Counted from the first letter of the stretch, positions 1 to 53,859 are shown. The stretch: DNA of 53,859 nucleotides from Candidatus Micrarchaeota archaeon (GCA_026396285.1 JAPLXB010000024.1:1-53859); one strand, 5' to 3'. The notes: generated by a model not told the origin, from the letters alone. Numbers and translations are program-made.

Positions 1-1
1 C

Positions 2-319
2 GGTTATTTCCTGTTTCCCGTACTCCTTTTTTTTCCCGCGCTCCACCTTGCCGCCGACCGCTTTTGCAATCAGTTGGTGGCCGTAGCATATGCCGAGGAC
101 CGGGACTCCGAGCGAAAGTATTTCTTCATCAATTTTCGGGGCGTCGTTTTCATACACGCTCGCAGGACCGCCTGAAAGGATTATGCCCGCGGGCTTTTTT
201 TCCGCAACCGCGGCGGCAGGCGCGTCGCACTGCATTATCTCTGCCTTTACGCCGAGTTCCCTCACCGCCCTTGCGATGAGGTGGCAGTACTGGCCTCCGA
301 AGTTGAGGACGACAATCAT
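2..319 (-). CDS. guaA: GMP synthase glutamine amidotransferase subunit/domain (runs off the window edge)
   Basis: Manual translation from ATG at 319: MIVVLNFGGQYCHLIARAVRELGV...GIILSGGPASVY...PVLGICYGHQLIA, which are class I GATase motifs typical of GMP synthase. Not in the ORF track. Confidence 0.9.
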   Translation of the reverse strand, partial: MIVVLNFGGQYCHLIARAVRELGVKAEIMQCDAPAAAVAEKKPAGIILSGGPASVYENDAPKIDEEILSLGVPVLGICYGHQLIAKAVGGKVERGKKKEYGKQEIT

Positions 320-373
320 GCAGGGCACCGAAAACTAGGGAAAAGAGGTTCTGGGCGGCCGCGCTTTTAACCC

Positions 374-892
374 TTACACAACCGGTTTTTCAATGCGGAA
401 GCTCGAGACCATCAGGGCGCCGGAGACTACCAGCACTATCGGAACCAGTATGGGGTCGGGGTAGAGCGACGCCGCGGCAATCACGATGATGGCGCCTACA
501 GTGCTCGGCATGCCGTAAAACGCTTTTTCCTTCTGCAGGTTGAACAGCGCCAAGCGGATGATGACGCAGCACAAGTAAACCAAGGCGGCGAAAAACCCGG
601 CAATATCCGGTCTTACTGCGAGTGCAATGACTGCCGGCGCAGCGCCGAAGGACACAACATCGGCCAGCGAGTCAAGTTCCCTGCCAAAGTCATTGGCGCT
701 GGGCTTCTTGCCCATGCGCGCAACCATGCCGTCAAGGACGTCAAAAATCACTGCTGCGAAAACCAGGAGCCCGCTCCCGACGTAGCCGAGCATCGTGGAA
801 TAAATTGCGAGGAAACCGCACGAAGCCGCCGCAAGGCTGAGGAAATCCTTCGGCTTCAGGACAATGAGCTGCCTCAACAAGCCGGCATCCAT
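374..892 (-). CDS. pssA: CDP-alcohol phosphatidyltransferase (archaetidylserine synthase/PssA-like)
   Basis: DVLDGMVAR...FGRELDSLADVVSFGAAP signature, RLALFN and FYGMPS motifs, several TM helices. Confidence 0.85.
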   Translation of the reverse strand: MDAGLLRQLIVLKPKDFLSLAAASCGFLAIYSTMLGYVGSGLLVFAAVIFDVLDGMVARMGKKPSANDFGRELDSLADVVSFGAAPAVIALAVRPDIAGFFAALVYLCCVIIRLALFNLQKEKAFYGMPSTVGAIIVIAAASLYPDPILVPIVLVVSGALMVSSFRIEKPVV

Positions 893-963
893 GGTTTCGT
901 TAGCCGGTAAAGGATTAAAAACCAGTCGCGGGGGTTAAAAAAACCGGGGGCACTATTTTTCAC

Positions 964-1155
964 GGGCTCGTAGCTCAGCCTGGTGGCCTTTTCTTTTTGG
1001 AAAAGAAAAGCTCCACAACAAGAAAAAGTGGGGCCTTCTCCGGCAATGGAAAGGGTCAGGCAATTAGAGCGCCAGTCTTATACGACGCCAAGGGACTATG
1101 TGCCCTTGGTTTCCAGGCGAACTGGTGGTCCTGGGTTCGAATCCCAGCGGGCCCA
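964..1155 (+). tRNA. tRNA-Ile(UAU) with two introns (D-loop about 985-1062; canonical 37/38 at 1083-1119)
   Basis: Acceptor stem GGGCTCG/CGGGCCC plus discriminator A; D stem GCTC/GAGC; anticodon stem CCAGT/ACTGG with loop CT-TAT-A|intron|A; T arm CTGGG-TTCGAAT-CCCAG. BHB-like pairing at both introns (CCTG/CAGG central helix for the D-loop intron). Confidence 0.85.
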
Positions 1156-1168
1156 CTCAAACGGAATC

Positions 1169-1260
1169 GGCGATGCCGAGGCATCGCCCACCTGGCGCGG
1201 AGGAACCAAGGTTCCTCCCCTTGACCCCGCTTCCTTTTAATTGCGGCTTCTTCTTTTTTT
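1169..1260 (+). terminator. Two GC hairpins followed by T-rich tracts downstream of the tRNA (candidate terminator or processing signal)
   Basis: GGCGATGC-CGAG-GCATCGCC (1169-1188), GGAGGAAC-CAAG-GTTCCTCC (1199-1218), then T tracts. Confidence 0.35.
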
Positions 1261-1262
1261 CC

Positions 1263-1544
1263 ATGAACGTTGACGTGATTGCGCGTGGAAGGATTTCTGA
1301 ACTGCTCGAGTTAGCGAAGCAGATGTGGGGCAATGACAAAAAACTTTCACGGCGCTATGTGCAGCTTGCGCGGAAAATCGCGATGAGGCACCGCATAAAA
1401 TTGGGGAACCGCTTGTTCTGCAAGAAGTGCGGCGCCGTTTTCATCCCGGGCGCGACCGTGCGCGTGCGGCAGAGCCCGCGGCAGAAAATGGTTTTGTACA
1501 CCTGCACCGAATGCGGGGCAGTCAGGAGATTCGGCCGCAGCTGA
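1263..1544 (+). CDS. rnp4: Ribonuclease P protein component 4 (Rpp21/Rpr2)
   Basis: IARGRISELLELA...SRRYVQLARKIAMRHRI...FCKKC...FIPG...YTCTECGAVRRF zinc ribbon. Start moved to ATG 1263 because the longer ORF overlaps the tRNA. Confidence 0.9.
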   Translation: MNVDVIARGRISELLELAKQMWGNDKKLSRRYVQLARKIAMRHRIKLGNRLFCKKCGAVFIPGATVRVRQSPRQKMVLYTCTECGAVRRFGRS

Positions 1545-1574
1545 CGAAAGGCGCCCGTTGGCGCCCGCTTTTTT

Positions 1575-1790
1575 TCAATGGCCTTTAGGCGGAGACATGC
1601 TCCATTCGAACGTGAGGACCGCGAGCACTGCGAGGAGCATTCCGAACTGGATGTTCCTCTCAATGAACAGCATGTATGCCGCGAGTGCTCCTGCGAGGAG
1701 GCCGGGGCTGACTGGGAACGGGGCGAACGCTAGCGGGTCACTCGTTTTCGTTGCGCCCGCTGCACCCACGGTTTGTGCTAGCTGCATCAA
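1575..1790 (-). CDS. Small hypothetical membrane protein
   Basis: 71-aa ORF with two hydrophobic segments; fills the gap, convergent with rnp4. Confidence 0.45.
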   Translation of the reverse strand: MMQLAQTVGAAGATKTSDPLAFAPFPVSPGLLAGALAAYMLFIERNIQFGMLLAVLAVLTFEWSMSPPKGH

Positions 1791-2066
1791 CCGGCATCGC
1801 CCCTTCTGTCAATTTTGAATGAGGGGCGCAGGTACGAAGTGCAAGCCGTGTGCTGGATTGCCTCCAAGGGGTTGCCTTCTTTCCTGCGCGTGTCCGTAAA
1901 AAACACAATGTTTTTTCCGGACTGCCTCGCGAGAAATGGGTTTACACGCCAATAAAAAGTTTTCGTTTTAACGGCGTTGTGGTGTGAAAAGCAAACAGGC
2001 TGTTCTTTTTTGGTAAAAAGTTGTCCAAAAACAAGTTTTTTAAACATTTGTGGCCCGTTTATTGCC

Positions 2067-2813
2067 ATGACAAAGAAAAGCATCTCAACCGCCGTGTCGG
2101 AGATTTTGGACGACATGCAGTACCTTCACCTGCCGTTCACCCGCGGCCTCGTCAACTGCTCGGGAGTCGCGAGACTCATAACCCCGCTGATTGAGGAAAG
2201 GACCGGCGCGAAGCCGGGAATGGACGCGGTGATTGTCGCGGTCAGGCGGTATGCGCGGACGCTTAAAAAAAGCGGGAACCCTACGCTGGAATCGGTGATT
2301 ATGCAGTGCAGCGCCGTGCTGCGGACCGGCCTCGCCGGCTTTCACATCAAGAACTGGCACAACAGCCACTTCATGGCCGGGCTGTCCGCGCTTTTGACGG
2401 GCGAAGTTGACTGGGATTCCGGGGAGAAGGTCTATGTTTCCCAGCGCTCCGGCGAAATGTACATCTGCTCGAGCACGAAGTTCATGCCGAAAATAATCGC
2501 GCTCGCGACCAAGCCACCGACCGAGCTGGCGCACTACCAGGAAAACCTCTCGCTCATCACGATAAACCACCCGCCTGCCGGCCATTCCACTCCCGGCGTG
2601 TTCGCGTTCTTCATCAACCTCCTCGCGCAGGCGAACATAAACGTCTACGAGATATTCTCCACCTACCGCAAGTTTTCGCTGCTCATAGAGGAGGAGAATG
2701 CGCCCAAGGCGTACGAGCTGATTAACAAGGCCATAGTTCAGAACAAGAAACTCTTCGGCCACCAAAAGCACGAGCCCGTGCCAGCGATCCAGCGCGCCTC
2801 CCCAATGTGGTGA
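2067..2813 (+). CDS. ACT-domain-containing regulator-like protein
   Basis: N-terminal GLVNCSGVARLI...AVIVAVRRY and C-terminal ACT-like TPGVFAFFINLLAQANINVYEIFSTY. TATA-like TTTTTAAA about 30 nt upstream of ATG 2067. Confidence 0.7.
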   Translation: MTKKSISTAVSEILDDMQYLHLPFTRGLVNCSGVARLITPLIEERTGAKPGMDAVIVAVRRYARTLKKSGNPTLESVIMQCSAVLRTGLAGFHIKNWHNSHFMAGLSALLTGEVDWDSGEKVYVSQRSGEMYICSSTKFMPKIIALATKPPTELAHYQENLSLITINHPPAGHSTPGVFAFFINLLAQANINVYEIFSTYRKFSLLIEEENAPKAYELINKAIVQNKKLFGHQKHEPVPAIQRASPMW

Positions 2814-2864
2814 GTGCGCAGCCCGCGACAACTGCGCTGGCGCATCCGACCCGACTGCTGCGCC

Positions 2865-3707
2865 TCATTTTCCAAGCGCTTTTTCATAGGCTTTTTTCAT
2901 TGCCAGTGCGTCTGCCTCTATGTTAGGGCTTTCTGAAATTATCGTCCCGGCATAACCGTTTTCCGCCAGGACTTCAGCAAGGGGCTTGAACGGCGGGCTC
3001 TGGGAGTCAATGGTCAAGTGGTTTTTTTCCCCACGCCCGGTGAATTTCACTCCAGTGAAGTGGGAGTGGAAGCTTTGGACAGCGCGCTTGCCCAACTGCT
3101 TTTCAAGGCTGTCAAAAATTTTCAAGTAGTCGTCTTTTGACTTTATCCAGCCCTTTCCTTCCCTGCAGTGGACGTGGGCAAAATCGATTGTAAGGTTGAC
3201 TGCGTCTGTACCGAACTCGTGGCAGAGCCGGGCGAGCTCGTCGAGGGACCCGAATTCGGCGATCCCGCCGGTGGTCTCGGGAGCAAGCACCGCATTAAGT
3301 TTTTCCACCCTGATTTTTTCAACGAGTTCGCCGAACCTTTTACTCATCTCGTTATAGGCCGTCGCCGCATCCTTTTTCCCGTAGTAGCCGGGATGGAACA
3401 CGACGCGCCCTCCGCCTGCGGCGCTCGATATCCTGGCGGTCTGGATTATCCTTTCCCCGCTTGCGCGCGCCTTTTCCGCGTCTTCGGACACCAGGTTGAC
3501 GTAATATGGGGCGTGGGCGCTCAGGCTCACGTCGGCTGCCCTGGCTTTTTCCCCGCACTGCCGCGCGAGGTCCAAGCCCATTTTCGCGCCGCGTACTAGT
3601 TCAAACTCAAAGGCCGATAACCCGAGATCATGAACACATTGGATTCCTTCAATTGAGCCGCCGTCGCAGGAGCGGGGTATTCCAGCTGTCCCGAAGCGTA
3701 TTTTCAT
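2865..3707 (-). CDS. nfo: Endonuclease IV (AP endonuclease family 2)
   Basis: IRFGTAGIP, SAHAPYYVNL, VFHPG, PETTG, IDFAH, HSHFTG, GEKNH and ISESP metal-binding motifs. Confidence 0.9.
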   Translation of the reverse strand: MKIRFGTAGIPRSCDGGSIEGIQCVHDLGLSAFEFELVRGAKMGLDLARQCGEKARAADVSLSAHAPYYVNLVSEDAEKARASGERIIQTARISSAAGGGRVVFHPGYYGKKDAATAYNEMSKRFGELVEKIRVEKLNAVLAPETTGGIAEFGSLDELARLCHEFGTDAVNLTIDFAHVHCREGKGWIKSKDDYLKIFDSLEKQLGKRAVQSFHSHFTGVKFTGRGEKNHLTIDSQSPPFKPLAEVLAENGYAGTIISESPNIEADALAMKKAYEKALGK

Positions 3708-3790
3708 AAAAGCCACTTGCACTACCAAGGACAGTGTTTTTAAATTTATTCCGCGCTTTAACACTTCTGGCAGTTAAGGGGGATTCTGGA

Positions 3791-4468
3791 ATGGTTTCCA
3801 TCAAGTACCTTGGGCACTCGTCCTTCACGATAGAAGTCAACGGCAGGGTTGTGTTGACCGACCCGTGGCTTGACCCGCGGCCGAGGAACGTGCAGCGGCT
3901 TGTTCCGCCTGCAGCGACATCCGACCAGATTCGGCGGGCGGACGTAATCCTGGTTTCCCACGAGCACTACGACCACTGCGACGCGTTTGACATAGGGACG
4001 ATAGTCAACAGGACGTTCGCGCAGGTGGTTGCGCCGGACTCGGCGCTGAAGAAGCTGGACATCCCGGAACGGAACAGGGTGCCTGCGCGCGAGGGAGACA
4101 AGTTTGAACTGATGGGCGTGAACATAGAGGTTGTCGAGGCGCGCCACCCCCAGTGCTCGCATGCGGTAGGGTATATTGTGCGGGGAGAGGGCGGCAGCGT
4201 TTACTTCGCCGGCGACACGTACCAGTTTCCAGCAATGAACAGGATAGACGTTGACGTCGCGATACTCCCGATTGGCGGGACTTATACGATGGACATGCTT
4301 TCCGCGCTCACGGCGCTCAAGCAACTGCGGGCCAGGTTCGTGGTGCCGATGCACTACAACACGCTCAAGGAAATCCGGGTGAGCCCGCAGGAGTTCGCGA
4401 GGCGCGTGAAGGAGACGACGAAAGTCGAACCGGTTGTCCTTAGCGTGGGCGAAGGGTTTTCAATCTGA
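3791..4468 (+). CDS. Metallo-beta-lactamase-fold hydrolase (UPF0173/UlaG-like)
   Basis: YLGHSSF, TDPW, SHEHYDH, YFAGDT, LPIGG, PMHYNT. Confidence 0.85.
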   Translation: MVSIKYLGHSSFTIEVNGRVVLTDPWLDPRPRNVQRLVPPAATSDQIRRADVILVSHEHYDHCDAFDIGTIVNRTFAQVVAPDSALKKLDIPERNRVPAREGDKFELMGVNIEVVEARHPQCSHAVGYIVRGEGGSVYFAGDTYQFPAMNRIDVDVAILPIGGTYTMDMLSALTALKQLRARFVVPMHYNTLKEIRVSPQEFARRVKETTKVEPVVLSVGEGFSI

Positions 4469-4502
4469 TGCTCGTTGTTTCAAATGGTTTCAGGTGGTTT
4501 TC

Positions 4503-4916
4503 GTGATTAGTGGCGGGAGAATAATCGGCGTTGAAGCAAAAAAACTTAAAGAAGGCAAAGTCGGCGGGATGGCCGTGAACATAGGAATCGAGGACGTGCG
4601 CGTCGACGGCGACAAACTCGTCATAGCCTACAGCTATGCGGTGGACTACCAGCCGGAACTGGCTACGATGTCAATCAGGGGCGAAATTTTCATGGACGAA
4701 AAGAACCGGCAGGATATTGTTGACAAGTGGAAGAAGAACAAGCAGTTCCCGCCTGAAATGGCCGAGGACATGCTTAACGCGATAACCTACGCCGCGAGCG
4801 CGGTCGGGACGCTCCTTGCGTTCGCATTGGGAATCAACGCGCCCCTTTCGCTACCGCGCGCGAGGGTGGCGCAGCCGCCCCAGGCGCCGCCTGCGCAGCA
4901 AAAGAAAGCATCCTGA
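4503..4916 (+). CDS. Conserved-looking archaeal hypothetical protein
   Basis: GTG start after a GGTGG SD-like sequence; globular beta-rich sequence with a C-terminal PLSLPR; directly follows the MBL gene. Confidence 0.6.
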   Translation: MISGGRIIGVEAKKLKEGKVGGMAVNIGIEDVRVDGDKLVIAYSYAVDYQPELATMSIRGEIFMDEKNRQDIVDKWKKNKQFPPEMAEDMLNAITYAASAVGTLLAFALGINAPLSLPRARVAQPPQAPPAQQKKAS

Positions 4917-5036
4917 TGCCGGTGCCTACTGCAACAAGCATAGCCCCTTCGTAGTAGGGGGATAAAAAAATAAATGCCCAGCGGCAACAGCCGAAGTGGC
5001 CGCGCCGCCGTGCATTCGCGAATCGTTTCCAGGTCT

Positions 5037-5336
5037 TCAGCCGAAGAGCGCGCTGAGTCCCGCGGCCGCTTCAGCTTCCTTTTCGGCCTCGCTCGGGCCC
5101 TCTTTTTTCTCCTCTTTCTTGGCTTCGCCCGCGGCAGGCGCAGCGGCAACCGGCATAGCAGCCTGCTTGATCGCCTCTTCGATGTTGACGCCTTCAAGGG
5201 CCGCGACAAGGGCCTTCACCCTCGTTTCGTCGACTTTGGCGCCAGCGCTCGAGAGGACTTTTTTCAGGTTCTCCTCGCTGATGGGCTGCTTCGTCGAGTG
5301 GAGCAGCATCGCGGCATACGTGTATTCCATCGTCAT
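5037..5336 (-). CDS. rpl12: 50S ribosomal stalk protein P1 (L12)
   Basis: [29 protein letters not shown], Ala/Glu hinge, C-terminal GLSALFG. Confidence 0.97.
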
Positions 5337-5435
5337 CTAAACCACCATCCAAATTAATTTCCATTTTTTGAACTTTTTTCAGAGCCGTTCCCGGAAAAAA
5401 CGAAGGGGCGAAAATTTTTGCTTTTCCTGCTTCCT

Positions 5436-6260
5436 TTACTGTTGGCCGCCTTCAGGTGCCGGGGGAGCCGGCGCGCCCTCGGTAGGCGTAGCGGTTTGTT
5501 CGCCGAGCTTGGTTTTTTCGGAAATCGCCATCGCTTCCCGGTACGCTTTTCCGACAAGGAGCGGGATCGCCTCTTTTTCGTAGAAGCCGGCGCTGACTGC
5601 AAGGTTTAGCGCCGCCAGGTGCGCTTGGGATATTTCCTTGAACACCTCGGCATCGTCTACTGCAAGGACGTCCGGAAGGTAAACAGTGCCTTTTTCCCAT
5701 ATCGCGGTCACCGCAAGCCCGATTTCCATCGGCTCTATCCCGAGTTTCGTGAGCGCCCTGGCGACGGGCTCGGCTATTGCCTCGCCTTTTTTAGCGACTA
5801 AGCAGTCCTTTACAATCACGACCTTCGGCCCCTGGATTTTCGCTTCTATCTTCGCCTGCTTTAGTTCGCTCAGCACCGGGCCGGGCGGCAGGTTGGTTTC
5901 GCCTGCCGGGACAATGAGGTCCATCGGGGCGATTGAGCCCGGTTTCGCAGGGGCCTTGCTCTTGTTCTGCGAAATCAGCTTGTACAATTTGAACGGGCTT
6001 AGGTCGGTGAGTATGAGCGCGGTCGCGCCCTGGAAATGGCTTTCAAGCCCCTTGAGCTCGGGCCTCGCCTCTCCGATTGCTTTTGTGAAAAGCGTGGTCC
6101 TGGCGACGACTACTTCCGCCTTTCCACGGAGCTTCTTTTTCATCGCGTTGAAGTGCCGCGAAGGCAGGTTCTGGAGCGTTGCCACCGCTACGACCGGGTG
6201 GCGCTTGAGCGCCTCGCCGATTTCCTTGACCGCCTGTTTCTTTTCGCCGCGTGTGACCAA
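5436..6260 (-). CDS. rpl10: 50S ribosomal protein uL10/P0
   Basis: APAKPG...IVPAGETNLPPGPVLSEL...LTKLGIEPMEIGL; sits between rpl1 and rpl12; TTG start. Confidence 0.95.
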   Translation of the reverse strand: MVTRGEKKQAVKEIGEALKRHPVVAVATLQNLPSRHFNAMKKKLRGKAEVVVARTTLFTKAIGEARPELKGLESHFQGATALILTDLSPFKLYKLISQNKSKAPAKPGSIAPMDLIVPAGETNLPPGPVLSELKQAKIEAKIQGPKVVIVKDCLVAKKGEAIAEPVARALTKLGIEPMEIGLAVTAIWEKGTVYLPDVLAVDDAEVFKEISQAHLAALNLAVSAGFYEKEAIPLLVGKAYREAMAISEKTKLGEQTATPTEGAPAPPAPEGGQQ

Positions 6261-6893
6261 TTACAACAACCTCGCGGGCTTTCCCATCGTCGTCTTCACG
6301 TAAACGCTGTAAAAATTGTGTTCAGAAATCTTCTTCTCGACAGCCTCGAGGACGGCGGAGATGTTTTCAACCAGCTCCTCCTCCTTCATTGTCTCGGTTC
6401 CGACCGGGCAGTGGACGCTAGGCAGGAATTTTCCCCTGCTCCTGACCGTTACCGTGCGTTTTATTGAATTCACGAGGCCGGCGAGGTCCGCCCCGGGCAT
6501 TATGGGCTTGGGCAGTTTTCCGCGGCCTCCGAGCACTTGCCCGAGCTGTTTTCCCACGACCGGCATAAGCTGGGGGGAGGCGAGGAGCGCGTATCCGAGG
6601 AGTTCACCCTGTTTTTTCTTGTCAGAAGCGTAAGCCGGGATTTCGGCGCCCGATATCACGAGGTCGGCGTGCTTTTTCGCATCCATTGCAAGCTGGCCGT
6701 CTGCGAAGACTGCGACGCGTTTGTTCCTGCCCGCGTACGGGAGGACGACGTCGAGGCCGAGGCGGTTTTCCGCCTTCTTAAAGTCCACGCCGGTGAAGTT
6801 GACCGCCAGGTCCACGGACTGGGTGAATTTCCTTTTCCCCTTGTCCTCTAGGCACGCGTGGACTGTTTGCTCTATCTTCTTCTTTTCAATCAA
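6261..6893 (-). CDS. rpl1: 50S ribosomal protein uL1
   Basis: KRKFTQSVDLAVNF, LGQVLGGRGKLP, VYVKTTMGKP; TTG start after a GGAGGGG SD. Confidence 0.95.
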   Translation of the reverse strand: MIEKKKIEQTVHACLEDKGKRKFTQSVDLAVNFTGVDFKKAENRLGLDVVLPYAGRNKRVAVFADGQLAMDAKKHADLVISGAEIPAYASDKKKQGELLGYALLASPQLMPVVGKQLGQVLGGRGKLPKPIMPGADLAGLVNSIKRTVTVRSRGKFLPSVHCPVGTETMKEEELVENISAVLEAVEKKISEHNFYSVYVKTTMGKPARLL

Positions 6894-7001
6894 TTGTCCG
6901 TCCCCTCCTGAACGCCTACCCGGGCGCTGGCGACCAGCGCTAGAGCAGTTCTTCAGTGCATGCGGGAAAAACAGCGAAGAGTTTTGGGACAACAGCCTAT
7001 T

Positions 7002-7499
7002 TTAAGCTTTTTCTCCAGCTTGTTTTTTCTTCCATTCCCGCCATTTTTCAAAAACCTTCCGCACTTCCGGGGCCTTTTTCCGTGCAATGGCCTGCATCCT
7101 TTCGTCAGCCGGAATTTCCTTGAACACCGGCCAATAAGTGAACTGGTTCATGTGGCTAACTTTTAGAGGAGGAATCTTGAGGGCGTAAAGCAGGTGGTAA
7201 ACGTTTTTTGCCGAAAAGAACTCGGCGGTTTCGGGCGAGTACCAGTGCTTTTCCTCGAGCTGAAAGCGGTGGAACAAGTCCTGTATTTTTTTAATGGTCT
7301 CGGGCCGCAGTTCGCCAACGTTCTTTCGATAAGTTTTGAGCCCTTTTTCCCACGGCGTTGATTTTTTTAATTCAAACAATTCGCCCTGCCCGTGCATTGA
7401 AACGGCGGGAACCCGTTTTTTTGGCGCACTTTCCTTTTGCGGTCCGGTTTGTTTGCGCCCGAATTTCCTTGATGGGAACAGTTCTCCTTGCCTGGCCAT
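7002..7499 (-). CDS. Basic orphan hypothetical protein inserted in the ribosomal protein cluster
   Basis: 165-aa Lys/Arg-rich ORF with a GGT SD-like sequence; fills the gap between rpl11 and rpl1. Confidence 0.65.
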   Translation of the reverse strand: MARQGELFPSRKFGRKQTGPQKESAPKKRVPAVSMHGQGELFELKKSTPWEKGLKTYRKNVGELRPETIKKIQDLFHRFQLEEKHWYSPETAEFFSAKNVYHLLYALKIPPLKVSHMNQFTYWPVFKEIPADERMQAIARKKAPEVRKVFEKWREWKKKQAGEKA

Positions 7500-7547
7500 G
7501 GCTACCTATCGCTTTTGGTGAATAAAAAACAGCCCCACCGCGGGGGT

Positions 7548-8033
7548 TCATTCGGCCTTGAGTTCGCCGCTTTCAACGAGCTTCATGGCTTCCTTGGCTT
7601 CCTTTCCCTCGACGGTCGCGCCCATGCTCTGGCAGGTCCCGATTACTTCCTTCACCAGCGCCTTAAGGGTTTTTGAAAGCGAGCCGGGCTCCTTCTTTCG
7701 CGCAATCTCGATCACTTGCTGGAATGAAAGGTTCCCAATGGGCTTCTTTCCCTTCGCCCCGGCTTCCTCCTTCACCGGCTCGGTTATTCCGAGCTCTTTT
7801 TTCACCAGCGCGCTAACCGGCGGCGTGCCGACTTCTATTTCGAACTGTTTAGTGTCCTTGTCCACGGTCACCTTGACCGGGACCTGCATTCCCGCGAATG
7901 ACTTCGTCTTCTCGTTGATTGCGGCAATGATCTGGCCTATGTTTACTCCGGTCGGCGCGAGCGATGGGCCGAGCGGCGGCGCAGGAGTCGCCTTTCCTCC
8001 TTCAACGAGAGCCGGGATAGTAATCTTAGCCAT
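7548..8033 (-). CDS. rpl11: 50S ribosomal protein uL11
   Basis: VEGGKATPAPPLGPSL, FAGMQVPVKV, EVGTPPVSALVKKELG, KEVIGTCQSMG. Confidence 0.97.
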   Translation of the reverse strand: MAKITIPALVEGGKATPAPPLGPSLAPTGVNIGQIIAAINEKTKSFAGMQVPVKVTVDKDTKQFEIEVGTPPVSALVKKELGITEPVKEEAGAKGKKPIGNLSFQQVIEIARKKEPGSLSKTLKALVKEVIGTCQSMGATVEGKEAKEAMKLVESGELKAE

Positions 8034-8044
8034 TGAGCCATCAC

Positions 8045-8506
8045 CTACTGGGGAATCACTTTTATAGTGTTGAGTTTTATCGTGACCGGAATCGGGACAG
8101 CGACTTCAATCAATTCAACGGTAAGCTCTTCCTTGTCCTTGTCTATCCTCACGACCTTCGCCTTCTCCCCCTTGAACGCGCCCGCCACGATTTCCACGAG
8201 GTCCCCGCGGTTTATCACGATTTCAACGGGCTTGCTTTCCAGTAGTTCCGCGATGTCGCCGATGGCCATGCTGCTGTGGAGGGCGCCCTTCACGTGCGGG
8301 ACGTTCGTAATGAGTTTGCGTGCCTCCAGTTCGTCCCCGCTTTCAACGATGAGGTATCCCTTGAGCCGCGGCGACACGATGAGCGCCTTGAGCGCGTTGA
8401 ACTGGCGCTGCTCGGCCGCCTTGGACTTGTCCTTCTTGATTTTTTCATGCAACAGGTCCGCCACTATGCTTTCCTGGCCGGCAGTCACTCGGTAAGCGAA
8501 CAGCAT
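8045..8506 (-). CDS. spt5: Transcription elongation factor Spt5 (NusG)
   Basis: RVTAGQE, LKGYLIVE, KOW motif GDLVEIVAGAFKGEKAKV, VAVPIPVT. Confidence 0.95.
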   Translation of the reverse strand: MLFAYRVTAGQESIVADLLHEKIKKDKSKAAEQRQFNALKALIVSPRLKGYLIVESGDELEARKLITNVPHVKGALHSSMAIGDIAELLESKPVEIVINRGDLVEIVAGAFKGEKAKVVRIDKDKEELTVELIEVAVPIPVTIKLNTIKVIPQ

Positions 8507-8517
8507 TTCAAACCACT

Positions 8518-8736
8518 TCAGCTACCCCTGATAAAGTACGCGAGCATTGAAATCACGTAAGCGATTACTCCTATTGCCGCCATGCCTAACGCCGTTGATG
8601 CGGCGATGTGCTGGAACTCGTCGCGCTTCGGCTTATGGGTAACGTTCAGCACGCGCTCGGACTGCTTCAGGAAATTCTGGAGCATCCACGGTATGCGCGC
8701 AAGGCCCTTCGGTTCCTCAACCTCGTACAACAGCAT
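8518..8736 (-). CDS. secE: Protein translocase subunit SecE (Sec61 gamma)
   Basis: RVLNVTHKPKRDEF followed by a TM helix; canonical ftsZ-secE-spt5 synteny. Confidence 0.9.
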   Translation of the reverse strand: MLLYEVEEPKGLARIPWMLQNFLKQSERVLNVTHKPKRDEFQHIAASTALGMAAIGVIAYVISMLAYFIRGS

Positions 8737-8844
8737 TCACCTTAACCGAATGAAATATTGCGGAAAAAAAAACACCACGCGATAGGGGTGTGTTACGGGA
8801 AGAAAATGGTGCTCCGGGTTTTTAAAACCCGCGGCCGCCGCGTT

Positions 8845-9948
8845 TCACTCCATGAAATCCAAGTCAAGGTACTCCTTGAGCTCCTCGTCCTCGCTCTTCC
8901 TCTCCCTGGCCCCTGAAAGGACCGTAAGGACCATTGACTTGTTTTCAAAACCTTCCTCCACTGCCGCGCCCCAGATGACGTGCGAGTCGGGGTGAATCCT
9001 GGACGAAATGCTCTGAACCACGGCCTCTGCCTCGGCGAGGGTGAGGTCCGGCCCGCCGGTGATGTTGACGAGCGCTTTTTTGACTTCGCTCAGGTCGCAG
9101 TCAATCAACGGCGACGAAAGCGCCTTTTCGGCGGCGTCCAAAAAGCGTTTTCCCGGCTCGCCGTCCTCCACTTCGCCCAAGCCGATTACCGCGCTCCCGC
9201 TTTTTTCAAGAATCGTCCTCAAGTCGGCGAAGTCCAGGTTGACCAAACCGGGTTTTGTGACGAGCTCGGCGATTCCCTTTACTGCGTTGGCGAGCACCAT
9301 GTCCGCTGCCTTGAACGCCGCGTTCAACGGCAAGTCAGGGACGTACGTCAGCAGGCGGTCGTTTGGAATCGCGATAACTGTGTCCGCGTTTTTCTTCAGT
9401 TTCTCCAAGCCGTCCAGCGCGTTTTTCGCCCGCTGCGGGCCCTCTGAAGTGAACGGCATGGTGACAACCGCGATGACGAGGGCGCCCCCCGCCTTCGCGG
9501 CCTCCGCAATAACGTGGGCAGAGCCCGTGCCAGTGCCTCCGCCGAGGCCGCACGTAACGAAAACCATGTCCGAGCCGATGAGGAATTTTTTCAAGTCCTC
9601 TTTTGACTCCTCCGCCGCTTCTTCGCCGACTTGGGGCACGCTTCCTGCGCCGAGCCCCCGCGTGCGCTTTTTTCCCAGCAACAGCTTCCGTTCAGCCCTT
9701 GTCTTGAGGAGGTGCTGGGCGTCGGTATTCATGGCGAGGAGCGTCGTTCCCTCGACGCCGATTTCACTCATCCTGGTAATCGTGTTTGAGCCAGACCCGC
9801 CGGTTCCGACGACGAGTATCCGCGGCTTGGTCTGCTCAAGGAAGGCCATCAGTTCCCCGTCGTCCCCCGAAGCCACGGGCTGGGGCGCCATGACCTGGAT
9901 TTGGCGGCTGCCGAACAGTTTCTCGAACTTCTCGAGTTCCGGGCTCAT
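8845..9948 (-). CDS. ftsZ: Cell division protein FtsZ
   Basis: VVGTGGSGSN, NTDAQHL, GLGAG, GLGGGTGTG tubulin signature, NLDFADL T7 loop. Confidence 0.97.
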   Translation of the reverse strand: MSPELEKFEKLFGSRQIQVMAPQPVASGDDGELMAFLEQTKPRILVVGTGGSGSNTITRMSEIGVEGTTLLAMNTDAQHLLKTRAERKLLLGKKRTRGLGAGSVPQVGEEAAEESKEDLKKFLIGSDMVFVTCGLGGGTGTGSAHVIAEAAKAGGALVIAVVTMPFTSEGPQRAKNALDGLEKLKKNADTVIAIPNDRLLTYVPDLPLNAAFKAADMVLANAVKGIAELVTKPGLVNLDFADLRTILEKSGSAVIGLGEVEDGEPGKRFLDAAEKALSSPLIDCDLSEVKKALVNITGGPDLTLAEAEAVVQSISSRIHPDSHVIWGAAVEEGFENKSMVLTVLSGARERKSEDEELKEYLDLDFME

Positions 9949-10081
9949 GCGGACTCCGTTTTCGCCGGGCAGCGGCTCCGCTGCTTACGGCCTATTCTCA
10001 CTTTCGATGGGTGATGAGAGCAATTTCTCGGCGTATAAAAGCGTTGCGCTATGGGGCTGCCTTTAATGAGTACTGCACCAG

Positions 10082-10477
10082 CTATTTTTTTGAAGCCTTT
10101 TTTGAAGACTGCCTCAGTGCTTCCTTTAGTGCGGCTATACGGGCCTGGATTGAACCCTCTAGTCTCTGCCGGTACTCTTTTTTTGAAACTTCGCCGGGCT
10201 GTTGAGTGTGATATTTGACGAGTGCTTCTACGCGGCTTTTTGACTCCTGAACCGATTTTATTTCTTGAGCGATGACCTTTTTTGCTTCCTTATTCAAACG
10301 GCCTGTTTTTATGGATTTATCCAAGTCGGCATGCGCTTTTTTCAGCGAAGCAGCTAGTGGGGCAAAATCCGGCTTGTTCTTTACGAGTTCCAAATTACTA
10401 GCGTGAAAATCCCGCGAATTTTCCAACGCCCTCAGGACAACCGGGTGAAAAGCACCGCGCCTTTCCGGAACCGCCAT
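10082..10477 (-). CDS. Basic helical orphan hypothetical protein
   Basis: 131-aa Lys-rich ORF with a GGTGG SD and an upstream TTTAATA box; more AT-rich than its neighbours. Confidence 0.6.
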   Translation of the reverse strand: MAVPERRGAFHPVVLRALENSRDFHASNLELVKNKPDFAPLAASLKKAHADLDKSIKTGRLNKEAKKVIAQEIKSVQESKSRVEALVKYHTQQPGEVSKKEYRQRLEGSIQARIAALKEALRQSSKKASKK

Positions 10478-10591
10478 TCAAACCACCAATCAAAGGGGGC
10501 GGACCGGGTATTAAAGTCTTTTTAGAATCGCCCGTGCTGGACCGTCTGCGAGCGCTTTTTTAATTCACGGCAGTGAAGCTTTCGTGATGCA

Positions 10592-11539
10592 ATGATTCCG
10601 GCTGTCGAAAAAGCTTTCCGCCAGGTGAAGGCGCTTAAAATCCAGGGCGCGGAGGCGGTGGCGCGCGAAATGGTCAGGGCCCTGGCAGAGGAAATGAAGG
10701 CAGTAGAAGCCGGCTCGCGCGAGGATTTCCTGCGGCGGATGAAAAAAACCGCGGTGGTTTTGACGTCCGCGCGGCCTACCGAGCCCGCGCTGCGGCACGC
10801 GATGCGTTTCATGCTTTTTCAGGCGAGGAAGAACCCGTCGCAGGACGCTGGAGAATTGAAGAAGGCGGTTGCGCGCGAGGCTAAGGCGTTTGAAAAAACC
10901 GCATTGGAAAACAAGGCGAAAATCGCGTTGTTCGGTTCAAGGCTCGTTCCCCATGGCGCTTCCGTGCTGGTGCACTGCCACAGTTCAACGATTGTCAGGG
11001 TGCTGAAGAAAGCCGCGGATGACGGGAAACGGATCCGCGTTTACTGCACCGAAACGAGGCCGCGGTACCAGGGGCGGGTGACTGCCCGGGAGTTGGGCGA
11101 CTACGGGATAAAAACCACGCTGGTGGTTGATTCCGCGGCCAATTACGTGCTTTCGCGCATGAAAGACACCGACGTCGTGCTGGTTGGCGCGGACGCGATC
11201 ACCGCGACCGGCGACTTGGTGAACAAGGTCGGGACGTCGCTTATTGCCGCGGCGGCCAACGAGCACGGGATACCGTTGTACTCGTGCACCGCGACCCACA
11301 AGTACGACCCGCTTACGCTCTATGGCGTTCCGGAGTTGATTGAAATGCGGCCGCGGGAGGAGATAATTGACAGGGGCATGCGGGGGTTTGGGAAAGTGGA
11401 TGTCCTTAACCCGGCGTTTGACGTTACGCCGGCGAGGCACGTCGCCGCCTACGTCACTGAAATCGGGGTGCTGCCGCCCCAGGCCCTGGCGACGGCGGTG
11501 TGGAAGGAGTATGGTTTGGACAAGGAGGAACTGTTTTAA
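10592..11539 (+). CDS. Ribose-1,5-bisphosphate isomerase (eIF-2B alpha family)
   Basis: IQGA, ARPTEPALR, VHCHSS (catalytic Cys), ETRP, VGADAI (catalytic Asp), NKVGT, NPAFDVTP; adjacent to AMP phosphorylase. Confidence 0.88.
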   Translation: MIPAVEKAFRQVKALKIQGAEAVAREMVRALAEEMKAVEAGSREDFLRRMKKTAVVLTSARPTEPALRHAMRFMLFQARKNPSQDAGELKKAVAREAKAFEKTALENKAKIALFGSRLVPHGASVLVHCHSSTIVRVLKKAADDGKRIRVYCTETRPRYQGRVTARELGDYGIKTTLVVDSAANYVLSRMKDTDVVLVGADAITATGDLVNKVGTSLIAAAANEHGIPLYSCTATHKYDPLTLYGVPELIEMRPREEIIDRGMRGFGKVDVLNPAFDVTPARHVAAYVTEIGVLPPQALATAVWKEYGLDKEELF

Positions 11540-11608
11540 TTCGTTTGCACCGAAACCTGGTTTGAGCAGGAGTTTTGGCGCATCGGTTCGGGAAATGTTT
11601 TTTGGGAG

Positions 11609-13123
11609 TTGGTTTTGTTGAAGAAACTCGTCGCCCGGATTTATGAGATTGAACAGGGGCAGAACCAGGTCGTACTCAGCGAGAAGGACGCGCAGGAACT
11701 GTCCCTCGAGGTGTTTGACCGCGTGTGCCTCCGCACGAACGGTAATTCCATCACCGCGATGGTGGGCCATTCGGAGAGTTTCGTCAAGCCCGGCGAAATC
11801 CTGCTTTTCTACGAGGCGGCAAAGAACCTCAAGGCCTATCCGGGGCAGGAGGTGGGCATCGAGCCCGCGCAAAAGCCTCCATCCATAGATTACATACGGA
11901 ACAAGCTCGACGGAAAGACGCTTTCCAACTCGCAGATCGGCGAGATAGTCTCCGACCTTATGAGTGAGAAGCTTTCAACGGCCGAGCTTTCCGCGTTCGT
12001 TTCAGCTGTCCACATCCGAGGCCTCTCCCCGCACGAGATTTCTTCTCTCGCGAACGCGATTTTCAAGTCAGGCAACCACCTCTCGTGGAAGAGCCGGAGG
12101 ATTGCGAGCATGCACAGCATCGGCGGGGTCGCCGGCGACCGGTCTACGATGTTGGTCGTGCCGATAATAGCTTCGGCGGGCATATTGATTCCAAAGACGG
12201 TTACGAGGGCGATAAGCTCGGCTTCGGGCACCGCCGACGCCATGGAGGTGCTGGCGCCGGTTTCGCTGACGACGCCCGAGATAAAGAAAGTGGTGGAAAA
12301 TACCGGAGGGTGCATCGTGTGGGGCGGGGCAGTCGACTTGGCAGTCGCCGACGACCGGCTCATCAAGATACGCAACCCGCTGCGCCTAGACCCCGAAGGC
12401 CTCGTTCTTTCCAGCATACTCGCAAAAAAGAAGGCGGAGGGCGTGAGGCACGTGCTGATTGACGTTCCGCTCGGAAGGGGCGCGAAGGTGGAGGATATGG
12501 ACAAGGCCCGTTTCCTGGCCCAGAACTTCAAGAACATAGGAAGCCACCTGGGCCTGAACGTGAAGTGCATAATTTCGGACGGCGCGACGCCGCTCCTGAG
12601 GACGGTAGGGCCCGCGCTCGAGGCAAGGGCAGTGCTTGAGATCCTCAAGGGCGGGGGCGGTGCGGCGCTCGCGGAGAAGTCATGCATAATAGCGGGCATG
12701 CTGATTTCGATGGCCGACGGCGTGAGCGAGGAGAAGGGAATCGAATTGGCGAAGAGGCAGCTCGGGTCCGGCAAGGCGCTGAAGAAAATGCGGGAAATAA
12801 TCAGCGCGCAGGGTGGGAATCCGGACGTCAAGCCGGAGGAAATAGAAATCGGTGGCGTGACAAAGTCGTTCTACGCCGCTGAGGACTGCACCGTTTCCCA
12901 CGTGGACAACCGGAACCTGGCCATGATTTCAAGGGCGTTGGGCGCGCCCGTGAACAAGAAGGCCGGCGTCATCCTGGCTTGCGAGAGGGGTGACAGGCTC
13001 AAGCGCGGGCGGGAGCTCTTCCGCCTCGTGACGACGGACAAGGCGAAACTCGATTTCGCGGAGTGCCGCCTAGCGCAGTTCCCGTTAATTCAGATGAAGC
13101 AGATAATACTCGACAAAATCTAG
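11609..13123 (+). CDS. deoA: AMP phosphorylase (thymidine phosphorylase family, archaeal type)
   Basis: N-terminal extension typical of AMPpase, HSIGGVAGDR, RAISSASGTADAMEVL, WGGAVDLAVADD, SILAKKKA, GPALEA. Confidence 0.9.
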   Translation: MVLLKKLVARIYEIEQGQNQVVLSEKDAQELSLEVFDRVCLRTNGNSITAMVGHSESFVKPGEILLFYEAAKNLKAYPGQEVGIEPAQKPPSIDYIRNKLDGKTLSNSQIGEIVSDLMSEKLSTAELSAFVSAVHIRGLSPHEISSLANAIFKSGNHLSWKSRRIASMHSIGGVAGDRSTMLVVPIIASAGILIPKTVTRAISSASGTADAMEVLAPVSLTTPEIKKVVENTGGCIVWGGAVDLAVADDRLIKIRNPLRLDPEGLVLSSILAKKKAEGVRHVLIDVPLGRGAKVEDMDKARFLAQNFKNIGSHLGLNVKCIISDGATPLLRTVGPALEARAVLEILKGGGGAALAEKSCIIAGMLISMADGVSEEKGIELAKRQLGSGKALKKMREIISAQGGNPDVKPEEIEIGGVTKSFYAAEDCTVSHVDNRNLAMISRALGAPVNKKAGVILACERGDRLKRGRELFRLVTTDKAKLDFAECRLAQFPLIQMKQIILDKI

Positions 13124-13132
13124 GCTCTTCTG

Positions 13133-13678
13133 GTGATGTTGTTGATAGAAGTGCGTTTCCATGGGCGGGGCGGACAGGGCGCGGTGACGAGTGCCGAGTT
13201 GCTGGCTGCCGCGGCTTTCCACGGAGGCAGGGAGGCGCAGGCTTTCCCGTTCTTCGGCGTGGAACGCAGGGGCGCGCCCGTGCAGGCGTTTTGCAGGATT
13301 GACGAGAAGAGGATACGGCTGCACCAGAACGTTTACGAACCGGACTATCTCGTGGTTTTGGACGACACGCTGTTTTCCTCGGTCAACATCTTCGAGGGGT
13401 TGAAGGAGAAGGGCGTCGTCCTCATCGCGAGCAAAAAGCCTGCAACCGACTTCAAGGCGCCGAAGCCGTCGCAGAAAGTGTTTACAGTCGACGCCTTCGG
13501 CATCGCGCGCAGCGTGCTAGGCAAGCCGATAGTAAACACCGCCGTGCTGGGTGCCTTTGCGAAAATCACGGGCCTCGTTACCGTCGACAACGTGAAGAAG
13601 GCGGTGCTTGAGCATTTCCCGCGCGAACTCGGGGAGAAAAACGCGCTCGCAGTGCAGAAATGCTACGATTCAGCCTGA
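13133..13678 (+). CDS. porG: Pyruvate:ferredoxin oxidoreductase gamma subunit
   Basis: EVRFHGRGGQGAVT, QAFPFFGVERRGAPV, YEPDYLVVLD, IVNTAVLGA. Confidence 0.95.
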   Translation: MMLLIEVRFHGRGGQGAVTSAELLAAAAFHGGREAQAFPFFGVERRGAPVQAFCRIDEKRIRLHQNVYEPDYLVVLDDTLFSSVNIFEGLKEKGVVLIASKKPATDFKAPKPSQKVFTVDAFGIARSVLGKPIVNTAVLGAFAKITGLVTVDNVKKAVLEHFPRELGEKNALAVQKCYDSA

Positions 13679-13688
13679 GCGCCCGTGC

Positions 13689-15578
13689 TTATTTTCCGAA
13701 CTCGCGCCTGATTCTAGCGAGCAGTGACTCGGTGCGCTTGCCCGGGACGAGCGAGTGCCTGAGGACGTCGTAAAAGTTGGCTACCGGCACAATCCGTATC
13801 TTCTTCATCTTCGCTTCGTCCAGGATGACGTCGCCCTCGTTCGCCTGGGGCACGAGGACCGTGGCAATCCCTCCCTCAATCGCCGCCTCCACCTTGGGTG
13901 TGACGCCGCCGACAGGCAGGACCTCTCCCCTGACCGACAGCGAGCCGGTCATTGCAACGGACTGGCGTATCGGAATGTCTTCAAGCGCCGAAATCACGGC
14001 CGTGGCGACGCTGACGCTGGCGGAGTCCCCCTCGACGCCCTCGTGGGTCTGGAGGAACTGGACGTGGATGTCGTAGTTTGAAATGTCCTTGCCAGTGTGT
14101 TTCTTGATTATGGCTGAAACGTTTTCAACAGCCTCGCGAGCGATTTCCCCGAGTTTGCCTGTGGCGATTATCTTGCCCTCCTGCTTGGATGAAGCCGGCG
14201 CGATTTCCGCGTTTATGGGCTGGATGATGCCGGCGTCGCTCATGACTGCAAGGCCGTTGACTTTTCCGATGCCCTGGCCCTTGGTGACGAACACGCGGTA
14301 GTCGCGCCTGATGTCAATGGCCTGCTGGGCCGCCTGCTGCTCCAGCGTCCTTGACGGGGCGCGGGCGCGCTCAACGTGCTTTCCCGTAACTGTTTTCGCG
14401 CCTTCTGTGCGCGCCAAGTCTCCTGCTGCGCGCACAAGGCCGCCGAGTTCCCTGAGTTTTGGCGTGAGCTTGTTTTTCCTCCCCGCCTTCCTCCGCGCGT
14501 CGGAAATTATTTCCTCTATCGCGCTGCGGTCAAAGTGCGGGATTTTGCCGTCCTTTTTCACTTCCTGGGCGATGAACTGGACGAGTTTCCTCCTGTTTTC
14601 CAGCGTGTCCTCGGTGGAGTCCTCCATGAACACCTCGTACCCGTATCCGCGTATCCTCGAGCGCAGCGCGGGGTGCATGCGCTGGACCGCCTGGTAGTTT
14701 CCTGCAGCCACGAGCACGAAGTCGCAAGGCACCGGTTCGGTGCGGACGAGCGCTCCGCTCGACAATTCGCTCTGGCCGGTTATCGGGTATTTCTTTTCCT
14801 GGAGCGCGGTGAGCAGCTCCTGCTGCGCCTTCGGCAAGAGGATGGCTATCTCGTCGATGAACAGCACTCCCTTGTGCGCGCGGTGGATTGCGCCCGCCTC
14901 TATGCGCAGGTGCGCGGGCGTCCCGAGGCCACCTGTCTGATAAGGGTCGTGCTTCACGTCGCCGAGCAGTGCGCCGGCCCTTGCGCCAGTCGCGTCCACG
15001 AACGGCGCCTTTTTCCTGCCCGCGTTGTCCACGATAAGTTTCGCAGACTCGGCCAGAACCGGCAGCCTCATCCTGCCGAGCTGGGCGCCGAACATCACTG
15101 CGGCGCCGACGACGAAGAGCGAAATAAGCAGCGCGGCAGTTATCACGTCTCCGAAGTTCTGCCTGCCGAAGAAAAGGATGAAGAACGATGCAAGGAACAG
15201 GAACGCTATCATGAGGACGCTCGCGTCCCCGCCTGCAACCCGGGCCTGAGCCTTCTGGGCCTCCATGATTTTCCTTCCTTCGCCGGCCTTGACCACGCGC
15301 ACGCGGGGTTTGTTCTCGTCCAACGGGTTTGCCACGACGAGCACGTCTTCCAGTTCCTCGGTCGTGAGCAGTTCGGTCATGGCCTGCGCGAGCATGCTTT
15401 TCCCGGTGCCGGGCAGGCCTACGAGCAGGACGTTCCTCTTTTGGGCGGCGGCCTTGCGGGTGATTTCAACGGCGTTCGCCTGGCCGATTACCTGGTCCAC
15501 GAGTTTTTCCGGCACCTTGACGTCGGCGGTGGTGGTTATCCCCTTCAAGTAATCCGGTTCGGTGCCCTTGCCTGCCAT
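13689..15578 (-). CDS. lonB: Membrane-anchored ATP-dependent protease LonB
   Basis: DQVIGQ, Walker A GLPGTGKS, two TM helices, Walker B VLFIDE, HPALRSR, catalytic GDSAS and GGVTPK; no intein. Confidence 0.96.
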
Positions 15579-15672
15579 TGGAAAAACCTTTTCAGAAAAA
15601 ACCCGGTCCCCAGCACGCTTGCCGCAGGATTCAATCGCTTTTGAAAAACTTGCCTTTTCTTTATTAAATACG

Positions 15673-17265
15673 TTATCCCGGCGGATACTTGTGTCGCGGC
15701 CTTTCCTGCTTGCCGGATAATCTTGAGAACACCAGTATGGCGAACGCGGCGATGCAGGCGGCCAGCACTGCGCCGAGCGCGAACTTGCCGTACCACGCCA
15801 CGACCGCGCCGGTCTGCGTCGGTTCGCCGACGCTGAGCGCCGCCATCATCGTCGCCAGCGCATATGCCGCGAGGAGCACTGCCAGGAACTGATTTTTGAC
15901 CGTCACGTGCGCGAATGGAAAGCGGCGGATGACGTGCAGCGTGGTGTATACGCTTTTCGCCAAGCCCCTTGTCAAGAAGACGAATGCAATGGTGATTATG
16001 CCGACAACGACAGCAATCCACAATAATTCGCAGGAAACCTTGCCTACGACAGGCACATCGTACTCGCACTGCCCGCCCCATATTTCAATCGGCCCGCCGG
16101 CGCACTCACCCCTCGCTTCAGTGAGCTTGTCTTCACACTCCTTTTTTTCCTTGCCGCGCGCGTCCTCGCAGTTTTTCACGCTCTCGTCATAGCATGGGGC
16201 CGCGCCCGGCGGCGGGCTTACTGCCGGCGTTGGGGCGGCGCTCGGCCGCGCAGTCGGCGTCGGGGTAGGCGGGAAAGGAACGAGGCACGGGAGCGCAGTC
16301 GGAGAAGGCACGCCATACGGACAGTATGGAATGACTATCGGCGGCGCGGTCGTCGGGACAGGAGTGGCTGTAGGAGCAGGAGTGACTGTAGGCGTGGGCG
16401 TCACTGCCCCGATTCCGGCGAAAAACGAATCTGATGCCCAGGAGCTGCATGCGCCGAGGGAATCGCAGGTCCTCACGCGCCACGTGTTGTAAGAGGGGGA
16501 GCCGAGGCCGGAAACGTTTTTCGGCGACGTGGCGTTTTCAATCGGGTCGCTGTTCAACTGGAACTCGTCATGGGCCGGGTCGCCGTCGGAATCGGTTCCG
16601 GAAGCCCATTGCAGGGTGGCGTTGGTGTCCTGCGTGTCCGGTTCGCTAACGAGCACCGGGGAAGAGGGGGGATTGTTGTACACGGAAAACGTGTTGTCCG
16701 CCCAGCCAGAGCAGCACCAGTTGTTGCACGTCCTCAAGCGCCACGTGTGGGACGAGTAAGACAAGCCGGAAACGTTTTTCGGCGACGTCTCGTTTGACAC
16801 TGTCCCGGCGTCGAGTTGGAATTCGTCATGAGTTGTCAGGCTGTTGTTGTCGGTTCCGGACGCCCATTGAAGCGAGGCACTGGAGTAGTGAGTGTTCGGT
16901 TCCGCGGTCAGGGCTGGCTGGTCCGGTGGCTGGCAAATAATTATGTTCACGTAGGCCGCGAAGAACTGGTCGGCGGTCCCGGAAGCGGTCCCGGACGCAC
17001 CGCCCTTTGAAGCGTAGCAGGCGACGTTCCCGCCAGCGGGAAGGTTGAGGTTTGCGACCACGTAGTAACCGCCGGAGTCCGTGGCCATTGTCCCGCTGCA
17101 GCCGGTGCCGGAGCAGCCGAGGACGTAGACGCTTACCGAGGCGTTTTTGACAAGCGAGCCGGTGACGTTGAAGACGTATCCCTCGGCGGTGCCCATGTAG
17201 ATTGCCGAAGCCGCGTGCGCAATGAGGATGATGACTGCGAGCGGCGCCAGGCCCGTTAAGCGCAT
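15673..17265 (-). CDS. Surface protein: signal peptide, two tandem FN3-like repeats, Pro/Thr linker, Cys-rich segment, C-terminal TM helices
   Basis: Repeated LQWASGTD...HDEFQL...TSPKNVSGL...TWR.RTC units; PTPT linker; three hydrophobic C-terminal segments. Confidence 0.75.
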
Positions 17266-17289
17266 GGAATTATTGGATACGGTCTTCTT

Positions 17290-17907
17290 TTAACCGCTGC
17301 GGAGGGCGGTCCGGTTGTATGCCAGGAGCGTGCCCGCAGGGTCGGTGGCGTAAATGAACTGCCCCTCGCCCATGAAAATTTTCGTGAACGGGTTTTGGGC
17401 CGCGCGCGGGCTGTACAGCACGAATTCCTGGGAGGACGCGTTCCATTTCATCAGGTAGCGGAAGGCGCTCTCGTTGAAGTAGACGGATATGTTTGACGTG
17501 AACTCGTACGGGTACGCAGGCGCGTTCCATCCCTGGGACAGCGAGATGTTCGTGTCGTTTGCGAACGGCCCGCCGAGGTAGAGCGTCGCAGGCGAGATGA
17601 GATAAACGAAGTAGCTGCGGTTCATTTCCAGGTAGGCGAACGGGTTTTGGGCCGCGCGCGGGCTGTATATGCCGAATTCTTGGGCGGACTCGTTCCACTG
17701 CATTACGTACCGGTAGTCTATTCCTGCAAGGACCGACTGGACGGATTTGTTGGCGGGCTCGCTGCACATGGAAAAGAGGTTCCAGCCGGGCAGCAGGTCT
17801 ATTTTGCACGCGGACCAGACGAAAGCCCCTACAAAACCCTGCGCGCCGGAGGCGCAGGCCGCGAGCGCGAGCAGCACAAGGGCGCCGGCGAGGCGTTTGT
17901 TTTCCAT
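17290..17907 (-). CDS. Secreted protein with two tandem repeats of about 84 aa (L..GWN...W...YSPRAAQNPF)
   Basis: Signal peptide; the duplicated unit is visible in both protein and DNA. Confidence 0.75.
   Translation of the reverse strand: MENKRLAGALVLLALAACASGAQGFVGAFVWSACKIDLLPGWNLFSMCSEPANKSVQSVLAGIDYRYVMQWNESAQEFGIYSPRAAQNPFAYLEMNRSYFVYLISPATLYLGGPFANDTNISLSQGWNAPAYPYEFTSNISVYFNESAFRYLMKWNASSQEFVLYSPRAAQNPFTKIFMGEGQFIYATDPAGTLLAYNRTALRSG
17386..17667. repeat. Perfect 30-bp direct repeat inside the coding sequence (17386-17415 and 17638-17667)
   Basis: gaacgggttttgggccgcgcgcgggctgta occurs twice, 252 nt apart. Confidence 0.9.
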
Positions 17908-17949
17908 GAAAGTGTTTAAAACACGCTCATAAAAATCAATTGTGGTCCC

Positions 17950-18837
17950 ATGATCCGCGTCGTCGTCTTAGGCTCAAGCGCAAGCGCACCCTCTAAAGAC
18001 TGTTTTCCAAGCTGTTTCGCCGTGAAATACGGGCCGGTGCTCCTGTTCGACTGCTGCGAGGGAGCACAGAAGCAGATGATGCGCTACAAGATAAGCTACT
18101 CCCGGACGAAGGCGATTTTCCTGACGCACCTGCACGCGGACCACTTCCTCGGCGTATTCGGCCTCGTGCAGACCATGAACCTGAGCGGCAGGAAGGAGCC
18201 GCTGCAGATTTTCGGGCCGCGCGGGACCAAGAAATTCTTTGAAACGATTTTTTCCCTGCGCCACCTCGCGCCCCAGTTCCCGGTGGAGGCGCGCGACGTT
18301 TCAACAGGGAAAATCTTTGAAGAGGACTTGTTCGAGGTAAGGCCGTTCGCGGTCAAGCACGCCGGCCCCTCGCTCGGCTATGTCCTGGAGCAAAAGCCCT
18401 ATAGGCGCTTCGACGAGGAAAAGGCGCGTAAGGCGGGGATCCGGGGGCGGCTGTTCACAGACATACAGGAGAAGGGAAGGGTAACCGCCGGCGGGAAAAC
18501 AATCGAATACGACGACGTGACCTACGTCCAGCAGGGGAAGAAAATCGTTTACACCGGGGACACGCTGCCGTGCGCTTCCATAGCCGGGGAAGCCAAGGAC
18601 GCGGACCTCCTCGTCCACGACGCGTGCTTCGCCGACGAGGACAAGGAAATGGCCGCGGAAAAGAAGCACGCCACCTCGCGCCAGGCCGCCGAGGCAGCGA
18701 AAAAGGCGGGGGCGAAAAAACTGCTGCTTACGCATTTCAGCAACCGCTACGACGACCGCAAGCCCCTCTTGGAGGAAGCTAGAAAAATCTTTCCCGACTC
18801 AATTCTTGCAGAGGAAGGGCTTGAACTCCTGATATGA
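17950..18837 (+). CDS. rnz: Ribonuclease Z
   Basis: LFDCCEG, THLHADH, flexible-arm insertion, YTGDT, HAT, LTHFSNRY. Confidence 0.93.
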   Translation: MIRVVVLGSSASAPSKDCFPSCFAVKYGPVLLFDCCEGAQKQMMRYKISYSRTKAIFLTHLHADHFLGVFGLVQTMNLSGRKEPLQIFGPRGTKKFFETIFSLRHLAPQFPVEARDVSTGKIFEEDLFEVRPFAVKHAGPSLGYVLEQKPYRRFDEEKARKAGIRGRLFTDIQEKGRVTAGGKTIEYDDVTYVQQGKKIVYTGDTLPCASIAGEAKDADLLVHDACFADEDKEMAAEKKHATSRQAAEAAKKAGAKKLLLTHFSNRYDDRKPLLEEARKIFPDSILAEEGLELLI

Positions 18838-18856
18838 GCCCGCGAAGCGCGGCACC

Positions 18857-19714
18857 GTGATTGCTTTGGACAAGAAAATGCTTGAAAAAAGGGAAATGCA
18901 GGTCGCGGCAGCCGCGGGCATAGTCATAATCCTGTTCCTAGTCTTTTATTTCGCAGGATACGGCGTACTGAATTATTTCACGACTGGCGACTGGACCGGA
19001 GCCTACAACGTGGACGGCCTCAAAATCTACAGCGCCGAGCAGCCGCGGGCCGCGCTCGCGAAAATCCTGTCCGGCAAATCCTTCCTCATAGAGGAGCAAC
19101 TGTTTCCCAACAAGGGCGATGAACGCACAATCGCGGTCGGCATAGTCGGCGCGGAACTGGCGTACGCACTGGCCGCACACAACAAGTCCGCCAATGCCTA
19201 TGGAACCGTGGATGGCGTGCCCTCTGTCAACTGCAACGCCAACACGAGCAACTGCACCGGCTCGAACATCATGGTCGGAATAAGCGACTGCAATTGCATG
19301 CGCATCAGCGGCGACAAGGTCGAGATATCCGGCGGCGCCAAGTTCCTCCGCGACAACGCGGTCAAGTTCTACGGAATCTTTCAACTTGTGTTGAATGACA
19401 TCGCGCCCACGCCGCTGCCCGCGCCAACTATTCCGGTTGTTTCGCCTGAGGCCGCAACGCCGGAACCAACCGCGCCCGCGTGCACTGTTGACTCAAACTG
19501 CTCAACTGGCGGGCCGTATGGGATAATATGCGGGCCGGCAGACCAAGTGGGCAACCTCAGCACCGAAGGCGAATGGAAGCCGGAATACAAGTGCTTTGAA
19601 AAGGAAGCCAACGCAACGTCATGCAAGTGCATGGCCGGAAAATGCAGGTGGGAACGCACGCCCGCGTTCTGCGAGTGCGGGAAAAGCTACAACAAGACGT
19701 TCACAGGCTGCTAG
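18857..19714 (+). CDS. Membrane-anchored exported protein with a C-terminal Cys-cluster domain
   Basis: N-terminal TM, Pro/Thr linker, C..DSNC.TGG...CG...W.PEY.C...C.C..G.C.W resembling archaeal eight-cysteine-cluster domains. Start uncertain (18857 or 18878). Confidence 0.65.
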   Translation: MIALDKKMLEKREMQVAAAAGIVIILFLVFYFAGYGVLNYFTTGDWTGAYNVDGLKIYSAEQPRAALAKILSGKSFLIEEQLFPNKGDERTIAVGIVGAELAYALAAHNKSANAYGTVDGVPSVNCNANTSNCTGSNIMVGISDCNCMRISGDKVEISGGAKFLRDNAVKFYGIFQLVLNDIAPTPLPAPTIPVVSPEAATPEPTAPACTVDSNCSTGGPYGIICGPADQVGNLSTEGEWKPEYKCFEKEANATSCKCMAGKCRWERTPAFCECGKSYNKTFTGC

Positions 19715-19735
19715 CGCCGGCCGCAAAACACCGTT

Positions 19736-20635
19736 TCACTCGAGGTACTTGAAGTCCACTTTGCAGCCCTCGAGGCGGTCAAGCTCGGCAACTGTCTTGT
19801 TCACGTGCTCCTGCGCCTCCTTGACCATGTCCGGGGTCAGGTGCTTGAACCGCCCCTGCGGCTTAAGGTATTCTTCCAGCGGGATGAATTGCTTGGGCCT
19901 GTAAGTCCTCTTGAACGCGCCGTCCTCTATTTCAAACAAGTGCCACATCCCCGACTCAACGGCCTTTTTCGCGATGTCTATCGTGAGCGCAGAATCGTGC
20001 CTCCACCCTATCGGGCAGTTCGCGTAAACGGTCACGAGGCGGAATCCCTTCTTTTCCTTGGCTTTCTTCAGCTTGTTCTTGAAATCAACCGGGAACCCGA
20101 TGTTAGCAGTCGCCACGTAGGGAATCCGGTGCGCGGCTGCAATGAACGACATGTCTTTCTTCCACTCCCTTTTGCCGGCCACTTCCTGCGGCGACGTCGT
20201 GGTCGCGGCATGGAACGGCGTCGCTCCCGAGCGCTGGACGCCGGTATTCATGTAGGCCTCGTTGTCGTATATCACGAACATCATGTCCTCGTTGCGTTCC
20301 ATCGCGCCGCTCAATGCGCCGAAACCTATGTCGTAGGCGCCGCCGTCGCCAGAAAAACCGAGCACGACGCCTTTTTTCCCGAGGGCCTTGAACGCGCGGG
20401 AGACGCCCGACGCCACCGCGGGCACGTTTTCAAAAAGCGAGTGGAGGTACGGCACGTTCCAGTTGCACGACGGATACATTGAGGAAACGATTTCCATGCA
20501 CCCGGTCGCGTTAACGACCACGACGTCGGGGCCGACTGCCTTCAGCATCTCGTCGATGGCGATGGTGCAGCCGCAACCGGCGCACGCCGTGTGCCCCTTT
20601 AAGAACCATGGATTAGCCAAAAAACCACCAAGCAC
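19736..20635 (-). CDS. porB: Pyruvate:ferredoxin oxidoreductase beta subunit
   Basis: GHTACAGCG, ATGCMEI, TPP motif GDGG...YDNEAYMNTG, CPIGW. Confidence 0.95.
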   Translation of the reverse strand: MLGGFLANPWFLKGHTACAGCGCTIAIDEMLKAVGPDVVVVNATGCMEIVSSMYPSCNWNVPYLHSLFENVPAVASGVSRAFKALGKKGVVLGFSGDGGAYDIGFGALSGAMERNEDMMFVIYDNEAYMNTGVQRSGATPFHAATTTSPQEVAGKREWKKDMSFIAAAHRIPYVATANIGFPVDFKNKLKKAKEKKGFRLVTVYANCPIGWRHDSALTIDIAKKAVESGMWHLFEIEDGAFKRTYRPKQFIPLEEYLKPQGRFKHLTPDMVKEAQEHVNKTVAELDRLEGCKVDFKYLE

Positions 20636-21748
20636 CTACAGCCAGACCGTCCCCTTTTCGCCCCTTGAAAGCATTTCAAAAACTTTTTTCACGTCGCCGA
20701 GCTTCACGTCCCTGCCGCCCAGGCCGCAGACTATGCCGAGCACGTCGGTTTTCAGCGCGGCCTTCAACTCCGTTGCCAGCGCGCCTTCGTATCCGTAGCT
20801 CGCGTCCTTTTCCATCACCGCGGCTTTCTTGCCACCAAGTGCCTTTGCAAGGGCTTCGGCAGGGAACGGCCTGAAGCACTTTATGCGCACGAGGCCGACG
20901 CGCTCGCCTTTGGCCCGCAGTTCATCTACCGCGATTTCAACGTTTTCAGAAAGGCTCCCCATTGTGACGATTACGCGCTCCGCGTCCGAAGACTGGTATT
21001 CCTCCACGAGCGCGGCCTGTTTCCTCCCGAACGCTTTTCCGAACTCTGCCGCGACCGCCTCAATGGTTTTCGCCGCAGCAAGCATGTCCTTTTGCTGCTG
21101 CGCCTTCGCATCCATGTAGTACTGGGGGTTCATGTAGGTCCCGAACGCGAGCGGCTTTTCAACATCAAGCGATTGTTTGGGCTTGAACGGGGGGAGGAAC
21201 GCGCTTATTTCTTCTTTTTCCGGCAGGTCAATGGTGGTTATCTCGTGGGTGAGGTAGAACCCGTCCATTCCCACCATAACCGGGAACGAAATTGTTTCCG
21301 CTATCTTGTACGCCTGGATAACCGTGTCAATGACTTCCTGGTTGTTCTTGCAATACAATTGTATCCAGCCGGTGTCCCTGGAAGATATCCCGTCCTGCCA
21401 GTCGTTCCATATGTTAAGCGGCGCGCTAAGCGCCCTGTTGCCGACGACCATCACGAGCGGGAGCCGCATGCCGGAAGCGTTGTGGAGCACTTCGTTCATC
21501 AGCGCCAGCCCCTGCGACGCCGTTGCAGTGAACGTCCTCGCGCCAGCAACAGACGCGCCGACTATGGCGCTCAGCGCCGAGTGCTCGGACTCGACGGGAA
21601 TGAATTCAAAACCATACTCGGGTTGGATTCTCGACAGTTCCTCGGGCACGTGCGTGCTCGGGGTAATCGGGTAGGCTGCGACGACTTGTACGCCGCACCG
21701 CGCGACAACGTGGGCGACGGCGATGCTGCCCTCGATTATTTTCCTCAC
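20636..21748 (-). CDS. porA: Pyruvate:ferredoxin oxidoreductase alpha subunit
   Basis: AYPITP, ESEHSA, TATASQGL, NRALSAP, FRPFP, GLGGRD. Confidence 0.95.
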   Translation of the reverse strand: MRKIIEGSIAVAHVVARCGVQVVAAYPITPSTHVPEELSRIQPEYGFEFIPVESEHSALSAIVGASVAGARTFTATASQGLALMNEVLHNASGMRLPLVMVVGNRALSAPLNIWNDWQDGISSRDTGWIQLYCKNNQEVIDTVIQAYKIAETISFPVMVGMDGFYLTHEITTIDLPEKEEISAFLPPFKPKQSLDVEKPLAFGTYMNPQYYMDAKAQQQKDMLAAAKTIEAVAAEFGKAFGRKQAALVEEYQSSDAERVIVTMGSLSENVEIAVDELRAKGERVGLVRIKCFRPFPAEALAKALGGKKAAVMEKDASYGYEGALATELKAALKTDVLGIVCGLGGRDVKLGDVKKVFEMLSRGEKGTVWL

Positions 21749-22236
21749 TGCCTACCCTCCTTTTTCAGGGCCCTGATCACTTTTTCAACATCTTCCTGGG
21801 ATTTCGGCTTAAGTCCGATTTTTTCAAAAAACGCCTGCCTCTCAAGCTTCTTTTCCGACTGCTTTACTTCGGTGTAAATCTTCACCAGCCATCGCAGGTC
21901 GTCAACCTGTTCCTTTGTCAGGTCCCTGACGTCTATTCCCTTGAGCCAGTTGTAGACGAAGAACGCGTTGCGGAACCGGTACACGCCGACGAGCACGATC
22001 GCCATGAAAAGGACGTTGGTCACCTCAAGCGCCCACGGGATGCTTAGAATCCCCATTTTTTCAATGACTATCAGTTCCTCGTGCACGGTGAAGACGAGGA
22101 AACCGAGGCCGATTATCTCAAGCGGCTCCGCAAGGTTCGTGTTCAGGAAGAAAACGAAAACGCGGTAGGCGACGAAAACAACCGCTATCCCCATGACTGC
22201 GCTCGCGATGTTAAACAACAGACTCAATTCAACCAA
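21745..22236 (-). CDS. Hypothetical 3-TM membrane protein between porD and porA
   Basis: Three hydrophobic helices and a charged cytoplasmic tail; its stop overlaps the porA start (GTGA), suggesting translational coupling. Confidence 0.65.
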   Translation of the reverse strand: MVELSLLFNIASAVMGIAVVFVAYRVFVFFLNTNLAEPLEIIGLGFLVFTVHEELIVIEKMGILSIPWALEVTNVLFMAIVLVGVYRFRNAFFVYNWLKGIDVRDLTKEQVDDLRWLVKIYTEVKQSEKKLERQAFFEKIGLKPKSQEDVEKVIRALKKEGRQ

Positions 22237-22260
22237 GCAAATCCCCTCGCCGCCTCAGCG

Positions 22261-22494
22261 TCATTTGTTTTCAACCATTTCAATCGCCTTGAACGGGCAC
22301 ACCTGCGCGCATACGCCGCACCCCTTGCAATAATCCAAATCCGGTTCGGCCTTTTTAGACCCGATTATCATGCAGTGGTCGGGGCAGAATCCCTCGCAGG
22401 TGCCGCACCGCGTGCACTTTTCAGTCACGTTGGGCCACTGGCTCCGCCACGAACCCGTCTTCACCGTCGTCCCGGGCTTCACCACCAATTCCAT
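22261..22494 (-). CDS. porD: Pyruvate:ferredoxin oxidoreductase delta subunit
   Basis: KTGSWRSQWP, CTRCGTCEGFCP, DLDYCKGCGVCAQVCP. Confidence 0.93.
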   Translation of the reverse strand: MELVVKPGTTVKTGSWRSQWPNVTEKCTRCGTCEGFCPDHCMIIGSKKAEPDLDYCKGCGVCAQVCPFKAIEMVENK

Positions 22495-22585
22495 GAACAA
22501 AAAAAGCGCGCAGTGTTTTAAAAACCGTGGCCGGAACCCGGGGCGGACGGCGCATGACGAAAACGCGTCCTGTTGGTGCCGCCGG

Positions 22586-23197
22586 TTACGGCCCGATTGT
22601 CGGGAGATAAAACAAGGGCAGCAGCGCGAGCGCCAGGAAGTGGAAAAGCGCGAAATACGTTGCCGACGGAACCGCTGAAACAACCGCGTTGAAGAAACTC
22701 AGGCCATGCGCTTCCCTCAACGCGAGCGACGCCAGGTAAACACCGTACAGGTACGCCAGCAGCGCGAGCGCGATGCCGGCCAAGCCGAGGGGCGGGATGC
22801 TGATGAAAACCATCGCAAGCGCGCCAGCGGGCGCGTAAGTCGCCGCGACGAGGTTGAACTGCGTCCAGTAACCCCTTCTCCCGCCCAAGAGCCACGCGAC
22901 AACCCACGCCAGCGCGTTTGCAAAGAGGGCGCCGATGAGGGCGATGGGCAGCGTGAACGAGATGGTTGCAAGCAGAATTGTCTTCGCGGTCGTGAACACG
23001 AACGCGTCAGTCAGCGCATGCTGGACGAGCGCGCGCCACGCTATCCACATCATCCACAGGACCGCGTTTGCCGCGATTACGCCGAAGGCAAGCTGGATTG
23101 AGCCCTCTGCAGGCGAAGCGGTTTCACCCAGCGCCGCAAGCGTCTCCGAGGGCTTGAGAACTATGCCTTTCCAGAGCCTTTGCGGCGGTTTCATCAA
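22586..23197 (-). CDS. Yip1-family-like membrane protein
   Basis: LKPSETL N-terminal motif, LLGGRRGY, AYAP-like motif, LREAHGLS; about 5 TM helices. Confidence 0.65.
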   Translation of the reverse strand: MMKPPQRLWKGIVLKPSETLAALGETASPAEGSIQLAFGVIAANAVLWMMWIAWRALVQHALTDAFVFTTAKTILLATISFTLPIALIGALFANALAWVVAWLLGGRRGYWTQFNLVAATYAPAGALAMVFISIPPLGLAGIALALLAYLYGVYLASLALREAHGLSFFNAVVSAVPSATYFALFHFLALALLPLFYLPTIGP

Positions 23198-23287
23198 ACC
23201 GAGAAGGCGGCATGGTTAAAAAAACCGTTTCAATGCCGCCGCTGGCGACGGGGAAGGTTAAAAAAACTCGCCCGGCTCTTTTTGTTG

Positions 23288-24739
23288 ATGAACGAGAACG
23301 AGCGCCTGCTCCTGGAGTCGCTGTCAAAGGAGTTCGAGAGCGCGGACCAGGTTGCGGCAAAATCGGGTTTGGCGAAGAGCGCCCTCATGAGCGCTGCCGC
23401 GGCCTTGGAGGCAGAGGGACTGGTTGAAGTGAAAAAGAAGGAGCGGAAGCTCGTTTCCCTCACTCCCGAGGGCCGGAGTTATTTTGAGAAAGGCACGCCC
23501 GAACGCAGGCTGTGCGCCGCCGTCAGCGCAGGAAAGGAACTGGAGTTTGGGACGGCGGTGAAGAAAGCCGGGCTTGCCGGGCACGAGGCGCCGGTTGCGC
23601 TCCAATGGGCCGTGAAAAACGGTTGGGCGGTAGTGAAAAAAGATGGCGGGAAGACCGTTGTTTCCTGTTCGTCCCTCAAGGAAGGGGAGGTGGAGGCGGC
23701 GCTCAAGAAAATCGGGGCAAAGCAAGTTGGCGCCGAGGCTGTGGAAAAGCACGTGCTTGAAATTCTTGAGAAAAGGAAACTGGTTGAGTTCAAGGAAGAG
23801 AAAGAGATTTCGCTGAGGGCTGCTGCGAAGGGCGCGGCCGCGCTTGCGCGGCAGGAGAACGTGGTTTCCCAGCTGACTCCGGAAATGCTGAAGACCGGCG
23901 CGTGGAAGGGCAGGAAATTCAAGGAATACGACTTGAAGACCGTCGTTGCGCCCGTGCAGGCCGGCGGAAAGCATTTTTACAAGGAGTTCATCGGCCGCAT
24001 CAAGGAGCATCTAGTGAGCATGGGTTTCGAGGAAGTCCAGGGGCCGTTGGTTGAGACTGAGTTCAGGAACATGGACGTGCTGTTCATGGCCCAGGACCAC
24101 CCGGCGAGGGAAATCCACGACATTTTCATGCTCGAGGAACCGTCCAAGGGAAGCCTGCCGGACAAGCTGGTTGAGCGCGTGAAGTGGGCGCACGAAGTCG
24201 GCGGGAAAGGGTCAAAGGGCTGGCGGTACAAGTGGGATCCGGCTGTTGCGGCGCGGCTCGTGCTCAGGTCGCAGACCACTGCAGTGAGCGGCAGGAGGCT
24301 GGCGCAGGGCGTTAAGCCGCCGTTCCGCATGTTCTGCATAGGAAAGTGCTTCAGGCCGGATGAAATCGATTGGAAGCATTTCATTGAATTCTACCAACTG
24401 GAAGGAATCGTGGTCGACGACGGGATTAGTTTCAGGGAACTCCTCGGCTACCTGAAGACGTTTGCGACCAAGGTCTTCGGCGCCAAGGAAGTGGGTTTCG
24501 TGCCATCGTATTATCCTTTCACCGAACCGAGCGTAGACCTCGTGGGCAAAATCGGCGACAAGTGGGTGGAACTCGGCGGAGCGGGGATGTTCAGGCCCGA
24601 GATGCTTGAGGCGCTTAACGTCGGCGTGCCGGTGCTTGCATGGGGCCTCGGGCTGGACCGGTTCGCGATGCGCACGCTCGGGGTAAAGGACATCAGGGAC
24701 TTGTCGGGCAGCGACATGGAATTGATTAGGCGTAAATGA
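23288..24739 (+). CDS. pheS: Phenylalanyl-tRNA synthetase alpha subunit
   Basis: QDHPAREIHD, LRSQTT, FRPDEIDWKHFIEFYQLEG, YPFTEPS, AWGLGLDR; archaeal winged-helix N-terminus. Confidence 0.96.
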   Translation: MNENERLLLESLSKEFESADQVAAKSGLAKSALMSAAAALEAEGLVEVKKKERKLVSLTPEGRSYFEKGTPERRLCAAVSAGKELEFGTAVKKAGLAGHEAPVALQWAVKNGWAVVKKDGGKTVVSCSSLKEGEVEAALKKIGAKQVGAEAVEKHVLEILEKRKLVEFKEEKEISLRAAAKGAAALARQENVVSQLTPEMLKTGAWKGRKFKEYDLKTVVAPVQAGGKHFYKEFIGRIKEHLVSMGFEEVQGPLVETEFRNMDVLFMAQDHPAREIHDIFMLEEPSKGSLPDKLVERVKWAHEVGGKGSKGWRYKWDPAVAARLVLRSQTTAVSGRRLAQGVKPPFRMFCIGKCFRPDEIDWKHFIEFYQLEGIVVDDGISFRELLGYLKTFATKVFGAKEVGFVPSYYPFTEPSVDLVGKIGDKWVELGGAGMFRPEMLEALNVGVPVLAWGLGLDRFAMRTLGVKDIRDLSGSDMELIRRK

Positions 24740-24745
24740 AGGATT

Positions 24746-26380
24746 TTGGCGGTTTGCATGGTTTCGGTGTCATTCAACAGAAGCGCGTTCGAGCGCCTCG
24801 TCGGGAGCGAACTGTCGCAGGCGCAGCTCAAAGAACTCCTCCCGCGCGCGAAGTGCGGGGTGGACGACGTCAACGAGCGCGAGGTGCTTTGCGAAGTGAC
24901 TGGCGACAGGCCCGACCTATTGTGCACCGAGGGCGCCGCAAGGGCGGTGAAGGGGATTTTGGGGAAGGAAAAGGGGCTGCCAAAGCTGGTTGTTTCTCCG
25001 GCGAAGACGTTCGTGAAAGTGCACGAGAACGTCGCCGCTGTCCGGCCCTTCATTTTCTGCGCGTACATTGACGGAGTGAAAATAACCGGGGACGAAATCG
25101 CGGAACTGATGCAGGTGCAGGAAAAGCTCCACCTCACCCACGGCCGGCGGAGGAGAAAGGTGGCAATCGGAATCCACGACGCCGCGAAAGTCTCGGCGCC
25201 GTTCTCCTACAAGGCCGTGAAAGGGAATGAGATGGCGTTCATTCCATTGGGCAAGGAGGAGGAAATGACGTTCAAGGATGTTTTGGAGAAGCACGAGAAG
25301 GGAAGGGACTACGCGTTCGTGTTCGAAGGCGTGGACAAGTATCCCGCGGTGTTGGACGCTAAGGACCGGGTGGTGTCGTTCCCGCCGATCATAAACGCGG
25401 CGATGACCACGGTCACCGAATCCACCAAGGCGTTTTTCCTGGAAATAACCGGAACCGATTTCGAGGCCTGCAACGCGGCGGCGAACATAATCTGCCAGAA
25501 CTACTCTGACAAGGGCGCGAAAATAACCGCCGTCGAAATACGCTATCCCGACAAGAAAGTGGTCTCGCCCGCCAGCGAACCGGAAGTTATGACGATAGGC
25601 GTAGGCGAGGCAAACAAGCTGCTTGGCACTTCGTTGAAGGCGGGCGAGATGGCCGAGGCGTTGAAAAAGCAGAGGCTCGGCGCAAGGGTCGAGGGCGACT
25701 TCGTTGCCTGTGAAATACCGCGCTACCGCACCGACTTCCTTCACCCGGTTGACTTAGTAGAGGAAATCGCGCTAGGCATCGGCTACAACGAACTGGGAAT
25801 CAAGGAGCCGACTGTGTTTACTAAGGGCTCGCGCACCGAACTAAGCGTTGAAACCGATTCGCTGAGGGACGCCATGGCCGCCGCCGGCTACGCGGAAGCG
25901 GCGACGAACGTGCTCTGCGGCGAAGAGGCGCTGAAAGCCAGGGCCGGGAAACCAATCCGCGTCAAGAACCCGGTAAGCAGCGAATACTCCTTCGTGCGCA
26001 ATTCAATAGTCCCGGTCCTGCTCGCGGTGCTTTCAAAGAACACGCGCCACCCGTATCCGCAGAAACTTTTCGAGGTGGGCGAGGTGGTTGAAAGGCGCGA
26101 GGGGTCGGAAACGGGGACTGTCACGAAAATCAATTTATGCGCGTTGAGCGCCCACAAGGACGCGGGCCTCTCCGAAATAGCTTCCGTGCTCGCGGGCGTG
26201 CTAAAGGGCGCGGAATTGAAGAAACTGCCATCCGACCAGTTCATCCCCGGCCGGTGCGCGCAAGTGGTTGTTGGGAAAAAAGTCGTTGGCGTAGTGGGCG
26301 AGCTGCACCCGGAAATCCTTGAAGCTTTTGGAATCGAGATGCCCGTGGCCGCCTTCGAAGTTACTGTGGGCGAAATCTGA
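24746..26380 (+). CDS. pheT: Phenylalanyl-tRNA synthetase beta subunit
   Basis: DRPDLL, QEKLH, SFPPIIN, YRTDFLHPVDLVEEIA, GELHPEIL. Start may be ATG 24758. Confidence 0.95.
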   Translation: MAVCMVSVSFNRSAFERLVGSELSQAQLKELLPRAKCGVDDVNEREVLCEVTGDRPDLLCTEGAARAVKGILGKEKGLPKLVVSPAKTFVKVHENVAAVRPFIFCAYIDGVKITGDEIAELMQVQEKLHLTHGRRRRKVAIGIHDAAKVSAPFSYKAVKGNEMAFIPLGKEEEMTFKDVLEKHEKGRDYAFVFEGVDKYPAVLDAKDRVVSFPPIINAAMTTVTESTKAFFLEITGTDFEACNAAANIICQNYSDKGAKITAVEIRYPDKKVVSPASEPEVMTIGVGEANKLLGTSLKAGEMAEALKKQRLGARVEGDFVACEIPRYRTDFLHPVDLVEEIALGIGYNELGIKEPTVFTKGSRTELSVETDSLRDAMAAAGYAEAATNVLCGEEALKARAGKPIRVKNPVSSEYSFVRNSIVPVLLAVLSKNTRHPYPQKLFEVGEVVERREGSETGTVTKINLCALSAHKDAGLSEIASVLAGVLKGAELKKLPSDQFIPGRCAQVVVGKKVVGVVGELHPEILEAFGIEMPVAAFEVTVGEI

Positions 26381-26530
26381 ACCGCGGCTGGAACGCGCGC
26401 GGCGATTCAGTAAAAACGACAAGCAGTGTCTGAAAAGAGACTGTGCGCGGGCCGGTCAAAGCGTTCAAATCGAAGAAATCCGGCGCTAGGCGCCTTGGAA
26501 ACGCGTTTTGGCCGCTTCCGCCTGCCAACG

Positions 26531-26550
26531 AAAAGTATATATATTAAAAA
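26531..26550 (+). promoter_or_regulatory. BRE/TATA-like element
   Basis: AAAAG-TATATATATTAAAAA in a GC-rich background, 25-40 nt upstream of a long hairpin. Confidence 0.45.
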
Positions 26551-26574
26551 TTAGATTGAAGTATTCACGAATTC

Positions 26575-26682
26575 TGGCAAAAGGAGTGGACGCGAGAGGG
26601 AGAGGCTTATCTTATTTTGAACGGATTGCCTCCTTGGGGTTGCCTTCCTTCTCTCGTTCCACCATTTTTTACTCCCTTGCCA
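26575..26682. ncRNA. Candidate structured RNA (long imperfect hairpin)
   Basis: TGGCAA..GGAGT / ACTCC.TTGCCA outer stem; GTGGA..CGAGAG GGAGAGGC / GCCTTCC..CTCTCG.TCCAC inner stem. Confidence 0.35.
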
Positions 26683-26872
26683 TTTTCAGTGTTTTTTCCG
26701 GCAATCACCTCCTTGGGGTATTAACGGAGTCATGAACAAACTCCTTTATATATTTTCCGCCTCCTACGACCTTATTTTTCAAAACGGAGCGACGGGAAGC
26801 CTTATTTTTGAAAACAAAGCGATTTCTAGGTTTTTAAAAGTAGGCCTTTTTTCCCGTTTTGTTTCCCGGTCG

Positions 26873-27010
26873 GCGTTTTTTGCGAAAGCCTCAACAAAAA
26901 CGCTTCATCCCTCAAGCCCTTGCCTTGTCTGAGCAAACCGGGTTGAGGGTCATGCCGTACACTGGCGCAAAAGAACAGGTGTGCACGAACGCCAGTTGCT
27001 GCATGGTTAC
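26873..27010 (-). ncRNA. Candidate small structured RNA (three consecutive stem-loops)
   Basis: Stems CATGC/GCATG with ACTGGCG/CGCCAGT, CCCTCAA/TTGAGGG, and GCGTTTTT(T)G/CAAAAACGC; minus-strand TTTTTATA box at 27035-27042. Confidence 0.35.
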
Positions 27011-27096
27011 CGATACAGTTTAGCAATCAACGTGTATAAAAAGTTTTGCAAACGCAGCGAAAGCCCGCCAGCTGCCGGCAGCGCCCCGCCGAATTC

Positions 27097-27474
27097 CTAT
27101 TGGCCCGCGCTTTCGAGCATCTTGATGCGCGCTTCGACTTCAAGGAGGGCAGTGTGGATTTTCATCAAAACATCCCTATACGTGGCAGCATCAATCTCGC
27201 CGTTGATCAGTTTTTTCTTCGCCTCGTCACGCATGTGCCCGAGCTTGATTTTTTCCTCGCGCGCATCTTCCAGCGAAACCCGTTTCCTTTCCCGCACTTT
27301 TTTGATGTACTCTTCAGTCTCTCTCTCCTCGGCAGTGGACTCGTAGGCGACGTCCACGCGGTTGCTTGTGAAAAGCGCCCGGATGTAGCCGCGGGAGTGG
27401 AGGAGGTAAAACAGCGCCAGCACCAGCAGGACGAGGAGCGAGTCAGTGAAGAAGTCAGTGTACGAGTAGGGCAT
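27097..27474 (-). CDS. Membrane-anchored coiled-coil protein with a SHOCT-like C-terminus
   Basis: N-terminal TM; KLINGEIDAATYRD motif. Confidence 0.65.
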   Translation of the reverse strand: MPYSYTDFFTDSLLVLLVLALFYLLHSRGYIRALFTSNRVDVAYESTAEERETEEYIKKVRERKRVSLEDAREEKIKLGHMRDEAKKKLINGEIDAATYRDVLMKIHTALLEVEARIKMLESAGQ

Positions 27475-27575
27475 CTTTTCACCAAACCATTCAATCCAGG
27501 GTGTTTGAAAAACCTTTTCCTCGCCCGCCGCACCGCCGAAAACCGTTTTTAACCGGGAACGCTCCAGATAAGCTC

Positions 27576-28409
27576 ATGGAAGAGGAATTGGAAAAAGTGA
27601 GGAAAGCCCTTGAGGAAGGAAAGGCGATTTCAAGTGTTTTCCCGCGCGAGCGACTGCCAGAACTGAAAAAAGCCCGGCTGCAACTGCTTAAATCGATGAA
27701 CGCATCAGAGCAGAAGCCTCCGGAGAATTTCATAGTCCCCATGCATCCGGAAGTGCAGGAGGCAATTTCCTATGCCTACCGGAACGGCTTGGGTATCGAA
27801 TTCCCGGAAGCAAAACCACGCGCACAGTTCATCGCCAACCGCGTACTTGAAAATAACGCCTTTTTGCGCGTCCAGACGCTGGTGTGGAAACGGCTCGCAG
27901 GAAAAATCAAGGGAACCTGGGTATTCCCGGCAGCGGGCCTTGACTCAATGTTTTTCGGCGGCAAGAAAGTGATAACCGTCGGGCCCTACCACGGAAAAGA
28001 ACCGTTGCATGTCAGAAAAAGGGCTGAAAACCTGTTGCCAGGAGAACTGGATGCGTTGAAGAAGCGAGCGGGCTTGGAAAAACAGACTGTGCTCGTGTTG
28101 AAGGGCTTGCAGAACATCCTGCCGCCAAAGGAACTGGAGGCGTTCATCGAACGTTTCAGGCCCGCGCACGTGATAGTTTTCGGCAGCGCCGCCCACGGGA
28201 TTAAGGAAGCAAAAGCGGTTCCCCGGATATCGCCGGGCCTGGTGTCGATGCTTGGAAAACGCCACCGCGACGCGACCGGCGACTATTTTTCCCCACACGA
28301 ACTGCGCCAACTGGACGAAATCCATTTGCTGGGCCGTGACCACTTCGGGTGGGGAGGCGGACACTTTCCCGCCACGCAAGTCAAGGTATTCGAGCGCAGG
28401 CGCGAATAG
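27576..28409 (+). CDS. Basic orphan hypothetical protein
   Basis: 277-aa ORF; TTTTTAA box about 25 nt upstream of ATG 27576; no family recognised. Confidence 0.6.
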   Translation: MEEELEKVRKALEEGKAISSVFPRERLPELKKARLQLLKSMNASEQKPPENFIVPMHPEVQEAISYAYRNGLGIEFPEAKPRAQFIANRVLENNAFLRVQTLVWKRLAGKIKGTWVFPAAGLDSMFFGGKKVITVGPYHGKEPLHVRKRAENLLPGELDALKKRAGLEKQTVLVLKGLQNILPPKELEAFIERFRPAHVIVFGSAAHGIKEAKAVPRISPGLVSMLGKRHRDATGDYFSPHELRQLDEIHLLGRDHFGWGGGHFPATQVKVFERRRE

Positions 28410-28499
28410 GAGTACGCTCATTTTTTGGAGGCTGCGCCGAACAGCTCCGCGGCCGCGCGCCAGCGCGGCGGCGAACAAGGCAAAGCGCCCGGCACGGGT

Positions 28500-29474
28500 T
28501 TACGAGAGTATTTCGGCCGCGACCGCCAAGAGGTAAAGCAGCACAAGCACGGCGCCCTCTGTTTTTCCCAGCCTGCCCCTGAGGAGGAATATGAAAGAAA
28601 CCACCGTGACCGCCAAGAGCGCCGGCGCGGTTACCGTCGCGAAGCCGTTCGCCATCACTATCGGCTTCATTATTCCGAGCAACCCCAGCGTGACGAACAG
28701 GGTGAATATGTTGGAGCCTATGGACTGCGATACCGCGAGCTCGTCAAACCCCTTGCGGGTCGCCTGGAGCGCCACAGCGAGGTTGGGCAGGCTCGTGCCC
28801 AGCGCCCCGAGCGTGACGCCGATGAGCGCTTCGGAAACCCCGCTGATTCTCGCCAGGTCTATGAGGCCGCGGGCGAAGAACTCCGACCCAAGAAGCAGGA
28901 GGGCGCCGCCGATGACGAATATGTATATTCCGCTTCGGATGACTAGCGGGTCGCGGAGTTTTCCAAAAAGCACGAGGGTTTTGGAAATGCTCTTTATTTC
29001 CTTCTTGCGCTCCTTTTCCGCGAGGAGCTTTTCTTGCGTGTAGACGTTCGCCGCGTAAGGGATGAAGAGCAGGAGGAAGACGAGGCCGTCACTCCTGCTT
29101 ATGAGCGAGTCGTCGAACGCGAGGAGGGAAACGACGATCGTGGCAACAAGCATGAATATTCCATCCCTAGTGATTAAGTGGCGCGGAATCCGTATCGGCC
29201 GGATTATCGCCACGAGCCCGAGTATCAGCCCGAGGTTGACGATGACGGAGCCGAGCGCGACGCCGGCGCTGACCTGCTCGTGGCCCTTGGCAAAAGCGAG
29301 GGTTGACACGAGCAGTTCCGGGAGGCTGAGCAGTATGGAGACCAATATGAGGCCGACTGCAAGGTTGGTCGTGCCGAACCGGTTGGCGACGTGGACGGAC
29401 GAGTCCGTGACCCACTCCGCACCTTTGAGCAGAAGGTACGCGCCGGCAACCAGCGTGCATATTTCAAGCAGCAT
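28500..29474 (-). CDS. Calcium/sodium antiporter (YrbG/CaCA family)
   Basis: Two alpha repeats SLPELLVS...GSVIVN and GTSLPNLAV...GSNIF; about 10 TM helices. Confidence 0.9.
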   Translation of the reverse strand: MLLEICTLVAGAYLLLKGAEWVTDSSVHVANRFGTTNLAVGLILVSILLSLPELLVSTLAFAKGHEQVSAGVALGSVIVNLGLILGLVAIIRPIRIPRHLITRDGIFMLVATIVVSLLAFDDSLISRSDGLVFLLLFIPYAANVYTQEKLLAEKERKKEIKSISKTLVLFGKLRDPLVIRSGIYIFVIGGALLLLGSEFFARGLIDLARISGVSEALIGVTLGALGTSLPNLAVALQATRKGFDELAVSQSIGSNIFTLFVTLGLLGIMKPIVMANGFATVTAPALLAVTVVSFIFLLRGRLGKTEGAVLVLLYLLAVAAEILS

Positions 29475-29499
29475 CTAACCGCATCCCGTTTGTTGACAG

Positions 29500-29637
29500 T
29501 GCAGGGGGAGAGATTTGAACTCTCGAAGGGTCTAAACCCAAGGGATTTCAAAAACGGTTTCTTTTGGTGAAGCTTTTCTTTCCCAAAAGAAAAGGTTCTT
29601 TAAGTCCCTCCCATTTTCCAGGCTCTGGCACCCCTGC
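29500..29637 (-). tRNA. tRNA-Leu(UAA) with a 52-nt anticodon-loop intron (29547-29598)
   Basis: Acceptor stem GCAGGGG/CCCCTGC plus A73; anticodon stem AGGGA/TCCCT with CT-TAA-A; long variable arm GGGT-TTAG-ACCC; T arm GAGAG-TTCAAAT-CTCTC; spliced length 86 nt. Confidence 0.85.
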
Positions 29638-29730
29638 GTTAGAATCATGGGCGCCCGGGTTTAAAAGTTTCAGAGGCGCTGCCCGGGCGCTGAGTTCAGA
29701 AAGTGGAAGTGAGAACTGCGCGCGCCATCC

Positions 29731-30624
29731 TCAGGTTTTCGGGGGCGTTCCGCGAACGAAGCCAAGGGTTTTCCTCAGCGTTTCCTGGCGAATGAACTGG
29801 GTTATCAGTTCCTGGCGGCTGAGTTTCTGGCCGCCACCGGACTCGGCTTGGAGTGCAGCGTCCCTGAACAAGTGGCTGATGTTGGGAGCATAGTTTTCAA
29901 AGACTTCGTCGATTTTTTTCTCGTTCATTTCTAAAAGGCCGTATTGAGCTGCCATGAGCACTACTCTGGCGAGTTCGGTGGTCAGGAGGTCGACGAAGTG
30001 CAGCCGGTGTTCTGGAGTCACCAACAGTCTTGAGTCGATTGCGCGGGCGTCCTCCGCATCCAAGAAAGTGACCCCGCGGCTTTTCCGGTCATACATGATG
30101 TTTTCGAACTTGAAGTCGCCGAAGTAAGCGTGCTTGGAATGGACTTTCCCGACGCGTTCGACTATCTTCTTTAGGATTTTTTGTTTTTCCCCAACATCCA
30201 TTTTTTCAAGCACTTCCGGCGAGAGGATGACTCCTTTTTCATGCGCGAATAGCGTGTATGCCGCTGGCTTTTTTCCAGGCTGCCGCTCGATAAAAATCCC
30301 AACGGGCTTTTCGAACGGAATTCCGGTTAGAGCCTTGAATGCTTGCGTCTTCCGCATTTCCTCCAAGAATCCTCTGCTGACCGACCACTCCACGCGTCGT
30401 CTTGTCCCTATCTCTGTTCCCCATCCTTTCGTTCGCCTTTCCTTCGCCACCAGTTTTTCTCCCTTTGGCAGTGAAAAAAACAGTATCTGCCTGGTCGCCG
30501 CGGTGAAGGGCGTCCTTTCGGCCCCTTCCAGGTGCTGTGCAGTGATTTTCAGTCCAGAATCCTTGAGGAGCCAGAGGCGGGAGTTCGGCGCCCGTGTTTT
30601 GATGAAACCGGATTCAACGGGCAA
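29731..30624 (-). CDS. Protein-kinase-like fold orphan (Kdo/RIO/Bud32-like)
   Basis: LVAKE (ATP-binding Lys), FEKPVG, HSKHAYFGDFKFENIM catalytic loop, FLDAE in the DFG position. Confidence 0.65.
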   Translation of the reverse strand: MPVESGFIKTRAPNSRLWLLKDSGLKITAQHLEGAERTPFTAATRQILFFSLPKGEKLVAKERRTKGWGTEIGTRRRVEWSVSRGFLEEMRKTQAFKALTGIPFEKPVGIFIERQPGKKPAAYTLFAHEKGVILSPEVLEKMDVGEKQKILKKIVERVGKVHSKHAYFGDFKFENIMYDRKSRGVTFLDAEDARAIDSRLLVTPEHRLHFVDLLTTELARVVLMAAQYGLLEMNEKKIDEVFENYAPNISHLFRDAALQAESGGGQKLSRQELITQFIRQETLRKTLGFVRGTPPKT

Positions 30625-30628
30625 CGTT

Positions 30629-31357
30629 TCACCCGTACATCGGGCTTTTCTGGAATTCCTGGTAGTCCGTGTGCATTTTCTTCATTTTGTCGAACGCTTC
30701 CTTCATGCGTTCCTCGACCTTCTGCCCCTCGGCGACCAGGGGCTTGGTGTCTATCTTGACTCCGATGACTTCGCTGAGCTTGTCCAAGAGTTTTGCGCTG
30801 CCGCGCGGGTCGAACGGCGCGTTCGTCTGAATCATCAGGTTGGCTGCAGGGAATTTCTGGGACGCGCACTCCGCGATGAGCACTCCGGACACGCCTTGGG
30901 TGGCGCCCTCGCGAATGAGTTCAATGCCTTTTGCCTTTAGCGACTCCCCGATTTTGGGCGTGCTGGCGATGCCGTAAATCTTGTCAGCCGGCGACTCGGT
31001 GGCGATGCCTGCAAGGGAATAAAGCGTTGCAGCGTTTTTCTTCTTCGCCCACTCGATGATCGTTTCCGACAGGGGGTAAACGATTTCCGCCGGCACGACG
31101 AACTCCGAAAATAGGACGATGAGGTTGAGTTTTTTCGACGCATAGATGCGCGCGGGACTCACTGGCTTGTAGTCGTGTATTGCCGCAACCGGGGGAAAGT
31201 GGCTGCTTGCAAGGTAGCCAACGATTTTCATGCCCAGTTTTTCCGCGAGGTAGGACGCGGATATGGTCCCGACCATTCCGACGCCGGGAAAACCCTCGAT
31301 TATCACAGGGTTCTTGAGCTTGATTGGCTCCGTTTCCTTTATTTCCACGCGCGGCAT
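30629..31357 (-). CDS. PAC2-family proteasome assembly chaperone
   Basis: IIEGFPGVGMVGTI, SSHFPP, PARIY, GVSGVL, DPRGSA, ID.KPL..E; C-terminal HbYX-like MYG. Confidence 0.88.
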   Translation of the reverse strand: MPRVEIKETEPIKLKNPVIIEGFPGVGMVGTISASYLAEKLGMKIVGYLASSHFPPVAAIHDYKPVSPARIYASKKLNLIVLFSEFVVPAEIVYPLSETIIEWAKKKNAATLYSLAGIATESPADKIYGIASTPKIGESLKAKGIELIREGATQGVSGVLIAECASQKFPAANLMIQTNAPFDPRGSAKLLDKLSEVIGVKIDTKPLVAEGQKVEERMKEAFDKMKKMHTDYQEFQKSPMYG

Positions 31358-31401
31358 GCAACATTCAATTGCTCTGGATTTAAAATGATTGGGGGCCGGG
31401 G

Positions 31402-32232
31402 TCATGCGAAGAAATTGATTCCGCGCACTGCGGTGAAAAGAAGGAGCGTGATTGGGGCGAGGAATGCGAAGTAAATGACTGCTTTTTTGGCTTGGCCTTC
31501 TTGGGTGGCCACGAATGCGCTGGCGATTGCCGCGAATATTACGAGGTACGTTTGACTCGCCCACAACGCCGTGGCGTACAGTTCCCTGCGTTCTGCGGCG
31601 CCGGCGCCGAACCCGAGGCCTTCGTCAAAGTCGAGGGCGCCGACGATGTTCAGCACGAGCGCGAGGATTATCGGGACTAAGACGCATCCGCCTGCGAGGA
31701 GAGTGTACTTCTGCAGCGCGACCGCCGACGCGGCTTCTTTTCTCACTGACTGGAGGTCGAAAACGTCTTCCGCGACTTCCCTGAATGCCTTGCTCATGTC
31801 CGCGCCGCTATTGTAAGCCTCTATGAGCAGGGTGGCCGCGCGGTCCAGGAGGAGGGTCTTGTTTCTTTTCTTTAGTTCTTCGAGGGCGTCGGGAACGCTC
31901 ATTCCCGCGTTCACTAGCCTTTCGGTTTTCGCAAACTCCGCGCTCAGTTCACCGTAGTCGGATTTCGCGAGGGAACGGATTATCCTTTCCATGCTGGTCC
32001 TTTTCGGGAACGACGCGACTTGGAACAGCGCAGCCGGCAGCGTTTCCTCGATTTCCCTTGTTTTTTTCGCCGCATTGTATTCGTCGAAGAAGTAGAGGCA
32101 CGCCGGTGGCGCAAAGGCGGTGAGCGCCGCAATCAGGAGGGCGCTCATTGAAAGCGGCCGGATGAAATGAAGTTCAAGCACGGCTGCCGCGAGCGACGCG
32201 GCGGCGGCCGCGGCAATCGTCGTTTTTTTCAA
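31402..32232 (-). CDS. Type II secretion F-family (TadC/FlaJ-like) membrane platform protein
   Basis: EIEETLPAAL, YGELSAEF, GMSVPDAL, SGAD...VAED; TM helices. Confidence 0.85.
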   Translation of the reverse strand: MKKTTIAAAAAASLAAAVLELHFIRPLSMSALLIAALTAFAPPACLYFFDEYNAAKKTREIEETLPAALFQVASFPKRTSMERIIRSLAKSDYGELSAEFAKTERLVNAGMSVPDALEELKKRNKTLLLDRAATLLIEAYNSGADMSKAFREVAEDVFDLQSVRKEAASAVALQKYTLLAGGCVLVPIILALVLNIVGALDFDEGLGFGAGAAERRELYATALWASQTYLVIFAAIASAFVATQEGQAKKAVIYFAFLAPITLLLFTAVRGINFFA

Positions 32233-33083
32233 AAGCCCATCACCGCCGGAGTTTTTTTCTTCAAGTAGTATAGTATGGCGAGGTCCGCTGCCGGAAAGAA
32301 GACAATGAACGCGGCCGCAACCTGGACGGGAGTGAAAATTAGTTCCATGAACGAGCTGCCGACGATGACGTATGCGGAGAACAGGGCCGGCGCAATGCAG
32401 CTTACTGCAACGAACAACAGGCCGAAGAACGCCATTTTCGCGGCATACTCCCGCGCAGCGGTCTTGTGGAGGTTCGCGAGCTCGTCAGCCAGCTTCCTGA
32501 GCCCCTCGCTTCCAAGTCCCTGCTCGTATGTGAACGCCAGTTGCATCGCGGTCCTTTTCGCGAGCATCGAATCGGTCCTCTGCCCGAACGCCTTAAGCGC
32601 CTCGCTGACGCCCGAGCCCCCTTTTTCCACGTCAGCGACCACGCGCCTCATTTCCCTGCTAAGTTCGCCGTAGCCGCTTTTCGCGATTGTCCTTAGGGCG
32701 CGTTCGAACGGGGCGCCGATTGAAAGCTCGACCGCAATAGTCCTCAAGGCTATGGCGAGGTCCCTTTCAACAAGGGCGGCGCGGGCGCGTTTTCTTGAAA
32801 CAGGGTATCGGAGGGCAAGGGCAAGGAACGCGGCGAAAACGAGCGGCAGAATGGTGAGGGATTCCACCGGGCTTCCGATGGCGAGCAGTGCCAGCGCCGC
32901 CGCTGATGCCGCGAACAAGGCGGCTGTCAATGAGAAAGAAGCGTACTCGCCCGGTTCAACGCCAATCCCCGCCTGTGCCAGGTCTTTTCCGAGCCCGTGG
33001 CGGAATTGTTTTGAAAAAAGGGTTGAGAAGTCTGCCGCGCCCCCGACTTGTTTTACTATTTGCTCAATTTTCAAAAAAACCAC
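32229..33083 (-). CDS. Type II secretion F-family (TadB/C-like) membrane platform protein
   Basis: ERDLAIALRTIAVELSIGAPFERAL, YGELSREM, GVSEAL; overlaps the next gene. Confidence 0.85.
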   Translation of the reverse strand: MVFLKIEQIVKQVGGAADFSTLFSKQFRHGLGKDLAQAGIGVEPGEYASFSLTAALFAASAAALALLAIGSPVESLTILPLVFAAFLALALRYPVSRKRARAALVERDLAIALRTIAVELSIGAPFERALRTIAKSGYGELSREMRRVVADVEKGGSGVSEALKAFGQRTDSMLAKRTAMQLAFTYEQGLGSEGLRKLADELANLHKTAAREYAAKMAFFGLLFVAVSCIAPALFSAYVIVGSSFMELIFTPVQVAAAFIVFFPAADLAILYYLKKKTPAVMGF

Positions 33084-33104
33084 TGCATTGCCATCGCCAG
33101 GCAG

Positions 33105-34853
33105 TCACCAGTCTTGGACTTCCTTGGTGAATTCCGCGTAAGATGGTTTTTCCCCGGCCAGTGCCTTGAGCCTCTTGGCGCGGCGCTCGAGTTCCTTGCG
33201 CAGCTCGGCGGCGGTCATGCGGTGCGTATCCGCCGTTCTTTCAAACAAGTCGCTGTGGACTAATTTTTTCTCCAAAAAATCCTTTTTGTAGTCGTAGGAA
33301 AAGAGTTTCACGAGCCTTCCTCGGCTCATTTCGCAGAATTCGGTGGCGCGCCTGATTTCCTTTCCGCCCCTGCCTTCCCTAATCATTATCCTGCGCTGGA
33401 CCAGGATCAGGTCTATGGCATCCAGGTCCCCTTCGCGCGCGCCCAGTGCCTTGAGCCGGGTGACGGCTTCTTCGGCGGTGCCTGCATGGAATGTGGCGTA
33501 ACTGCCCCTGGCTTGGCCGGCGAGAAGCGAGTCAAAGAGCGCCTCCACTTCGTCGCGGCTCCTGACTTCGCCTATGACGACGCGGTCTGGCCGCATGCGC
33601 AGCGTGTCCTTGACAAGGTCCTTCATGGTTATTCCCGCGTCCTCGTTCGCGACTATCCTTATCCTGTGCTTGTGGGGGATGCTGATTTCAGGCGTTTCTT
33701 CTGTTATGACTATCCGGTCCGAAAGCGGGATGAACGAGAAGAGGGCGTTGAGCGTCGTCGTTTTGCCGGAGCTCGTGTTGCCGGCGATGAGGAGGGACGC
33801 GTCTCCGAACAGCACGAGGGAGAGGAAGGCGGCGAGTTCGGCGCTCATCGTCCTGTTGGCGACGAGGTCCGCGGGAGTAAACGGGTTTTTCCTGAACTTC
33901 CTTATGGTGAGTTCAACGCCTTCCACCGAGACAGGCGGGATGCTTGCGTGGAGCCTTGAGCCGTCGGGCAGCGTGGCGTTCAGCCGCGGGTTCTCAAAAG
34001 TGATTCTCCGGCCAAGCGGGCGCGCCATTTTGTTGATTAGGTTTGTCGCGAATTCCTCGCTCGTGAAATAGCAGTTCGTCTTCAGCCAGCCAAGTTCCCT
34101 GTGGAAAACGTAGGCGGGCCTGTTGGCGCCGAGGACGCTGATTTCCTCAATCGCATCGTCTTCAAGGAGCGGGTCGAGGGCGCCGTAGCCGAACGTGTTC
34201 GCTTCCGCGACTTCCACGATTTTTTCCCCCCGCTCCTTGTCGAGCAAAAGCCCGTATTCCTCGCACACTTCCTTGAGCAGCGACTTGAGTTTCCTTGAGA
34301 CGGCTTCCCTTGACGCCACCTCGTCACCGGCGCGTTCCCTGAACTCGGAAACGACCGCATGCAAGAGGTTTTCCTCCTTTGGCCTAAGTTCATGGAGGCG
34401 CCTGACCAGGTATAGGCCGTCGGCCGCAACGGTTTTTTTGTCCCCTGCTTTTTCCAGGATTTTCTTGTACGGCTCGCACTCGATGCGCCACCCGATTCCG
34501 TCGCGCTGGAGCGTCAGCGCGTTTTTCTTGCACGCCAGCACGCACCGCGCCTCGCCGTCGTTGGAGCACAAATCGCACTTGACCGCCTTTCCCGCCCTGC
34601 TTTCAACCATCGCGCCCCACGGGCACGCGAAGCACTTGCCGCAGCCCCCGCATTTTTCACCCACCGCCAGGAGCCCGGCTTTTTCCTCTATCGCCTGCTC
34701 GCCGCACGCCTCAAGGCAGGCCGCGTCCTCTTTGGAGCAGTGCCTGCAGTTGAAAATGCCTAGGGAAAGCGGTTTTTTCAGGCAGGCTTCCAGGCAGTCG
34801 CCGCATTCGTTGCACTTGTCCTTGTCCAGGAAAATGCGCAGGTAAATCACCAC
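33105..34853 (-). CDS. CpaF/VirB11/FlaI-family secretion ATPase with an N-terminal 16-Cys polyferredoxin domain
   Basis: GYGALDPLLEDD, LPDGSR, TIRKF, Walker A GNTSSGKTT, LRMRPDRVVIGEVR, ATFHA; N-terminal CxxCxxCxxxC-type clusters. Confidence 0.9.
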   Translation of the reverse strand: MVIYLRIFLDKDKCNECGDCLEACLKKPLSLGIFNCRHCSKEDAACLEACGEQAIEEKAGLLAVGEKCGGCGKCFACPWGAMVESRAGKAVKCDLCSNDGEARCVLACKKNALTLQRDGIGWRIECEPYKKILEKAGDKKTVAADGLYLVRRLHELRPKEENLLHAVVSEFRERAGDEVASREAVSRKLKSLLKEVCEEYGLLLDKERGEKIVEVAEANTFGYGALDPLLEDDAIEEISVLGANRPAYVFHRELGWLKTNCYFTSEEFATNLINKMARPLGRRITFENPRLNATLPDGSRLHASIPPVSVEGVELTIRKFRKNPFTPADLVANRTMSAELAAFLSLVLFGDASLLIAGNTSSGKTTTLNALFSFIPLSDRIVITEETPEISIPHKHRIRIVANEDAGITMKDLVKDTLRMRPDRVVIGEVRSRDEVEALFDSLLAGQARGSYATFHAGTAEEAVTRLKALGAREGDLDAIDLILVQRRIMIREGRGGKEIRRATEFCEMSRGRLVKLFSYDYKKDFLEKKLVHSDLFERTADTHRMTAAELRKELERRAKRLKALAGEKPSYAEFTKEVQDW

Positions 34854-35173
34854 GACAGGCGCGCGCCCGCCTTGACTTTCGCCAGGCCCGCCGGCACTTC
34901 AATAAGGTATTTGGCCGGCTTGGACGGGGTGACGAACGAGAACGGCTTGACTCGCCGGATTTCCACGACCTTGCGGCCGGCGTCGAGGAAAACCGCGTCG
35001 AACTCCGGGCAGAAGAGGGAGTGGATCGAGTTGGCGGCCCTCGCTTCTGCGGCGAATTCAAAAAACACGGGCGCGAATTTCTTTTCCCTGAACATTATGC
35101 CGACCGCTTTTTTCAGGACGGAGCCCGCTGGTTCGGCGCGCCACAGTTTTTTTTTGCCAACCCGGATTTCCAA
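34847..35173 (-). CDS. DUF192-family-like protein
   Basis: KAVGIMF, IHSLFCPEFDAVFLD..RKVV, KYLIEVPAG pattern; TTG start estimated. Confidence 0.7.
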   Translation of the reverse strand: MEIRVGKKKLWRAEPAGSVLKKAVGIMFREKKFAPVFFEFAAEARAANSIHSLFCPEFDAVFLDAGRKVVEIRRVKPFSFVTPSKPAKYLIEVPAGLAKVKAGARLSW

Positions 35174-35269
35174 GGTAAACGCCTCCCAAAGGGATTTAAA
35201 ACAGGGATGAGAGTTTGATTCATAAGCCTTTCCGCTTTTTTGCAAAAATTCTAACAAGCGGTTTTTTCA

Positions 35270-35959
35270 ATGGATTTGGAGAGCGTCGCCATAATTCCGG
35301 ACGGCAACCGCCGCTACAGCAAGAAGCACGAGTTGTCGCTCCATGCCGCTTACCTGGCTGGTTTCAAGAAAGCGCAGCAGGCGGCCGAGTGGGCGCGCGA
35401 CGAGGGACTGGACAAGATGAGTTTCTGGGCGTTGAGCCTCGAAAACTACCAGAAGCGGTCAAAAACCGAGCTCCGGCTGCTGTTTGAACTGATGTCGCGG
35501 CAGGTGCAGGAAGCGATTTCGTCGCAAAAAACCCGGGATGGCCCGCGGATAAGGTTCGCCGGCAGACTTGACCTGCTGCCGTCAAGGCTTTCCAGCCAGA
35601 TGAGTGCGCTGGAGGAGAGGACGCGGGACAACAAGGACGAGCTTGTCGTCGCAGTCGCATACAGCGGACGCGAGGAACTCGTTAACGCGGCGAAAAAGCT
35701 CGCTGAAGACGTCGCCAGGGGAAGGGTGAATGCCGCCGAAGTGAACGAGGACACGTTTTCAAAATACCTTTACCTGAATTACTCGCCCGACCTAGTGATT
35801 CGCACCGGCGGCGTCACGCGCCTGAGCGGTTTCCTTCCGTTCCAGACCGCATACAGCGAACTCTATTTCTCGAAAAGGCTGTGGCCGGAGTTTTCGCGCG
35901 CGGACTTCAGGAAAGCAGTGGAGCATTATTACGCTGTCGAGCGGCGGTTTGGGAAATAA
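35270..35959 (+). CDS. uppS: cis-Prenyltransferase (undecaprenyl/polyprenyl diphosphate synthase)
   Basis: AIIPDGNRR, ALSLEN..R, AYSGREEL, PDLVIRTGG..RLSGFL, YSELYF, WPEF, RRFG. Confidence 0.95.
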   Translation: MDLESVAIIPDGNRRYSKKHELSLHAAYLAGFKKAQQAAEWARDEGLDKMSFWALSLENYQKRSKTELRLLFELMSRQVQEAISSQKTRDGPRIRFAGRLDLLPSRLSSQMSALEERTRDNKDELVVAVAYSGREELVNAAKKLAEDVARGRVNAAEVNEDTFSKYLYLNYSPDLVIRTGGVTRLSGFLPFQTAYSELYFSKRLWPEFSRADFRKAVEHYYAVERRFGK

Positions 35960-35975
35960 CTCGCGCGGCGCCGGC

Positions 35976-36938
35976 TCACTTGAAAACCGTCATCGCCACC
36001 AGGATGATTATCGCCGCAACGACGACGATGGCGCCCCAGGTCATCATGTTCTTGAGCCACCATTCCTCCTCTCCTTTTCCGCCGCCCCCTCCGGGAGCGC
36101 CCGGCATGTAAATGCTGATTGGCGCGATGCGGATTGTTTTTTCAACCGCGACTTTTTCTTTCTCTTTATCCTTCTCTTCCGGTTTTTCCTCATCTTCCTC
36201 TTTTTCCTTCTCAACCGCTTTTTTGGCTTGCTGGATTATTTTTATGTTCACGGAACCGCCGCGCGCGACTGCTTTCGCGCCCCCGCCCCCATGCGCCTCG
36301 GATTTCGATTTTGCCTCTGTTTTGGCCGCTTCGGCGCCGCCCCTGGCCTTTCCTTTTCCGCGGTCTGCCTCGATTTTTTTGACGCGCTCTATTATCGCCG
36401 TCAACCGCTCCTCGTGCACTGCGATTTTTTCACTGATTTTCGACGGCAGCTTACTTTGGTTTTCACGGAGTCTCGCGAGCTCCTGCCTTATTTTTTCCAG
36501 GCTTTTTTCAATGGCGGCGCTTTTCCTCTGCTGGTAGTCCTTCATTCCAGGCGCGATTTTCCTTATCTTTTCGAGTTTTTTCAACTCGGTTTCGTTGAGC
36601 ACGAGCCCCTGTTCGATGCGCTGCGCGATGTTAACGTGCATTGCCTTATGGGCCAGGTAGTCCTTCAGTTCCTTTTCCACTACTTCCTTGAATTGCATGG
36701 GTTTTGCGCCGTGCGTCCGCCATTGTGGCTCGAGGCCCGAGAAGAAGTTGGTGAAGTGGCTGTCGAGCAGCCTGCGCAGCTCCGGGTTCGCTTTTTCCCT
36801 TTCCGCGACTTTCATCCACTGGGGGCCGAAGTTGTCGCTCAGCGCGTGGTCAGTGAGCCTGCGGCCGACGCTCTCGTAGTTCTCTAGCCCGAGCCGGTTC
36901 GTCCACTTCCCGGCCTCCCTGAACCTGAATTCAACCAT
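35976..36938 (-). CDS. Tail-anchored charged coiled-coil orphan protein
   Basis: Lys/Glu-rich helical body, Gly linkers, a single C-terminal TM; divergent from the pilus ATPase. Confidence 0.65.
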   Translation of the reverse strand: MVEFRFREAGKWTNRLGLENYESVGRRLTDHALSDNFGPQWMKVAEREKANPELRRLLDSHFTNFFSGLEPQWRTHGAKPMQFKEVVEKELKDYLAHKAMHVNIAQRIEQGLVLNETELKKLEKIRKIAPGMKDYQQRKSAAIEKSLEKIRQELARLRENQSKLPSKISEKIAVHEERLTAIIERVKKIEADRGKGKARGGAEAAKTEAKSKSEAHGGGGAKAVARGGSVNIKIIQQAKKAVEKEKEEDEEKPEEKDKEKEKVAVEKTIRIAPISIYMPGAPGGGGGKGEEEWWLKNMMTWGAIVVVAAIIILVAMTVFK

Positions 36939-37036
36939 GAATCCACCAGCAAAATTGGGTTCGCCTTATTTAAAGCCCTTTATACGTTTTCTCCGCCGGT
37001 TTTTAAAAACAAGCCAGTGATGGATATGGGTTTAGC

Positions 37037-39298
37037 ATGGTTTCCGAATACGTTGTCCGGACCGAGGGCGACCGGCGCCGCCTAATCATCAATTGCCGGG
37101 CGTGGCCAACCGGCCCCGACGTTGCGCGGTACGCAGAGGCGATGAAGGAAGTAATCGGGATACTCCAGCAGGTCGAGGCCGACGAAATCGTCCTCCAGGA
37201 GTACTACGAGCGCATTTACAACGAGGAGCAGACGAGGATGCTGAAGAGCATCGCGGACGTCCTCACTAGGTTTGAAACGGAGGGAATCTGGAGCCCGTCG
37301 CACCTCGGGAAAACGACGGATTCCAAGGTGCTGGCTCCGAGGCACGATGCGGTGCTTGCGGTCATCAACCAGGCGCGCGCCGACCCCTTCGGGGCATACC
37401 TTAACCTGTTGAGGGAATTGAAGAAGGAGACTGACAAGGCCGCGGGACTGGGCGGCGGCGAGGCGCTCGAGGACGAAAAACTCTACCTTGGCACGGTTAA
37501 TTTCATGAAACAGGCGTTTGAATCGGCGCTCATGATCCAGAAAATGAAGCAGTACCTGGCGCAGCTTGGCTCAATCCCGGCGGACCGCGGCATGTACTCG
37601 TCGCTTTTCGAGGTCGCCATCAAGCCGTCGTTCATCGGCTCCCGCATTTTCTTCACCGGCACCGAGACAATGGAACTGGTCGACCAGTACGAGGTCGTCG
37701 GCACCAAGATATACATTTACAAGCACCCGGAAAAAGTCGAGTACCTGTATTTCATCAATCCGCCGGAATACACGCTGCCGCCGGACAAGTACTTCCTGCT
37801 TGAAAAGACGAAGGAAGTGGTCGCAGGCCACAGGCCCGAGTCAGTGGGTTTCATGGACATGGGCCAGGCCCGCAGGTACTTCCACAAGGTGTACGTCGCC
37901 ACCATCGCGGACCTGGCGATGAAGAACAACATTTCCCTCTCGGTGGAGGAAAAAGAGGAGCTGGCGTCAATAGTGGCTCGCTACACCATCGGATACGGCA
38001 TAATGGAAATCCTCTTGTCCGACCGCCAGCTGACCGACGTGTACATTGACTCGCCGCTGGGCTACAAGCCGATCTACCTCGTCCACTCAAAATACGGGCA
38101 GTGCCAGTCAAACATCATTTTCAGCGACGAGGAAGCGCGGGCCATTGTTTCGCGCTTCAGGGCGCTGTCGGGCAGGCCTTTTGACGAGGCGCACCCGATA
38201 CTGGACTTTGACCTGGTTGACCTCCAGACGAGGGTGTGCGCCATCGGGAAGCCGCTGGCAGTCGACGGCACCGCCTTCGCTTTCAGGCTCCACAAGGAGA
38301 CGCCGTGGACGCTGGCGCAGTTTTTGGACGTCAAGATGTTCAATCCCTTCGCGGCCGGCGCGTTTTCCTTTTTCGTGGACGCGCAGGCAAGCATGCTCAT
38401 CGTCGGCTCAAGAGGGTCGGGCAAGACGTCGTTTTTGCAGGCCCTCATGCAGGAGATTCCGCAGAACCTGAGGATAATCGTCCAGGAAGACACCCAGGAA
38501 ATCCCGGTGCCCGCACTCAAACGACTTGGTTTCAGCATAGAGCGTTTGAAGACGCGGCCGCCCCTCGGCGGGGTCGGCGAAGGCGAAGTCTCGGCAGAGG
38601 ACGCGCTGAGGACCGCCCTCAGGCTCGGGGACTCTGTGCTGATTGTCGGGGAAGTACGCTCACTGGAGGCCAAGGCCCTTTACGAGGCAATGCGCGTCGG
38701 CGCAGTCGGCAACGTGGTCATGGGAACGATTCACGGCGAGTCAGCGTACTCCATCTGGGACCGCGTCGTCAACGACTTGGGAGTCCCGACGACTTCGTTC
38801 AAGGCAACCGACTTCGCGCTCGTCGGCGCGCCAATCAGGTTCAAGGGCTCGCTCAAGAGGCAGAGGCGCATACTGGAAGTCACCGAAGTCAAGAAACACT
38901 GGACCGAGGACCCCGGCAAGGAAGGCGGGTTCCTCCAATGGATGCAGTTCGACGCAACCAAAGACGACTTGGAATTGTTCGAAGAAAACCTGAGGGAATC
39001 CGAGTGGATTTCGCGCGTAAAAAGGATTAGGGGAATGACGTTTGAAGACATTTGGAATGAAATCAACGCCCGCGCAGTCTCCAAACAATACCTTGTTGAA
39101 ATGAAGCGCCAGAACGACATCCCCAGGCTTTTGGAGGCCGAGCAGACCGTCCGCGCGCACAGCCACTACCTCCTCCTTGAGGAAAAGCAGCGCGAGGAAA
39201 TCGGGAAAGTTGACCACAAGAGCCTCTTGGAAGAGTGGAGGAACTGGGTGGACAACGTGCTGGTAAAGGAACAACTGCAAATAAAGAAACTGGGTTGA
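37037..39298 (+). CDS. Large type II/IV secretion (VirB11/FlaI-like) ATPase
   Basis: GYGIMEILLSD, Walker A GSRGSGKT, EDTQE, ALRLGDSVLIVGEVR, GTIHG; long helical N-terminal extension. Confidence 0.92.
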   Translation: MVSEYVVRTEGDRRRLIINCRAWPTGPDVARYAEAMKEVIGILQQVEADEIVLQEYYERIYNEEQTRMLKSIADVLTRFETEGIWSPSHLGKTTDSKVLAPRHDAVLAVINQARADPFGAYLNLLRELKKETDKAAGLGGGEALEDEKLYLGTVNFMKQAFESALMIQKMKQYLAQLGSIPADRGMYSSLFEVAIKPSFIGSRIFFTGTETMELVDQYEVVGTKIYIYKHPEKVEYLYFINPPEYTLPPDKYFLLEKTKEVVAGHRPESVGFMDMGQARRYFHKVYVATIADLAMKNNISLSVEEKEELASIVARYTIGYGIMEILLSDRQLTDVYIDSPLGYKPIYLVHSKYGQCQSNIIFSDEEARAIVSRFRALSGRPFDEAHPILDFDLVDLQTRVCAIGKPLAVDGTAFAFRLHKETPWTLAQFLDVKMFNPFAAGAFSFFVDAQASMLIVGSRGSGKTSFLQALMQEIPQNLRIIVQEDTQEIPVPALKRLGFSIERLKTRPPLGGVGEGEVSAEDALRTALRLGDSVLIVGEVRSLEAKALYEAMRVGAVGNVVMGTIHGESAYSIWDRVVNDLGVPTTSFKATDFALVGAPIRFKGSLKRQRRILEVTEVKKHWTEDPGKEGGFLQWMQFDATKDDLELFEENLRESEWISRVKRIRGMTFEDIWNEINARAVSKQYLVEMKRQNDIPRLLEAEQTVRAHSHYLLLEEKQREEIGKVDHKSLLEEWRNWVDNVLVKEQLQIKKLG

Positions 39299-39306
39299 AT
39301 TTTCCC

Positions 39307-41379
39307 ATGCCGCCCCAGAGACCAAGGACAAAACCGTCTGGCCCGCCAAGTATTTACGCAACCGCCCCCGAGCGCGTTGCAAAAAAGGCTGCGCCGAAAA
39401 TACCTGTTTTCGTCAGGCTAACGCATTCAATCGGGAAAGCGTTCAAAGGCCTCGGGAAAGGCGCGAAATTCACTCCCGCCCAAGCGGACGCAATCGGGTT
39501 CATGGGCTACCCGATAACGCCCGAGGAATTCTACGCCACCTACAAAGCCATATTCATGCTCGGCATCGTCTTCGGGGCAGTCGTAGGAGGCTTGGTGATA
39601 CTTTCGTTCAGCGGAAACATCTTCGGCCTTTTGGCGGGCGTGCTGATTGTCCTTGCGCCAATCGGCGCCAGCTTCCTCTACCTCCAGTATCCCTCGATGC
39701 AGGTGCAGAACGAGAGAGTGCTGGCAATCGCCTACATCCCGGAAATAATAAATTATCTCGTCATGAGCATGCGCCTCACGCCCAACCTGGAAAAATCAGT
39801 CGAGTTCGCCGCCAACCACGGCAGGGGAAAAATCGCGGAAGACCTTAAAAAACTCGTTTGGGACGTCCAAATCGGCAAATTCCGCTCAATCGAGGAGGGA
39901 TTGGACGACTTAGCCTACCGCTGGGGCCCGTTAAGCGACGACTTCAAGCACGCGCTCATGCTCGTCCGCTCCTCGGTGCTGGAAACCGACCGCACGAAAA
40001 GAGAGGAACTCCTGGAAAAAGCAGTCACCGACGTGCTGGAAGGCAGCAAGGAAAAAATGGACTTATACGCCCGCGCCCTCCACCAACCAACAGTGTACCT
40101 CTATTACTTCGGAATATTGCTGCCGCTCATGCTCGCAATAGTTTTGCCGATAGCCGGAAGCATAATGCAAGGCATGCAGTTCGGCAGGCCCGAGTATTTG
40201 GTGCTTATCTACAACATTGCCATCCCGATCGGTATATTCCTTTTCGGGAGAAACATTTTGGCAGGCAGGCCGCCGACATACGTGCCGCCTGAAATTCCTG
40301 AAAACTTTCCCGGCCTCCCGCCAAAAGGGACCATCCGCCTCCTTGGAGTGAATTTTTCCGTAAAACTCCTTGTAATCCTAGTCCTCTCGGCCACAATCGC
40401 CGCCGGCTATTTCGCGGATCAAATCAACAAAGCCGGCATTCCGGAATACAGGCTCGCCGAAGAATTGCCGAAAATTCCGCACCTCGCGTTCTTCGACCAA
40501 TATGGTCTCTACGTCGCGCAATTCTCCGTCTTCGGGATACTGATTGGCATCAGCCTGGCTTCAAGCGTTTACCTGCTTGGAACGTATTGGGCGCGCAAGA
40601 AAGTCCAGGACGAGATTCGCGGAATGGAAGGGGAATTCAAGGACGCGATGTACGTGCTGGCGTCGCGGCTGGGCGAAAACAAGCCCATGGAGGAAGCAAT
40701 GAGGCACGCCGTGGAATTCCTTCCCAAAAGCAAAATCGCGTCAGAAGTCTTCCAACGGATCCTTTCAAACATCACCATGTTGGGAATGACTCTTGACGCC
40801 GCGATTTTCGACCCCACTTTCGGCGCAGTGAAGAACGTTCCCTCGCAAGTCATCCGCGGGGGCATGAGCGTGCTAGTGGACTCGGTTCAATTGGGCGTCA
40901 ACGTGGCCGCCAAGTCGCTGATGAGTTTGAGCCTGCAGTTGCGCAACGCGCAGAAAATCGACGAGTCCCTCAGGCACCTCCTGGAGGACGTTACTGTGAT
41001 GCTGAGCACGATGGCGACGTTCATTGCGCCGGTGGTGCTCGCAGTCGTCTCGTCAATGCAGCAGATGATAATAAACTCCATTTCCTCGGCGGCCGCGGGC
41101 AGCACTGAACAAGCCCAGGTGCCGGGCATGGGCGGCGGAATGACTAGCATGTTTTCCCACAAACCGGATACGGCGGATCCGGCCACGTTCGCGCTAATAA
41201 TGGGGGTTTACGTGATTGAAATCGTGTTCATGCTCATTTACTTCAATTCCCAAGTGGAGGACACTCACAACCCGTTACACACGTATGTCAGCATCGCCAA
41301 GGCCTTGCCCATGGCGGCGATTTTGTATTGCGTCACGCTTTTCGTAACAAGCATGGCAATAGGCGGAGCAGGCGGATAA
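39307..41379 (+). CDS. Fused two-module TadB/TadC (FlaJ-like) membrane platform protein
   Basis: Two T2SSF-like modules (IPEIINYLVMSM...LEKSV and FKDAMYVLASRLGENKPMEEA), about 9 TM helices; follows the ATPase. Confidence 0.8.
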   Translation: MPPQRPRTKPSGPPSIYATAPERVAKKAAPKIPVFVRLTHSIGKAFKGLGKGAKFTPAQADAIGFMGYPITPEEFYATYKAIFMLGIVFGAVVGGLVILSFSGNIFGLLAGVLIVLAPIGASFLYLQYPSMQVQNERVLAIAYIPEIINYLVMSMRLTPNLEKSVEFAANHGRGKIAEDLKKLVWDVQIGKFRSIEEGLDDLAYRWGPLSDDFKHALMLVRSSVLETDRTKREELLEKAVTDVLEGSKEKMDLYARALHQPTVYLYYFGILLPLMLAIVLPIAGSIMQGMQFGRPEYLVLIYNIAIPIGIFLFGRNILAGRPPTYVPPEIPENFPGLPPKGTIRLLGVNFSVKLLVILVLSATIAAGYFADQINKAGIPEYRLAEELPKIPHLAFFDQYGLYVAQFSVFGILIGISLASSVYLLGTYWARKKVQDEIRGMEGEFKDAMYVLASRLGENKPMEEAMRHAVEFLPKSKIASEVFQRILSNITMLGMTLDAAIFDPTFGAVKNVPSQVIRGGMSVLVDSVQLGVNVAAKSLMSLSLQLRNAQKIDESLRHLLEDVTVMLSTMATFIAPVVLAVVSSMQQMIINSISSAAAGSTEQAQVPGMGGGMTSMFSHKPDTADPATFALIMGVYVIEIVFMLIYFNSQVEDTHNPLHTYVSIAKALPMAAILYCVTLFVTSMAIGGAGG

Positions 41380-41455
41380 GGCCAGAAAGCGTGCCGGCCG
41401 CGGCTGGCGCAATGAATAAAAACCGGGGAAGAGTGCTTCAACAAGTGTTTGAGGG

Positions 41456-41983
41456 GTGGTTGGCGTGATTGGAGTCAGGCAAAGAAGGGGCCAAGCTTTT
41501 GAGACAATGATGCTCGTCATTTCAGTCATCGTGGCAGTCGCCATACTCGGCGTATTGCTCGGATTTTTGGGTGGAATCAGTTTCGGCGCAACCGGCGCAA
41601 AGGACACGATAAAATCCCTCGTTTCAAAAGTGTACCAGCGCGGGATTGGAATAGAATCTGCTCCTAAAGCAGAATTCGCCCCCGGAAACGATGTGTTTGT
41701 CGCAGAAGTGATTGGAGAAACGCCTATACAAGCTGCCGATGTCAGTTTTTACTGCCCCCCCGGCCTTGGCGAAATCTGCGGTTCAGCGGACAAACCGCTT
41801 AGCACTGGTTCTGGCGGCACCTCATTCAAGGTTCACACCAAAATAAGTGCAGCGATTTCGGTTTGCAAAGGACCGCGTCAAGCCGGAGCCGGCGGACCAA
41901 GCTACTATGTATGTGTTGGAAGCACGGACTACGCGAGTGACTTGGCGGACGCGTGCGCCCAGAAATGTGGGCTGACTCGTTAG
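41456..41983 (+). CDS. Pilin-like protein with class III signal peptide
   Basis: RQRRG|QAFETMMLVISVIVAVAIL; Cys-containing globular domain. Confidence 0.8.
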   Translation: MVGVIGVRQRRGQAFETMMLVISVIVAVAILGVLLGFLGGISFGATGAKDTIKSLVSKVYQRGIGIESAPKAEFAPGNDVFVAEVIGETPIQAADVSFYCPPGLGEICGSADKPLSTGSGGTSFKVHTKISAAISVCKGPRQAGAGGPSYYVCVGSTDYASDLADACAQKCGLTR

Positions 41984-42039
41984 GCGCCTCGGCTGCTGCC
42001 AGCCACTACTTTTTTATTTGGCTTTTACGCCAACAGGTT

Positions 42040-42273
42040 ATGGTGCAGATGTTGCTGAAGCGGCGCAGGGGCAGCGAATGGACGCCAATCTATATGCTAA
42101 TAGTAATGATTATCGCGGCAATAATAGTCATAAAGTTAATCAAGCCGGTTTTCCAGCAGACGTCAATTGCCGCCAGCGAGTCCCTTGAGGAGGCTAAAAC
42201 CGTTTCCCGTTCCTTGGCCTTCATCCTCTTCACTCCGGGCTTTTTGGAAAGGGCTTTCAAGAAAAGGGTTTAA
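42040..42273 (+). CDS. Small pilin-like protein with class III signal peptide
   Basis: KRRRG|SEWTPIYMLIVMIIAAIIVI. Confidence 0.7.
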   Translation: MVQMLLKRRRGSEWTPIYMLIVMIIAAIIVIKLIKPVFQQTSIAASESLEEAKTVSRSLAFILFTPGFLERAFKKRV

Positions 42274-42296
42274 ACCACTCCCGCCTTCGTTTGTTC

Positions 42297-43016
42297 ATGT
42301 CCAAGGGACAGGTTGATGCGCCAATCGAGCTTTTCGTAGCGGTAATAATCCTAGCAATGAGCATGACCCTCGCTTTTTACGTAATGAACACAAGCAGCGA
42401 AGCCCAGTGCATTGCCGAACTCCGTTCCGAAGTGCGTTCTCTCGAGTCGGCCATGGTTGACGTGGCAATAGGTTCGCCGCCGACTTCGCGGGAAGCGACT
42501 TTTAACATGAAGTCGTGCGGCACGAAACGCATTGAGGGCCTGCGGTTCGTGAAATACACTCAAGTCGATTTCTGCAGACAGTGCACTGGCTATACGCAGG
42601 GGTGTTGGAAAATAGAGCCGGTTTACATTGATTCGGCTGACGGGATTCTACGGCCCTTGACTGACGCGAGCATGTGTATTCAAATGCCAATGGACATGGG
42701 TGTGGAAGACGAATACATTCCCAAGCCGCCACAGGGCTATTTAGTAAACCCGAGCAACATTGACACTATTCACTGTATTCCATTGGGAACAACCGCATGC
42801 GTTGATTTGGAGTCAGGGCGTAGTTGCAGTCTCGACGTTCCTCAATCTGTTTTGAGCGATCAATACTGGCGCACACTCGGGCGAGTTCAGGGCGAGTCTG
42901 TTTTCGTATTCAAACTCACAAAACGCCTCTATCTTGGTACAACCGGAATCACGACCGGGCAAAAAGGCTACATTAGCGTTTGCGCCATGAAAAAAGAAAC
43001 AGCCGCGAGTCGGTGA
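42297..43016 (+). CDS. Pilin-like protein with class III signal peptide, Cys-rich
   Basis: SKG|QVDAPIELFVAVIILAM. Confidence 0.8.
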   Translation: MSKGQVDAPIELFVAVIILAMSMTLAFYVMNTSSEAQCIAELRSEVRSLESAMVDVAIGSPPTSREATFNMKSCGTKRIEGLRFVKYTQVDFCRQCTGYTQGCWKIEPVYIDSADGILRPLTDASMCIQMPMDMGVEDEYIPKPPQGYLVNPSNIDTIHCIPLGTTACVDLESGRSCSLDVPQSVLSDQYWRTLGRVQGESVFVFKLTKRLYLGTTGITTGQKGYISVCAMKKETAASR

Positions 43017-43017
43017 A

Positions 43018-43686
43018 ATGAGGAGCCAAATCGCGTTGTGGATGCTTACGAAGATGGCGATGCTCTTCTTCATCATCGCCCTAGCACTTTTCGCGACTAC
43101 GCTCGGGAACATACAGAGAACGAGCATGTGCTCAAACCAGGCTTATTCCGTGGCACAAGCAGTCGGCGGCGTGATAAACAACGTAATAAACTCGCCAATG
43201 GAAGACGAACGGAAAATATTCGCCTTAGAGTCCTCGCTTTCAATCGGGAAAACCGATTTTCAAAGGTATGCCATTAACATCCTGAAAGTAACAGAAAGCG
43301 GCGGGATTGGAAACCCAGAAACCGGTTTTTTTTCAATTCTAGTGAGGCCTTTTTCAGAGGAAACAGCGGCTAAATTCGATTGCACGACAAACGAATGCTG
43401 CGGCCGTTCGAACGTCCCCTTCGAGAATTTTATAGTTGACATGCATAGTAACGCGGGTAGCGCAAGGAATCCAGGCACCCAGACCGGCGAGGTGCTTGTG
43501 GCGGAGCCATCAAATCCCCAAGGCCGGAGCCGCTTCCTCGTCGTAATCAAATGCAAAACGAAACAGATTCCGACGCAAAATTATCTCGTCATCGAGGACT
43601 GCACCCGGGAAATAGGCACAGATTGCCTGAACTTTGAAACAGTCCGCGTCACGAATAACCTGAATCCATGCGCTTTTCCGCAATAA
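43018..43686 (+). CDS. Pilin-like protein with class III-like signal peptide
   Basis: MRS|QIALWMLTKMAMLFFIIAL. Confidence 0.7.
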   Translation: MRSQIALWMLTKMAMLFFIIALALFATTLGNIQRTSMCSNQAYSVAQAVGGVINNVINSPMEDERKIFALESSLSIGKTDFQRYAINILKVTESGGIGNPETGFFSILVRPFSEETAAKFDCTTNECCGRSNVPFENFIVDMHSNAGSARNPGTQTGEVLVAEPSNPQGRSRFLVVIKCKTKQIPTQNYLVIEDCTREIGTDCLNFETVRVTNNLNPCAFPQ

Positions 43687-43714
43687 CTTTTTTAGGAGAG
43701 TTGGAGTTAGTTGA

Positions 43715-44284
43715 ATGGTTTTCTTGAAAGGTTTCATAGGGCCGCTGGGGGACGACATTCCGAGCATTTTCCCAATAGTTGCCGGGATACTGCTGTTCAT
43801 TTCAGTAGTGGTTTACTCCGTTTACTTCGTGCAGGCAAAGAACGAATACCTGGATACGCGCAAGGCGGCGCTGGGGCTCGCATACATTGCAACAAAGAGC
43901 GGCGTGACTACAACGTCCGAATTCAACGCAGAATGCAATAACGTCGTTATGCCATATGCTGAAACGCGGGGAGTACGTTTTGCGATAGTGCTCAAAAAAT
44001 TCTGCACAGAAATAAATCTAGATTCCAATCCTTTTGACTCTGAACCGAGGCCACCATCAGCTGATGCAGGCGCAGTATGCACTACACGGGGAATAGGCCC
44101 GACGAAATTGATGGAAGCGGGTTCCCCGAATAGTGAATACATGCCTTCTGACTCGGTGATACTGAATTATCCGATTGCAGTCTACTGCCCGGACGAAGGA
44201 AGCGTCACGCGCGGGCTTGGAATGATTACCATAATGGTTTGGAAGAAGAAAGGCAGACTCGAGGAAGCGAGCGGCATGTCATAG
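43715..44284 (+). CDS. Pilin-like protein with class III-like signal peptide
   Basis: LKG|FIGPLGDDIPSIFPIVAGILLF; C-terminal ITIMVW strand. Confidence 0.7.
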   Translation: MVFLKGFIGPLGDDIPSIFPIVAGILLFISVVVYSVYFVQAKNEYLDTRKAALGLAYIATKSGVTTTSEFNAECNNVVMPYAETRGVRFAIVLKKFCTEINLDSNPFDSEPRPPSADAGAVCTTRGIGPTKLMEAGSPNSEYMPSDSVILNYPIAVYCPDEGSVTRGLGMITIMVWKKKGRLEEASGMS

Positions 44285-44294
44285 GTGATTTTGT

Positions 44295-44975
44295 TTGGTT
44301 AAGGGGCAAGCAGCGTTGTTTGACGGCATAATGTTTCTCCTCATTACCACGATGTCGGTGGGCATGATGTATTCCGCCATGGTAACCTACGGCGAGTCTC
44401 AGGACCGCGTCATGCGCAGCGCGCACGTCATCAATTACATGCAGAGCATAATGAAGAGCATTTACTTCATGGACGCGTCCACGCTAGGCGGCGTTCACGT
44501 TCCTGCGCCGCAGGCTGCAAATCTAGACTGTCGTAACTTGAGCAAGTGGAAGGGAACAATAAGCGTGGCTGACTTAGTGAAAAAAGACTTGGCCGACCCC
44601 ACTGCAAACAGTCTTGACGACAAATTCGGGTCAGCTGACGCGCCCGGCAAAACCGCGCTATGGTGCCTCATGAGTGAGGTGATGAAGCCCTTCACACAGG
44701 CGGGATACAAGTACGCGGCCGAAGTCCTTGACGAACAGTTCTACCAGACTTACCGAGATTCACAGTCATTTGTAATTACTGACTCGGCCGAAGTGCAGAG
44801 CAATATGGGTGATGCTTTTCCTCGCGGCGGGCAGCTAGGATTGTGTGACTCGGTGAGCAACAATTTCAAGGAAGCGATTACTGTTGCCGCGCCGTTCCGG
44901 ATACTCGTCGAGGACCAGAATGGCAACCCGGTGACGAAACAGTACCTGATGCGCGTGTGCGTTTGGCCATCCTAA
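44295..44975 (+). CDS. Pilin-like protein with class III signal peptide
   Basis: VKG|QAALFDGIMFLLITT; C-terminal MRVCVW strand. Confidence 0.78.
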   Translation: MVKGQAALFDGIMFLLITTMSVGMMYSAMVTYGESQDRVMRSAHVINYMQSIMKSIYFMDASTLGGVHVPAPQAANLDCRNLSKWKGTISVADLVKKDLADPTANSLDDKFGSADAPGKTALWCLMSEVMKPFTQAGYKYAAEVLDEQFYQTYRDSQSFVITDSAEVQSNMGDAFPRGGQLGLCDSVSNNFKEAITVAAPFRILVEDQNGNPVTKQYLMRVCVWPS

Positions 44976-45021
44976 AAGACGGCGTGAATTCATGGACGCG
45001 CTGTTGGCGGCGCGCACCAAG

Positions 45022-46050
45022 CTATTTTCTTTTAACAGTGACTTCTTCGCCGCACTTCGGGCACGTGTAGTAAAACGCTTCCTCAGTCGGCTTCACAGAC
45101 GTGGTGCAATTGGTGCAGAAGCCGGTGCTGCAGTATGGGCAGAAAACGACTTTCGCGTTCTTCGTCCCGCACGTCGGGCACACGGGCTCCTTTTTTTCCT
45201 CAGCTTTTGCTCCACCGGCTTTCTTCTCCGTCTCCCATGGCTTGGCTTCCTTTTTTGCCCCGCCAACCGGCGCGGGCTTTCCTGAAATCGCTTCAAGTTC
45301 CGCAAACAACGGCTGCGGCGCGGCTTCGCCACCCGCGCCAGCGCCCGCCCCCGGCGCACCGGCGCCTTCCGTTTTTTCGCCGAGCAGCTCCTCAATCGTG
45401 ATCTTCCTCTCCTCTTCGGCTGCGGCCTTCTTTTTCTCCTCCCGGCGCTCAACGCGCTTCGGGACCGGCTTCTGGACAACAGGCTGCGGAAGGCTCTCCT
45501 TCTTCAACTCAGTATAAACTTCCTGCGCCATCTGGCTGAGCTCGGTTTCCTCACCGGCTTTTTTTGCGGCCGGCCTCGCCGCGGCAGGCTGCGCCCCCTC
45601 TTTTTTGCCGGCAATCAAGTACCTTCGATGGACCACCGCGCCCGGCTGCAGCGCTTCGGCCTCGGCCTCTCTTATGATGTCCCTTATCATGAGTTCCTCT
45701 TCAACGCCTTTTTCACCCGGCTTCTGCACCGCCGCCGGTGCCCTGGCCTGCACTTGTTTTGCCTCTGGCAGCACCTGTGCAGCGGGTTTTTCCTCCGGTT
45801 TCGCTGGCTTCGCCTCTTCCGCGGTTTTTTTTGGCGCTGGTGGAACGAGTTCGTGTTTCTTCGGCGCAGTCGCGAGGGGCGGGCGTTTTTTCTTCAACGG
45901 AACCTCTATTTCAACCGGTGGAGCCACTTCCAGCTCCTCCTTCAGTGCGGCGAGTTTCTCCTTCGGCGTCTTCGCCGCCGGCGCCGCCGCGCCTTTTTTG
46001 GCCTTGTCTTTTTCAGTAGCGTCGCCCGTGTTGGCCATGAAAATCATCAC
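45022..46050 (-). CDS. Low-complexity (Ala/Glu/Lys/Pro) protein with a C-terminal 8-Cys zinc finger
   Basis: About 290 aa of predicted disorder, then CPTC...CPYC...CTNC...CPKC. Confidence 0.75.
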   Translation of the reverse strand: MMIFMANTGDATEKDKAKKGAAAPAAKTPKEKLAALKEELEVAPPVEIEVPLKKKRPPLATAPKKHELVPPAPKKTAEEAKPAKPEEKPAAQVLPEAKQVQARAPAAVQKPGEKGVEEELMIRDIIREAEAEALQPGAVVHRRYLIAGKKEGAQPAAARPAAKKAGEETELSQMAQEVYTELKKESLPQPVVQKPVPKRVERREEKKKAAAEEERKITIEELLGEKTEGAGAPGAGAGAGGEAAPQPLFAELEAISGKPAPVGGAKKEAKPWETEKKAGGAKAEEKKEPVCPTCGTKNAKVVFCPYCSTGFCTNCTTSVKPTEEAFYYTCPKCGEEVTVKRK

Positions 46051-46099
46051 CGCGCGCCCGGCGCCCCGCGTCCGTCGCTTGCAACGAAATGCATTCGGG

Positions 46100-46175
46100 G
46101 CAGGAATTTAAATAAAGTGCCTCTCTGCGGCCGCCCGCGGCGGAAAGGGACAAATCCAAACATTTAAATACTTCG
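46100..46175. promoter_or_regulatory. Divergent promoter region with two TTTAAATA boxes
   Basis: TTTAAATA near 46107 and near 46163, between divergently oriented genes. Confidence 0.5.
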
Positions 46176-46196
46176 TTACTGCTTAGTAGTAACAAG

Positions 46197-49100
46197 GTGG
46201 AATGGGTGGGTTGTACTCGTCTTAACGCATTCCTTGCCATGTTCGTGGCGTTGCTGGGCCTCTCGGGCTTTGCAAGCGCGGACGTGACCTGGTCTGTGGA
46301 AACAGGCGTTGGAAGCGGTTACTCCTATTACGGTAACTATTACTACGGGTACTGCGGGGACGGAGTCTGCGGACCGGGCGAAGGGTACTGGAATTGTCCG
46401 GCCGACTGCGGCGGCGGATATTACTCGTCATATTCTTACTATTCTTACGGCCCGGATTACTACTGGTATTACCCGTACCCGTATTACTACTACGTTTACC
46501 CGTACTATTATCCCTCGACCCAGGCGATTGCGCCCGTTGACAACTACTGTTCCGACGGCACCCCGAAGGGGGAGTGCGTGAGGGCTAACGGTTCAATCAC
46601 CGGCATGCTGTGCTCTGACCGCGGCATAGTGAAGGGCGCGAGCATCTGCGGGTGCCCAACTGGCTATGTTGTGAATGGAAACGATTGCGTCAACACGTGC
46701 ACTGACGGCACGATAATCGGCGATTGTTCGGAGAACCAGCCTTTCGGCTGCGATACGGACGGCGTTCTCAGGCAGCATTCTGTTGAGTGCGGTTGCCCGG
46801 AGGGCTTTGCCGAGAACGGCAAGGGCGGGTGCGTTGCCGTAAAGCCGGCGTGCTATATTGACGTCACTCCGACCAATCAGGAGATAAGGGCGCTCCACAA
46901 CGTAACCGTCGCAGTGAATTATTTTGATTACGCGTCGCCGCTCCAGAGCGTGGTGGTGGCTTGCGGGGACGGCCAGGTGGTTTCAGCCGGGTGCGGTGCG
47001 CCGCAAAACGTCGGCTCGAACTATTCTCCGGTCTACCAGGGAACGTGCATTGCCGTTTGCAAGTATGGCCCTGAACAGGCTTATCCTTCCAAGCACCTGA
47101 TCAAGGCTTATGCGGCCGGGAAGCTGTGCGGCACTTCAAAGGTGCAGGTGATTCCGCCAGAACCGACCACTGGCTCGCTGCTCGTGCAGGTCAGCGACTG
47201 CGACACGGGCGAGGCGATTTCAGGGGCGAGGGTGCAGCTAAACGCCGTCCCGATTCCGGTCCCGACTCCTGTCCCGGTGACAGCGAATTACTCTGTTGAA
47301 TTGAAGCCTGGCGCGGGCGGAAAGGACGCTTCCATAGGCGTGAGGACCGAAAGGACGAGCGGCGTGCTCCACATCCAGCCGGACGCGGCCAGCGGCGCCG
47401 ACACTTTCATTGATTCAGGGAACGTTTCAAGCCATTCGGCGTTGAACCCGCTGGAAGTTGGCTACGACGAGTCCCCGAGGGACATCAATTTCACCAACAA
47501 GATTGTCTTCGTCGGCCAGAACCTCACTACTGGCGCCGGGACTACTGTGCTTCTTGCGAGCATCACCTCAGTCGGCCAGGGGCCGGGGCAGTTGCCACAG
47601 GCTTCTTTCTACGTCTACTCTTCGGCAGGTTCGCTTCTCACGATCCAGACGATGCAGGCAGGCCAGACGTATTCCGGCAACGGCTTCACGCTTGCGGTCA
47701 ACACGGTGTTTCCGGGAATAAACAGCGTGAACTACGCGGACGTGAACTTCTCGTATCCGGACAACGTCAAGGCGGTGAAGAGGGCATTGCTTTCGTTCAA
47801 TTTGTCACAGGTGCCGGCGGGCGCGACAATTGATTACGCGGTGCTCAAGGTTTATTCCATTTCAGGCGGCGCTCCGTTGAACGTGAGCGCCCACCAAGTA
47901 ACCTCTAACTGGACCGAGGACGCGACGTGGAGCATGCGCACGCCTTCGCTCAATTGGGGGACCGCGGGCGGCGACTATTCCGCAACGCTGGAGGCAAGCG
48001 TAATGGTGGCTGACGCGGGAACTTACGAAATCAACCTGACCCAGCTCGCGAGGAACTGGGTTTCGGGCACTCAGAACTACGGAGTACTGCTCAAGGCGTT
48101 CAACGAGTCGGTTGAGAACATCAAGAACGTTTATTCAAGCGACGGCGCCAACGTTTCAATCGCGCCCGAGCTCGAGGTGTCGTATTCAATAACGCGCACG
48201 ACCGAGGCTGGCGCGAACTACGGCAATTCGCAGGCGCTCCGCGTCGGGCTTGATTCGGCGTCGAACTCGCTTTACCGCTCGCTCCTGTACTTCGACCTGT
48301 CGTCAATACCTTCGAACGCGGTGATGAACTCGTCCGAGCTCGTGCTCTACTCTGATGGAAACGGGCCGGCAATGAGCGTGTCGCTGCACGAGGTTTCAAG
48401 GAACTGGACAGAAGGCGACGGCACTGCGGGCTCCGGGGCAACATGGCTTTCATACAACGGCAGCGCGAACTGGTCGAACCCTGGCGGCGACTACAACGCG
48501 GTTTCCGAGGCGGCAAGGAACGTTTCGTCCGCGGGCGACTACTCATGGAACACAACTACGCTGGTCAGCAGGCTCGTGCTCGGCGCGTCCAACAGCGGTT
48601 TCATGCTCGTTGCAGACAACGAGAGCCAGGGAATGAAGGTGTTCTCTTCTGGCGACGCAGCCGACGCGCAACAGCCGCGCCTCCGCATAACCTATGCGGT
48701 AACCACTTACATGGCGCAGAACGCCACGAACGTCACTAGTGCGAACGCGGCCCAGCAGTATTCTGCCACTGTTTACACCGACTCTAACGGCGAAGTGCTG
48801 TTTGACTACCTGAACCCGTTGACGCATGCGATAACGGTTTCAAAAGGAGGGTATCCTGACGCTGGTTCATCCAAGCTGGTCGTGGTCGGGACAGTCGTGC
48901 CCGCGGAAGTGTGCCTTTCCCGTGTGGCGTGCGACGTTTCCGCAAAGCTCGTGGGCACCGCCAAGGACCTGATTCAAGTAAAGGTCATCAACAACCTTGC
49001 GTCAAGCAACGCGGTCACGGTTGACTACTCGGGCGCAATCGAGCTCGACGGGCCAGCCAACCTCACGCTTGGGCCTGGCGAGCAGAGGATAATCAGCGTC

Positions 49101-50648
49101 ATTCCAAGGCCTCCGGCAAACTACGTCGGCGGAAGCAAGGCGCTCGTGAGCGTCGCCGGAAACGGCACGTGCAGGGCGAACCTTGAAATCCCGGTCATAG
49201 TGAAGGGCGGCCTCTCGCTGTGGGCGCTTGATTCCGAGAAAGACGGCCTGGGCGGGACAACAACCTGCTTCAAGCTTCTCGTGAGGAACACCGGCCCGGA
49301 CAAGGGCTCGGTGACGATGGCGTCGCCGTCCAATTACTCGGCGTTCTTTACGACCCTGTCGCCGAAGCAGTTCAGGATAAGCCCGAGGGAGTCGAGGTAC
49401 GTCGACTTCTGCGTGAAGCCTTCGGCGGGCGAAGAGGGTTCGCAGGCGTTCAACGTCAGCGCACTGAGCCCGATAAACGACGCTTCAGTCTCTGTCATGC
49501 TTAACCTGCCAGGCGGGGACGCGTTCGCGACTGATTTCGCGAACTGCCCCGAGATCCAGTCCTCGGCAACGCCGGTCTACTACCCGGTTTCAGTTGAGAA
49601 CAACATGGGCCCCGGCGACTTCATCGCAGGGCTCGAGGGAGCCGGTGACGGCGTTTCAATCGCCCAGCCGCGCATCTACAACCTCGGCCAGGACGACGTG
49701 CGCAAGGTTTACCTCGTATTCGACACCGGCGCCCTTATAGCCGGGGAACATTATTTTGACTTGATCGTAAGGAAGGATGGCCGCGTGGTCTACCAGCTTC
49801 CGCTGTGCTTCACGCACGGCGCGCGCAAGGGTGTGGAAATTGACCTGGCGCCGGCCGCGATAATCGTTCCAAGGGGCTCCGGCCAGTCCGCGCTCCTTTC
49901 AGTCAGGAATTCCGGGAACGTCCGCGCGACGTATTCGGTGAAAACACCGTCTTCGTTCAGTTCGGTGACAATCACTCCGGGCACGTTGACGATAGAGCCG
50001 GGCGAGGAGGCCCAGGCAGACGTGTACGTCAACCCGTCCCAAATGGCTTCTCCGGGGTCGTATGACATCCCGATACAGTTGTATTCGGACGGAAAGGTTT
50101 TGGCCAACAGGTCGCTTGCGGTTAAGGTGGTTGCGGAACTGCTCTTCCATTCTGCGGTCTCAAGCCCGGTGGTGGGGGTTTACGACGAGGACGGGGCCGC
50201 GAAGGCGACTGTTGAATTCACGGTGGCCAACAACGAGGCGAACCAGGTGACGGTCAATGCTGCCCTGAACGGGCTGCCGGCCGACTGGGCCGTTTCAGTT
50301 GACTCGAGGGACGCGGTGCTTGCGCCGGGCGAGTCAAGGAAATTCGTATTCGCGGTTTCCGCGGAGGCGCCGGAGGCGAGGGACTATCCCGCGACCATCC
50401 AGTTGAGCACTTCGGACGGAAAGAAGGCATTCGTGCCGGTCAACATCCCGATGGCCAACTACGCGGGCGGAAGGCTTTCAGGCTTCTTCACATTCGGCTC
50501 GTCCGAGACGCTGATACTGGTTTTCCTCATCGTTCTCGCCGCAGCCGGCGCATACCTGTACGTGATGGGCCGCGACGAAGGGGCGGCAGAAGGAAGCGAA
50601 TCGGTTTCGGACGTGGTGAGGAAAATAAGGGAACGCCAGAGCGCATGA
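46197..50648 (+). CDS. Giant cell-surface protein: Tyr-rich N-terminus, Cys-rich repeats, DNRLRE-like domains, Ig-like (NEW3-like) repeats, C-terminal TM
   Basis: Signal peptide; CSDGT/CTDGT...CGCP repeats; RALLSFNLS/RSLLYFDLS, WTE..TW, GGDY and P.L..Y motifs; L.PGE repeats; LSGFF followed by a TM helix. Confidence 0.85.
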   Translation: MEWVGCTRLNAFLAMFVALLGLSGFASADVTWSVETGVGSGYSYYGNYYYGYCGDGVCGPGEGYWNCPADCGGGYYSSYSYYSYGPDYYWYYPYPYYYYVYPYYYPSTQAIAPVDNYCSDGTPKGECVRANGSITGMLCSDRGIVKGASICGCPTGYVVNGNDCVNTCTDGTIIGDCSENQPFGCDTDGVLRQHSVECGCPEGFAENGKGGCVAVKPACYIDVTPTNQEIRALHNVTVAVNYFDYASPLQSVVVACGDGQVVSAGCGAPQNVGSNYSPVYQGTCIAVCKYGPEQAYPSKHLIKAYAAGKLCGTSKVQVIPPEPTTGSLLVQVSDCDTGEAISGARVQLNAVPIPVPTPVPVTANYSVELKPGAGGKDASIGVRTERTSGVLHIQPDAASGADTFIDSGNVSSHSALNPLEVGYDESPRDINFTNKIVFVGQNLTTGAGTTVLLASITSVGQGPGQLPQASFYVYSSAGSLLTIQTMQAGQTYSGNGFTLAVNTVFPGINSVNYADVNFSYPDNVKAVKRALLSFNLSQVPAGATIDYAVLKVYSISGGAPLNVSAHQVTSNWTEDATWSMRTPSLNWGTAGGDYSATLEASVMVADAGTYEINLTQLARNWVSGTQNYGVLLKAFNESVENIKNVYSSDGANVSIAPELEVSYSITRTTEAGANYGNSQALRVGLDSASNSLYRSLLYFDLSSIPSNAVMNSSELVLYSDGNGPAMSVSLHEVSRNWTEGDGTAGSGATWLSYNGSANWSNPGGDYNAVSEAARNVSSAGDYSWNTTTLVSRLVLGASNSGFMLVADNESQGMKVFSSGDAADAQQPRLRITYAVTTYMAQNATNVTSANAAQQYSATVYTDSNGEVLFDYLNPLTHAITVSKGGYPDAGSSKLVVVGTVVPAEVCLSRVACDVSAKLVGTAKDLIQVKVINNLASSNAVTVDYSGAIELDGPANLTLGPGEQRIISVIPRPPANYVGGSKALVSVAGNGTCRANLEIPVIVKGGLSLWALDSEKDGLGGTTTCFKLLVRNTGPDKGSVTMASPSNYSAFFTTLSPKQFRISPRESRYVDFCVKPSAGEEGSQAFNVSALSPINDASVSVMLNLPGGDAFATDFANCPEIQSSATPVYYPVSVENNMGPGDFIAGLEGAGDGVSIAQPRIYNLGQDDVRKVYLVFDTGALIAGEHYFDLIVRKDGRVVYQLPLCFTHGARKGVEIDLAPAAIIVPRGSGQSALLSVRNSGNVRATYSVKTPSSFSSVTITPGTLTIEPGEEAQADVYVNPSQMASPGSYDIPIQLYSDGKVLANRSLAVKVVAELLFHSAVSSPVVGVYDEDGAAKATVEFTVANNEANQVTVNAALNGLPADWAVSVDSRDAVLAPGESRKFVFAVSAEAPEARDYPATIQLSTSDGKKAFVPVNIPMANYAGGRLSGFFTFGSSETLILVFLIVLAAAGAYLYVMGRDEGAAEGSESVSDVVRKIRERQSA

Positions 50649-50710
50649 ACGCATGATTGGGGGATGGGCGTTCGGCGATGCGCGGCGCGTCCCGGTTGTC
50701 GTGGTGGAAA

Positions 50711-51772
50711 ATGAATGGCGCAATCAAGGCAATTGTTTTTATCCTCTTACTCTCTTTCTCGGTAGCGGCAAGCACGGTGTCCTTTTCACAGGAATCAAAG
50801 CGCACCTGCGGTGAACAGGCGGAATTCCAGGGCCACGTCAAGAACGCGCTCCAGTCGCCCCAGTCGTTCACTTTTGAAGTAACCGACCCCTCGGGCTGGT
50901 TCACTTACTATATCACTCCTGCGGTGCGGGCGAACGCGGGCGAGACAATTGACTTTGTTTTCCTGGCAACGCCGTCGCCGGCCACGCCGCCGGGCGAATA
51001 CAACCTTTTCGTCACGGTCCATGGAAGCTCGGGCGAGGAACTGTCGGCATCCGCGTGGATAACGGTAAGGGACTGCACGCAGCTTGTCCTTATTGTTTCA
51101 GGCCCCCAGTCCGTGTGCGCCGGGAACTCGTTCCCGCTCTCGCTGACTGTTGAAAGCCACGGCCAGGAAACCGCGTACGGAACGGTTTCGCTTGACACTC
51201 AGGCGAGTTTCACCGGCCCGGCATCGTTCGTCATAGCCGCGGGCGAGTCAAGGAAATTCACCGCCCTCGCCACGTTCCCGCTCGGCCAAGCGCCCGGGGC
51301 GGTTGAAGTGACTGCGAGCGCAGCCACTGCCCGCGGGAAAACAACCGCCGCGACGCCGGTCAACGTGAGGGACTGCACCAACACGGCCCAAGCGACAGTG
51401 CAGACGGGCGGCTCGCCGGAACAGCAGCCGGGCGCTCTCTCCGGGTTTTTCACCGCCGCAACCGATTCGTCCCTGATTGTATTGATTTTGCTTGTCTTGG
51501 TTGCAGCATACCTCGTCGCGAGGCGGCGCGTTCCGCAGCAAGGGGAAACGGTTTCGGAAAAGGGTCCCGAGCCTTCGCAGCCGCGCAAGAAACCCATTTA
51601 CCCGGCGCCCACGAAGCTGAAAGAAATTCCCGTTCCGGAGCTGCCAGCGCTTCCGGATGTGCTGAGGGTGGGTTCGCTCGGCCTCATGGGAAGGGGTTTG
51701 AAGAAAACGCTTTTCAGGCGCGCGAAGAAAATACAGGCAAAGATAAGGAAGGCGGTGCGTGCCGCAAGGTGA
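50711..51772 (+). CDS. Surface protein with two Ig-like repeats, LSGFF plus TM and a basic cytoplasmic tail
   Basis: Signal peptide; TPPGEY, AGESRK and VRDC repeats; resembles the C-terminal part of the upstream gene. Start could be further upstream. Confidence 0.75.
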   Translation: MNGAIKAIVFILLLSFSVAASTVSFSQESKRTCGEQAEFQGHVKNALQSPQSFTFEVTDPSGWFTYYITPAVRANAGETIDFVFLATPSPATPPGEYNLFVTVHGSSGEELSASAWITVRDCTQLVLIVSGPQSVCAGNSFPLSLTVESHGQETAYGTVSLDTQASFTGPASFVIAAGESRKFTALATFPLGQAPGAVEVTASAATARGKTTAATPVNVRDCTNTAQATVQTGGSPEQQPGALSGFFTAATDSSLIVLILLVLVAAYLVARRRVPQQGETVSEKGPEPSQPRKKPIYPAPTKLKEIPVPELPALPDVLRVGSLGLMGRGLKKTLFRRAKKIQAKIRKAVRAAR

Positions 51773-51806
51773 GAAGCCGCGGCGCCTTCGCTTAGGGTGG
51801 AAGTAA

Positions 51807-52442
51807 ATGGATGTCGCAATACTGCTTTTCGGGATCGCAGTCGTCCTTTTCGACGCCTATGCGTACAGCCGGTACGTCAACAGGAAGGTAAGGCGGGGCG
51901 GCGGGGAAAGCGCGGAATTGGCGCGCCCCAGCAGCGAAAGGGCGCTTGCGATAAAAAAACAATTCGAGGAAGACCAGAAAAACGGTTATCCCGCCCAGGC
52001 GGCCCGCGTGCGGGCGGATGAGCTGCTCCAACCCGTTACAGCCCCGGTCGCGGCCGGCGCGGGGCAGGCGGAACAGCCGTTTGCAGATTTTTTTTGGGAT
52101 GCGGCCGCGGTTGAGTCCGGCGAACAGGATGCGCCTGCGCAGCTTGACATCAGGGTTCCGCTCAAGCGGCTCGAATTCGATTTTTTCCACCAAGTCCAGC
52201 CCGACCCGCGCGAAATGGAGATGGCGGTGCTCCGCGGCGAACTCGCGGGCCTCCGGAGGAAAATAGTTTCGCTGGAGAAAATCGCTTACGCGCCCGTGCG
52301 CGCGAGGGTGAAGAAAGTCACCTCCGAAGAACTCCTTGCTAAGGAAACCGAGCTCCACAAGATGTTCTGCAAGAGGGAAATAGACGCCGGCACCTACCAG
52401 GCGATGCGCGCAGAAATAACGAAAATGCGCCTCGGCCTCTGA
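51807..52442 (+). CDS. Membrane-anchored protein with a SHOCT-like C-terminus
   Basis: N-terminal TM; KREIDAGTYQ motif. Confidence 0.6.
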   Translation: MDVAILLFGIAVVLFDAYAYSRYVNRKVRRGGGESAELARPSSERALAIKKQFEEDQKNGYPAQAARVRADELLQPVTAPVAAGAGQAEQPFADFFWDAAAVESGEQDAPAQLDIRVPLKRLEFDFFHQVQPDPREMEMAVLRGELAGLRRKIVSLEKIAYAPVRARVKKVTSEELLAKETELHKMFCKREIDAGTYQAMRAEITKMRLGL

Positions 52443-52555
52443 ACTGCCGCGGGCATGGTGGCGGGCCCCCTTTGGGCGCTGCCGGCGCCTGTTGCGCAAC
52501 TCTTTTTATTTTCAGCCCCCTTATCCAAGCAACGGATTTTGCGGGGATGATTGCA

Positions 52556-53134
52556 ATGGAAAGGACTTTCGTGATGCTCAAGCCCGACTGCGTCCAGCGC
52601 GGGCTCGCCGGCGAAGCGGTTTCGCGCCTTGAACGCACGGGCCTTAAGCTGGTCGCGTTGAAGATGGTGAAGCCGTCAAAGGACTTTGTTGAGAAGTTCT
52701 ACCCCTCCAGCGACGAGTGGCTGCGGGCAGTCGGGGGTAAAACGCTTGAGAATTACGAGAAATACGGGATTGACGCGGAAAAAGAGGTCGGGACCAAGGA
52801 CGCGCTCAAGATAGGGAAGATGGTGAAGAAGTGGCTCGTTGACTTCATTTCATCGGCGCCCGTCGTCGCAATGGCGTGGGAAGGCAACCATTCCGTCGAC
52901 ATCGTCCGCAAAATCGTGGGCCACACCCTGCCCCTGAGCGCTGCGCCGGGGACAATACGCGGCGACTACTCCGTTGATTCCTCGGATTCGGCGAACGCGC
53001 GCAAGCGGCCGATAAGGAACCTGATCCACGCGTCCGGGACAGTTGAAGAGGCGAAGCACGAGATCGGCCTGTGGTTCTCTGAAAAGGAAATCCATTCATA
53101 CAAGCGGGCCGACGAGGCCGCGATGTTCGAATAA
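52556..53134 (+). CDS. ndk: Nucleoside diphosphate kinase
   Basis: ERTFVMLKPD.VQRGL, PGTIRGD, NLIHAS (phospho-His), EIGLWF. Confidence 0.96.
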   Translation: MERTFVMLKPDCVQRGLAGEAVSRLERTGLKLVALKMVKPSKDFVEKFYPSSDEWLRAVGGKTLENYEKYGIDAEKEVGTKDALKIGKMVKKWLVDFISSAPVVAMAWEGNHSVDIVRKIVGHTLPLSAAPGTIRGDYSVDSSDSANARKRPIRNLIHASGTVEEAKHEIGLWFSEKEIHSYKRADEAAMFE

Positions 53135-53152
53135 AATATTGCAGGTGGGTTT

Positions 53153-53593
53153 TTGGCTGAAGGCGTGGTAATCAGGGTGAAGAAGAACGACGGGTCGCTG
53201 CTGCCGAAGTACATGACCGAGCACTCTGCCGGGGCAGACGTCTGTGCAGCGGAGGAAAAGGTCCTTGCGCCCGGCGAGACGGCGCTCGTGCCAACCGGGC
53301 TTTTCTTGGAAATCCCGCCCGGGTACGAGGTACAGGTGAGGCCGCGCAGCGGGCTGGCGTTGAACCACGGCGTAATCCTGCCGAATTCGCCGGGGACCAT
53401 TGACTCAGACTACCGGGGCGAACTGAAAATAATCTTGATGAACCTTGGGAAGCAGGCGTTTGCGGTGAAGAAAGGCGACCGCGTCGCGCAAATCGTCGCG
53501 TCCCGCGTCGTCCGGGCCGATTTTGAGGAAAGCGGGCAGTTGAGTGAAACGCGGCGCGGCCACGGCGGTTTCGGAAGCACGGGCAAAAACTAA
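53153..53593 (+). CDS. dut: Trimeric dUTP diphosphatase
   Basis: [38 protein letters not shown] (motifs I-V). Confidence 0.96.
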
Positions 53594-53719
53594 CTAGCCG
53601 GCGCGCATATTGGCTCCCGCGTGTTTTTCCACCCTTTCCGGCGGCGTCGCTTTATTATTATACGGGCAGAGGCATATTCCTGTGCGTTACTTCTTCGCAT
53701 CAGTTTCTTGGTGAATTAC

Positions 53720-53859
53720 ATGCTGAGGCAGCCGATTGTGACTGTTTTGGGCCACGTGGATCACGGCAAGACGAGCCTGCTCGACGCCATCAGGGACACG
53801 CGCGTGGCGGCCGGCGAGCCGGGGCGCATCACCCAGCACGTCGGCGCATCAGAAGTGCC
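53720..53859 (+). CDS. infB: Translation initiation factor IF-2/aIF5B (runs off the window edge)
   Basis: Manual translation [46 protein letters not shown]. Not in the ORF track. Confidence 0.95.

Follow-up and report, generated by a model that had tools for sequence, protein, structure and literature searches.

Two interrupted tRNA genes share a hairpin

The stretch of DNA analysed here in its entirety (the window; 53,859 nucleotides from a Candidatus Micrarchaeota archaeon) contains two tRNA genes that are broken up by introns, one for isoleucine and one for leucine. Neither ARAGORN at default settings nor Rfam at gathering thresholds reports a tRNA in the window. The genes were read by hand, with ARAGORN allowed to insert introns, and with a genome-wide Infernal tRNA search; once introns were allowed, ARAGORN placed a tRNA at 29499-29637 with a miscalled anticodon. 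The features are as follows:

964..1155, + strand: tRNA-Ile(TAT) gene with two introns; arm and acceptor pairing read by hand, Infernal tRNA match at C45:1053-1155
964-983, 1064-1082 and 1120-1155, + strand: tRNA-Ile(TAT) exons, by our own reading
984..1063, + strand: tRNA-Ile D-loop intron of about 80 nt with the cassette at its 5' end, delimited in our reading by the rule of the bulge-helix-bulge (BHB) splice motif, in which a 4-bp helix lies between two 3-nt bulges
984..1021, + strand: cassette copy 1, diverged in sequence (TGGCC...GCTCCACAACAA), recorded as enclosing 987-1025; covariance model R1 43.7 bits, E = 3.7e-8; nhmmer E = 6.4e-10
1083..1119, + strand: second tRNA-Ile intron, in the anticodon loop after position 37, without a cassette; read by hand, no R1 match
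29500..29637, - strand: tRNA-Leu(TAA) gene, interrupted by a single intron at canonical position 37/38, from the sequence and aligned orthologues
29547..29598, - strand: tRNA-Leu(TAA) anticodon-loop intron of 52 nt, starting with the G of GAACC; exons fixed by the intronless orthologue in genome G028
29562..29598, - strand: cassette copy 2, near consensus (GAACC-UUUUCUUUU-GGG-AAAGAAAA-GCUUC-ACCAAAA); R1 58.6 bits, E = 4.5e-12

An earlier note on this DNA had described a hairpin at 987-1025 (+) and again at 29595-29558 (-), and the two sequences are exactly as given there. In a blastn-short alignment they match over 39 columns with four mismatches and one gap, which reproduces the identity of 34/39, and both copies are indeed sense relative to the tRNA gene that they interrupt. 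They are AT-rich, as stated, against a genome of 57.6% G+C. The resemblance holds against composition-preserving shuffles: a degenerate 25-nt hairpin pattern finds only these two sites in the window, and 100 dinucleotide-preserving shuffles yielded a mean of 0.00 matches and a maximum of 0. The intron extents given in that note need correction. The interval 987-1025 covers only the first half of the D-loop intron, and the anticodon intron runs from 29598 to 29547 rather than from 29595 to 29558. Its remark that the element sits 2-3 nt inside the intron fits our finding that the conserved unit starts 3 nt further upstream, with (G/T)RRCC beginning at the first intron nucleotide. The two window copies have the hairpin in common, not the adaptor that follows it, and their intron positions differ. 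The tRNA promoters here are of the TTTAAA type and lie upstream of the genes, and a promoter reading of the hairpin was rejected on that ground.

The hairpin belongs to a family of structured cassettes

The 39-nucleotide element proved to be one subtype of a much wider family with the pattern GAACC–U-run–(variable hairpin)–A-run–GCUUC–ACCAAAA. The 5' strand of this cassette consists of GAACC and the U-run, the palindromic top varies, and the 3' strand consists of the A-run and GCUUC, which contains a conserved C.C mismatch and is followed by the single-stranded tail ACCAAAA. Tail and mismatch are conserved across phyla, whereas the stem varies by compensatory change. In an alignment of 43 sequences, upper-stem pairs had changed on both sides in 48 cells compared with 15.6 in shuffles, a value that none of 500 shuffles equalled, and the lower stem is likewise kept by compensation in lineage variants (GGACC/GCUCC, CGACC/GCUCG, GAAAC/GUUUC, GAACC/GGUUC and GAAGC/GCUUC). 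G.U pairs display no strand bias (33/1890 sense versus 42/1958 antisense), and folding of the antisense strand is the more stable by about 3 kcal/mol, a difference that may stem from the C.C mismatch being read as G.G there. This comparison of strands does not separate an RNA from a DNA element. An alternative fold, in which the tail pairs with the U-run and GG, appears in the minimum-energy folds of some copies and was rejected as not general, by our own reading.

Rfam 15 yielded no family for the cassette, as judged from the window at gathering thresholds, five loci from other lineages at E<=1 and five loci of the host genome at E<=0.1. A keyword search of the literature, supplementary intron tables aside, found no published description, and none of the searchable papers contains the 14-nt strings AAGCTTCACCAAAA, AAGCUUCACCAAAA or TTTTGGTGAAGCTT.

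The host genome (G000) is a Micrarchaeota-like, metagenome-assembled genome of 1.03 Mb, 91% complete and in 56 contigs, from which repeats may be missing. Within it, nhmmer and R1 together recover 31 distinct loci at E<0.01, with E-values down to 1e-12: 20 in tRNA introns, two in 23S rRNA introns, four in tRNA 3' trailers and five in intergenic DNA or UTRs. The element is thus not, in this genome, the widespread intergenic repeat indifferent to introns that would have refuted the earlier note: 26 of the 31 copies lie in or directly behind tRNA or rRNA genes, and the 44 tRNA loci make up only about 0.6% of the genome. All 26 are in sense orientation. Those in tRNA introns, 20 in all, are distributed among 18 tRNA loci and interrupt the D-, anticodon- or T-loop. 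Near-identical introns occupy different positions of non-orthologous tRNA genes, and the T-loop introns of tRNA-Ala(CGC) (C54) and tRNA-Arg(CCT) (C24:9087) agree in the hairpin as well as in the 3' adaptor GAAAACGTTGCGAAA. By our own count from locus length, about 37 of the 44 tRNA loci exceed 100 bp and hence appear interrupted; the 23S gene exceeds its model by about 660 nt.

In clean cases, the cassette's foot coincides with a predicted splice motif

Where the arrangement is clean, the intron opens with the G of GAACC, and AACC pairs with a GGUU further downstream as the inner helix h' of the BHB. A short, target-specific stretch after GGUU then pairs with the last exon bases to form the central 4-bp helix. 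This strict arrangement, H(4 bp)-NN|G-AACC...GGUU-H'(4 bp)-NN|, was recognised in 16 of 172 modules, a set that includes non-intron copies and many relaxed introns, compared with 0.58% of 3440 shuffled controls. Copies in the host genome with the strict form include C21, C22, C35 (in 23S) and C36. Of the two window introns, that of tRNA-Ile fits by hand, with a proposed H of GCCT/AGGC and h' of GGCC/GGUC, and its removal restores a standard D-arm; that of tRNA-Leu is relaxed (UUAAA/UUUGA). Excision of cassette introns on paper leaves standard D-, anticodon- and T-arms when the exons are read by hand, and for tRNA-Leu(UAA) and tRNA-Ala(CGC) the exon sequence is fixed by intronless orthologues. 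The host genome encodes a fused, multi-domain EndA, which would remove the cassette from the RNA.

The cassette is patchily distributed and is gained or lost at orthologous sites

Matches occur in 53 of 151 genomes sampled from the phylum and are lacking in the other 98. The distribution is patchy and bursty: the richest genomes carry 29, 26, 14, 14, 12 and 10 copies, and the four genomes of a single genus (g38) carry 26, 2, 0 and 0. In one such rich genome, G085, 18 of 20 fetched copies lie within tRNA genes, those 18 all sense, and some are nested or tandem.

Orthologous tRNA genes, whose comparison the earlier note had suggested, carry the cassette intron in some genomes and lack it in others. 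G047 and G048 lack an intron in tRNA-Ala(CGC); G085 has one with the cassette, and in G111 that site is occupied by a different intron. Likewise, tRNA-Leu(UAA) has the cassette intron in the host genome and in G018 and none in G028, a congener of G018, while G024, G014, G020 and G025 carry diverged versions. An intergenic copy in G085 gave no empty-site comparison because its flanks are not syntenic in congeners. Among contigs of four DNA runs compared with C24:8000-20000, which contains five copies, we found no insertion polymorphism: the joints were short-sided or coincided with contig breaks, and none spanned a cassette cleanly.

Across the archaea, 115 stretches or more, drawn from many phyla, contain the exact 25-nt motif, which also occurs in a few bacteria and in one giant-virus-like (NCLDV-like) contig. 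Most members of the family in other lineages neighbour tRNA genes or are intergenic, and at four loci (L018, L087, L103 and L053) we observed the order tRNA, cassette, tyrosine integrase, with tRNA 3' ends repeated. In Komagataeibacter, a 16-mer allowing up to two mismatches has 204 matches compared with three for its reversed control, and the form found there carries outer inverted repeats. Reversed-pattern controls were near zero in 31 genomes.

No copying machinery was found for the cassette

We found no transposase, TnpB or reverse transcriptase in the 91% complete assembly of the host genome, so no copying machinery was identified. Y1_Tnp (PF01797) is absent from the host genome and from G085, G019 and G020, which carry 26, 14 and 10 copies, and TnpB (PF07282) is absent from the host genome and from G019, an assembly of only eight contigs. 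Conversely, R1 detected no module at eight TnpB loci in three genomes that carry the module elsewhere. On these results a link to IS200/IS605 was rejected for now. Archaeal copies have no terminal inverted repeats, their ends not being inverted repeats beyond the hairpin, and no clean target-site duplication, their flanks showing suggestive repeats at most.

A proposed mobile cassette tolerated through splicing

We read the hairpin as a copy of a short, structured, non-autonomous mobile cassette that is tolerated because host splicing removes it, and give this reading a probability of roughly 0.6. The earlier proposal of an intron or mobile mini-element moving from one tRNA gene to another gains support from the multiple copies, the varied intron sites, the bursty spread and the orthologous tRNAs with and without the cassette. 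According to this model, the cassette would multiply and move on an evolutionary time scale. In the Micrarchaeota-like host it would persist mainly within tRNA and 23S rRNA genes, because there it would be part of a BHB intron that the host endonuclease and ligase cut out. Copying might proceed by DNA insertion, by copying between tRNA genes or by an RNA route, and tRNA-targeting integrative elements with the cassette beside their attachment site may carry it between lineages. Because the exon-pairing part is target-specific, cut-and-paste of a fixed sequence leaves the spliceability of a newborn insertion unexplained. We infer that the cassette is selfish rather than useful; its complete sense bias, conserved tail and mismatch would also fit a functional RNA.

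Selection could have kept the hairpin, the C.C mismatch and the ACCAAAA tail in each intron and trailer, the module serving as a platform for a splicing, processing or tRNA-end-binding protein, or being released as a small RNA in a possibly circular intron. The uniform sense orientation in the host genome and among the G085 tRNA copies speaks for such a function, as do the intron start exactly at the G of GAACC, the constancy of tail and mismatch across phyla above a compensating stem, and, in our own reading, the likeness of a stem followed by ACCA to a tRNA acceptor end. Such a module, which the earlier note had offered as its alternative, is weakened by the diverged tRNA-Leu(UAA) copies and the intronless relatives. 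Together with the 98 genomes that lack a match, the absence of a G.U strand bias, and the copies that run antisense to genes, lie between convergent genes or belong to bacteria and the giant-virus-like contig, these make a functional module unlikely. Somewhat less probable still is that whole introns were copied between tRNA genes only, as in Thermoproteales, by recombination at conserved D- and T-arms, with the hairpin being the body of one intron lineage. Such copying has a precedent (Fujishima et al. 2010, as cited in the part of PMC4090602 used here), would preserve sense orientation, and agrees with the predominance of sites in T- and D-loops, where the exon sequence is conserved, and with the tRNA-Ala(CGC) and tRNA-Arg(CCT) introns that are alike in hairpin and adaptor. 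It does not account for the 11 of 31 copies outside tRNA bodies, for window copies that differ in adaptor and position, or for the non-intronic modules of other phyla.

The anatomy of the cassette, with its conserved foot and mismatch, variable top and conserved single-stranded 3' tail, also matches a REP-, PATE- or MITE-like single-stranded DNA hairpin that would be moved in trans by a transposase, of the HUH/Y1 (IS200/IS605) type or another, supplied by the host, a virus or an unassembled repeat. The range from archaea to Komagataeibacter and the NCLDV-like contig and the evenly distributed G.U pairs are in keeping with this origin, yet the missing Y1_Tnp and TnpB genes, the eight TnpB loci without a module, and archaeal ends without terminal inverted repeats or a clean target duplication render it improbable. 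Chance resemblance among low-complexity palindromes might be suspected, as the motif is A/T-rich and partly palindromic and a few matches in low-GC genomes (L081 and L098) fall within K/E-rich coding repeats. It is refuted by the shuffle and reversed-pattern controls, and neither the compensatory changes nor the R1 E-values leave it any appreciable weight.

A more speculative proposal, which we consider unlikely, is that of a self-propagating intron seed: an excised-intron RNA, resembling a tRNA-acceptor minihelix, that host enzymes re-insert into other structured RNAs. Its RNA form would be the excised intron starting at the G of GAACC, with a 7-bp foot (G1-C72 onwards, including the C.C mismatch) directly followed by ACCA and the A-run, and its targets would be the loops and ends of structured RNAs. 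Re-entry might occur by a reversed EndA/RtcB reaction or through a copied RNA intermediate, then becoming fixed in DNA, and travel across phyla and even domains could take place on tRNA-targeting integrative elements and viruses. If true, this would be the first concrete route for the birth of archaeal BHB introns.

Relation to known systems

Archaeal tRNA introns, for example that of tRNA-Trp, can carry box C/D guide RNAs that are freed by BHB splicing. The cassette resembles these as RNA cargo in an intron and differs in also being non-intronic; no C or D boxes were seen in the sequences read, and a box C/D guide was rejected. The cassette shares with prokaryotic REP, PATE and MITE elements that it is short, multi-copy, palindromic and non-coding, with bursty, lineage-specific copy numbers and some tandem copies. 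Unlike for them, we found no terminal inverted repeats, defined target duplication or linked transposase, and its main niche is essential RNA genes, as a predicted spliced-out intron. In the genomes and loci searched, the archaeal cassette showed neither these MITE hallmarks, including an autonomous IS, nor the Y1/TnpB co-occurrence and shared hairpin at IS ends that mark PATE and REP elements.

Intron transposition in Thermoproteales, as described in the part of PMC4090602 consulted, involves BHB junctions, intron gains that post-date speciation and an unknown mechanism. BHB junctions, predicted here for part of the copies, are common to both cases, whereas the host here is a Micrarchaeota-like DPANN archaeon and the shared part is a defined cassette with foot, mismatch and tail. 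Nor is that shared sequence confined to tRNA introns: it also occurs in 23S rRNA, tRNA trailers, UTRs and intergenic DNA, and in many archaeal phyla and beyond. ARMAN-2 (Ca. Micrarchaeum acidiphilum), from the same phylum-level group, has highly disrupted tRNA genes, an epsilon2 splicing endonuclease and, as here, many non-canonical intron sites, among which 53/54 and 59/60 belong to the T-arm (PMC3239211, in the passages drawn on). In those passages 56% of its tRNA genes are reported as interrupted, compared with about 37/44 loci here, and a shared intron sequence or cassette is not mentioned.

The cassette accounts for the failure of standard tRNA finders on genomes of this kind. That it turns up next to tRNA-targeting integrases, in bacterial DNA and in a giant-virus-like contig points to horizontal spread or else to a host factor that is universal and recognises it. 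The arrival of archaeal tRNA introns is a recognised puzzle (a 2026 preprint on Asgard archaea concludes in its abstract that 'how they arrive remains open'), for which the cassette is a concrete, traceable vehicle. Because it offers a searchable signature, recent bursts (26 versus 0 copies in one genus), filled and empty orthologous sites and a precise relation to the splice motif, it opens intron gain in DPANN archaea to direct tests.

Two interrupted tRNA genes share a hairpin

The earlier note had described one hairpin in the introns of a tRNA-Ile and a tRNA-Leu gene, and had proposed either a mobile element or a functional RNA module. Both sequences were located in the window as described, and they align over 39 columns with four mismatches and one gap. 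A degenerate 25-nt hairpin pattern matched only these two sites in the window and nothing in 100 dinucleotide-preserving shuffles, indicating that the resemblance is not due to chance. Default ARAGORN and Rfam at gathering thresholds detected no tRNA in the 54 kb; reading the genes by hand placed both hairpins within interrupted tRNA genes.

Interrupted tRNA genes of the window, read by hand
964-1155, plus strand: tRNA-Ile(TAT) gene with two introns
984-1063, plus strand: D-loop intron of tRNA-Ile(TAT)
1083-1119, plus strand: second intron of tRNA-Ile(TAT)
29637-29500, minus strand: tRNA-Leu(TAA) gene with a single intron
29598-29547, minus strand: intron of tRNA-Leu(TAA)

A cassette with a paired foot and a variable top

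The genome to which the window belongs as contig C45 (G000) measures 1.03 Mb in 56 contigs, with 57.6% G+C and a completeness of 91%. An nhmmer search with nine seed copies found about 22 loci in it, and a 16-mer of the 3' half, AAAAGCTTCACCAAAA, uncovered a second subtype, whose hairpin tops are G+C-rich. The family follows one plan, running from GAACC through a U-run into a variable palindromic top, which measures 2 to about 60 nt, and on through an A-run and GCUUC to the tail ACCAAAA. In the alignment of 43 copies from which we built a covariance model (R1), the foot pairs GAAcCUUUU with AAAAGcUUC, and 41 of the 43 sequences carry its C.C mismatch. This invariance is partly built in, because 30 of the 43 copies came via the exact 25-nt pattern. 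Independently of the alignment, the foot is supported by compensatory lineage variants: G085 (a second genome of the phylum) has GGACC/GCUCC, a Halolamina genome CGACC/GCUCG, a Methanocaldococcus genome both GAAAC/GUUUC and GAACC/GGUUC, and Komagataeibacter GAAGC/GCUUC. At upper-stem pairs, two-sided changes occupy 48 cells versus 15.6 in shuffles, a value that none of 500 shuffles reached, and slid controls likewise stayed below it. G.U pairs display no strand bias, which speaks neither for nor against a role at the RNA level.

In Methanocaldococcus sp. 16A (L195-L201), a variant, GAAAC...GTTTCATCAAAA, heads a longer repeat, in which the hairpin CGGATGCATTGC...GCAATGCC and more conserved sequence come next. 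Un1Cas12f1 (Cas14a1) derives from an uncultivated DPANN archaeon. Its guide-RNA scaffold as printed in bioRxiv 10.1101/2022.10.20.513037 includes ACCGCTTCACCAAAAGC, that is, both conserved cassette halves without the hairpin, which may reflect a relic, a relative or a coincidence.

Cassettes concentrate at tRNA and rRNA genes

The covariance-model search proposed in the earlier note returned 31 distinct loci in G000 at E<0.01 and three weaker ones. We assigned their contexts by reading the flanks, which placed 20 of the 31 in tRNA introns.

Contexts of the 31 cassette copies in G000
D-loop introns: five copies, the window's tRNA-Ile among them
In or at the anticodon loop: eight copies, the window's tRNA-Leu among them
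T-arm introns: seven copies
23S rRNA gene (C35, minus strand): two copies
Just behind a tRNA 3' end, within a few bases: four copies
UTR or intergenic DNA: five copies

All 26 copies linked to tRNA or rRNA are in sense orientation. The five in UTR or intergenic DNA include one antisense to the adjacent gene, a tandem pair downstream of a promoter and one copy between convergent genes. Merged ARAGORN, Infernal and hand calls gave 44 tRNA loci, which make up about 0.6% of the genome; 20 of them carry at least one cassette, weaker R1 matches included. Because tRNA and rRNA genes are thus strongly enriched for the cassette, the genome does not display the lack of intron preference that the earlier note had held up against its own proposal. 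About 37 of the 44 loci exceed 100 bp and, judged by this length, are apparently interrupted, a larger share than the 56% reported for ARMAN-2 (PMC3239211). Two or even three introns occur in several tRNA genes, tRNA-Arg(CCT) at C24:8915-9165 among them.

The 23S rRNA gene (C35:12308-15956, minus strand; L131 3309-6957) exceeds the length of the Rfam model by about 660 nt, and its two cassette introns lie at C35:15154 and 14198. Another archaeon (L100) carries a cassette at the 23S site identical to C35:14198. On the same contig, an archaeal RNase P RNA match (C35:10408-10787; L131 1409-1788) scores 64.7 bits, below the gathering score of 84, and extends about 90 nt beyond the model length; this RNA may also be interrupted. 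Within C24:10880-11075, an antisense cassette is flanked on both sides by direct repeats, each about 48 nt long, that have diverged.

In clean cases the cassette fits the splice motif

In the clean cases, the four-nucleotide exon strand of the central helix is followed by two bulge bases, the splice site, G, AACC and the remainder of the cassette; on the 3' side come GGUU, a strand that pairs with the exon, two bases and the second splice site. This bulge-helix-bulge (BHB) layout indicates that the intron's first base and inner helix come from the cassette; the exon-pairing stretch is target-specific. One such intron in G085 reads GTCG aa|G AACC ... GGTT CGAC aa|TGG, and its excision in silico restores the D-loop GTCGAATGG, which is also found in an intronless D-arm of G000 (C21). 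One of the G000 23S rRNA introns has the textbook BHB form (GTCT aa|G AACC ... GGTT GGAC ag|). The strict form was found in 16 of 172 modules, a total that includes non-intron copies, versus 0.58% of shuffled controls; 23S rRNA accounts for one strict case. G000 encodes a fused, single-chain EndA (C35, about 45.3-46.1 kb) that combines an N-domain with two catalytic-type domains, and the related ARMAN-2 enzyme is described in PMC3239211 as cutting strict and relaxed motifs alike.

Gain and loss within the phylum

R1 matched 53 of 151 sampled genomes of the phylum at E<=0.001 (the 53 include the unpublished G062). Because scoring was limited to the best 44 candidates in each genome, copy counts are lower bounds: at least 29 in G000 and at least 26 in G085, with four further genomes following at no fewer than 14, 14, 12 and 10. 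Within the genus of G085, the best 44 candidates per genome gave at least 26, at least 2, 0 and 0 copies. Of 20 copies fetched from G085, 18 lie in tRNA genes, all in sense, and some of its introns hold multiple cassettes, nested or in tandem.

The comparison of orthologous tRNAs suggested in the earlier note found two that occur with and without a cassette intron. tRNA-Ala(CGC) has no intron in G047 and G048, a T-loop cassette intron in G085 and, at this same position, another intron in G111. tRNA-Leu(UAA) has a cassette intron at position 37/38 in G000 and G018, none there in G028 (of the genus of G018), G011, G003 and G007, a short, unrelated intron in G004, and clearly diverged cassette versions in G024, G014, G020 and G025. 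These comparisons show gain or loss of cassette introns. Diverged orthologous copies beside near-consensus ones are what insertions of differing age would be expected to leave, and are less expected of a functional module selected at each site.

Occurrence beyond the phylum

The exact pattern (25 specified bases) occurs in at least 115 stretches of one-genome-per-species contigs. By record title, the matches listed come from Woesearchaeota, Micrarchaeota, Nanoarchaeota, Parvarchaeota, Iainarchaeum, Aenigmatarchaeota and Altiarchaeota, and further from Thermoplasmata, Methanomethylicus, Bathyarchaeia, Thermoproteota, Methanosarcinales, Methanocaldococcus, Halolamina, Halarchaeum and a few bacteria. 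Among these listed matches, judged by eye, DPANN copies lie for the most part in tRNA introns, those of Bathyarchaeia, Methanomethylicia and Thermoproteota 1-5 nt behind a tRNA 3' end, and haloarchaeal ones behind stop codons.

At five loci (L095, L097, L006, L007, L112) the cassette adjoins a tRNA 5' end in opposite orientation, and at 5' and 3' ends alike it is the GAACC end that touches the tRNA. Tandem arrays occur at L008/L074, L005/L040, L030, L031, L052, L076, L120 and L123; their repeated unit is the cassette plus a partial tRNA or other flank of 20-50 nt. In low-GC Woesearchaeota (L081, L098), the exact motif lies in frame in K/E-rich repeats (ENLLEKASPK) of putative ORFs. One relative (L102) has a cassette at 846-883, directly behind a spacer tRNA, and an Rfam group I intron match (3158-3431, 53.4 bits) within its 23S rRNA gene.

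Komagataeibacter diospyri (G033; L135-L154), of a culturable genus, has an intergenic element of about 110 bp in more than 200 copies, and this element shares its 16-mer with the archaeal cassette; in one Komagataeibacter genome the 16-mer had 204 matches at up to two mismatches versus 3 for the reversed control. The element has outer inverted repeats, AAGTTTTTGG ... CCAAAAACTT; of its two hairpins, the second is GAAGCTTTTT-GA-AAAAAGCTTC, followed by ACCAAAAACTT. In IMG/VR the pattern occurs in four stretches from three contigs. One of 35.5 kb (L157/L158), probably giant-virus-like, encodes a fused eukaryote-type topoisomerase II, C2H2 zinc fingers and DUF5832, and carries seven intergenic cassettes, each with a different G+C-rich top, including two tandem pairs.

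How the cassette may spread

Whole-intron copying between tRNA genes occurs, since the introns on C54 and at C24:9087 of G000 have both hairpin and adaptor in common, but it cannot account for copies outside tRNA genes. Simple cut-and-paste is argued against by the target-specific exon-pairing stretch. We found no Y1 transposase, TnpB domain or RVT_1 reverse transcriptase in G000 (a 91% complete MAG), neither TnpB nor Y1 in G019 (14 copies, only eight contigs), no Y1 in G085 and G020, and no cassette at eight TnpB loci from three module-bearing genomes. At L087, a tRNA, the cassette and a tyrosine integrase gene follow one another; at L018 and L103 only a short, sub-threshold N-terminal (SAM-like) integrase remnant occupies the integrase position. 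The tRNA 3' end recurs 2.3 kb downstream in L103 and 0.9 kb downstream in L053, where a diverged cassette lies behind the repeat. In this arrangement tRNA-targeting integrative elements carry the cassette beside their attachment site, which makes them a plausible vehicle between lineages.

We favor, at a probability of roughly 60%, a mobile, non-autonomous cassette that seeds BHB introns or occupies them and that the host would tolerate because splicing takes it out. The nearest described phenomenon is intron transposition in Thermoproteales, whose mechanism is unknown according to a review (PMC4090602); the nearest organismal context is ARMAN-2 (PMC3239211). In the searchable article text of the literature, neither the motif strings nor a description of the cassette were found, whether of its structure, its precise match to the splice site, its occurrence outside introns or its range across phyla.
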